This document shows, in pieces, positions 1 through 20,000 of a DNA stretch of 20,000 nt. Source of the DNA: an uncultured virus (IMG/VR IMGVR_UViG_3300028416_000010) (taxonomy: Duplodnaviria; Heunggongvirae; Uroviricota; Caudoviricetes); the IMG/VR virus record IMGVR_UViG_3300028416_000010, one strand, 5' to 3'. A model generated the notes under the pieces. The model saw nothing but the letters and a program-made list of their open reading frames with translations. It was not told the origin of the DNA and ran no database searches. Position numbers and translations under genes: made by a program. Positions within the stretch are counted from its first letter, which is position 1; the number at the start of each line of letters is the position of its first letter.

Positions 1-111
1 ATCTAATTTAATATTTTTAATTATCCTTGTCTTCTCTTTAATAGTTTCACATTCAATAACGGTTGGACTACTATCTTTATGTAATCTATAACCTATATAA
101 TATTTTTCCAT
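1..111 (-). CDS. Hypothetical protein, 3' end outside window (MEKYYIGYRLHKDSS...)
   Basis: Open frame from an ATG directly downstream of a module promoter; not in ORF track. Confidence 0.75.
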   Translation of the reverse strand, partial: MEKYYIGYRLHKDSSPTVIECETIKEKTRIIKNIKLD

Positions 112-127
112 AAATTGTTTTTTTAGC

Positions 128-169
128 GTTACAATATAATATAGTAATCTCTTATCAAACTAATCAAAA
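128..169 (-). promoter_or_regulatory. Conserved module promoter
   Basis: TTTTGATT-N15-TACTATATTAT..GTAAC upstream of ATG at 111. Confidence 0.8.
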
Positions 170-306
170 TTTGTATAAGTTTTTTTGTTTTTGCTGGGGG
201 GATTTTAAAGTGTGTATGTTTTTTGTTTGTAACATGAATGTGTTGCTGCAGTCGTAAAAATGCAGCTGCAGCTTTTTGCTGTGGGGGTTAATTTGAGTTG
301 GGGGTG

Positions 307-380
307 TATACAATAATTCGCTTATATTTTCCGAAAAGTTTATGATTAATTTTCGGAAAATAATCAACTTTTATTGTATG
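307..380. repeat. 74-bp dyad, copy 1
   Basis: TATACAATAA-N10-TTTTCCGAAAA-N12-TTTTCGGAAAA-N10-TTATTGTATG. Confidence 0.95.
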
Positions 381-459
381 TATTATTTTGAAAATGTTGA
401 GCTTGATTCATTCTTCGAGGAGCTGAGATGGTAAATTTTCTTTAGAAAAAACTACAAAC

Positions 460-486
460 AAAAAAAGCAACCCTTTCGAGTTGCTT
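460..486 (-). terminator. Intrinsic terminator
   Basis: GCAAC/GTTGC hairpin plus U-run. Confidence 0.8.
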
Positions 487-511
487 AAATATCACATATA
501 AAAACTTTTAA

Positions 512-709
512 TTAACTTATTTCCACATGTTCTTCAATTATAGAATTATAAGTTTCTAAACTACTTTCATCTAAAATTGTTTTACCACCTAATTCTATTT
601 TTTTATTCAACAAAGATAATGAAAAATCTCTTATTTTTTTATCTTCTATTTTTAAATTTCCTTGTATTTCTAAAACTTTATCTAACGCTTGATTGATTGT
701 TGTTTTCAT
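512..709 (-). CDS. Hypothetical protein, 65 aa
   Basis: ATG with A-rich leader; ends just before terminator. Confidence 0.8.
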   Translation of the reverse strand: MKTTINQALDKVLEIQGNLKIEDKKIRDFSLSLLNKKIELGGKTILDESSLETYNSIIEEHVEIS

Positions 710-745
710 GTTTTTGTTTTTATAATAAATATTTAAAATTTTAAT

Positions 746-916
746 TTATGCTCCTATGCTATCAAGATAATCTTTAATATACTCCTTTTCTATATTAGAA
801 AGTCTTTCTTTTTCTATAAAGAACAACTCTTTCATTTCAAGACACTTTTCATCATTGCCATTTCTTAATTCTTCTTCGGCATCCAACCATAAATCAATTA
901 ATGTTTCTTTAGTCAT
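746..916 (-). CDS. Small acidic hypothetical protein, 56 aa (MTKETLIDLWLDAEEE...)
   Basis: Hand-translated; first ATG after promoter 934..975. Confidence 0.8.
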   Translation of the reverse strand: MTKETLIDLWLDAEEELRNGNDEKCLEMKELFFIEKERLSNIEKEYIKDYLDSIGA

Positions 917-933
917 TGTTTTAAATTTTAAAT

Positions 934-975
934 GTTATAGTATAATATAGTAATAATATTTTAATTTAATCAAAA
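934..975 (-). promoter_or_regulatory. Conserved module promoter
   Basis: Same motif, upstream of ATG at 916. Confidence 0.8.
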
Positions 976-1269
976 TTATTGAAAATCTAAAATAATTTTT
1001 CCTTCAAACATTTCTAAATTTTCTTCATTACTTATTTCACATAAATGATTACTAAAAAATTTCTTTCCTTCTTCTGTTAAATTATACCAATTTAAAACTC
1101 TTGGAATTATAGAAGATGCAGGTTTTAAAAATCCTAAATGTTTAATGACCTTAACCTCACTTGGTAGTGCTAACAATAAAAGTTTTGTATCTAAATCTCC
1201 ATTATTTAAAGCATTTAATCTTCTGTGAATTTCAGTTAAAACTCTTCTTTCTGATTTTTTAAATTTCAT
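976..1269 (-). CDS. Hypothetical protein, possible winged-helix DNA-binding fold, 97 aa
   Basis: LGFL...WYNLTEEGKKFF resembles the wHTH YxLTxxG motif. Confidence 0.75.
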   Translation of the reverse strand: MKFKKSERRVLTEIHRRLNALNNGDLDTKLLLLALPSEVKVIKHLGFLKPASSIIPRVLNWYNLTEEGKKFFSNHLCEISNEENLEMFEGKIILDFQ

Positions 1270-1276
1270 AATTTAA

Positions 1277-1504
1277 TTATTTAATTGTTCCGTATTCTCT
1301 CAATTCTTCTGTTAAATCTTGAATGACTTTTTGTTGTTGCTTTATTAATTCAACACATCTTAAAATCTCTTCTTTTGTGGGGTTATTACCAAAATAATAT
1401 AATCTTTCTATATCTGTTGCTCTTTTTAATAATTCTCTATTATTAGTTAATATTCTACCTGTGTTTAAATAAAACTCTTCTCTATTTATTATTATATTGC
1501 TCAT
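1277..1504 (-). CDS. Hypothetical protein with C-terminal coiled coil, 75 aa
   Basis: ORF after promoter. Confidence 0.8.
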   Translation of the reverse strand: MSNIIINREEFYLNTGRILTNNRELLKRATDIERLYYFGNNPTKEEILRCVELIKQQQKVIQDLTEELREYGTIK

Positions 1505-1512
1505 GCCTATTT

Positions 1513-1554
1513 TAATTTATATAATATAGTAATAATATTTTAATCTAATCAAAA
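1513..1554 (-). promoter_or_regulatory. Conserved module promoter
   Basis: Same motif, upstream of ATG at 1504. Confidence 0.8.
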
Positions 1555-1556
1555 AA

Positions 1557-2111
1557 CTATAAACTTTTTAACATTCTTAAACCTCTTCTAATTTTTTCTT
1601 CTGAATATTCCCATTCTTTATAGAAATTATTATTTTCAAATTCTTTATAGAAAAAAGAAACAATATCTTTATATTGATTAACTAATTCAATTTCCTCAAT
1701 ACTTTTCCAACCACAATCTCCATTTTTGCTACTTGTTACTCCTGCAACATTAACATCATGAATAGTGTAATTAGTCACTTCACTGAAACGTTTTTTATTT
1801 TTCCCAATAGAATAATAAGATTTTCCTTTTTTATGATAAAGAGAAAATGAAATATTTATTGTATCATTAACATTAATAAAAGGTTTTAACACTTTGTTTC
1901 TCATTAATTTATCATAAACATTTCTATCTGTTCCAAAATGGATTGATAAATAATCTTCTCTACAAACAACTTCTAATCTACTTTCAGTTAAATCAATAGC
2001 CATGTTTGCATGTACTACCCCATTTACTGCTGTTAAATCATCTCCATTTAACCAACGTACTCCGTAAGTTTTTAACTCACTTAAAATAGAATTTATTATT
2101 TTTTCTGTCAT
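1557..2111 (-). CDS. Hypothetical protein, 184 aa (start moved to MTEKIINS)
   Basis: ORF-track start lies inside the promoter; ATG at 2111 fits the leader spacing. Confidence 0.85.
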   Translation of the reverse strand: MTEKIINSILSELKTYGVRWLNGDDLTAVNGVVHANMAIDLTESRLEVVCREDYLSIHFGTDRNVYDKLMRNKVLKPFINVNDTINISFSLYHKKGKSYYSIGKNKKRFSEVTNYTIHDVNVAGVTSSKNGDCGWKSIEEIELVNQYKDIVSFFYKEFENNNFYKEWEYSEEKIRRGLRMLKSL

Positions 2112-2123
2112 AATGTTTGTTTT

Positions 2124-2165
2124 GTTATAGTATAGTATAGTAAACAATTATTAAAGTAATCAAAA
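2124..2165 (-). promoter_or_regulatory. Conserved module promoter
   Basis: Same motif, upstream of ATG at 2111. Confidence 0.8.
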
Positions 2166-2303
2166 AATGTATAAGTTTTTTTGTTTTTTTGCTGGGGGGA
2201 CTTTTAAGTGTGTATATTTTTTGTGTGTAATATGAATGTGCTGCTGCAGCCGTAAAAATGTAGCTGCAGCTTTTTGCTGTGGGGGGAAATTTAGATTTGT
2301 AGG

Positions 2304-2377
2304 TATACAATAATTTTTTATTATTTTCCGAAAAGTTTCTATTTATTTTTCTGAAAATAATTACTTTTTTTTGTATA
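2304..2377. repeat. 74-bp dyad, copy 2
   Basis: Same geometry; right inner box TTTTCTGAAAA. Confidence 0.95.
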
Positions 2378-2451
2378 CATATCATTCAAAAAACCTCTCC
2401 CTTCATACAGGAACATATACAGGAACATGTAGGAATAAAATATAAAACAAA

Positions 2452-2520
2452 TAAAAAAAGGCAATCATTTCTGACTGCCTTTTCTGCGTATTAACCATTA
2501 AAAATCTAAACTACTTATGG
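2452..2520 (-). ncRNA. Candidate ~65-70 nt sRNA
   Basis: TATCTTTG -7 box at 2525..2532, then a short non-coding stretch and a terminator; similar to 13088..13164. Confidence 0.4.
2453..2484 (-). terminator. Intrinsic terminator
   Basis: AGGCA/TGCCT hairpin plus U-run. Confidence 0.8.
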
Positions 2521-2523
2521 ATA

Positions 2524-2558
2524 GCAAAGATAAAACAAATTTAAATAATTAAATTCAA
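2524..2558 (-). promoter_or_regulatory. Bacteroidota primary-sigma promoter (weak -33)
   Basis: Intergenic TATCTTTGC -7 box. Confidence 0.45.
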
Positions 2559-2583
2559 TTATCCAATTTTTTCATTTTTTATT

Positions 2584-2859
2584 TCACATCACAAGATAAA
2601 TTTGATTTACGTTGCCTCTTTCATCTAAATGGTATTCATAACTTTTTTCTAATGTATTCGGTGTATAACTAAATATTAAATCATCAATTTTGCCATGTTC
2701 TTCATTCATTTCATACTCTTTTGTTAATAATTGAAAAAAACTATCATCTTTTTGTTTAATTCTTTCAAAAGGTTTTTGGTTTTCAATCTCCAAGTCTATT
2801 GCTTGCATAATAATTTTTAAATGTTCTCTATCTAATTCAATAGGTAAGTGTCCTGCCAT
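2584..2859 (-). CDS. Hypothetical protein, 91 aa
   Basis: ORF in tandem operon. Confidence 0.8.
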   Translation of the reverse strand: MAGHLPIELDREHLKIIMQAIDLEIENQKPFERIKQKDDSFFQLLTKEYEMNEEHGKIDDLIFSYTPNTLEKSYEYHLDERGNVNQIYLVM

Positions 2860-2879
2860 AATTTATTTTTTAATTAATA

Positions 2880-3101
2880 TTAAATATTTTCCCAACCTTC
2901 TAATTCATTTAGTTCAACTCCAATAGGTCTTAACCCATAAGGTTCTGCATTTAAGTAAAAGTCAAATGTATAACCTAATTCTTCAACTTCATTTACAAGC
3001 CTTCTAAGTTCTACATAACTATCTACATCTTCATCAAAAGTATTAATTACTGATTTTATATTTTCAGGTATTAAATCGGGTGTTTCAAATAAATCTTTCA
3101 T
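2880..3101 (-). CDS. Small acidic hypothetical protein, 73 aa
   Basis: ORF after promoter. Confidence 0.85.
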   Translation of the reverse strand: MKDLFETPDLIPENIKSVINTFDEDVDSYVELRRLVNEVEELGYTFDFYLNAEPYGLRPIGVELNELEGWENI

Positions 3102-3111
3102 ATTGTATAAT

Positions 3112-3153
3112 CATTTGATATAATATAGTAACAATATTTTAGGTTAATCAAAA
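3112..3153 (-). promoter_or_regulatory. Conserved module promoter
   Basis: Same motif, upstream of ATG at 3101. Confidence 0.8.
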
Positions 3154-3162
3154 CTATTGTAC

Positions 3163-3321
3163 TTATTTAAAAATATTTTTTAATACATCATAATTTAAGT
3201 TTATCTCTACATTCCCCCCAAATAAGAAAATTGATAGTACGACAAATGTAACAAAAACAGCACAAGCATACATATAAAATTTACTTAAAACATCAATTAT
3301 TTGATTTAATATTTTTAACAT
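3163..3321 (-). CDS. Small membrane protein, 52 aa
   Basis: Hand-translated MLKILNQIIDVLSKFYMYACAVFVTFVVLSIFLFGG...; one hydrophobic helix; fills an operon gap. Confidence 0.7.
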   Translation of the reverse strand: MLKILNQIIDVLSKFYMYACAVFVTFVVLSIFLFGGNVEINLNYDVLKNIFK

Positions 3322-3334
3322 TTTATTATTCTTT

Positions 3335-3622
3335 TTAATTGTTATTTAAAAAATTATACAAACTTTCAATAATTATTTCTCTTTCATCTTGTGTTATTCT
3401 ACTCTCATCTAAAAGGTACTCATCTAAATCTTCTAAATTAGATTTATTAAATATATCAACAACATTTCCTATAACTTCTGCTGACATATATTTTCTATTG
3501 CCAATCAAATTAGAAAGTTCTTCATCTAACTTAGTTGAGAATATTTGAATACTTTGTGTTTTTTTGTCTACAATAGAATGAAAACAATCTAAAAAAACAA
3601 TTTCTACTTTTTCTTTATTCAT
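3335..3622 (-). CDS. Hypothetical protein, 95 aa
   Basis: ORF after promoter. Confidence 0.8.
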   Translation of the reverse strand: MNKEKVEIVFLDCFHSIVDKKTQSIQIFSTKLDEELSNLIGNRKYMSAEVIGNVVDIFNKSNLEDLDEYLLDESRITQDEREIIIESLYNFLNNN

Positions 3623-3646
3623 TGTGTTTTTGTTTTTATAATATAA

Positions 3647-3688
3647 TATATAATATAATATAGTAAAATTATTTCAATATAATCAAAA
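3647..3688 (-). promoter_or_regulatory. Conserved module promoter
   Basis: Same motif with tandem ATTAT repeats, upstream of ATG at 3622. Confidence 0.8.
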
Positions 3689-3818
3689 AGTTTGTGGTTT
3701 TTATTTTTCCTGGGGGAGATTTTTGAAGTGTATAATTTATATGTATGATGGGCCTTTTGATACAGGGACAATAATGCAGCTGCAGGATTTGCTGTGGGGG
3801 CTGATTTGGGTTGGGGGG

Positions 3819-3892
3819 TATACAATAATATTAGATTATTTTCCGAAAAGTTTTTATTTATTTTTCGGAAAATATATTTTTTTTATTGTATA
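3819..3892. repeat. 74-bp dyad, copy 3
   Basis: Same four boxes and spacing. Confidence 0.95.
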
Positions 3893-3984
3893 TCTATCAT
3901 TTAAAAAACCTCTCTCCCTCCAGAAGACGCTAGTCGCATTAACAACAAAAAAGTTATAGATACAAAAAACTAACCTCCCAGAAA

Positions 3985-4017
3985 CAAAAAACCCCGCCTT
4001 ATAAAAGACGAGGTTTC
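3985..4017 (-). terminator. Intrinsic terminator
   Basis: GC-rich hairpin plus U-run. Confidence 0.75.
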
Positions 4018-4036
4018 TATTCTTATTATTTTAATT

Positions 4037-4273
4037 TTAAATTATTAGAATTTCTTTTTCAGGTTCACCCATTTCAATTGTATGTTCAGGATATACTTCA
4101 ATTAAAGCATTTACTAAATCATCATTATCATAATTCTCTCCCCCATTTCTTTCTTCAAGTATAATAGGCTCAATTACTTTCTTAATTTTTTCATTAGTTA
4201 AATTAGTCATTAAGAATAAATCTTCTTCTGCAAAAGACGTTGTTGAAATAACTACAAGTCTTAAATCTTCCAT
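4037..4273 (-). CDS. Small acidic hypothetical protein, 78 aa
   Basis: ORF before terminator. Confidence 0.85.
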   Translation of the reverse strand: MEDLRLVVISTTSFAEEDLFLMTNLTNEKIKKVIEPIILEERNGGENYDNDDLVNALIEVYPEHTIEMGEPEKEILII

Positions 4274-4278
4274 AATGT

Positions 4279-5121
4279 TTAAATATATAAAGTTACACGT
4301 TCATTGATTTCTTTAATTTCATATTCTCTGTTTGGATATTTACTTTCAAATTTATTGACAATTTTTTTAGCTTCATTTTTTGTTGCATATTTTAATTGTG
4401 GACTATAAAAAGAATACATATAACCTCTACTAGTATGTTTTGATAAATATCTCCCTTCAACTAATATAGTATAGTATTTATCTAAATCAACTCTTAACTT
4501 TTCTTTCTTAGCCTTAGAAAAGTATTCCTTTCTTAACCTTTTAGGTTTATCTTCGGGCATATAACCAAACTCAACCGTTGCCTGTATTGGTGTACCCTTG
4601 AATAATTCATTACATTCATTAATTGCATCAATTAATTCTTGTCCACTTGTAACACTCTTACTGAAAGGTTCAATACCATATTCTCTTCTAGTTTTATCAC
4701 TATAATAAGTGTTTTTAACTATTATAGTTACATGTTCCAAATTTAATTGCTCAATCGTTAGTGCTTTGCTACAACCTGTTTTAAATATACCTTCAAATTG
4801 TCCGTATGTAGTATTCCTTGTACTACCATTGATAGCAATACTACTCCAATATCCAAATGATTTATCATCATATTCCTCAAACCATTTATCTTTTTCTCTT
4901 TCATTGTTTCTATTGATAATATCTTGTCTTACTGACTTTGTATATTCAATCATTTCATCAAGTGTTAATACAACACTTTCATTGATATTGTACGCCCACC
5001 AACTTCTTGCACGTTTATTATTATAATCATAACAATTATTACTACCTGTTAATATCATTGGTACAAATTTATCTTCTGACACTTTAATAAATTGTTTATC
5101 GTAAATAATTTCATAAGACAT
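4279..5121 (-). CDS. Hypothetical protein, 280 aa (largest in window)
   Basis: Long ORF after promoter; no motif recognised. Confidence 0.92.
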   Translation of the reverse strand: MSYEIIYDKQFIKVSEDKFVPMILTGSNNCYDYNNKRARSWWAYNINESVVLTLDEMIEYTKSVRQDIINRNNEREKDKWFEEYDDKSFGYWSSIAINGSTRNTTYGQFEGIFKTGCSKALTIEQLNLEHVTIIVKNTYYSDKTRREYGIEPFSKSVTSGQELIDAINECNELFKGTPIQATVEFGYMPEDKPKRLRKEYFSKAKKEKLRVDLDKYYTILVEGRYLSKHTSRGYMYSFYSPQLKYATKNEAKKIVNKFESKYPNREYEIKEINERVTLYI

Positions 5122-5138
5122 AATATAAATATTTTTAA

Positions 5139-5180
5139 GTTACAATATAATATAGTAAACAAATATCAAACTAATCAAAA
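5139..5180 (-). promoter_or_regulatory. Conserved module promoter
   Basis: TTTTGATTAGTTTGATATTTGTTTACTATATTATATTGTAAC. Confidence 0.85.
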
Positions 5181-5234
5181 ATTGATAAACTTTTTTTGAA
5201 GAATATTTCTGAACCTGGGGGGATTATTTGTAGT

Positions 5235-5308
5235 TATACAATAATTATCTTATATTTTCCGAAAATTTTATACTTATTTTTCGGAAAATAATCCTTTTTT
5301 ATTGTATA
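5235..5308. repeat. 74-bp dyad, copy 4
   Basis: Same four boxes and spacing. Confidence 0.95.
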
Positions 5309-5401
5309 TATTACTTTAGAAATGTTGAGCTTGGATTAACCTTCCAGCGTCTGGTATGGTAAATCTTATACACAATTATCACAAAACCACCCCCCAGAAA
5401 C

Positions 5402-5429
5402 AAAAAAAACAACCCTTTCGAGTTGCTTT
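5402..5429 (-). terminator. Intrinsic terminator
   Basis: Same family as 460..486. Confidence 0.75.
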
Positions 5430-5456
5430 ACTTATATTATTATGTCTAATCAATTA

Positions 5457-5834
5457 TTATTCATATACTATATGAATAGGTTCATCAATAAAGATATCTC
5501 CCCCATTACATTTTCCCCAACCTTGTTCAGGGTCTATTTTGCTTTTTGTAGTTGGTATTGTTCCGTTAAAATATTTCTCTAACACAACTGCAACACCATT
5601 ACTTTCATTTTCTTCAAATATTAAATCACAAACCTCTCCCCAAGGCATTTTCCATTCAAAACTATCTCCTCTACTATTAGGATTAAACACACGTCCATAA
5701 GAATCATAATGTCCTCTCATTTCCTCAATCACTTTACCATTTTTTAACAGATACATTCTTACTGCATCTCCATCAAATGAACTGCTAGCAACTGCCTTAT
5801 TACTTTCTTTACAAATAAAACTAAAACAACCCAT
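5457..5834 (-). CDS. Hypothetical phage-type protein, 125 aa
   Basis: MGxFS...YDSYG pattern recalled from uncharacterised phage proteins. Confidence 0.88.
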   Translation of the reverse strand: MGCFSFICKESNKAVASSSFDGDAVRMYLLKNGKVIEEMRGHYDSYGRVFNPNSRGDSFEWKMPWGEVCDLIFEENESNGVAVVLEKYFNGTIPTTKSKIDPEQGWGKCNGGDIFIDEPIHIVYE

Positions 5835-5858
5835 AAACTTTTTTTAAATTAAATTATT

Positions 5859-6086
5859 TTATAAATGTCCACCATCATTGTTTGTGGAGTCTTGATATTC
5901 ATATATAGTATCATAACCACTTAATGAATCTTCTGCTAAAGCATTTTCTAAAAGTGTGTCAATATGTTTACTTTCCATTAAAAAATTTTGCAATTCTTCT
6001 CCTACAATATTTTCATCAACTTCAACTTCGATAGTTGCTTGTTTAGAATAATGTCTTTCTATTGTTACTAAAACTTTTCTTGTCAT
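5859..6086 (-). CDS. Small acidic hypothetical protein, 75 aa
   Basis: ORF in operon. Confidence 0.85.
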   Translation of the reverse strand: MTRKVLVTIERHYSKQATIEVEVDENIVGEELQNFLMESKHIDTLLENALAEDSLSGYDTIYEYQDSTNNDGGHL

Positions 6087-6103
6087 ATTATTTTTTTTAT
6101 TAT

Positions 6104-6268
6104 TTATAAATTATTTTCCCCGTATGGTGCCTCATTATAACTTTGGTAGTTGCAAGTCTTACATAAGTCTTGGTCATCGTCAACATCAAAGTCCATTTCT
6201 TCTCTAGGAAAATGTTCATGGCAGCTATTGCATATAAATAGTGGCTCATCTTCTGATAAATTTTTCAT
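6104..6268 (-). CDS. Small acidic zinc-finger-like protein, 54 aa (start moved to MKNLSED)
   Basis: CNSC...CKTC pairs. Confidence 0.8.
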   Translation of the reverse strand: MKNLSEDEPLFICNSCHEHFPREEMDFDVDDDQDLCKTCNYQSYNEAPYGENNL

Positions 6269-6269
6269 G

Positions 6270-6389
6270 TTATTTTTGTTTTGAATTATTAACTGAATTA
6301 TTAATCTTTGATTTTTTAACTTCACTATGAATGAAATTTATCCAATCATTAAAGTTAAAAATAGGTTTCTTCGGTAAAATAGTTTTCAT
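6270..6389 (-). CDS. Small hypothetical protein, 39 aa (MKTILPKKPIFNFNDWINFIH...)
   Basis: First ATG after promoter; stop abuts the next start. Confidence 0.65.
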   Translation of the reverse strand: MKTILPKKPIFNFNDWINFIHSEVKKSKINNSVNNSKQK

Positions 6390-6403
6390 ATTATTTAATT
6401 TTT

Positions 6404-6445
6404 GTTACACATTAATATAGTAATAATTTTTCAAACTAATCAAAA
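6404..6445 (-). promoter_or_regulatory. Conserved module promoter
   Basis: Same motif, upstream of ATG at 6389. Confidence 0.8.
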
Positions 6446-6499
6446 AAATAAAAACTTTTTTTGAAGAATATTTCTGAACCTGGGGGGATTATTTGTAGT

Positions 6500-6573
6500 T
6501 ATACAATAATTATCTTATATTTTCCGAAAATTTTACACTTATTTTTCGGAAAATAATTGAATTTTGTTGTATA
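6500..6573. repeat. 74-bp dyad, copy 5
   Basis: Same geometry; flanks nearly identical to copy 4. Confidence 0.95.
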
Positions 6574-6652
6574 TATTACTTTAAAAATGTTGAGTTTGGA
6601 TTAACCTTCCAGTGGCTGGGATGGTAAATCTTATACAAGAAAAAATGCAAAC

Positions 6653-6683
6653 AAAAAAAAGACAACCATTTCTAGTTGTCTTT
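6653..6683 (-). terminator. Intrinsic terminator
   Basis: GACAAC/GTTGTC hairpin plus U-run. Confidence 0.8.
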
Positions 6684-6763
6684 ATATAAATTAATTTTGA
6701 AATTTGTATTTTTTTACTAAAAATACTTATATAATTTTCTCATTTTAAGATACTTACAAAAAG

Positions 6764-6786
6764 GTGTTGATATATACTAGTTATAG
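6764..6786 (+). mobile_element. Possible attC half-site
   Basis: TATATAC-TA-GTTATAG overlapping the stop codon of 6781..6996; no left arm found. Confidence 0.35.
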
Positions 6787-6996
6787 GGCATTTAGCGTTC
6801 TTTGGTTGCAAAGGTGAGGTATTCCACGTTTACAAGTTAAGTAAGCACCCCATTCATCAATTTTAGTTAATTCGCCTTTTACCTCTACACCATCGGTAAT
6901 TCCACAAGTACCCACAGCGGAATAAAAACGCCCTATAACAACGTGTATAAAACCATTGCTATAAGTGCGTATATCAAATTCTTTCTGTTTTTTCAT
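6781..6996 (-). CDS. Hypothetical protein, 71 aa, starting inside an attC-like site
   Basis: ORF; visibly more GC-rich than neighbours; stop within a TAAC core. Confidence 0.75.
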   Translation of the reverse strand: MKKQKEFDIRTYSNGFIHVVIGRFYSAVGTCGITDGVEVKGELTKIDEWGAYLTCKRGIPHLCNQRTLNAL

Positions 6997-7054
6997 CTTT
7001 ATGTCTTTTAATTAAGTTCAGTAAAAGCAACGGTTCATACACAAAACGTTATAA
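6933..7054 (+). mobile_element. Integron attC-like site
   Basis: CTATAAC-AAC-GTGTATAAAAACCATTGC ... GCAACGGTTCATACAC-AAAAC-GTTATAA: AAC/GTT cores with imperfect complementary arms. Confidence 0.7.
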
Positions 7055-7065
7055 AACATTAAACT

Positions 7066-7365
7066 TCACCCCCATATAAAACCAATGTCAACCGAAAACT
7101 TTACATCCAATATGTAATCATTTGTTTCGAGAAACTTTTTATTTTTACCTTCTTTTGATATGCTGTATAAAATTACTCTATCTGGAACATCTTTTTTAGA
7201 ACATTCATTGTTGTCCTTTTGATGTTTAGAGTATTTTCTAACATATTCAAAAACACTACCCTTCTTGCTTTCTGTCCAAGGACTATAGTGAAATTCTCCT
7301 TTTACAATATCTTCTTTAAGTACACATGTACCTTTCATTTTAAATTTATTATTTAATTTTTCCAT
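7066..7365 (-). CDS. Hypothetical protein, 99 aa (start moved to MEKLNNK)
   Basis: Lies between two attC-like sites. Confidence 0.75.
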   Translation of the reverse strand: MEKLNNKFKMKGTCVLKEDIVKGEFHYSPWTESKKGSVFEYVRKYSKHQKDNNECSKKDVPDRVILYSISKEGKNKKFLETNDYILDVKFSVDIGFIWG

Positions 7366-7376
7366 AATAAAACGTT

Positions 7377-7437
7377 TTATAACAATGTATATAATTAACT
7401 CCACTTTGTTCCGCAAATCATATACGGAACGTTATGG
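7377..7437 (+). mobile_element. Integron attC-like site
   Basis: TTATAAC-AAT-GTATATA ... CATATAC-GGAAC-GTTATGG. Confidence 0.7.
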
Positions 7438-7441
7438 ACCA

Positions 7442-7558
7442 TTATTCGTAAAAAAATTCTGTATCATATAATGATTTTAATTGTTTACTTGTCAATTTAT
7501 TTAAGTATACATCATCATACCCTCTTTCATTCCATAATCTGTACTTTAAACTTTCCAT
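7442..7558 (-). CDS. Small hypothetical protein, 38 aa (MESLKYRLWNERGYDD...)
   Basis: Hand-translated; between two attC-like sites. Confidence 0.65.
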   Translation of the reverse strand: MESLKYRLWNERGYDDVYLNKLTSKQLKSLYDTEFFYE

Positions 7559-7583
7559 TGTTATTTAGTTTTAAATTAACGGT

Positions 7584-7642
7584 GCATAAAACCATATAAA
7601 ATTCATTTCGTTCCTCAACGCTTCATATACAAATCGTTATAA
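7584..7642 (+). mobile_element. Degenerate attC-like site
   Basis: Right arm CATATAC-AAATC-GTTATAA intact; left core GCATAAA (AAC lost). Confidence 0.5.
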
Positions 7643-7677
7643 TACAATATAGTAAACAAATATCAAACTAATCAAAA
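7636..7677 (-). promoter_or_regulatory. Conserved module promoter
   Basis: Same motif; its TAAC end is shared with an attC-like core. Confidence 0.8.
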
Positions 7678-7750
7678 ATTGATAAACTTTTTTGAAAAAG
7701 ATTTTTGGCTCCTGGGGAGGGATTTTTGTATAGTAGGCTTGTTTTATATT

Positions 7751-7824
7751 TATACAATATTTTATCCATATTTTCCGAAAATTTTCTATTTATTTTTCTG
7801 AAAATAATCACTTTTTATTGTATA
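7751..7824. repeat. 74-bp dyad, copy 6
   Basis: Same geometry. Confidence 0.95.
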
Positions 7825-7936
7825 TCTTGCTTGTGTATTTTGAGGGGAATCATGTTTCACCAGGTCCTCACCAGGAAGACTTAATAAAAACAAAAATCCT
7901 CCCAGTTAATCACAACACAAAAAACATATACAAAAC

Positions 7937-7970
7937 AAAAAAGGCAACCATTTCTGATTACCTTTTTTTT
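7937..7970 (-). terminator. Intrinsic terminator
   Basis: Hairpin flanked by A and T runs. Confidence 0.7.
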
Positions 7971-8024
7971 AGATTAAAACAAACACAAAAACAAAAACAC
8001 TAACTATTTTTCATTATTAAAAAT

Positions 8025-8324
8025 TTAACTTTCTATATCTATTAATTCTCCTTCCCATTCTTTGCCGTTTAAAAACCATTTTCTATTAGTTTGTCTAATT
8101 GAAACATTAGGCAAAGCATTTAATCTTTCTTTTGTAGTCGCAGTGTTATAACCACAATTTGTAATTGAAAGAGTATTGTTAGGGTCATTATATCTGTAAG
8201 CAATATCATTTCCAAACAAACTCAATATAGTTACATTAGGTAAAACTTTAACTTCTGTATTACTTTCACTAAAAGGAACAGCATTTAAAAAAGCTTCAAC
8301 TGATTTTTTTGTAATTTTTCTCAT
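8025..8324 (-). CDS. Hypothetical phage-type protein, 99 aa (start moved to MRKITKK)
   Basis: TxTTKERLN pattern recalled from uncharacterised phage proteins; sole gene of its module. Confidence 0.88.
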   Translation of the reverse strand: MRKITKKSVEAFLNAVPFSESNTEVKVLPNVTILSLFGNDIAYRYNDPNNTLSITNCGYNTATTKERLNALPNVSIRQTNRKWFLNGKEWEGELIDIES

Positions 8325-8339
8325 AGTATTTCTTTTATA

Positions 8340-8381
8340 GTTACAACATAATATAGTAAACATATTTTAAACTAATCAAAA
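8340..8381 (-). promoter_or_regulatory. Conserved module promoter
   Basis: Same motif, upstream of ATG at 8324. Confidence 0.8.
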
Positions 8382-8471
8382 GAATAGTATTTTTTTTTGA
8401 TGAAAGAATTTATTCTTGAGGAAGCTCAGACGGATTCTGAAGCTCAAAGGTTTATGATAGATTGGGGGGGG

Positions 8472-8545
8472 TATACAATAATTTTTTTATATTTTCTGAA
8501 AAGTTTCTATTTATTTTTCGGAAATTAATTGCTTTTTATTGTATA
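8472..8545. repeat. 74-bp dyad, copy 7
   Basis: Same geometry; inner boxes TTTTCTGAAAA / TTTTCGGAAAT. Confidence 0.93.
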
Positions 8546-8649
8546 TCTATCGTTCAAAAAAACCTCTCCCCCCAGAAGACGCTAGCTGCATGCGCTGCAA
8601 AAAAGCTGCAACATAACATTTATAAAAAACAAACCCACTTCCCAGAAAC

Positions 8650-8678
8650 AAAAAAAGCAACCGTTATAAGTTGCTTTT
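8650..8678 (-). terminator. Intrinsic terminator
   Basis: GCAAC/GTTGC hairpin plus U-run. Confidence 0.8.
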
Positions 8679-8792
8679 CAAATTCTCTTTTGGCATTACA
8701 TATATTACACCATCTTGCCTAAAAAATCTCCCTAAATAATTGCCTTTTAAATCGAAATACTCTCCTGTTATTTCATTTAGTTTTATAAACAT
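8664..8792 (-). CDS. Possible small protein, 42 aa (MFIKLNEITGEYFDLKG...)
   Basis: Hand-translated; overlaps upstream gene by 20 nt and stops inside the terminator. Confidence 0.5.
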   Translation of the reverse strand: MFIKLNEITGEYFDLKGNYLGRFFRQDGVIYVMPKENLKSNL

Positions 8793-9012
8793 TTTTAAAT
8801 TTTAATTTAATTTTTAATTTACACTCTTTTATTATTCGTTCCAAATCTTCAAAGTTAATATAGCTTAAAGGCATATTGTCTATTGCCCAAAAAGTACCAT
8901 TATCATTTAAACCTATTAGTCTATCTCTAACTGAAACTCTCCAATATGGACTATCAGTATAACCATTATAGGTTTTTTCATTCCAACATTCTCTTTTAAT
9001 TTGATAAGACAT
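8773..9012 (-). CDS. Hypothetical protein, 79 aa
   Basis: ORF in operon. Confidence 0.75.
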   Translation of the reverse strand: MSYQIKRECWNEKTYNGYTDSPYWRVSVRDRLIGLNDNGTFWAIDNMPLSYINFEDLERIIKECKLKIKLKFKNVYKTK

Positions 9013-9034
9013 AACTTATTTATTTAATTACATA

Positions 9035-9193
9035 TTAATCTTCATCACTTACATCTTCTATAATGACATCATCATAGCCGTCCATTTCATATTCTTCTGC
9101 CAATTCTTCTGCTTCTTGTAGTGTTAATAGATAATCATTAACTTCAGTACCACCAACCCATACGGTAAACTTTTTTTCTAAATCTAAACTCAT
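9035..9193 (-). CDS. Very acidic small protein, 52 aa (MSLDLEKKFTVWVGGTEVNDY...)
   Basis: Hand-translated; 18 D/E against 2 K; fills an operon gap. Confidence 0.85.
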   Translation of the reverse strand: MSLDLEKKFTVWVGGTEVNDYLLTLQEAEELAEEYEMDGYDDVIIEDVSDED

Positions 9194-9199
9194 AAATTT

Positions 9200-9430
9200 T
9201 TATTTTTGTTGTACATAATCTGCTATCTCACATAATTGTTCAATATCTAAAACATAAAAATCATATTCATATCCTAAATTATCTACTAAACAATTTTTAG
9301 TTATATTCGTTAAATAACGACCTCCTTCTAAATTAAAACATAATTTATCAGGTACTTTAAAAGGTGCTTTTATTTCAATTATAGTTAAAACATCATTTCT
9401 TAATATTTCTAATTTTTCCTTGTAATTCAT
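9200..9430 (-). CDS. Hypothetical protein, 76 aa (start moved to MNYKEK)
   Basis: First ATG after promoter. Confidence 0.8.
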   Translation of the reverse strand: MNYKEKLEILRNDVLTIIEIKAPFKVPDKLCFNLEGGRYLTNITKNCLVDNLGYEYDFYVLDIEQLCEIADYVQQK

Positions 9431-9445
9431 AATAGTATTTTTTAA

Positions 9446-9487
9446 GTTACAATATAATATAGTAAACAAATATCAATTCAATCAAAA
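9446..9487 (-). promoter_or_regulatory. Conserved module promoter
   Basis: Same motif, upstream of ATG at 9430. Confidence 0.8.
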
Positions 9488-9563
9488 TGTATATAATATT
9501 TTTTGTTGGGAAGATTTTCTGGATACTCAGATGCGTTTGGAGGTGGGGTTTGTGTTTTATATT

Positions 9564-9637
9564 TATACAATAATAAAACTATATTTTCCGAAAAGTTTAT
9601 GATTATTTTTCGGAAAATAATCACTTTTTATTGTATA
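9564..9637. repeat. 74-bp dyad, copy 8
   Basis: Same geometry. Confidence 0.95.
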
Positions 9638-9715
9638 TCTCATCTTAAAAGTGTTGAGCTTGAGTCATCCTTCAGTGGCTGAGATGCCAAGTCATACAAC
9701 TCCACTTTATAAAAC

Positions 9716-9746
9716 AAAAAAAAGACAACCATTTCTGATTGTCTTT
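9716..9746 (-). terminator. Intrinsic terminator
   Basis: GACAA/TTGTC hairpin plus U-run. Confidence 0.78.
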
Positions 9747-9815
9747 ATATTTTTGTTTTGATTTAATTAATTATAACACTTCATAATCAACATTTAAACG
9801 TTGGTTATTTCCTAA

Positions 9816-9959
9816 CTATGAACTTTTAACTTCTCTTATTACACTGCCACCATACATTTGGGCAACCTCTTGTGCTTCATTAATATCTTTAGCATCTATT
9901 AGGAATTTTTCCCCATGCTCAATACATTCAAATGTTTTTAATTTTTCTTTTTTACTCAT
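9816..9959 (-). CDS. Small hypothetical protein, 47 aa (MSKKEKLKTFECIEHG...)
   Basis: Hand-translated; same start context as its two upstream neighbours. Confidence 0.75.
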   Translation of the reverse strand: MSKKEKLKTFECIEHGEKFLIDAKDINEAQEVAQMYGGSVIREVKSS

Positions 9960-9966
9960 CTTTGTT

Positions 9967-10209
9967 TTAATTTAATATATCTGGATTACAGGTCTCTCTC
10001 CAATCAGACCAAGTTTCTTCCATATCTTCTTGATAATCTTCTAGTGTTATAGCTTCAAAACCATTCATTGTAGCATTAAACGATAACTTTTCAACTTCAC
10101 TTAATTTCTGTACGTGATATACTTGCCATATCGCTCCACCTAAGTGATTTCTTATAATCAATGTCTTAGGAAAATTTTCATTATTTGAAACATTACTAAA
10201 CATACTCAT
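9967..10209 (-). CDS. Hypothetical protein, 80 aa
   Basis: ORF in operon. Confidence 0.82.
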   Translation of the reverse strand: MSMFSNVSNNENFPKTLIIRNHLGGAIWQVYHVQKLSEVEKLSFNATMNGFEAITLEDYQEDMEETWSDWRETCNPDILN

Positions 10210-10226
10210 CTTTGTTTTGGTTTAAT

Positions 10227-10451
10227 TTATAGGATACATACTTCTACCCATCCTTTTTCAGAATGTTCTACTTCAGTATCAATGCCTTGATTTTTTAATT
10301 TGCTTGCAAGTTTATGAGCAGCTTGCCATAATCCTTCTTCAGGAACTTCATCATGTTCATCATCATAACAAACACTACCCCTACATTCATACATTGAATT
10401 TTCTTCATCATACTTAAAAGTATAACCATCTATTGTTTCTCTTTTACTCAT
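10227..10451 (-). CDS. Small acidic hypothetical protein, 74 aa
   Basis: ORF after promoter. Confidence 0.85.
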   Translation of the reverse strand: MSKRETIDGYTFKYDEENSMYECRGSVCYDDEHDEVPEEGLWQAAHKLASKLKNQGIDTEVEHSEKGWVEVCIL

Positions 10452-10522
10452 CTTTGTTTTGTTTTTAAATGTTTCCTAATGTGCAATAATCTTTTGTTTT
10501 AATGTTATAATATATAATCAAT

Positions 10523-10564
10523 CAACTTATATAACATAGTAAACAAACATTAAATTAATCAAAA
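10523..10564 (-). promoter_or_regulatory. Conserved module promoter
   Basis: Same motif (TACTATGTTAT). Confidence 0.75.
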
Positions 10565-10583
10565 AATAATAAAGTTTTTTAAT

Positions 10584-10817
10584 TTATTTTGTTATTTCAT
10601 TTATGTAATCAACTAAATTATCTAATATTTCTAATAAATCTAAATCAACTCTCCAACCTATAATAGTACAACTACTTGTTATACAAGCCATACTTCCTCC
10701 TTTTAGCAAACTTTTTCTTACAGACATTTTCTCCCCAACATAACCAAAGTTACTTAAAGATATTTCTAAATCTCCATAGCCATTCGATATGTTTGCATTT
10801 AAAACTTTAAACTTCAT
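10584..10817 (-). CDS. Hypothetical protein, 77 aa
   Basis: ORF after degenerate promoter. Confidence 0.75.
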   Translation of the reverse strand: MKFKVLNANISNGYGDLEISLSNFGYVGEKMSVRKSLLKGGSMACITSSCTIIGWRVDLDLLEILDNLVDYINEITK

Positions 10818-10849
10818 TATGTAAATTATTAATTTCTAAAATCTCTCCC

Positions 10850-10891
10850 TAACTAAACTAATATATTAAATTTAATTAATATTAATCAAAA
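10850..10891 (-). promoter_or_regulatory. Degenerate module promoter
   Basis: TTTTGATT-N15-TAATATATTAG. Confidence 0.55.
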
Positions 10892-10953
10892 ATACAAAAT
10901 AATTAATTCATAGCATCTTTTGAAGCTGGGAGGATTTATTATTTTTATAATGT

Positions 10954-11027
10954 TATACAATAATATTAACGTATTTTCCGAAAAAATATTACAAAATTTT
11001 CTGAAAATAATTACTTTTTTTTGTATA
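10954..11027. repeat. 74-bp dyad, copy 9 (A-rich, apparently inverted central spacer)
   Basis: Same geometry; core AATATTACAAAA instead of a T-rich core. Confidence 0.93.
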
Positions 11028-11109
11028 CATATCATTCAAAAAACCTCTCCCTTCATACAGGAACATGCATGTAACATGCATGTTAAATACAGGACTATCA
11101 TGTAAAAAC

Positions 11110-11140
11110 AAAAAAAGGCAACCATTTCTGATTGCCTTTT
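11110..11140 (-). terminator. Intrinsic terminator
   Basis: GGCAA/TTGCC hairpin plus U-run. Confidence 0.8.
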
Positions 11141-11162
11141 ATGTAACTAAAACTAACTATTA

Positions 11163-11723
11163 TTAACCCAAAATTATTGTATCTCCATTCACTTTTATTC
11201 TATCAATATTAGAAATTATATAAGTTCTATATTTGCTTGACTTCATATGTTTTTTTATATCATCTTTAGCCATTGTTTTTGCTCTTTTGTTTGTTGGTGG
11301 ATATTCTCCTTCAACTAAAACAGTTTTTCTCACTTCTTTAGCAAAGATATGAATTTGCTCTTTTTCAATGTTGTATTTAACATTTTTTGAAATACTAACG
11401 TAAGCATTTTTTTGACCATTTGAGCGATTAGCGTGTTGCTCTTTATCTAATTTGTTTGCTGTGTTATCATCAATACCTAATGATAATTTAACAGATTTTA
11501 ACAATTCAGCTTGAGCTGTAATAAAAGTTGCTTTGTCGTACTTTTCATTTTCTATATATTCAACATTTGGAATAATATCTAAATCTTTTCTCAAAGCGTT
11601 TTCGTAAATCGTGTTGATTTGAATTAAACGACTTGCCTCTTCACCAAACTTATTTGTGTAAGTGAAAGATACGAATTTTGCTCCTTTTGTTTCATTTAAC
11701 GCATTTACTAATTCTTGTAACAT
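11163..11723 (-). CDS. 186-aa protein, copy A; WYL/Sm-like SH3-barrel candidate
   Basis: FVSFTYTNKFGEEASR and YRTYIISNI resemble the ends of WYL-like domains. Confidence 0.9.
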   Translation of the reverse strand: MLQELVNALNETKGAKFVSFTYTNKFGEEASRLIQINTIYENALRKDLDIIPNVEYIENEKYDKATFITAQAELLKSVKLSLGIDDNTANKLDKEQHANRSNGQKNAYVSISKNVKYNIEKEQIHIFAKEVRKTVLVEGEYPPTNKRAKTMAKDDIKKHMKSSKYRTYIISNIDRIKVNGDTIILG

Positions 11724-11764
11724 AACCTTTTGTTTTTGAAGTTAAAGTGATACGTTTCTCGCAT

Positions 11765-11806
11765 CATCTACAACAATATAGTAAACAGATTTCAAACTAA
11801 TCAAAA
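11765..11806 (-). promoter_or_regulatory. Conserved module promoter
   Basis: Same motif, upstream of 186-aa gene A. Confidence 0.8.
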
Positions 11807-11847
11807 AACAATCAAAAAAAATGAAAAAATATTTTCAAAGGAATTTT

Positions 11848-11883
11848 TGAACATATCCCCCCATAGGGGGGGGTATATGTTCA
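11848..11883. repeat. GC-rich palindrome/hairpin
   Basis: TGAACATATCCCCCC-ATA-GGGGGGGGTATATGTTCA. Confidence 0.85.
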
Positions 11884-11910
11884 CTTGGAAAACGAATACT
11901 GAAAATAAGT

Positions 11911-11999
11911 TATACAAAAATAAATCTGTATTTTCCGAATTTTTGATAACAAGAATAAATTAATTATTTTTTCGGAAAATAATCTAAAAATATTGTATA
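11911..11999. repeat. 89-bp dyad variant, copy 10
   Basis: Four boxes with 27-nt central spacer; lies between divergent promoters. Confidence 0.9.
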
Positions 12000-12112
12000 C
12001 CTTAATAGTTTTGTTTTTGTGGAACCAGCATCTGACCTGGTCATCACCAGGAAATCTTACCCCCAAAACAACCTCCCTCCCAGCAAAAAAAATACAAAAA
12101 TATTCACTCAAT

Positions 12113-12154
12113 TTTTGATTACTTTAAAAACACTTTACTATATTATGGTGTAAC
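12113..12154 (+). promoter_or_regulatory. Conserved module promoter, opposite orientation
   Basis: TTTTGATTACTTTAAAAACACTTTACTATATTATGGTGTAAC upstream of ATG at 12170. Confidence 0.85.
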
Positions 12155-12169
12155 TTAAAAACATTTATT

Positions 12170-12493
12170 ATGAAAAGCACTAATGAAATCTTGAACGAAA
12201 TTACTACTAAAGGACAAATTTTAACTTTCTTTTATAGTGTAGGTCCAAATGCAACTAAAGAACAAAACTACTTTGCAGATAACAATAAATTATTTCTTGC
12301 AGAAACGGTTTATGACAATCAATTTAAAGAAGATTTAAAAAAACCAATTTTAAAACCTATATCAAAAACAAAATTATTTAAGATTATAGAAGAAAAGTCT
12401 AAAAAAGAATTTATTGACTTCACAGAGTATTTAGATTTAGAAAATTTAAAAGAAAGAATAGAAGATTATGAAAATGAATTAATGCTATTATAA
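12170..12493 (+). CDS. Hypothetical protein, 107 aa
   Basis: Own + strand promoter and terminator. Confidence 0.88.
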   Translation: MKSTNEILNEITTKGQILTFFYSVGPNATKEQNYFADNNKLFLAETVYDNQFKEDLKKPILKPISKTKLFKIIEEKSKKEFIDFTEYLDLENLKERIEDYENELMLL

Positions 12494-12527
12494 TGTTTTG
12501 AGAATAAACACAATAGTAAACTTGAAG

Positions 12528-12560
12528 AAAGACTCCTCAAAGCGAGGGGTCTTTTTTTTT
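12528..12560 (+). terminator. Intrinsic terminator
   Basis: GACTCCTC/GAGGGGTC hairpin plus T-run after 12170..12493. Confidence 0.85.
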
Positions 12561-12630
12561 GTTGTTTTTTCACAAAAGCACCCAACATAATATAAAGAAG
12601 GTTCTTATATATATTCCATCATTAAACATT

Positions 12631-12704
12631 TATACAATAATACTATTATATTTTCCGATTTTTTTACGATTATTTTTCGGAATATATTTTTAAATTATTG
12701 TATA
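12631..12704. repeat. 74-bp dyad, copy 11 (degenerate inner boxes)
   Basis: TTTTCCGATTT / TTTTCGGAATA, spacing conserved; between convergent genes. Confidence 0.88.
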
Positions 12705-12757
12705 TCTAATAATTTAATTAAAAAGAAAAAATCCATCTCACGGCTGCTTAAGATGGA

Positions 12758-13051
12758 TTACATATTTTCTCTGTGTTCAGATTTAACTTTACTAATATTT
12801 GACTTAGTGTTTATTGTGAAAGTTTTAATGTTTTTCTGGGGGCATATTAACATTTGCATAATACATATATAAAATTTTTCTGCATTTTCCATACAAGTTG
12901 AAACTTTTTTGTTTAGCATTAAAGATTTGATATTGTATTTTTTTTGAATGTGTTCATAAAAACTTAAACCCTCAAAATTTTTACCACTCCCATATTCTTT
13001 TGTCCAATTAGAAAATTCTGAATTAAGGTTTTGTTGGTCAATTTTATGCAT
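12758..13051 (-). CDS. Hypothetical protein, 97 aa
   Basis: ORF; lacks the consensus module promoter and terminator. Confidence 0.65.
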   Translation of the reverse strand: MHKIDQQNLNSEFSNWTKEYGSGKNFEGLSFYEHIQKKYNIKSLMLNKKVSTCMENAEKFYICIMQMLICPQKNIKTFTINTKSNISKVKSEHRENM

Positions 13052-13087
13052 GTGAATAATTTAGTAGAACTATATAATAAATAGTAT

Positions 13088-13125
13088 AAAAAAAAGAGCA
13101 ACCAATGATTGCTCTCCTTTTTTTA
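13088..13125. terminator. Intrinsic terminator, possibly bidirectional
   Basis: GAGCAA/TTGCTC hairpin with A-run and T-run. Confidence 0.75.
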
Positions 13126-13164
13126 TTAAACCACTAAATCTATTGTTATGAAAAAACCACAGAT
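13088..13164 (-). ncRNA. Candidate ~75 nt sRNA
   Basis: Complete Bacteroidota-type promoter at 13169..13199 followed closely by a hairpin and U-run. Confidence 0.5.
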
Positions 13165-13168
13165 GACA

Positions 13169-13199
13169 CAAAGATATAAACTTTTTAATCAAAGTCAAA
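13169..13199 (-). promoter_or_regulatory. Bacteroidota primary-sigma promoter
   Basis: TTTG-N19-TATCTTTG matches the -33 TTTG / -7 TAnnTTTG consensus. Confidence 0.65.
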
Positions 13200-13285
13200 C
13201 ATTAATTTAAATTTTTTTTATTTTTTTTAAAACCAAAGTGATTGTTATCAATATAATATTATAAAACATTTAAAATATTATTATC

Positions 13286-13522
13286 ATGAAAAAAGAAGTT
13301 AGACAAAAAAGAGTTTACCGAAAATGGTCAGAAGAAGCTTTAGATATAGTTGGAGCTTTTATTACAAAAGAAGAAGATTCAAATATTGATAAGTTAAAGT
13401 TTGTGCTGAAATTTGTTGAAGGTTTTGAAAGGACAGAAAGCACAATATGTTGGCAAGTGGACAAACAAAGAAGAGCTTATGGTATGAAACCTAAATTTAC
13501 AGGAGGAAATGTTAAGTTTTAA
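13286..13522 (+). CDS. Putative small DNA-binding protein (Myb/HTH-like), 78 aa
   Basis: RKWSEE...RTESTI pattern, basic N-terminus, own terminator. Confidence 0.78.
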   Translation: MKKEVRQKRVYRKWSEEALDIVGAFITKEEDSNIDKLKFVLKFVEGFERTESTICWQVDKQRRAYGMKPKFTGGNVKF

Positions 13523-13532
13523 TTAAGTGGAA

Positions 13533-13565
13533 TAAAAAGGTCAAAGGGAGAGTTTTGGCCTTTTT
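13533..13565 (+). terminator. Intrinsic terminator
   Basis: AGGTCAAAG/TTTTGGCCT hairpin plus T-run after 13286..13522. Confidence 0.75.
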
Positions 13566-13622
13566 ATAATGTAAATCCACTGGAGGTACAGTGAAGGGCT
13601 GGGGGGGTTATTAATTTATAAT

Positions 13623-13696
13623 TATACAATAATAAAACGATATTTTCCGAAAAGTTTCTATTTATTTTTCGGAAAATAATTGACTTTTATTGTATA
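13623..13696. repeat. 74-bp dyad, copy 12
   Basis: Same geometry. Confidence 0.95.
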
Positions 13697-13785
13697 TCTT
13701 AATTTTAGATTTTGGTTGAGCCACGGTTCACCAGGATTCACCCAGGAAATCTTACCCCCAAACAAAACCTCTCCCCAGCAAAAAC

Positions 13786-13817
13786 AAAAAAAGCACACCT
13801 ATAAAAAGGTATGCTTT
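13786..13817 (-). terminator. Intrinsic terminator
   Basis: GCACACCT/AGGTATGC hairpin plus U-run. Confidence 0.8.
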
Positions 13818-13849
13818 CTGTAACAAAAAAAACAATTAATATGTGAAAA

Positions 13850-14149
13850 CTATGCCACTCTATTTTTTGAAAACCATTTAGCCTTATGGTCTTGCTCTAC
13901 AAATTCCCTCTCTTCTAAAAATTGTATAGCAACACTTGTACAATCTTCAAAATTTTCTAAATTAGATTGATAATCTCTCCTAAAGATATCATCTTTATTA
14001 TTTAAGTTAAAGATATACATATTCCAATCGGCAATAATATCTTCATTCTCTATATGAACATCAATCCAAAAGAATTTATCGTATCTACTATCCTTAACCA
14101 AAACACTCCAACCAACTTTGTGTTTCTCTATTTTTAATGCCTTTATCAT
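13850..14149 (-). CDS. Hypothetical protein, 99 aa
   Basis: ORF before terminator. Confidence 0.85.
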   Translation of the reverse strand: MIKALKIEKHKVGWSVLVKDSRYDKFFWIDVHIENEDIIADWNMYIFNLNNKDDIFRRDYQSNLENFEDCTSVAIQFLEEREFVEQDHKAKWFSKNRVA

Positions 14150-14156
14150 CTTATCA

Positions 14157-14447
14157 TTAATTTAATTCGTATATGTAATAATCTGTAGCCAATAACTTTT
14201 TTTCAAAATCTACAATTTCATTAAGTTTTTTAACTATCAATTTTTTATTGTCACTATTGAATAACAATAAATTAACAACTGAATTTAGTTTATTAATATA
14301 AATACCAAAATCAAATAACAAACTTCTTGTTTTTAACATTGTAGTATTCATTTTTAAGTTGAACATAGTATGATTAATTTTTGTCATTATCAAACCTGTC
14401 AACTCTTCTTTTTTGTTTTCTAAATATAAGTCTAAAATTAAATTCAT
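14157..14447 (-). CDS. Hypothetical protein, 96 aa
   Basis: ORF after promoter. Confidence 0.8.
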   Translation of the reverse strand: MNLILDLYLENKKEELTGLIMTKINHTMFNLKMNTTMLKTRSLLFDFGIYINKLNSVVNLLLFNSDNKKLIVKKLNEIVDFEKKLLATDYYIYELN

Positions 14448-14462
14448 AATAAATCATTTTAA

Positions 14463-14504
14463 GTTACATTATAGTATAGTAAAATTATTCCAAACTAATC
14501 AAAA
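14463..14504 (-). promoter_or_regulatory. Conserved module promoter
   Basis: Same motif, upstream of ATG at 14447. Confidence 0.8.
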
Positions 14505-14578
14505 GTTAAACGACTTTTTTCTGAAGAAGATTTCTGGACGCTGGAAGGTTGTCTGGGGGTGGATTTGTGTTTTATAGT

Positions 14579-14652
14579 TATACAATAATAAGACGATATT
14601 TTCCGAAAAGTTTCTATTTATTTTTCTGAAAATAATTACTTTCTATTGTATA
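14579..14652. repeat. 74-bp dyad, copy 13
   Basis: Same geometry. Confidence 0.95.
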
Positions 14653-14729
14653 TCATATTTTGAAAATATTGAGCTTGGATTAATCGTCCAGTAACTGAGA
14701 TGGTAAATCTTCTTTGAAAAAAACTGCAC

Positions 14730-14761
14730 AAAAAAAAGAGCAACCCTTTCGAACTGCTCTT
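14730..14761 (-). terminator. Intrinsic terminator
   Basis: GAGCA/TGCTC hairpin plus U-run. Confidence 0.78.
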
Positions 14762-14788
14762 AAACTAACAAAACACTAACCACTTTCA

Positions 14789-15100
14789 CTAAACGCTATA
14801 CAAAACTCTTCCTCCTTTACTTTCTTTAATTGATAAAATACAATGGTCTAAAATTGCACACCCTCCTATACTTCTTTTGTTGTACAATAAGATAGGTACT
14901 TTAATATTTCCCCCACTCCTTCCTAATCTTCCTTTTATATCGTATATTTCATTCCAACTTTCTTTAGTTTCGACATTTCCATAATCTAAAACTATTCTGA
15001 CATCGTTTCTCATACAATATTCTAACACTTCAATTAATTTTTCGTCTGTTTGAATGTGATAACTAGTTCCATTGACTACTTTATATCTTACATTGCTCAT
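14789..15100 (-). CDS. Hypothetical phage-type protein, 103 aa
   Basis: GRSxG..K.P.L...RS.GG..ILD.CI pattern recalled from uncharacterised mobile-element proteins; sole gene of its module. Confidence 0.9.
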   Translation of the reverse strand: MSNVRYKVVNGTSYHIQTDEKLIEVLEYCMRNDVRIVLDYGNVETKESWNEIYDIKGRLGRSGGNIKVPILLYNKRSIGGCAILDHCILSIKESKGGRVLYSV

Positions 15101-15114
15101 AATATTGTTTTTAA

Positions 15115-15156
15115 GTTACACTATAATATAGTAAACAAATATCGAACTAATCAAAA
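15115..15156 (-). promoter_or_regulatory. Conserved module promoter
   Basis: Same motif, upstream of ATG at 15100. Confidence 0.85.
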
Positions 15157-15271
15157 AAGTATAAGTTTTTTGCTGGGGGGGTTATTCTTTAATAAGTTTT
15201 GACAGCAAGATTATTTCCTGATAACCTGAAGAAGCGAAGGAACAGCAAACATATTAATATTCAATTTAATG

Positions 15272-15345
15272 TATACAATAATAATATTTTATTTTCCGAA
15301 AAGTTTCTATTTATTTTTCTGAAAATAATTACTTTTTTTTGTATA
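15272..15345. repeat. 74-bp dyad, copy 14
   Basis: Same geometry. Confidence 0.95.
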
Positions 15346-15418
15346 CATATCATTCAAAAAACCTCTCCCTTCATACAGGAACATGCAGGAACATGTAGGA
15401 ATAAAATATAAAACAAAT

Positions 15419-15448
15419 AAAAAAAGGCAACCATTTCTGATTGCCTTT
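15419..15448 (-). terminator. Intrinsic terminator
   Basis: Copy of 11110..11140. Confidence 0.8.
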
Positions 15449-15471
15449 CGTGTAACTAAAACTAACTATTA

Positions 15472-16032
15472 TTAACCCAAAATTATTGTATCTCCATTCA
15501 CTTTTATTCTATCAATATTAGAAATTATATAAGTTCTATATTTGCTTGACTTCATTTGTTTTCTTATGTCGTCTTTAGCCATTGTTTTTGCTCTCTTATT
15601 TGTTGGTGGATGTTCTCCTTCAACTAAAACAGTTTTTCTCACTTCTTTAGCAAAGATATGAATTTGCTCTTTTTCAATGTTGTATTTAACATTTTTTGAA
15701 ATACTAACGTAAGCATTTTTTTGACCATTTGAGCGATTAGCGTGTTGCTCTTTATCTAATTTGTTTGCTGTGTTATCATCAATACCTAATGATAATTTAA
15801 TAGATTTTAACAATTCAGCTTGAGCTGTAATAAAAGTCGCTTTATCGTACTTTTCATTTTCTACATATTCAACATTTGGAATAATATCTAAATCTTTTCT
15901 CAAAGCGTTTTCGTAAATCGTGTTGATTTGAATTAAACGACTTGCCTCTTCCCCAAACTTATTTGTGTAAGTGAAAGATACGAATTTTGCTCCTTTTGTT
16001 TCATTTAACGCATTTACTAATTCTTGTAACAT
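15472..16032 (-). CDS. 186-aa protein, copy B
   Basis: 181/186 identical to copy A. Confidence 0.9.
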   Translation of the reverse strand: MLQELVNALNETKGAKFVSFTYTNKFGEEASRLIQINTIYENALRKDLDIIPNVEYVENEKYDKATFITAQAELLKSIKLSLGIDDNTANKLDKEQHANRSNGQKNAYVSISKNVKYNIEKEQIHIFAKEVRKTVLVEGEHPPTNKRAKTMAKDDIRKQMKSSKYRTYIISNIDRIKVNGDTIILG

Positions 16033-16073
16033 AACCTTTTGTTTTTGAAGTTAAAATGATACGTTTCTCGCAT

Positions 16074-16115
16074 CATCTACAACAATATAGTAAACAGATT
16101 TCAAACTAATCAAAA
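16074..16115 (-). promoter_or_regulatory. Conserved module promoter
   Basis: Same motif, upstream of 186-aa gene B. Confidence 0.8.
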
Positions 16116-16156
16116 AACAATCAAAAAAAATGAAAAAATATTTTCAAAGGCATTTT

Positions 16157-16192
16157 TGAACATACACCCCCCTATGGGGGGGTGTATGTTCA
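16157..16192. repeat. GC-rich hairpin with perfect 16-bp arms
   Basis: TGAACATACACCCCCC-TATG-GGGGGGTGTATGTTCA. Confidence 0.9.
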
Positions 16193-16219
16193 TTTAGAAA
16201 TTGAATACTGAAAAAAAGA

Positions 16220-16308
16220 TATACAATAATCAATTTATATTTTCCGAATTTTTTATAATAAAAATAAATTAATTATTTTTTCGGAAAATAATCTAAAAAT
16301 ATTGTATA
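16220..16308. repeat. 89-bp dyad variant, copy 15
   Basis: 27-nt central spacer; paralogue of copy 10. Confidence 0.9.
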
Positions 16309-16418
16309 ACTTAAATGTTTTGTTTTTGTGGAACCACCATCTCACCAGGTTTTCACCAGGAAACTTCAACTCAAATAAAATCCCCTCCCAGCAAAAAATA
16401 CAAAAATATTCACTCAAT

Positions 16419-16460
16419 TTTTGATTTATTTGAAAATATTTTACTATATTATAGTGTAAC
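16419..16460 (+). promoter_or_regulatory. Conserved module promoter, opposite orientation
   Basis: Same motif, upstream of ATG at 16479. Confidence 0.85.
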
Positions 16461-16478
16461 TTAAAAACAACAAACACT

Positions 16479-16748
16479 ATGAAAATTATATCTCAACAAC
16501 AAGCATTAGAAATTATCAAATCTCAAAAAGGTAAATTCTTTTCAGTAATATTCGAAAAAAGAACAAATGGATTGGACAGAAAAATGATATGTCAACAAAA
16601 AAATAGAGGTATAGGAAAAATGAAATACAATCCTTCCGATTATAATCTACTAAATGTTTTCGATTTAAATATTAAAGAATATAGAAACATAAATTTAAGT
16701 GGTCTTAAAAAATTAAAAGCAAATAAAATAGAATATGCTATAAGATAA
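16479..16748 (+). CDS. Basic WYL_2/Sm-like SH3-barrel candidate, 89 aa
   Basis: FFSVIFEKRTNGLDRKM...VFDLNIKEYRNINL pattern; own promoter and terminator. Confidence 0.85.
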   Translation: MKIISQQQALEIIKSQKGKFFSVIFEKRTNGLDRKMICQQKNRGIGKMKYNPSDYNLLNVFDLNIKEYRNINLSGLKKLKANKIEYAIR

Positions 16749-16775
16749 TCACACGTATCAGCAACGTGAACTTGA

Positions 16776-16808
16776 AAGAAACCTCTCATTAATTTGAGGG
16801 GTTTTTTT
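16776..16808 (+). terminator. Intrinsic terminator
   Basis: ACCTCTCA/TGAGGGGT hairpin plus T-run after 16479..16748. Confidence 0.85.
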
Positions 16809-16878
16809 ATTTGCATTAAAGTCCAACCAGAGTCTTCCAGCAAATCTGGATGGAAACATATATAACTATAAGAATATA

Positions 16879-16952
16879 TATACAATAACAAAACAATATT
16901 TTCCGAAAACTTTATTATTATTTTTCGGAAAATAAATAAATTTTATTGTATA
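16879..16952. repeat. 74-bp dyad, copy 16
   Basis: Same geometry. Confidence 0.95.
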
Positions 16953-17030
16953 ACTAAAATTAAAATCATTGAGCTTGAGTCATCCTTCAGTGGCTGAGAT
17001 GCTAAGTCATACAACTCCACTTTATACAAC

Positions 17031-17063
17031 AAAAAAAGGGAAACATTTTAAAAATGTCTCCCT
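17031..17063 (-). terminator. Intrinsic terminator
   Basis: GGGAAACATTTT/AAAATGTCTCCC hairpin plus U-run. Confidence 0.8.
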
Positions 17064-17091
17064 CTTAATTATAACAAATGAACAATACTAA

Positions 17092-17286
17092 TTACTCTCC
17101 CTTAATCATTGCTTGTGAATACTCAACTTCGTGTAAAGTGTCCATATGTTGAGAACCCCTAAATCTATTTTGCGAATGCGTAGTTACTACATTTAAACTT
17201 CCAACCAAAGTGAAACCCTCTTTTAAATGTTCGTTCACTTTGCTTTCTAAACCTCTAGAATTACTTGATGTTAATACGATATACAT
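17092..17286 (-). CDS. DUF1737-like protein, 64 aa
   Basis: L..KVN..L..G..L.G...Y.QAM.K pattern; sole gene of its module. Confidence 0.85.
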   Translation of the reverse strand: MYIVLTSSNSRGLESKVNEHLKEGFTLVGSLNVVTTHSQNRFRGSQHMDTLHEVEYSQAMIKGE

Positions 17287-17300
17287 ATGTTTTATTTTTA

Positions 17301-17342
17301 AGTTACACTAAATATAGTAAAACAATTTCAGTATAATCAAAA
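17301..17342 (-). promoter_or_regulatory. Conserved module promoter
   Basis: Same motif, upstream of ATG at 17286. Confidence 0.8.
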
Positions 17343-17428
17343 GAATGGTAAATTTTTTTGAGGAGGAAGGGAAGATGAAGTTGCAGCTTCCGTGTTATGG
17401 ACAGTGCGTAAAATTTATAAATTATAGA

Positions 17429-17502
17429 TATACAATAATTTGCTTATATTTTCCGAAAAGTTTATGATTGTTTTTCGGAAAATAATCCTTTTTTATTGTA
17501 TA
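17429..17502. repeat. 74-bp dyad, copy 17
   Basis: Same geometry. Confidence 0.95.
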
Positions 17503-17582
17503 TATTATATTGAAAGTGTTGAGCTTGAGTCATCCTTCCAGAAGCTGAGATGGTAAATCTTCTACAAGGAAAAAATGCAAAC

Positions 17583-17611
17583 AAAAAAAAGCAACCCTTT
17601 CGAGTTGCTTT
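17583..17611 (-). terminator. Intrinsic terminator
   Basis: Same family as 460..486. Confidence 0.8.
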
Positions 17612-17614
17612 ATC

Positions 17615-17731
17615 TTATGCCTTTGGCTTTACTTTTTCGTTTGGCCTTGGGTCTCTGTTCGGTATTCCCTTTCTTCTGCTTGGAGTTTTCGTTTTAGTCG
17701 TTTCTCTTGTTGGTGCTATTACAGTTCCCAT
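17615..17731 (-). CDS. 38-aa basic Pro/Thr-rich peptide
   Basis: MGTVIAPTRETTKTKTPSRRKGIPNRDPRPNEKVKPKA; exactly fills the promoter-terminator interval. Confidence 0.8.
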   Translation of the reverse strand: MGTVIAPTRETTKTKTPSRRKGIPNRDPRPNEKVKPKA

Positions 17732-17748
17732 AGTATAAATATTTTTAA

Positions 17749-17790
17749 GTTACACTATAATATAGTAAACAACTTTCAAACTAATCAAAA
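17749..17790 (-). promoter_or_regulatory. Conserved module promoter
   Basis: Same motif, upstream of ATG at 17731. Confidence 0.85.
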
Positions 17791-17863
17791 AAATGATGAT
17801 TTTTTTTGAAAAAGACTTTTGATTCCTGGGATGGTGTTTGGGGGTGGGTTTGTGTTTTATAGT

Positions 17864-17937
17864 TATACAATAATAAAATATTATTTTCCGAAAAGTTTTT
17901 ATTTATTTTTCTGAAAATAATCACTTTTTATTGTATA
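17864..17937. repeat. 74-bp dyad, copy 18
   Basis: Same geometry. Confidence 0.95.
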
Positions 17938-18015
17938 TATTATTTGAAAGTGTTGAGCTTGAGTCATCCTTCCAGGAACTGAGATGGTAAATCTTCTTTA
18001 CAAAAAACTACAAAC

Positions 18016-18043
18016 AAAAAAAGCAACCCTTTCGAGTTGCTTT
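18016..18043 (-). terminator. Intrinsic terminator
   Basis: Same family as 460..486. Confidence 0.8.
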
Positions 18044-18066
18044 ATTATTAATAATTTAAATTAATA

Positions 18067-18453
18067 TTAAAAACAAAATTCTAATTCTCCATTTTCATCA
18101 ACACAAATATTTAATGCTTGAAAATCATTTATGTTTCCATTTTCATCAATTGTGTAATTTGCAATTACAGAAGTTGTTTTTAACCATATTGGATTTTTTG
18201 CTTCGTCACTTAAGTAATAAGCTATAAAAGTATATTTATTATTTTCAACTTTAAATAAACAAAAGTTTGAAAATTCTTCTCTTATTTCTTTTCTATCAAC
18301 ATTTTCAAGATAATTTTTAGTTGGATAACAAAATAAACCCTCTCCTTTTAAAATATTTAATTTATTTAACATTTCCCAGTCTTCTTTTGTAAGTCTAGTA
18401 ACGTTATTAATCATTTCTTCTTTTAAATTTTTAAGTTCATTTTTTAATTTCAT
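18067..18453 (-). CDS. Hypothetical protein, 128 aa
   Basis: Sole gene of its module. Confidence 0.88.
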   Translation of the reverse strand: MKLKNELKNLKEEMINNVTRLTKEDWEMLNKLNILKGEGLFCYPTKNYLENVDRKEIREEFSNFCLFKVENNKYTFIAYYLSDEAKNPIWLKTTSVIANYTIDENGNINDFQALNICVDENGELEFCF

Positions 18454-18468
18454 AATGTTTGTTTTTAA

Positions 18469-18510
18469 GTTACACTATAATATAGTAAACAAATATAAAA
18501 CTAATCAAAA
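18469..18510 (-). promoter_or_regulatory. Conserved module promoter
   Basis: Same motif, upstream of ATG at 18453. Confidence 0.85.
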
Positions 18511-18592
18511 GAATGATAAAATTTTTCCTAAAGAAGAATCAGACTCTTGGATGCTCAGATGGAAGCTGGAGGTGATGTTCGTTATTTGTAGT

Positions 18593-18666
18593 TATACAAT
18601 AATAAAGCAACATTTTCCGAAAAGTTTCTATTTATTTTTCGGAAAATAATCCTTTTTTATTGTATA
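18593..18666. repeat. 74-bp dyad, copy 19
   Basis: Same geometry. Confidence 0.95.
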
Positions 18667-18745
18667 TATTACTTTAAAAATGTTGAGCTTGGATTAACCT
18701 TCCAGGAACTGAGATGGTAATTCTTCTTCAGAAAAAACTACAAAC

Positions 18746-18775
18746 AAAAAAAAGACAACCATTTCTGATTGTCTC
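18746..18775 (-). terminator. Intrinsic terminator
   Basis: Same family as 9716..9746. Confidence 0.78.
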
Positions 18776-18798
18776 TCATTTCTTAATCTGAACCTATG

Positions 18799-18963
18799 TT
18801 AATTAAGACTAAATTGTAACTTATGCTTTATTTTTCTTGAATACCCATTAACACTTTTTATTCTTTTTTCTTCACTTGAAGATTCTACTCTTCTTCTTTG
18901 TCTTTTTTGTCTAATCACTTCTTTATCTAAAAGTATAGATGATTCTAATAAATTCATTTCCAT
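18799..18963 (-). CDS. Small basic protein, 54 aa, with ArfA-like YxRKxKH motif
   Basis: Hand-translated MEMNLLESSILLDKEVIRQKRQRRRVESSSEEKRIKSVNGYSRKIKHKLQFSLN. Confidence 0.72.
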   Translation of the reverse strand: MEMNLLESSILLDKEVIRQKRQRRRVESSSEEKRIKSVNGYSRKIKHKLQFSLN

Positions 18964-18977
18964 ATAATATTTTTTAT

Positions 18978-19160
18978 TTAATTCAAACTTGCCATTTTTA
19001 ACTCTCTTTGTTTATCCCATAACACTTTAAGTTTAATCGCTTTTTCTAAATTTTCAAAAGACACCTCTTTCTTTTTAATACCATTGCTATAAAAAAACTC
19101 CCTCTCTAAAGCACTTAACTCTTTACTCTCCCTATTTGTTAATGAATAAAACATAATCAA
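18978..19160 (-). CDS. Hypothetical protein, ~58-60 aa
   Basis: ORF after promoter; start uncertain. Confidence 0.75.
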   Translation of the reverse strand: MIMFYSLTNRESKELSALEREFFYSNGIKKKEVSFENLEKAIKLKVLWDKQRELKMASLN

Positions 19161-19173
19161 ACTTTTTTAATTA

Positions 19174-19215
19174 ATTATACAATAATATAGTAAACACATT
19201 TCAAACTAATCAAAA
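19174..19215 (-). promoter_or_regulatory. Conserved module promoter
   Basis: Same motif, upstream of 18978..19160. Confidence 0.8.
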
Positions 19216-19314
19216 GAGTAGTAGTTTTTTTTGAGGGGGGCAATAGATGGATTTAAAGAACGCCAGTTCCAGCAGCTTCCTTCTGGACGGTACATAAAAA
19301 TTACAAATTATAGA

Positions 19315-19388
19315 TATACAATAATTTACTTATATTTTCCGAAAATTTTATATTTATTTTTCGGAAAATAATTACTTTTTGTTGTATA
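19315..19388. repeat. 74-bp dyad, copy 20
   Basis: Same geometry. Confidence 0.95.
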
Positions 19389-19486
19389 TATTATTTTTGA
19401 GATTTGGTTGGACCATGGTTCACCAGGGTTCACCAGGAATCCTTACCTCCAAACAAATCCCCCTCCCAGCAAAATGCACACAAAAT

Positions 19487-19514
19487 AAAAAAGGGAAATC
19501 ATTTCTGACTTCCC
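19487..19514 (-). terminator. Intrinsic terminator
   Basis: AGGGAA/TTCCCT hairpin plus U-run. Confidence 0.78.
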
Positions 19515-19542
19515 TCTTTCATAACTTAACTCAACTTAACTA

Positions 19543-19716
19543 CTATGACTTTTTTAAACTAACACCCAAATTCACTAACGTTTTTGCTACTACTCTCCAT
19601 TTACTCCTTTTAGCAATTGTTCTAATGGCTTTTTTACCATACTTCCAAAAGGCATCTTTGTATTCCATATACAACTTTTTCTCTTCTTTTTTCAACACTA
19701 AAATCATCGCTTCCAT
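19543..19716 (-). CDS. Small basic protein, 57 aa (MEAMILVLKKEEKKLY...)
   Basis: Hand-translated; between promoter and terminator. Confidence 0.75.
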   Translation of the reverse strand: MEAMILVLKKEEKKLYMEYKDAFWKYGKKAIRTIAKRSKWRVVAKTLVNLGVSLKKS

Positions 19717-19757
19717 AATATAATATTTTTAATTAATTTTTAATAACCTTTTTAATT

Positions 19758-19799
19758 CTTATATTATATTATAGTAATAATAATTGACACTAATCAAAA
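19758..19799 (-). promoter_or_regulatory. Conserved module promoter
   Basis: Same motif (TACTATAATAT), upstream of ATG at 19716. Confidence 0.75.
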
Positions 19800-19803
19800 A
19801 AAA

Positions 19804-19971
19804 CTATTCTTTATTTGCTTGTTGATTCTTTAATGCCAACAAAAAACAATAAGATAAAAATAGTAAAGATATAGATAGTAAAATAAATTCACTTCCCTTT
19901 ATTGAAGATAACCATAACAACAAAAAAACTACAACTAATACTAAACTAAATCCTTTAAACATAATATTCAT
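19804..19971 (-). CDS. Small two-helix membrane protein, 55 aa
   Basis: Hand-translated MNIMFKGFSLVLVVVFLLLWLSSIKGSEFILLSISLLFLSYCFLLALKNQQANKE. Confidence 0.7.
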   Translation of the reverse strand: MNIMFKGFSLVLVVVFLLLWLSSIKGSEFILLSISLLFLSYCFLLALKNQQANKE

Positions 19972-19980
19972 TTTTAATTA

Positions 19981-20000
19981 CTAACTAATATAGTAAACAC
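19981..20000 (-). promoter_or_regulatory. Module promoter truncated by window end
   Basis: TTTACTATATTAG upstream of ATG at 19971. Confidence 0.65.

Follow-up and report, generated by a model that had tools for sequence, protein, structure and literature searches.

A stretch of DNA from an uncultured marine phage, analysed over its whole length of 20,000 nucleotides (the window), carries about 40 small genes arranged as about 20 autonomous transcription units, with a similar non-coding spacer of about 300 bp and a conserved dyad at each boundary. The explanation that we favour, with moderate confidence, is that these units are shuffled in the manner of PeSL cassettes and that the dyad is read by a protein as punctuation between transcription units. 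Array behaviour of this kind has been described as PeSL-mediated modular shuffling in T4-type phages (PMC4122927). The undescribed part is the dyad itself, which matches no Rfam family and no bacterial genome; the first-pass annotation had likewise not recognised it as a described element.

The half-site pattern TATACAA-N15-TTCNGAA, with at most one mismatch, matches the window 40 times, as 20 inverted pairs, against a mean of 0.14 matches in dinucleotide-preserving shuffles, and 40 was reached in none of 200 shuffles (Table 1). This recount confirms the 20 dyads, 435-1997 bp apart from start to start, of the first-pass annotation; 18 are of 74 bp and two, starting at 11911 and 16220, of 89 bp. 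All 20 lie at transcription-unit boundaries. The statement that nearly all fall between a terminator and the next promoter holds for 15 dyads in tandem context, with a promoter motif on one side (at 51-136 bp, except for 387 bp at dyad 10954) and a terminator stem on the other (at 76-112 bp), but not for the two between divergent promoters, both 89-bp forms, or the three between convergent terminators. An even scatter among core genes, which would have spoken against an array, is not seen: the 232-kb relative G001 has a single copy, and the dyad is otherwise restricted to small-gene regions like the window.

The spacer runs from a terminator through a GC-rich island, the dyad and a second GC-rich island to a near-identical promoter, with about 80 bp between terminator and dyad and 50-130 bp between dyad and promoter. 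Around the dyad the layout is symmetric over about 170 bp (GC island, AT stretch, dyad, AT stretch, GC island), and GC reaches 50-53% at 21-50 bp on either side, against a background of 27%. Self-BLAST of the window shows the spacer to be repeated as a whole, in blocks of 180-340 bp with 76-90% identity. A single sigma70-like promoter motif, followed after about 20 nt by an ATG without a Shine-Dalgarno sequence, occurs in 23 copies (21 on the minus strand, two on the plus), and 43 terminator-like sites are present where 4.4 are expected. The window has 22 intrinsic terminators, all but one of which (13088-13122) adjoin a dyad, in keeping with the view that each unit has its own promoter and terminator. 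The genes between the dyads are mostly unrelated, as had been noted, with one paralogous pair in 39 ORFs; PHROG families match 11 of the 39, and for nearly all of these the function is unknown. In two studies, RNA-library contigs stop close to a terminator or promoter motif and DNA contigs continue to the dyads, a weak hint; one RNA-library contig (12590-13056) crosses dyad 12631.

Table 1. Positions of dyads, spacer elements and duplicated segments in the window.
Feature	Positions	Strand	Description	Basis
Dyad 1	307..380		74 bp, tandem	half-site pattern, context
Dyad 2	2304..2377		74 bp, tandem	half-site pattern, context
Dyad 3	3819..3892		74 bp, tandem	half-site pattern, context
Dyad 4	5235..5308		74 bp, tandem	half-site pattern, context
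Dyad 5	6500..6573		74 bp, tandem	half-site pattern, context
Dyad 6	7751..7824		74 bp, tandem	half-site pattern, context
Dyad 7	8472..8545		74 bp, tandem	half-site pattern, context
Dyad 8	9564..9637		74 bp, tandem	half-site pattern, context
Dyad 9	10954..11027		74 bp, tandem; left edge of 1.2-kb duplication	
Dyad 10	11911..11999		89-bp form, cores 38 bp apart, divergent promoters either side	
Dyad 11	12631..12704		74 bp, convergent terminators either side; left half deleted in L031	
Dyad 12	13623..13696		74 bp, convergent	
Dyad 13	14579..14652		74 bp, tandem	
Dyad 14	15272..15345		74 bp, tandem; left edge of second duplication copy	
Dyad 15	16220..16308		89-bp form, divergent promoters either side	
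Dyad 16	16879..16952		74 bp, convergent	
Dyad 17	17429..17502		74 bp, tandem	
Dyad 18	17864..17937		74 bp, tandem	
Dyad 19	18593..18666		74 bp, tandem	
Dyad 20	19315..19388		74 bp, tandem	
Promoter motif, example	5136..5183	-	TTGATT, 18 nt, TATATT, ~20 nt before ATG at 5121	
Promoter motif copies	126-170, 932-975, 1519-1556, 2121-2168, 3117-3153, 3649-3690, 5136-5183, 6401-6447, 7634-7680, 8338-8384, 9443-9488, 10528-10566, 11769-11807, 14460-14506, 15112-15159, 16078-16116, 17299-17345, 17746-17792, 18466-18513, 19172-19218, 19757-19801	-		
Promoter motif copies	12111-12157, 16417-16463	+		
Intrinsic terminator, example	5406..5429	-		
Intrinsic terminators	465-486, 2454-2485, 3987-4018, 5406-5429, 6658-6683, 7937-7968, 8652-8679, 9721-9746, 11113-11140, 12730-12759, 13088-13122, 13576-13595, 13788-13819, 14736-14761, 15422-15449, 17034-17066, 17588-17611, 18020-18043, 18750-18777, 19485-19522	-	13088-13122 without dyad	
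Intrinsic terminators	12524-12558, 16775-16808	+		
Block A, example	5309..5405		terminator-to-dyad spacer, GC-rich island 21-50 bp off dyad edge	
Block B, example	5184..5234		dyad-to-promoter spacer, GC-rich island with many C runs and CCWGG	
3' non-coding element with terminator	6654..6782	-	129 nt, 89.9% identical to G001:1-129; begins at stop codon of gene 6781-6996	
Duplication, first copy	10948..12163		1.2 kb, 92.7% identical to 15267-16469	
Duplication, second copy	15267..16469			

The window is probably a hyperplastic small-gene region of its phage, likely early or accessory. Its only long relative, G001, is a myovirus of the T4 superfamily, tied to the window by shared non-coding DNA alone; the 3' element listed in Table 1 is common to both, and no homologues of window proteins were found in G001. 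Placement near T4-like phages is based on this shared DNA and on Pfam family PF23790 (gene 8025-8363). The relative L024 (31% GC) shares the architecture and the promoter motif. The host probably belongs to the Bacteroidota.

Each dyad is built of two rigid, independent, outward-facing half-sites, arranged back to back, whose distance from each other varies. The inner core of the half-site, TTC-N-GAA, is palindromic in itself; together with an outer box, TTATTGTATA (the TTGTATA box), it forms a fixed geometry from which a centre-to-centre distance of about 22 bp is derived. The set covered 27 sequences with 97 two-armed dyads; in each of the 95 scorable ones, both arms place 25 nt between core centre and outer end. 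Variation in length is wholly central, with core-to-core distances of 23 (73 copies), 24 (13), 25 (4) and 37-38 bp (5). Solo half-sites make up 10 of 206 half-sites, three of them cut by contig ends; five internal solos face a downstream promoter and gene (one position in the three loci L024, L036 and L037, and two in L040), the solo at L031:871 points towards a convergent gene, and the match at L033:5643 is weak. Between close relatives, identity is 96.7% in the dyad boxes, 92.1% in coding DNA, 91.1% in the promoter motif, 79.1% in blocks A and B, which keep their composition more than their sequence, and 75.6% in the dyad spacers. Across 60 distinct copies the hairpin shows no covariation (0.027 versus 0.058 in shuffles, with 500 of 500 shuffles as high): two-sided changes number 0 at columns 8/67, 10/65, 22/53 and 26/49, where broken pairs number 9, 8, 20 and 14, and the spacer columns are unpaired. 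Since the boxes are held by sequence, without compensatory changes, the dyad is most likely recognised by a protein, in duplex form.

Both among relatives and inside seawater populations, units come and go, are duplicated and change places. Gene families follow one another in different orders in the window, in L023+L024 and in L037; shared families run F13, F12, F11, F2, F3, F2, F1, F10, F9 in the window and F11, F2, F1, F10, F3, F13, F9, F2, F12 in a relative. The duplication in the window comprises a dyad, the gene for a 186-aa protein, a promoter, an 89-bp dyad and a divergent promoter, and starts 6 bp off a dyad edge. Four breakpoints were mapped against close relatives at 86-100% identity. 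L018 carries another gene in place of the window's, joined at the upstream edge of a dyad-less promoter motif; L022 has an additional ORF of 90 aa inserted, joined within such a motif; in L030 the breakpoint is a gene stop beside the 3' non-coding element; and in L031 it is the centre of dyad 12631, in a deletion with TTTTT microhomology to a terminator T-run. Breaks at the dyad centre are met again in solo half-sites and, at 5270, in a loose end of a contig of run X15. New junctions were also found in sequence runs: in run X11, one DNA contig of 2225 nt at depth 25 has the window parts 6481-5372, 11049-10950 and 7678-7635 one after the other. Element 6654..6782 is a recurrent breakpoint, in L030 and at a joint of X11. 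Overall, the mapped breakpoints fall in promoter motifs, terminator T-runs and the dyad centre, and not at the dyad alone. The first-pass annotation was thus right about rearrangement, but its proposal of a dedicated exchange at the dyad is not supported, with one of four breakpoints there, no covariation in the hairpin, and no tyrosine or serine recombinase (PF00589, PF00239) across the 232 kb of G001. It had seen no recombinase in the window, and indeed no recombinase family matched there or, in a search for a gene accompanying the array, in 43 ORFs of related loci.

An integron-like system, in which a recombinase encoded elsewhere in the phage would excise, insert and reorder units at the dyad, is quite unlikely. 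It would account for a dyad at each unit boundary in any orientation, for the changed unit orders, for the breakpoints at dyad centres and the duplication that starts beside one, and for the two box pairs, the loop and the unpaired bubble of 8 nt, which together look like a folded attC. However, two of the four breakpoints lie in dyad-less promoter motifs and one at a gene stop, the microhomology of the L031 deletion fits illegitimate recombination, and the variable half-site distance is odd for a crossover core. Box conservation by sequence is the opposite of attC behaviour, and a GTTRRRY core is absent. The earlier view of this phage DNA as neither CRISPR nor classical integron is supported. 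It is also unlikely that the AT-rich dyad, clamped by GC islands, extrudes cruciforms or hairpins that are cut by a phage SbcCD/gp46-47-type or endonuclease VII-type nuclease, the breaks driving shuffling and feeding recombination and recombination-dependent replication. The folding energy as DNA (-11.5 to -14.9 kcal/mol; z of -5.5 to -5.7 in three 74-nt copies and -2.6 in the 89-nt form), the GC-rich flanks, the recurrent central breakpoints and an SbcC-like protein (phrog_77) in G001 are consistent with such a mechanism, which nevertheless leaves unexplained the near-invariant boxes, the palindromic cores and the strict core-to-end but free central distance. Broken pairs are tolerated without compensation, and three lineages keep solo halves, from which no hairpin can form.

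RNase III-type processing sites occur between T7 early genes, and the dyad in read-through RNA could be such a site, could terminate in both directions as a back-up, or could signal antitermination. RNase III cuts hairpins of this two-stem type with an internal loop, five dyads were flagged as terminator-like on the plus strand, and one RNA-library contig runs across a dyad. This reading is very unlikely, given that compensatory changes are lacking, that some dyads have divergent promoters on either side and so should not be transcribed, that a strong terminator precedes the dyad in the sense direction and that solo halves cannot fold; among the matches listed, RNA-library contigs also halt before other dyads which DNA contigs reach, a weak argument. 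BIME/REP and the Mu strong gyrase site offer parallels for a strong site for phage type II topoisomerase or host gyrase, or for origin-like unwinding elements, formed by the dyad and its symmetric surroundings. The position between strongly transcribed units and the kept composition of blocks A and B would suit such an element, but no enzyme of this type is known to need invariant 10-bp boxes, G001 has one copy, and cumulative GC skew falls steadily in the window with no switch, making this highly improbable.

The reading of the dyad as protein-read punctuation is favoured by sigma70-family proteins encoded by L029, L033 and G001 and by the internal solo half-sites that face a promoter and gene. 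The dyad may represent (a) back-to-back factor-dependent promoters, middle-mode-like or dependent on a phage sigma, or (b) an operator or roadblock of the stoperator kind, by which units would be insulated or switched off, with about equal probability. Against (a), the half-site matrix finds nothing else across G001, between dyad and gene there is always a standard promoter motif, which means that the dyad is never the sole promoter, one half would fire antisense, and RNA contigs stop before the flanks, a weak point from contigs only. Against (b), strong terminators already stand close by, and the two dyads between divergent promoters have nothing to block. Punctuation in general is also challenged by the RNA-library contig across dyad 12631 and by the central breakpoints, which would allow a role in recombination; since the dyad can fold as DNA, a cruciform is conceivable. 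A binding protein was not found: no match in Pfam, among PDB sequences or by fold was obtained for the 186-aa protein, the best conserved of the array (49 clusters).

Taken together, the array fits known PeSL regulatory cassettes and not an integron. As in the PeSL cassettes of T4-like phages, the spacers give unrelated genes common flanks, and recombination by homology or microhomology within any of the conserved pieces, be it promoter motif, terminator T-run or dyad, would move units, which may be inserted, deleted, replaced, duplicated or reordered. Such shuffling would need no dedicated recombinase, and the dyad would mark the boundaries of the transcription units.

The 20 dyads that the first-pass annotation placed in the window were recovered at the same coordinates with a repeat finder and with the four conserved boxes. 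Repeat families of 15–18 copies overlap on one core, and the half-site TATACAA-N15-TTCNGAA, allowing at most one mismatch, has 40 matches in the window that form 20 inverted pairs (mean of 0.14 matches in shuffles; 40 reached in 0 of 200). Eighteen dyads are 74 bp long and two are 89 bp long. Their spacing of 435–1997 bp, start to start, is also as first described, and these intervals contain whole genes, in contrast to the short uniform repeats with 25–50-bp spacers of CRISPR, which the annotation had rightly set aside. The window has a GC content of 24–30%, and its plausible genes are almost all small and encoded on the minus strand.

The dyad is the best-kept part of a spacer repeat of about 300 bp; self-BLAST of the window gives blocks of 180–340 bp with 76–90% identity, running from promoter through terminator. 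In gene direction, the gene stop and an intrinsic terminator are followed by block A (about 80 bp), the dyad, block B (50–130 bp), the promoter motif (TTGATT, 18 nt, TATATT, then GTGTAAC) and about 20 A-rich nucleotides before the ATG. A profile search of the window found 23 copies of the promoter motif, 21 on the minus strand and two on the plus strand. A terminator scan found 43 terminator-like sites against 4.4 expected, or 22 terminators once overlaps and hairpins internal to dyads are taken out. Fifteen dyads stand in tandem context, with a promoter motif 51–136 bp off one side (387 bp for dyad 10954) and a terminator 76–112 bp off the other; two, both of the 89-bp form, lie between divergent promoters, and three between convergent terminators. 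Since 21 of the 22 terminators adjoin a dyad, and the five promoter motifs without a dyad likewise have no terminator, the dyad marks transcription-unit boundaries and not promoters as such. Terminator and promoter are not adjacent at these boundaries, but 200–320 bp apart. None of the 40 gene starts in the window has a Shine-Dalgarno sequence; the leaders, of about 20 nt, are A-rich, often with AAAACAAAG or ATT directly 5' of the ATG.

Coordinates of features in the window, in related loci and in sequencing-run contigs
Feature	Sequence	Position	Remarks
1.2-kb duplication	window	10948-12163; 15267-16469	92.7% identity
186-aa gene, two copies	window	11163-11723; 15472-16032	proteins 97% identical
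89-bp dyads	window	11911; 16220	
Perfect GC palindromes (C6-7, ATA, G6-8)	window	11856-11873; 16167-16182	between 186-aa gene promoter and 89-bp dyad; in both duplication copies, L031 and L032
GC-rich flanks, examples	window	5330-5360; 13730-13760	
129-nt 3' non-coding element with terminator	window	6654-6782 (minus)	single copy; begins right at stop codon; in L030 at 1170-1267
Same element	G001	1-129	89.9% identical to window 6782-6654
L018 breakpoint	window	1554	100% identical up to here, the upstream edge of a promoter motif
Stretch replaced in L018	window	1557-2111	
L022 junction	window	3117-3153	within promoter motif
L030 breakpoint	window	6782	stop codon before 129-nt element
L031 deletion	window	12568-12672	terminator T-run to centre of dyad 12631
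First X11 contig (2225 nt, depth 25)	window	6481-5372; 11049-10950; 7678-7635	51, then 38 other letters between the parts
Second X11 contig	window	6633 joined to 11108	
RNA contigs, two libraries	window	3985/4068-5114/5127; 5503/5702-6378/6390	
Further RNA contig, one library	window	6753-7624	
DNA contigs	window	3889-5161; 5289-6481	continue to dyads
RNA-library contig spanning dyad 12631	window	12590-13056	
FopS-like match	window	13085-13160 (minus)	34.3 bits, gathering score 56, E 0.084
Sole dyad-less terminator	window	13088-13122	overlapped by FopS-like match
Internal solo half-sites	related loci	L024:6135; L036:3633; L037:6573; L040:1529; L040:3229	first three are one position in three loci
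Other solo half-sites	related loci	L031:871; L033:5643	
Sigma70-family genes	L029; L033; G001	L029:13393-14034; L033:425-1030; G001:57721-57930; G001:58679-58888	
Bax1-I, UvdE and PrkA-type genes	L045	1594-2223; 9007-9915; 10255-12177	

Megablast of the whole window and tblastn of its 280-aa protein gave no match among 50,697 phage records, nor did protein-based locus searches of viral contigs, run with the 280-aa and the 186-aa protein, reveal relatives. Eleven of the 39 window ORFs match PHROGs, nearly all of them function-unknown families, and only Kyano_Gp96 and DUF1737 pass Pfam cut-offs. An inner-box scan of viral contigs yielded one true dyad, at the very start of G001, a 232,514-bp contig of a jumbo myovirus (sheath, baseplate wedge, portal, capsid, terminase, split DNA polymerase and RNR) whose capsid protein belongs to the T4 superfamily and has its best cultured match in a Flavobacterium phage (34% identity). 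Two other viral contigs of 31–33% GC (L002 and L003) have an inner-box pair 21 bp apart and lack outer boxes. The window, which contains small genes only, has nothing but non-coding DNA in common with G001: window-protein homologues and the window promoter motif are absent from it. A further locus, L019, prolongs the end of G001 by 6.3 kb, still with that one dyad only. In all 232 kb of G001, the half-site matrix picks out the two halves of this dyad alone, and the half-site was accordingly rejected as a general promoter class.

A metagenome scan found 29 loci of 22% to 33% GC, many of which carry arrays recognised by the dyad profile (12–13 copies in L023 and L024, 10 in L036, 6 in L037 and 5 at the start of L044–L046). 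The non-redundant set comprises 27 sequences with 104 profile matches, 97 of them with both outer arms and lengths of 74 (73 copies), 75 (13), 76 (4) or 88–89 bp (7). Architecture and promoter motif in the 31%-GC family are those of the window. The dyads of L029 and L033 precede larger genes, always with the standard promoter motif between dyad and gene. The array of L045 has neighbours that are unusual in a phage, auxiliary genes encoding a membrane protein of the Bax1-I family, a UvdE UV-endonuclease and a PrkA-type AAA kinase. The phage is common, the window sequence being present in 14 seawater DNA runs (0.81–0.96 of sampled words) and six RNA runs (0.34–0.63). The lack of Shine-Dalgarno sequences, the Flavobacterium-phage relatives of the capsid and a weak match to FopS, a Bacteroidetes sRNA, lead us to infer a Bacteroidota host.

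The construction of the dyad is strict. In an alignment of 60 distinct 74-mers, 21 columns are invariant and 25 nearly so; conservation falls on the outer boxes, TATACAATAA and TTATTGTATA, and on the inner boxes, each built around a TTC-N-GAA core that is palindromic in its own right, with a free centre. Between the boxes, the segments have unrelated, non-complementary sequences (columns 11–18 and 57–64 pair in 5–28 of the 60 copies). In all of the 95 two-armed dyads, out of 97, in which geometry was scored, the distance from core centre to outer end is 25 nt in either half, and length varies wholly between the cores (23 bp in 73 copies, 24 in 13, 25 in 4 and 37–38 in 5). A fixed core-to-end distance, with variation only between the cores, points to two rigid half-units standing back to back at a free distance. 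The 25-nt offset gives a derived spacing of about 22 bp between core and outer-box centres, as in a -35/-10 pair or in a site that is contacted twice on the same face of the helix. When close relatives are compared, identity is 96.7% in the dyad boxes, 93.9% in terminators, 92.1% in coding DNA, 91.1% in promoter motifs, 79.1% in blocks A and B and 75.6% in the dyad spacers.

Ten of the 206 half-sites that the matrix finds in the loci have no partner. Three are cut by contig ends, that of L033 is weak, and that of L031 is the product of a deletion and faces a convergent gene. The five internal solos retain the half facing the downstream promoter and gene, their inner box being joined directly to the T-run of an ordinary terminator.

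GC content rises to 50–53% at 21–50 bp outside each dyad edge against a background of 27%, and CCWGG occurs 85 times in the 90-bp flanks against 4.0 expected, a 21-fold enrichment. Short tandem or inverted motifs that differ from copy to copy make up these GC-rich islands (for example CACCAGGA, CAGGATG, ACAGGAAC and GACGGGCT); immediately outside the outer box, the conserved bases are nCTTA. The islands evolve fast (79% identity) while keeping composition and position. The 89-bp dyads are accompanied by perfect GC palindromes (table).

The first-pass annotation had proposed that modules are gained, lost or reordered at the dyad, a view that identical module order among relatives would have contradicted. 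Unit order does vary. Nine gene families are common to the window and its distant relatives in differing order; homologues of genes 12758, 18978, 512 and 17092 are placed elsewhere, and what is kept is the adjacency of the 16479 homologue and the 186-aa gene and the order 186-aa, 10584, 8025. Locus L037 differs from L023 and L024 by whole units and by single genes, and the window itself contains a duplication of 1.2 kb. However, exchange at the dyad as such was not borne out, since only one of the four breakpoints mapped against close relatives (86–100% identity) lies at a dyad. In L018, another, shorter gene replaces the window's, and similarity returns at the next promoter motif; in L022, 284 additional bases with a 90-aa ORF are joined within a promoter motif; L030 diverges at a stop codon. 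The fourth, in L031, is a deletion that leaves half a dyad, with TTTTT on either side of the junction. In the seawater DNA run X11, two contigs join distant parts of the window (evidence from runs being assembled contigs, with joints having short sides disregarded). Among the 24 contig loose ends listed, out of 249, there is an apparent excess near dyads, to which we give no evidential weight. The 129-nt element deserves mention on its own: its edge at 6782 is at once the L030 breakpoint, an X11 joint and the end of contig G001, where the region bearing it is otherwise unrelated to the window, and it could represent a mobile 3' UTR or a small RNA derived from the 3' end.

The varying unit order and the half dyad left in L031 bring to mind a site-specific recombination site, and the array does resemble an integron in that small genes unrelated to one another are separated by an imperfect inverted repeat, which has two box pairs, a bubble and a variable centre. 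The classical integron is contradicted, as the annotation had already argued, by dyad boxes without RYYYAAC/GTTRRRY and by units that each have their own promoter and terminator (23 motifs and 22 terminators in 20 kb), where integron cassettes are mostly promoterless. The window also differs from integrons in having neither integrase nor attI and in its breakpoints beyond the dyad, and attC is conserved in folded structure, whereas the dyad is conserved in sequence. The annotation saw no recombinase, and we likewise found no tyrosine or serine recombinase among the 39 window ORFs, in G001 (PF00589 and PF00239 absent) or among 43 ORFs of related loci. A recombinogenic palindrome, also unlikely, would fit the deletion that ends at the centre of dyad 12631 and leaves the near-invariant boxes unexplained. 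An intrinsic terminator or RNase III-type RNA hairpin would be expected in transcribed position with a compensated stem. The dyad can fold as single-stranded DNA at -11.5 to -14.9 kcal/mol (z-scores of -5.5 to -5.7 in three 74-nt copies; the 89-nt form scores -2.6). Yet the 60 distinct 74-mers show no covariation (score of 0.027 against 0.058 in shuffles, with 500 of 500 shuffles as high), and in the box columns compensated, two-sided changes number 0 against 9, 8, 20 and 14 broken pairs (8/67, 10/65, 22/53 and 26/49, respectively); dyads between divergent promoters and the retention of solos also speak against a hairpin. A topology element is a further, unlikely rival. We consider that the dyad is most likely a punctuation element that a protein would read as duplex DNA and that comprises two independent units facing outward.

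Cover by RNA was read from contigs of four runs. Contigs of two RNA libraries extend from near terminators to near promoter motifs, those of the two studies stopping within 13 nt of each other, and DNA contigs continue to the dyads. This is a weak hint that blocks A and B and the dyads are untranscribed or slightly transcribed, given that uncovered parts (blocks A and B and most dyads) prove nothing alone. One dyad, 12631, is spanned by an RNA-library contig, and RNA libraries may also contain DNA. No window sequence reaches an Rfam gathering score, the highest-scoring match, to FopS, having 34 bits where 56 are required, and no tRNA genes were found. The FopS-like site, which overlaps a terminator, is possibly a small RNA gene.

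Some studies of phage genomes describe comparable arrangements. The PeSL (promoter-early stem-loop) cassettes of T4-type phages were reportedly presented by Arbiol in 2010. PeSLs are composite terminator/promoter repeats of the hyperplastic regions of T4-like phages; degraded 'half' elements occur, and a middle-promoter version is known as PmSL (Comeau 2014, PMC4122927). As far as the accessible part of that article goes, these cassettes and the window share repeated terminator-plus-promoter composites that separate small genes, most of them ORFans, close relatives that differ by insertions, deletions, replacements and displacements, 'half' elements, and homologous recombination in repeats as the explanation of exchange. 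Mini-circles that arise between tandem cassettes are a further trait of PeSLs. The window has the repeated stem-loop terminator and a sigma70-like promoter before the start codon, as well as indels and replacements with junctions in repeats (promoter motifs in L018 and L022, terminator T-run to dyad in L031), and lacks a Shine-Dalgarno sequence at the cassette 3' end. In the same part of the article, the PeSL stem-loop lies just upstream of the promoter, followed by the Shine-Dalgarno sequence, while the window has 200–320 bp in between; the added 74-bp four-box dyad with GC-rich islands on either side does not appear there. We are confident that the array is a PeSL-like hyperplastic region.

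The stoperators of mycobacteriophages L5 and D29 are bound by the repressor gp71 and act by polar blocking. They are operator-like and -35-like, are dispersed through the genome, and may double as promoters, one being a putative promoter (PMC12266134). Stoperators and dyads alike are many intergenic copies of one short site in a phage genome, protein-binding (putatively so for the sequence-conserved dyad), with orientation-dependent units and an operator-or-promoter ambiguity. The stoperator is a single 13-bp asymmetric site for the repressor of a temperate phage, whereas the dyad consists of paired outward-facing 35-bp two-box units in a phage that is probably lytic and T4-like.

Other systems bear a more partial likeness. 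REP/BIME elements are bacterial extragenic palindromes near terminators between operons, in inverted unit pairs with a variable linker. Dyads share these traits, but have far more conserved boxes and a rigid geometry, and they were not found dispersed in bacterial chromosomes (genomes of 185,579 bacterial and archaeal species, one per species); no RAYT-type gene was seen among the window ORFs. In the host-takeover module of the Bacillus phage SPO1 and in the T4 and T5 early regions, as in the window, small early genes are densely clustered and organised in many short operons, each of which has a strong promoter and a terminator. To our knowledge, no repeated dyad stands at their operon boundaries.

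The protein that would read the dyad was sought among several candidates. No DNA-binding family was recognised among the window ORFs. Sigma70-family proteins occur in relatives, in L029, L033 and, two to three of them, in G001; they have regions 2 and 4, and the genes in L029 and L033 lie in units adjoining dyads. The best-conserved array protein, of 186 aa, is found in 49 clusters of marine phage contigs (46–99% identity), and its gene always adjoins the 88–89-bp dyad form. It was dropped as a dyad binder because its confident model (pLDDT 85.8) has no structural or sequence match: no Foldseek match at E≤0.001, no VIA match at Z≥5, low Atlas scores (0.81–0.83) and no PDB sequence match. The inner box resembles the CodY box of Firmicutes, a candidate dropped because no gene has a Shine-Dalgarno sequence and because, among cultured phages, those of Flavobacterium have the nearest capsids. 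The Bacteroidetes -33/-7 promoter is TTTG ... TAnnTTTG, and by eye it does not fit the outer box. A host operator was also rejected, the inner-box pair being present at 61 bacterial loci as unrelated hairpins across many phyla; none of these 61 pairs, found by scanning a single genome for each of 185,579 bacterial and archaeal species, is a convincing dyad, and one locus passes a loose outer-arm test. Hairpins with inner-box-like arms (TTTTCCGAAAA, loop, TTTTCGGAAAA) recur in Flavobacterium (L053, L093, L102 and L105–L107), seemingly at one conserved locus in several species, and L048, L056, L063 and L084, of one Cohaesibacter MAG lineage, have an inner-box-like repeat flanked by its own inverted arms. 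Neither group is related to the phage dyad.

Within the protein-read interpretation, two forms are about equally likely: a back-to-back pair of factor-dependent promoters, for which the models are the T4 middle promoters upstream of early ones and the PmSLs, or an operator or roadblock after the manner of the L5/D29 stoperators. A bolder and rather doubtful proposal is that the dyad is a new kind of transcription-unit punctuation, a polar, outward-facing docking pair acting as a 'bidirectional stoperator' or factor-dependent promoter pair. A phage protein might use it to turn about 20 early units off, or to a later mode, together, and the flanking GC islands and recombination-prone centre could also make each unit an exchangeable cassette. 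No description of the dyad was found in the literature, by box strings or for comparable elements in Flavobacterium and T4-like phages. What is new is the strictly built dyad added to PeSL-type cassettes; the behaviour of the array is already known from PeSLs.

Taken together, this accessory region is a natural shuffling machine for dozens of genes of unknown function, probably concerned with host takeover or anti-defence. Its behaviour carries the PeSL concept beyond the T4-like phages of enterobacteria and vibrios, to marine relatives that are distant and have no Shine-Dalgarno sequences. The dyad, with a conservation above that of the surrounding proteins and a rigid two-box geometry, is the real novelty. 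Once its reader is found, it would tell how such phages insulate, time or silence a block of early units, and it could provide a compact, orientation-defined regulatory part for Bacteroidota-type hosts.

Follow-up and report, generated by a model that had tools for sequence, protein, structure and literature searches.

Duplication of a complete mini transcription unit, with ends in repeated regulatory elements, in an uncultured marine phage

Introduction

Hyperplastic regions of T4-type phages carry small cassettes, the promoter-early stem-loops (PeSLs), in which a promoter is combined with a terminator stem-loop and which are positioned between ORFans (Arbiol et al., 2010, PMC2839356; Comeau et al., 2014, PMC4122927). 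According to these two reports, PeSLs bound indels, replacements and duplications, and the shuffled genes bring along their own promoter and terminator (PMC2839356; PMC4122927).

Here, we analyzed a stretch of 20,000 nucleotides (referred to as the window) of the virus record IMGVR_UViG_3300028416_000010 (IMG/VR). It represents part of an early-type, hyperplastic region in the genome of an uncultured marine phage whose host is probably a member of the Bacteroidota. As in the PeSL regions described in the above reports, small repeated regulatory cassettes are found among ORFans, and the ends of a duplicated module in the window and those of five out of five pairs of paralogues in related contigs coincide with such cassettes. 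While PeSLs are composites in which an early promoter is found no more than about 100 bp from a terminator stem-loop, the predicted promoters and terminators of the window are split by a strictly 74-nt dyad of four boxes with GC-richer spacers on both sides, which together amount to about 200 nt. Other than in the PeSLs of these reports, the promoter deviates from a plain sigma-70 consensus, and a Shine-Dalgarno (SD) sequence is lacking from the leaders. The PeSL hosts described there are T4-type phages, whereas only the Kyano_Gp96 family points to this type here; the DNA at hand contains no hallmark gene and has no cultured relative.

A second point of reference is provided by the attC arrays of integrons. 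The length of attC sites is variable (about 57-141 nt), and their cores read RYYYAAC and GTTRRRY. The window resembles such arrays in that small, mostly orphan ORFs are split by an imperfect palindrome with two inverted box pairs, unpaired spacers and a variable centre. Unlike in integrons, however, no intI gene is found among the 39 ORFs of the window and 126 ORFs of its relatives (partial genomes), and the cassettes possess their own promoters and terminators. Unlike attC, the dyad has a length fixed at 74-75 nt and lacks a single crossover point, and its outer boxes, which read GGTATAC(A/G)A..., presumably do not match the attC core consensus.

Results

Phage origin of the window is indicated by matches to PHROGs for 9 of its 39 ORFs, the remaining 30 having none; the scores of Kyano_Gp96 and DUF1737 in window ORFs exceed the Pfam cut-offs, and relatives encode a DNA ligase and a lysozyme. 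No tRNA genes were found. The region is rich in ORFans, with 28 of 41 ORFs lacking a homologue in 74 related loci (compared within 10 kb to either side of the 186-aa gene described below). The sequence is present in 14 seawater DNA runs and in 6 RNA runs.

The window is built as an array of about 20 mini transcription units, with 20 dyads counted. In the direction of the gene, each unit consists of the 74-nt four-box dyad, a GC-richer spacer, a conserved promoter motif that is followed by a short leader without SD, between one and three small ORFs, an intrinsic terminator, and a second GC-richer spacer. The promoter motif occurs 23 times (21 copies on the - strand, 2 on the + strand), each copy 20-50 nt upstream of a start codon. 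We found 43 terminator-like sites, compared to 4.4 +/- 2.3 in shuffled sequences, and an SD-like motif in 0 of 40 ORFs; a scan for generic sigma-70 promoters revealed no enrichment (153 sites versus 135 +/- 12). Open reading frames on the + strand that run through dyads (e.g., 10920-11105 and 15199-15411) were discarded as genes, as the frame of the dyad differs between the window and a related locus (L004).

The dyad is the new part of the finding. It is composed of an outer box, an 8-nt spacer, an inner box, a 14-nt core, and then an inner box, a spacer and an outer box again. Among 273 copies, 247 are 74-75 nt long. The conserved boxes span 10-12 nt, and whole dyads are about 70-80% alike. 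Box sequences are uniform inside a genome and lineage-specific between genomes, and left and right boxes covary, with columns 6 and 69 forming a Watson-Crick pair in 136 of 136 cases; in one lineage (L017), the inner boxes are degenerate and frequently non-complementary. Box types are told apart by the inner triplet (CCG, CGG, GGT or TGG) and by CAAT or CGAT in the outer box. A hairpin with two stems (about -15 kcal/mol; z -6 to -8) was computed for the dyad as single-stranded DNA. The dyad pattern was not found in IMG/VR or GTDB genomes, of the 57 papers that matched the box sequences as printed text, the 10 listed were irrelevant (primers and the like), and the 4 Rfam matches at E<=1 all stayed below the gathering threshold of their family. 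In the RNA contigs, most dyads were without cover, an observation to which we attach no interpretation.

A preliminary description of the window, prepared from the sequence alone, had reported two direct copies at 10997-12163 and 15315-16468. These copies are real, and the second one ends one base further to the right, at 16469 (Table 1). Local alignment paired 10948-12163 with 15267-16469 (1126 of 1220 columns identical), and blastn of the two copies gave 92.5% identity over 1216 nt (E 0.0). As had been described, the similarity sets in at the right inner box of dyads 9 and 14: identity is high from 10997 and 15315 onward, while the 43 nt to the left of these positions (left half and core) are 72% identical, the level common to all dyads. 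It ends, likewise as described, just before unrelated genes on the + strand; it stops in the leader GTAACTTAAAAACA, 6-9 nt short of the ATGs of the 107-aa and 89-aa genes, and the first 67 nt beyond are 58% identical.

The module contains a whole unit, in which the 186-aa gene is accompanied by a promoter, a 5' UTR hairpin and a terminator of its own, and takes in, in addition, the dyad upstream of this unit and the divergent promoter past that dyad. Identity along it is uneven. A stretch of 100% identity over 73 nt, shared by copy A, copy B (15315-15387) and unit 2 (2347-2419), is followed by 36 nt with 50% identity; the part from the terminator through the coding sequence to the promoter is 95-98% identical, and the part from 11851 to 12163 80-92%. 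When the 41 window ORFs were compared by blastp, the 186-aa pair was the only match at E<=0.01. The module had no DNA or protein match in cultured phages.

Table 1. Features of the two module copies, of their cargo genes and of a third partial copy (positions in the window).
Feature	Position	Strand
Dyad 9, 74 nt; A-rich left spacer and core resembling an inverted dyad	10954-11027	
73-nt tract: right dyad half and C-rich 'type C' flank	10997-11069	
Intrinsic terminator of 186-aa gene A (predicted)	11113-11140	-
186-aa gene, copy A; conserved family	11163-11723	-
5' UTR of copy A; small hairpin 11748-11766, promoter motif 11773-11804	11724-11804	-
G/C hairpin upstream of promoter; compensatory changes relative to copy B	11851-11884	
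Dyad 10, long 89-nt form, between divergent promoters	11911-11999	
Right end of copy A: C-rich 'type B' segment, promoter motif 12115-12146, leader	12000-12163	+
107-aa cargo gene behind copy A; unrelated to the 89-aa gene	12170-12493	+
Dyad 14, standard 74-nt form, T-rich core; same as dyad 2 from position 18	15272-15345	
Intrinsic terminator of 186-aa gene B (predicted)	15422-15449	-
186-aa gene, copy B	15472-16032	-
5' UTR of copy B and promoter motif 16082-16113	16033-16113	-
Dyad 15, long 89-nt form; 92% identical to dyad 10	16220-16308	
Right end of copy B: type B segment, promoter motif 16421-16452, leader	16309-16469	+
89-aa cargo gene behind copy B; phrog_2267, homologues in 8 related loci	16479-16748	+
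Third partial copy: dyad 2, type C flank, terminator; then a different gene (2584-2859)	2304-2486	

Dyad 9 had been singled out for an A-rich, apparently inverted core, and both traits were borne out. Among the 17 standard 74-nt dyads, T minus A in the core is -5 for dyad 9 and +4 to +7 for the other 16. Its left spacer and core best match inverted dyads of relatives, with agreement at 18 of 22 positions and all of the top 15 matches being inverted. Units 2, 9 and 14 are 100% identical for about 70 nt from the right inner box, and dyad 2 (2304-2377) is the same as dyad 14 from dyad position 18 to 113. Since this tract of dyads 2 and 14 runs through the core, the break at the core is peculiar to dyad 9. 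Its match to inverted dyads points to a secondary replacement, a single case in the window for which we found neither an intermediate nor a reciprocal product.

The whole array is a mosaic. In the 17 standard dyads, the five variable parts (left flank, left spacer, core, right spacer and right flank) have mostly different nearest neighbours (Mantel r 0.04-0.24). Near-identical tracts of dyad pairs start or stop at several dyad positions (1, 18-20, 40-44, 56-59 and 74-80) and not at a single crossover point. Of 131 internal HSP ends in comparisons of related contigs, 3 touch a dyad, each of them at the outer edge, and dyads make up 4-8% of the sequence; 46 of the 131 ends are located no more than 150 nt from a dyad. 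In all five paralogue pairs of the relatives, the similar stretch reaches from about the upstream dyad to approximately 110-170 nt beyond the downstream dyad. Four of these stretches start within 10 nt of the outer edge of the dyad or up to 135 nt before it, and the fifth (L016/L039) starts about 80 nt after the upstream dyad. The preliminary description had considered the dyad to be one exchange point and the promoter leader a second one, where cargo ORFs are swapped. Repeated regulatory elements do harbour both ends of the module, and the same promoter-leader does precede different cargo ORFs. A special exchange point inside the dyad core is not supported, and the data do not fit a dedicated exchange site.

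The two 186-aa proteins differ at 5 residues, as had been noted, and their genes at 12 of 561 nt. The dN/dS ratio is 0.17 and, as judged from the gene sequences, both copies are under purifying selection since the duplication. Two copies are also present in 7 of 70 related contigs; in the tree, those of the window are sisters (98/96), and the other two-copy contigs carry older paralogues. The copies in the window appear to exchange sequence by gene conversion. The coding sequence and promoter are 98% identical, as opposed to 80-92% for the flanks inside the module. Furthermore, a DNA contig of 710 nt from run X8 has A alleles at 5 sites of an otherwise B-type sequence, with a depth roughly double that of its neighbours, while no contig of this run could be placed on copy A, and an RNA contig of run X17 shows the B alleles at 6 sites within copy A; these allele mosaics are k-mer contigs, whose depth does not equal copy number and whose phasing is uncertain over an identical stretch of about 200 nt in the gene. 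Such putative traces of gene conversion span samples taken years apart.

No relatives of the 186-aa protein were detected in IMG/VR contigs or GTDB genomes. For its AF2 model (pLDDT 83), Foldseek returned nothing from the PDB at E<=0.001, the best Z obtained with VIA-align among 48,161 chains was 4.5, and the only match in BFVD was one uncharacterised phage protein. We discarded a 'dihydrofolate reductase' PHROG family as an indication of function; the match was weak (E 7e-5) and confined to a partial stretch of a profile of 546 positions.

Discussion

We see in the duplication an ordinary outcome of modular shuffling. It probably arose through homology-driven recombination between dispersed copies of the regulatory elements, in the manner of the PeSLs. 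A double crossover or gene conversion between misaligned genomes, an unequal crossover, or copy-choice in recombination-dependent replication could each have served as the route. One junction would lie in the dyad and the other in the promoter-leader, since units that are otherwise unrelated have no other sequences in common. Purifying selection would subsequently have acted on both copies, and gene conversion would have exchanged sequence between them. The sharp onset of similarity at the right inner box would be secondary, in that an inverted dyad copy may have replaced the left spacer and core of dyad 9, a replacement that is possible because the dyad is nearly palindromic. Template-switch (quasipalindrome) events and inverted-repeat exchange are known at hairpin-forming repeats, and would explain the opposite orientation of the asymmetric inner part of dyad 9. 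Several points count against homology-driven recombination. The module ends in two different kinds of element, so that excision and reinsertion of a single PeSL-type circle is insufficient and two exchanges are needed; moreover, boxes of 10-12 nt and dyads of such limited likeness offer short homology for classical recombination, and no intermediates of recombination were observed.

Direct repeats about 4.3 kb apart, each with a dyad at its start and with genes in the same strand order (+ - + - -) behind it, might also have originated from an old tandem duplication. One unequal crossover between dyads at this distance would have doubled the block 10997-15314, and cargo replacement would then have erased all similarity but that of the first 1.2 kb. 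The stronger divergence of the in-module flanks relative to the coding sequence fits an old event that was followed by homogenisation of the gene. However, 12164-15314 and 16470-19630 are alike only in generic elements, the dyad spacing in the two blocks is unlike, and the window holds just the one paralogue pair in its 41 ORFs. Many later replacements would be required, each by the kind of recombination that the homology-driven explanation invokes, and we regard a tandem origin as unlikely.

The architecture of the dyad, with two inverted box pairs around unpaired spacers and a variable core between all cassettes, brings to mind dedicated site- or structure-specific recombination, in which an attC-like folded site would be cut by a phage recombinase and the units would be exchangeable and invertible. 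The predicted single-stranded hairpin, the fixed length, and the covarying boxes that are uniform in a genome and different between lineages are compatible with such a site, and dyad 9 resembles the product of an exchange in inverted alignment. Nevertheless, we consider this mechanism very improbable. Neither integrase, recombinase nor transposase families were found in the ORFs of the window and its relatives (partial genomes, as above), tract ends are spread over several dyad positions, and hardly any break ends between relatives touch a dyad. The cassettes have promoters of their own, the module ends on the right in a promoter and not in a dyad, and in the L017 lineage the degenerate inner boxes frequently fail to complement each other. 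Related to it is the rather improbable proposal that a symmetric protein encoded by the phage recognises the dyad and defines the borders of cassettes; self-promoted units could be exchanged, duplicated and inverted given that the dyad is near-palindromic, and the array would be a phage counterpart of the integron in which each cassette is self-expressed. The chimeric dyad 9 and the units on the + strand would then be footprints of exchange in inverted alignment.

Of the roles conceivable for the dyad, the most likely, although still a tentative one, is to be bound, at the DNA level, by a symmetric protein that is specific to the lineage and marks where units begin and end. It is the more interesting object of this study, being conserved, fixed in length, provided with lineage-specific boxes and located between nearly all early units. 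Should it be an operator or insulator for a phage protein, it would offer an entry to early-gene control in phages of marine Bacteroidota; should it be a recombination site, it would represent a new cassette system. The duplication itself indicates that modular shuffling, which has been described for T4-type coliphages and vibriophages, is also at work in an abundant group of uncultured marine phages.

That the duplication is an assembly artefact, with alleles of two strains in one contig or a repeat-induced misjoin, is extremely unlikely, for runs of different years cover the flanks of both copies; this includes the chimera of two strains considered in the preliminary description. The source is a metagenome assembly full of repeats, in which the exact triplicate of 73 nt and the stretch of about 200 nt identical in both genes are able to mislead an assembler. 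Contigs built from 31-mers stop at the 73-nt tract (at 10993 and 15318), because it is present three times, and how each left flank connects to the sequence on its right is therefore taken from the assembly. An X1 contig that joins 13697 to 16968 was set aside, as one of its sides comprises only 31 letters. Against an artefact, DNA contigs of X1 (2018) and X8 (2025) bridge the right junction of copy A (12091-13666), and contigs of both runs also cover dyads 9 and 14 together with their left flanks (10500-10993 and 15113-15318, respectively), as well as the last 29 nt of copy B plus the beginning of the 89-aa gene (16441-16998). Between 0.75 and 0.92 of the sampled words are present in the 14 DNA runs, the flanks of the two copies are different unique sequences, and the seven related contigs likewise hold two copies.

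Two Copies of One Module

Local alignment of 10948-12163 with 15267-16469 gave 1126 identical columns out of 1220, and blastn of the two regions returned 92.5% identity over 1216 nt (E 0.0). High identity sets in at 10997 (copy A) and 15315 (copy B), at the right inner box of dyads 9 and 14; these near-palindromes consist of two outer and two inner boxes, with 8-nt spacers, around a 14-nt core. Similarity ends at 12163/16469 inside the leader GTAACTTAAAAACA, and the start codons of two unrelated plus-strand genes (107 and 89 aa) follow 6-9 nt beyond. Of the 561 nt of the 186-aa gene, 12 differ between the copies, as do 5 residues of the protein (dN 0.011, dS 0.067, dN/dS 0.17). These data bear out the preliminary description of direct copies that differ at 5 residues and are followed by unrelated genes; its coordinates hold as well, save for the right end of copy B, which lies at 16469 rather than at 16468. 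The duplication is real; the process that explains it is of a familiar kind, seen here in a new context.

The region 10500-17000 was represented in 14 seawater DNA runs by 0.75-0.92 of its sampled words, and in 6 RNA runs by 0.24-0.52. We aligned contigs from four runs to it. DNA contigs of X1 (2018; possibly the source sample of the window) and X8 (2025, hence from a different year) cover 10500-10993, which is the left flank and odd half of dyad 9; 12091-13666, across copy A's right junction; 15113-15318, dyad 14's left half with its left flank; and 16441-16998, the 89-aa gene with merely 29 nt within copy B. Stops at 10993 and 15318 are expected with 31-mers at a 73-nt exact triplicate, and since the contigs stop there, each left flank is linked to its right side in the window assembly only. 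A 710-nt X8 contig that aligns to copy B has the A allele at 5 of about 14 copy-distinguishing sites at a depth of 57.8 (20-36 in most neighbouring single-copy contigs), and no X8 contig covers 11151-11801; conversely, 6 sites show B alleles in an X17 RNA contig that aligns to copy A. These mosaics fit gene conversion between the copies; coming from contigs, however, they give depths that do not equal copy numbers and a phasing that is uncertain. X1 and X8 contigs that join a 'type A' dyad flank via 24-29 other letters to 11103 or 15419 are variants with the terminator of a 186-aa gene after another kind of flank. RNA contigs lie over the region's ORFs, both 186-aa copies included.

Coordinates of features in the window and in two relatives (L004, L023)
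Feature	Position	Strand
186-aa gene, copies A and B	11163-11723; 15472-16032	-
5' UTR hairpin of the 186-aa gene, GAGAAAC-type loop	11748-11766; 16057-16075	-
C6-N3-G6/8 hairpin between the 186-aa promoter and dyads 10/15	11851-11884; 16160-16193	
Third unit: dyad 2, flank, terminator	2304-2486	
Second duplication: promoter, spacer, dyads 4 and 5, flank	5123-5372; 6388-6637	
FopS-like match	13085-13160	-
GC-richer dyad flanks, examples	11030-11100; 12000-12090; 13700-13800	
GC-richer dyad flank, example in L004	9850-9930	
158-aa ORF with CHU_C domain in L023	13804-14280	-

A Third Unit with the Same Left End

The left end of the module is common to a third unit, comprising dyad 2, its flank and a terminator, which stands ahead of a different gene. 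In a three-way alignment, units 2, 9 and 14 are 100% identical for about 70 nt from the right inner box, and between units 2 and 14 the identity extends leftwards across the core as far as the left inner box (dyad positions 18-113); over the 36 nt preceding the terminator, copy B is like unit 2 and unlike copy A. Since units 2 and 14 match through the core, the break inside it is peculiar to dyad 9. Among the standard dyads of the window, dyad 9 alone has an A-rich core. Compared with relatives' dyads, its left spacer and core agree with inverted ones at 18 of 22 variable positions, and every one of the 15 best matches to this segment is inverted. Its description as the sole copy with an A-rich, apparently inverted core is supported by both observations. 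The segment may represent a later replacement in inverted alignment, possible because the dyad is nearly palindromic. Folded as single-stranded DNA, dyad 9 reaches only -7.4 kcal/mol (z -1.3).

Probable Exchange Among Repeated Elements

The array of the window is a mosaic throughout. Across the 17 standard dyads, similarities in left flank, left spacer, core, right spacer and right flank are hardly correlated (Mantel r 0.04-0.24; p<0.05 in 2 of 10 comparisons), and nearest neighbours change from part to part, the pair 4/5 excepted. Near-identical tracts between dyad pairs begin or end at dyad positions 1, 18-20, 40-44, 56-59 and 74-80, which are the edges of every conserved box and no single point. 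Among 131 internal HSP ends between relatives, counted in 13 contig pairs picked for several HSPs (some events double, as L023 and L029 are near-identical), 3 reach a dyad, each time only its outer edge, 43 fall within 150 nt and 85 elsewhere; dyads make up 4-8% of the sequence compared. Neither the 39 window ORFs nor 126 ORFs of relatives matched integrase, recombinase or transposase families. The scattered tract ends, the few HSP ends at dyads and this negative search argue against a site-specific mechanism, so that the suggested role of the dyad core as a special exchange point found no support; the pattern fits homology-driven exchange among repeated elements.

A second duplication in the window concerns regulatory DNA; its copies are 88-93% identical, and the ORFs on both sides differ between them.

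Promoter-early stem-loops (PeSLs), described for T4-type phages, are cassettes of promoter and terminator that recur between ORFans in hyperplastic regions, where they flank insertions, deletions and replacements (PMC2839356; PMC4122927). The behaviour of the window matches PeSL-mediated modular shuffling. In contrast to PeSLs, however, the window has an additional 74-nt dyad, its expression signals are non-sigma-70 and SD-less, and the two junctions of its module lie in two different kinds of element. Integron attC arrays are alike in form only: none of three defining features tested was found here, and intI was not found in the 39 window ORFs or the relatives' 126.

Nature of the Dyad

A search by outer-box pattern over 75 sequences recovered 273 dyad copies in 51 of them, 207 being exactly 74 nt and 40 being 75 nt long. 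In the 136 distinct 74-mers, columns 6 and 69 are Watson-Crick pairs without exception (A-T 85, G-C 51; expectation 0.53), pairing reaches 96%, 70% and 84% at the three variable inner-box columns (57%, 40% and 56% expected), and pairing in the 8-nt spacers is rarer than expected (e.g., 12% vs 45%). Box types are uniform inside one genome and different between lineages; the L017 lineage is an exception, its inner boxes being degenerate and often non-complementary. Dyads lie downstream of a terminator and, at variable distance, upstream of the next promoter; the long-form dyads 10 and 15 (89 nt) sit midway between divergent promoters. The T-rich core strand is the coding strand of the 186-aa gene in most relatives and the opposite strand in 16 of 17 standard window dyads, so core polarity differs between lineages.

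As single-stranded DNA, the dyad is predicted to fold into two stems around an 8x8 internal loop (about -15 kcal/mol, z -6 to -8). The uniformity of boxes within genomes, a fixed length that includes non-conserved spacers, mismatches without G-T bias and a position outside predicted transcripts lead us to favour, at somewhat less than even confidence, a site to which a lineage-specific symmetric protein binds at the DNA level. A hairpin-based promoter, terminator or processing site seems rather unlikely, and a recombination site improbable. Rfam holds no family for the dyad, a literature search for the box sequences as printed strings gave nothing relevant among the matches listed, and the exact pattern had no copies in IMG/VR or GTDB genomes. 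The dyad array merits study for its own sake.

The 186-aa Family and Its Paralogue Pairs

Of 90 candidates, 49 are related to the 186-aa protein at E<=0.001, and its family is present in 74 metagenome loci on 70 contigs. Its predicted fold (pLDDT 83) had no match among solved structures (Foldseek E<=0.001; best VIA, Z 4.5), and a BFVD search returned only an uncharacterised phage protein. The gene is the sole widely shared one of the region; 28 of 41 window ORFs are without a homologue within +/-10 kb of it in relatives. Two copies occur on 7 of the 70 contigs. Those of the window are sisters in the tree (98/96), and pairs on other contigs split into different, often starred, clades; retention of two paralogues is thus recurrent, and the window's pair is either the youngest or the most homogenised. 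In all five paralogue pairs of relatives, the similar stretch begins near the upstream dyad (at it or <=135 nt ahead of it in four pairs, about 80 nt past it in L016/L039) and reaches about 110-170 nt beyond the downstream dyad. As in the window, it is one transcription unit with adjoining regulatory DNA.

The 5' UTR hairpin of the 186-aa gene is retained through compensatory stem changes in relatives (L004, L003, L009) and may accordingly be a translational operator, judged by this covariation. The C6-N3-G6/8 hairpins of copies A and B differ through paired (compensatory) changes; neither strand has a T-run after them.

Array Anatomy, Phage and Host

The window has a G+C content of 26% (20-31% per 500 nt), no tRNA genes, 20 dyads, 23 promoter-like motifs (21 minus, 2 plus strand), each 20-50 nt upstream of a start codon, and 43 terminator-like hairpins (4.4 +/- 2.3 in shuffles); none of 40 window ORFs has an SD-like motif. 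In gene direction, a unit consists of a dyad, a GC-richer spacer, promoter and leader, 1-3 small ORFs, an intrinsic terminator and another GC-richer spacer before the next dyad. PHROGs were matched by 9 of 39 window ORFs, and Kyano_Gp96 and DUF1737 passed Pfam cut-offs; together with an ATP-dependent DNA ligase and a lysozyme-bearing large protein in relatives, these matches point to a phage, for which no close cultured phage was found. A type IX secretion sorting domain (CHU_C, E 4e-18) in a relative's ORF, the SD-less leaders and the promoter form TTTG-N21-TAnnTT, set beside the -33/-7 consensus of Bacteroidota, together suggest a host in that phylum.

Within an ORF-free gap that closes with a terminator, one segment weakly resembles the FopS sRNA family of Bacteroidetes (34.3 bits against a gathering score of 56; E 0.084); it may be an sRNA carried by the phage and so hint at the host. 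In arrays of relatives (L004, L007, L014, L017, L029, L039), several M28 peptidase-like genes and genes for PrsW-like proteases, SprT-like, GNAT and DUF6011 proteins each form their own unit between dyads. The GC-richer DNA of the region occurs only on both sides of each dyad, and its sequences, in which CCAG/CTGG-type words abound, are of a few types (A, B, C). In many cases one flank has GGGAGAG, with CTCTCCC in the opposite flank or inside a dyad spacer.
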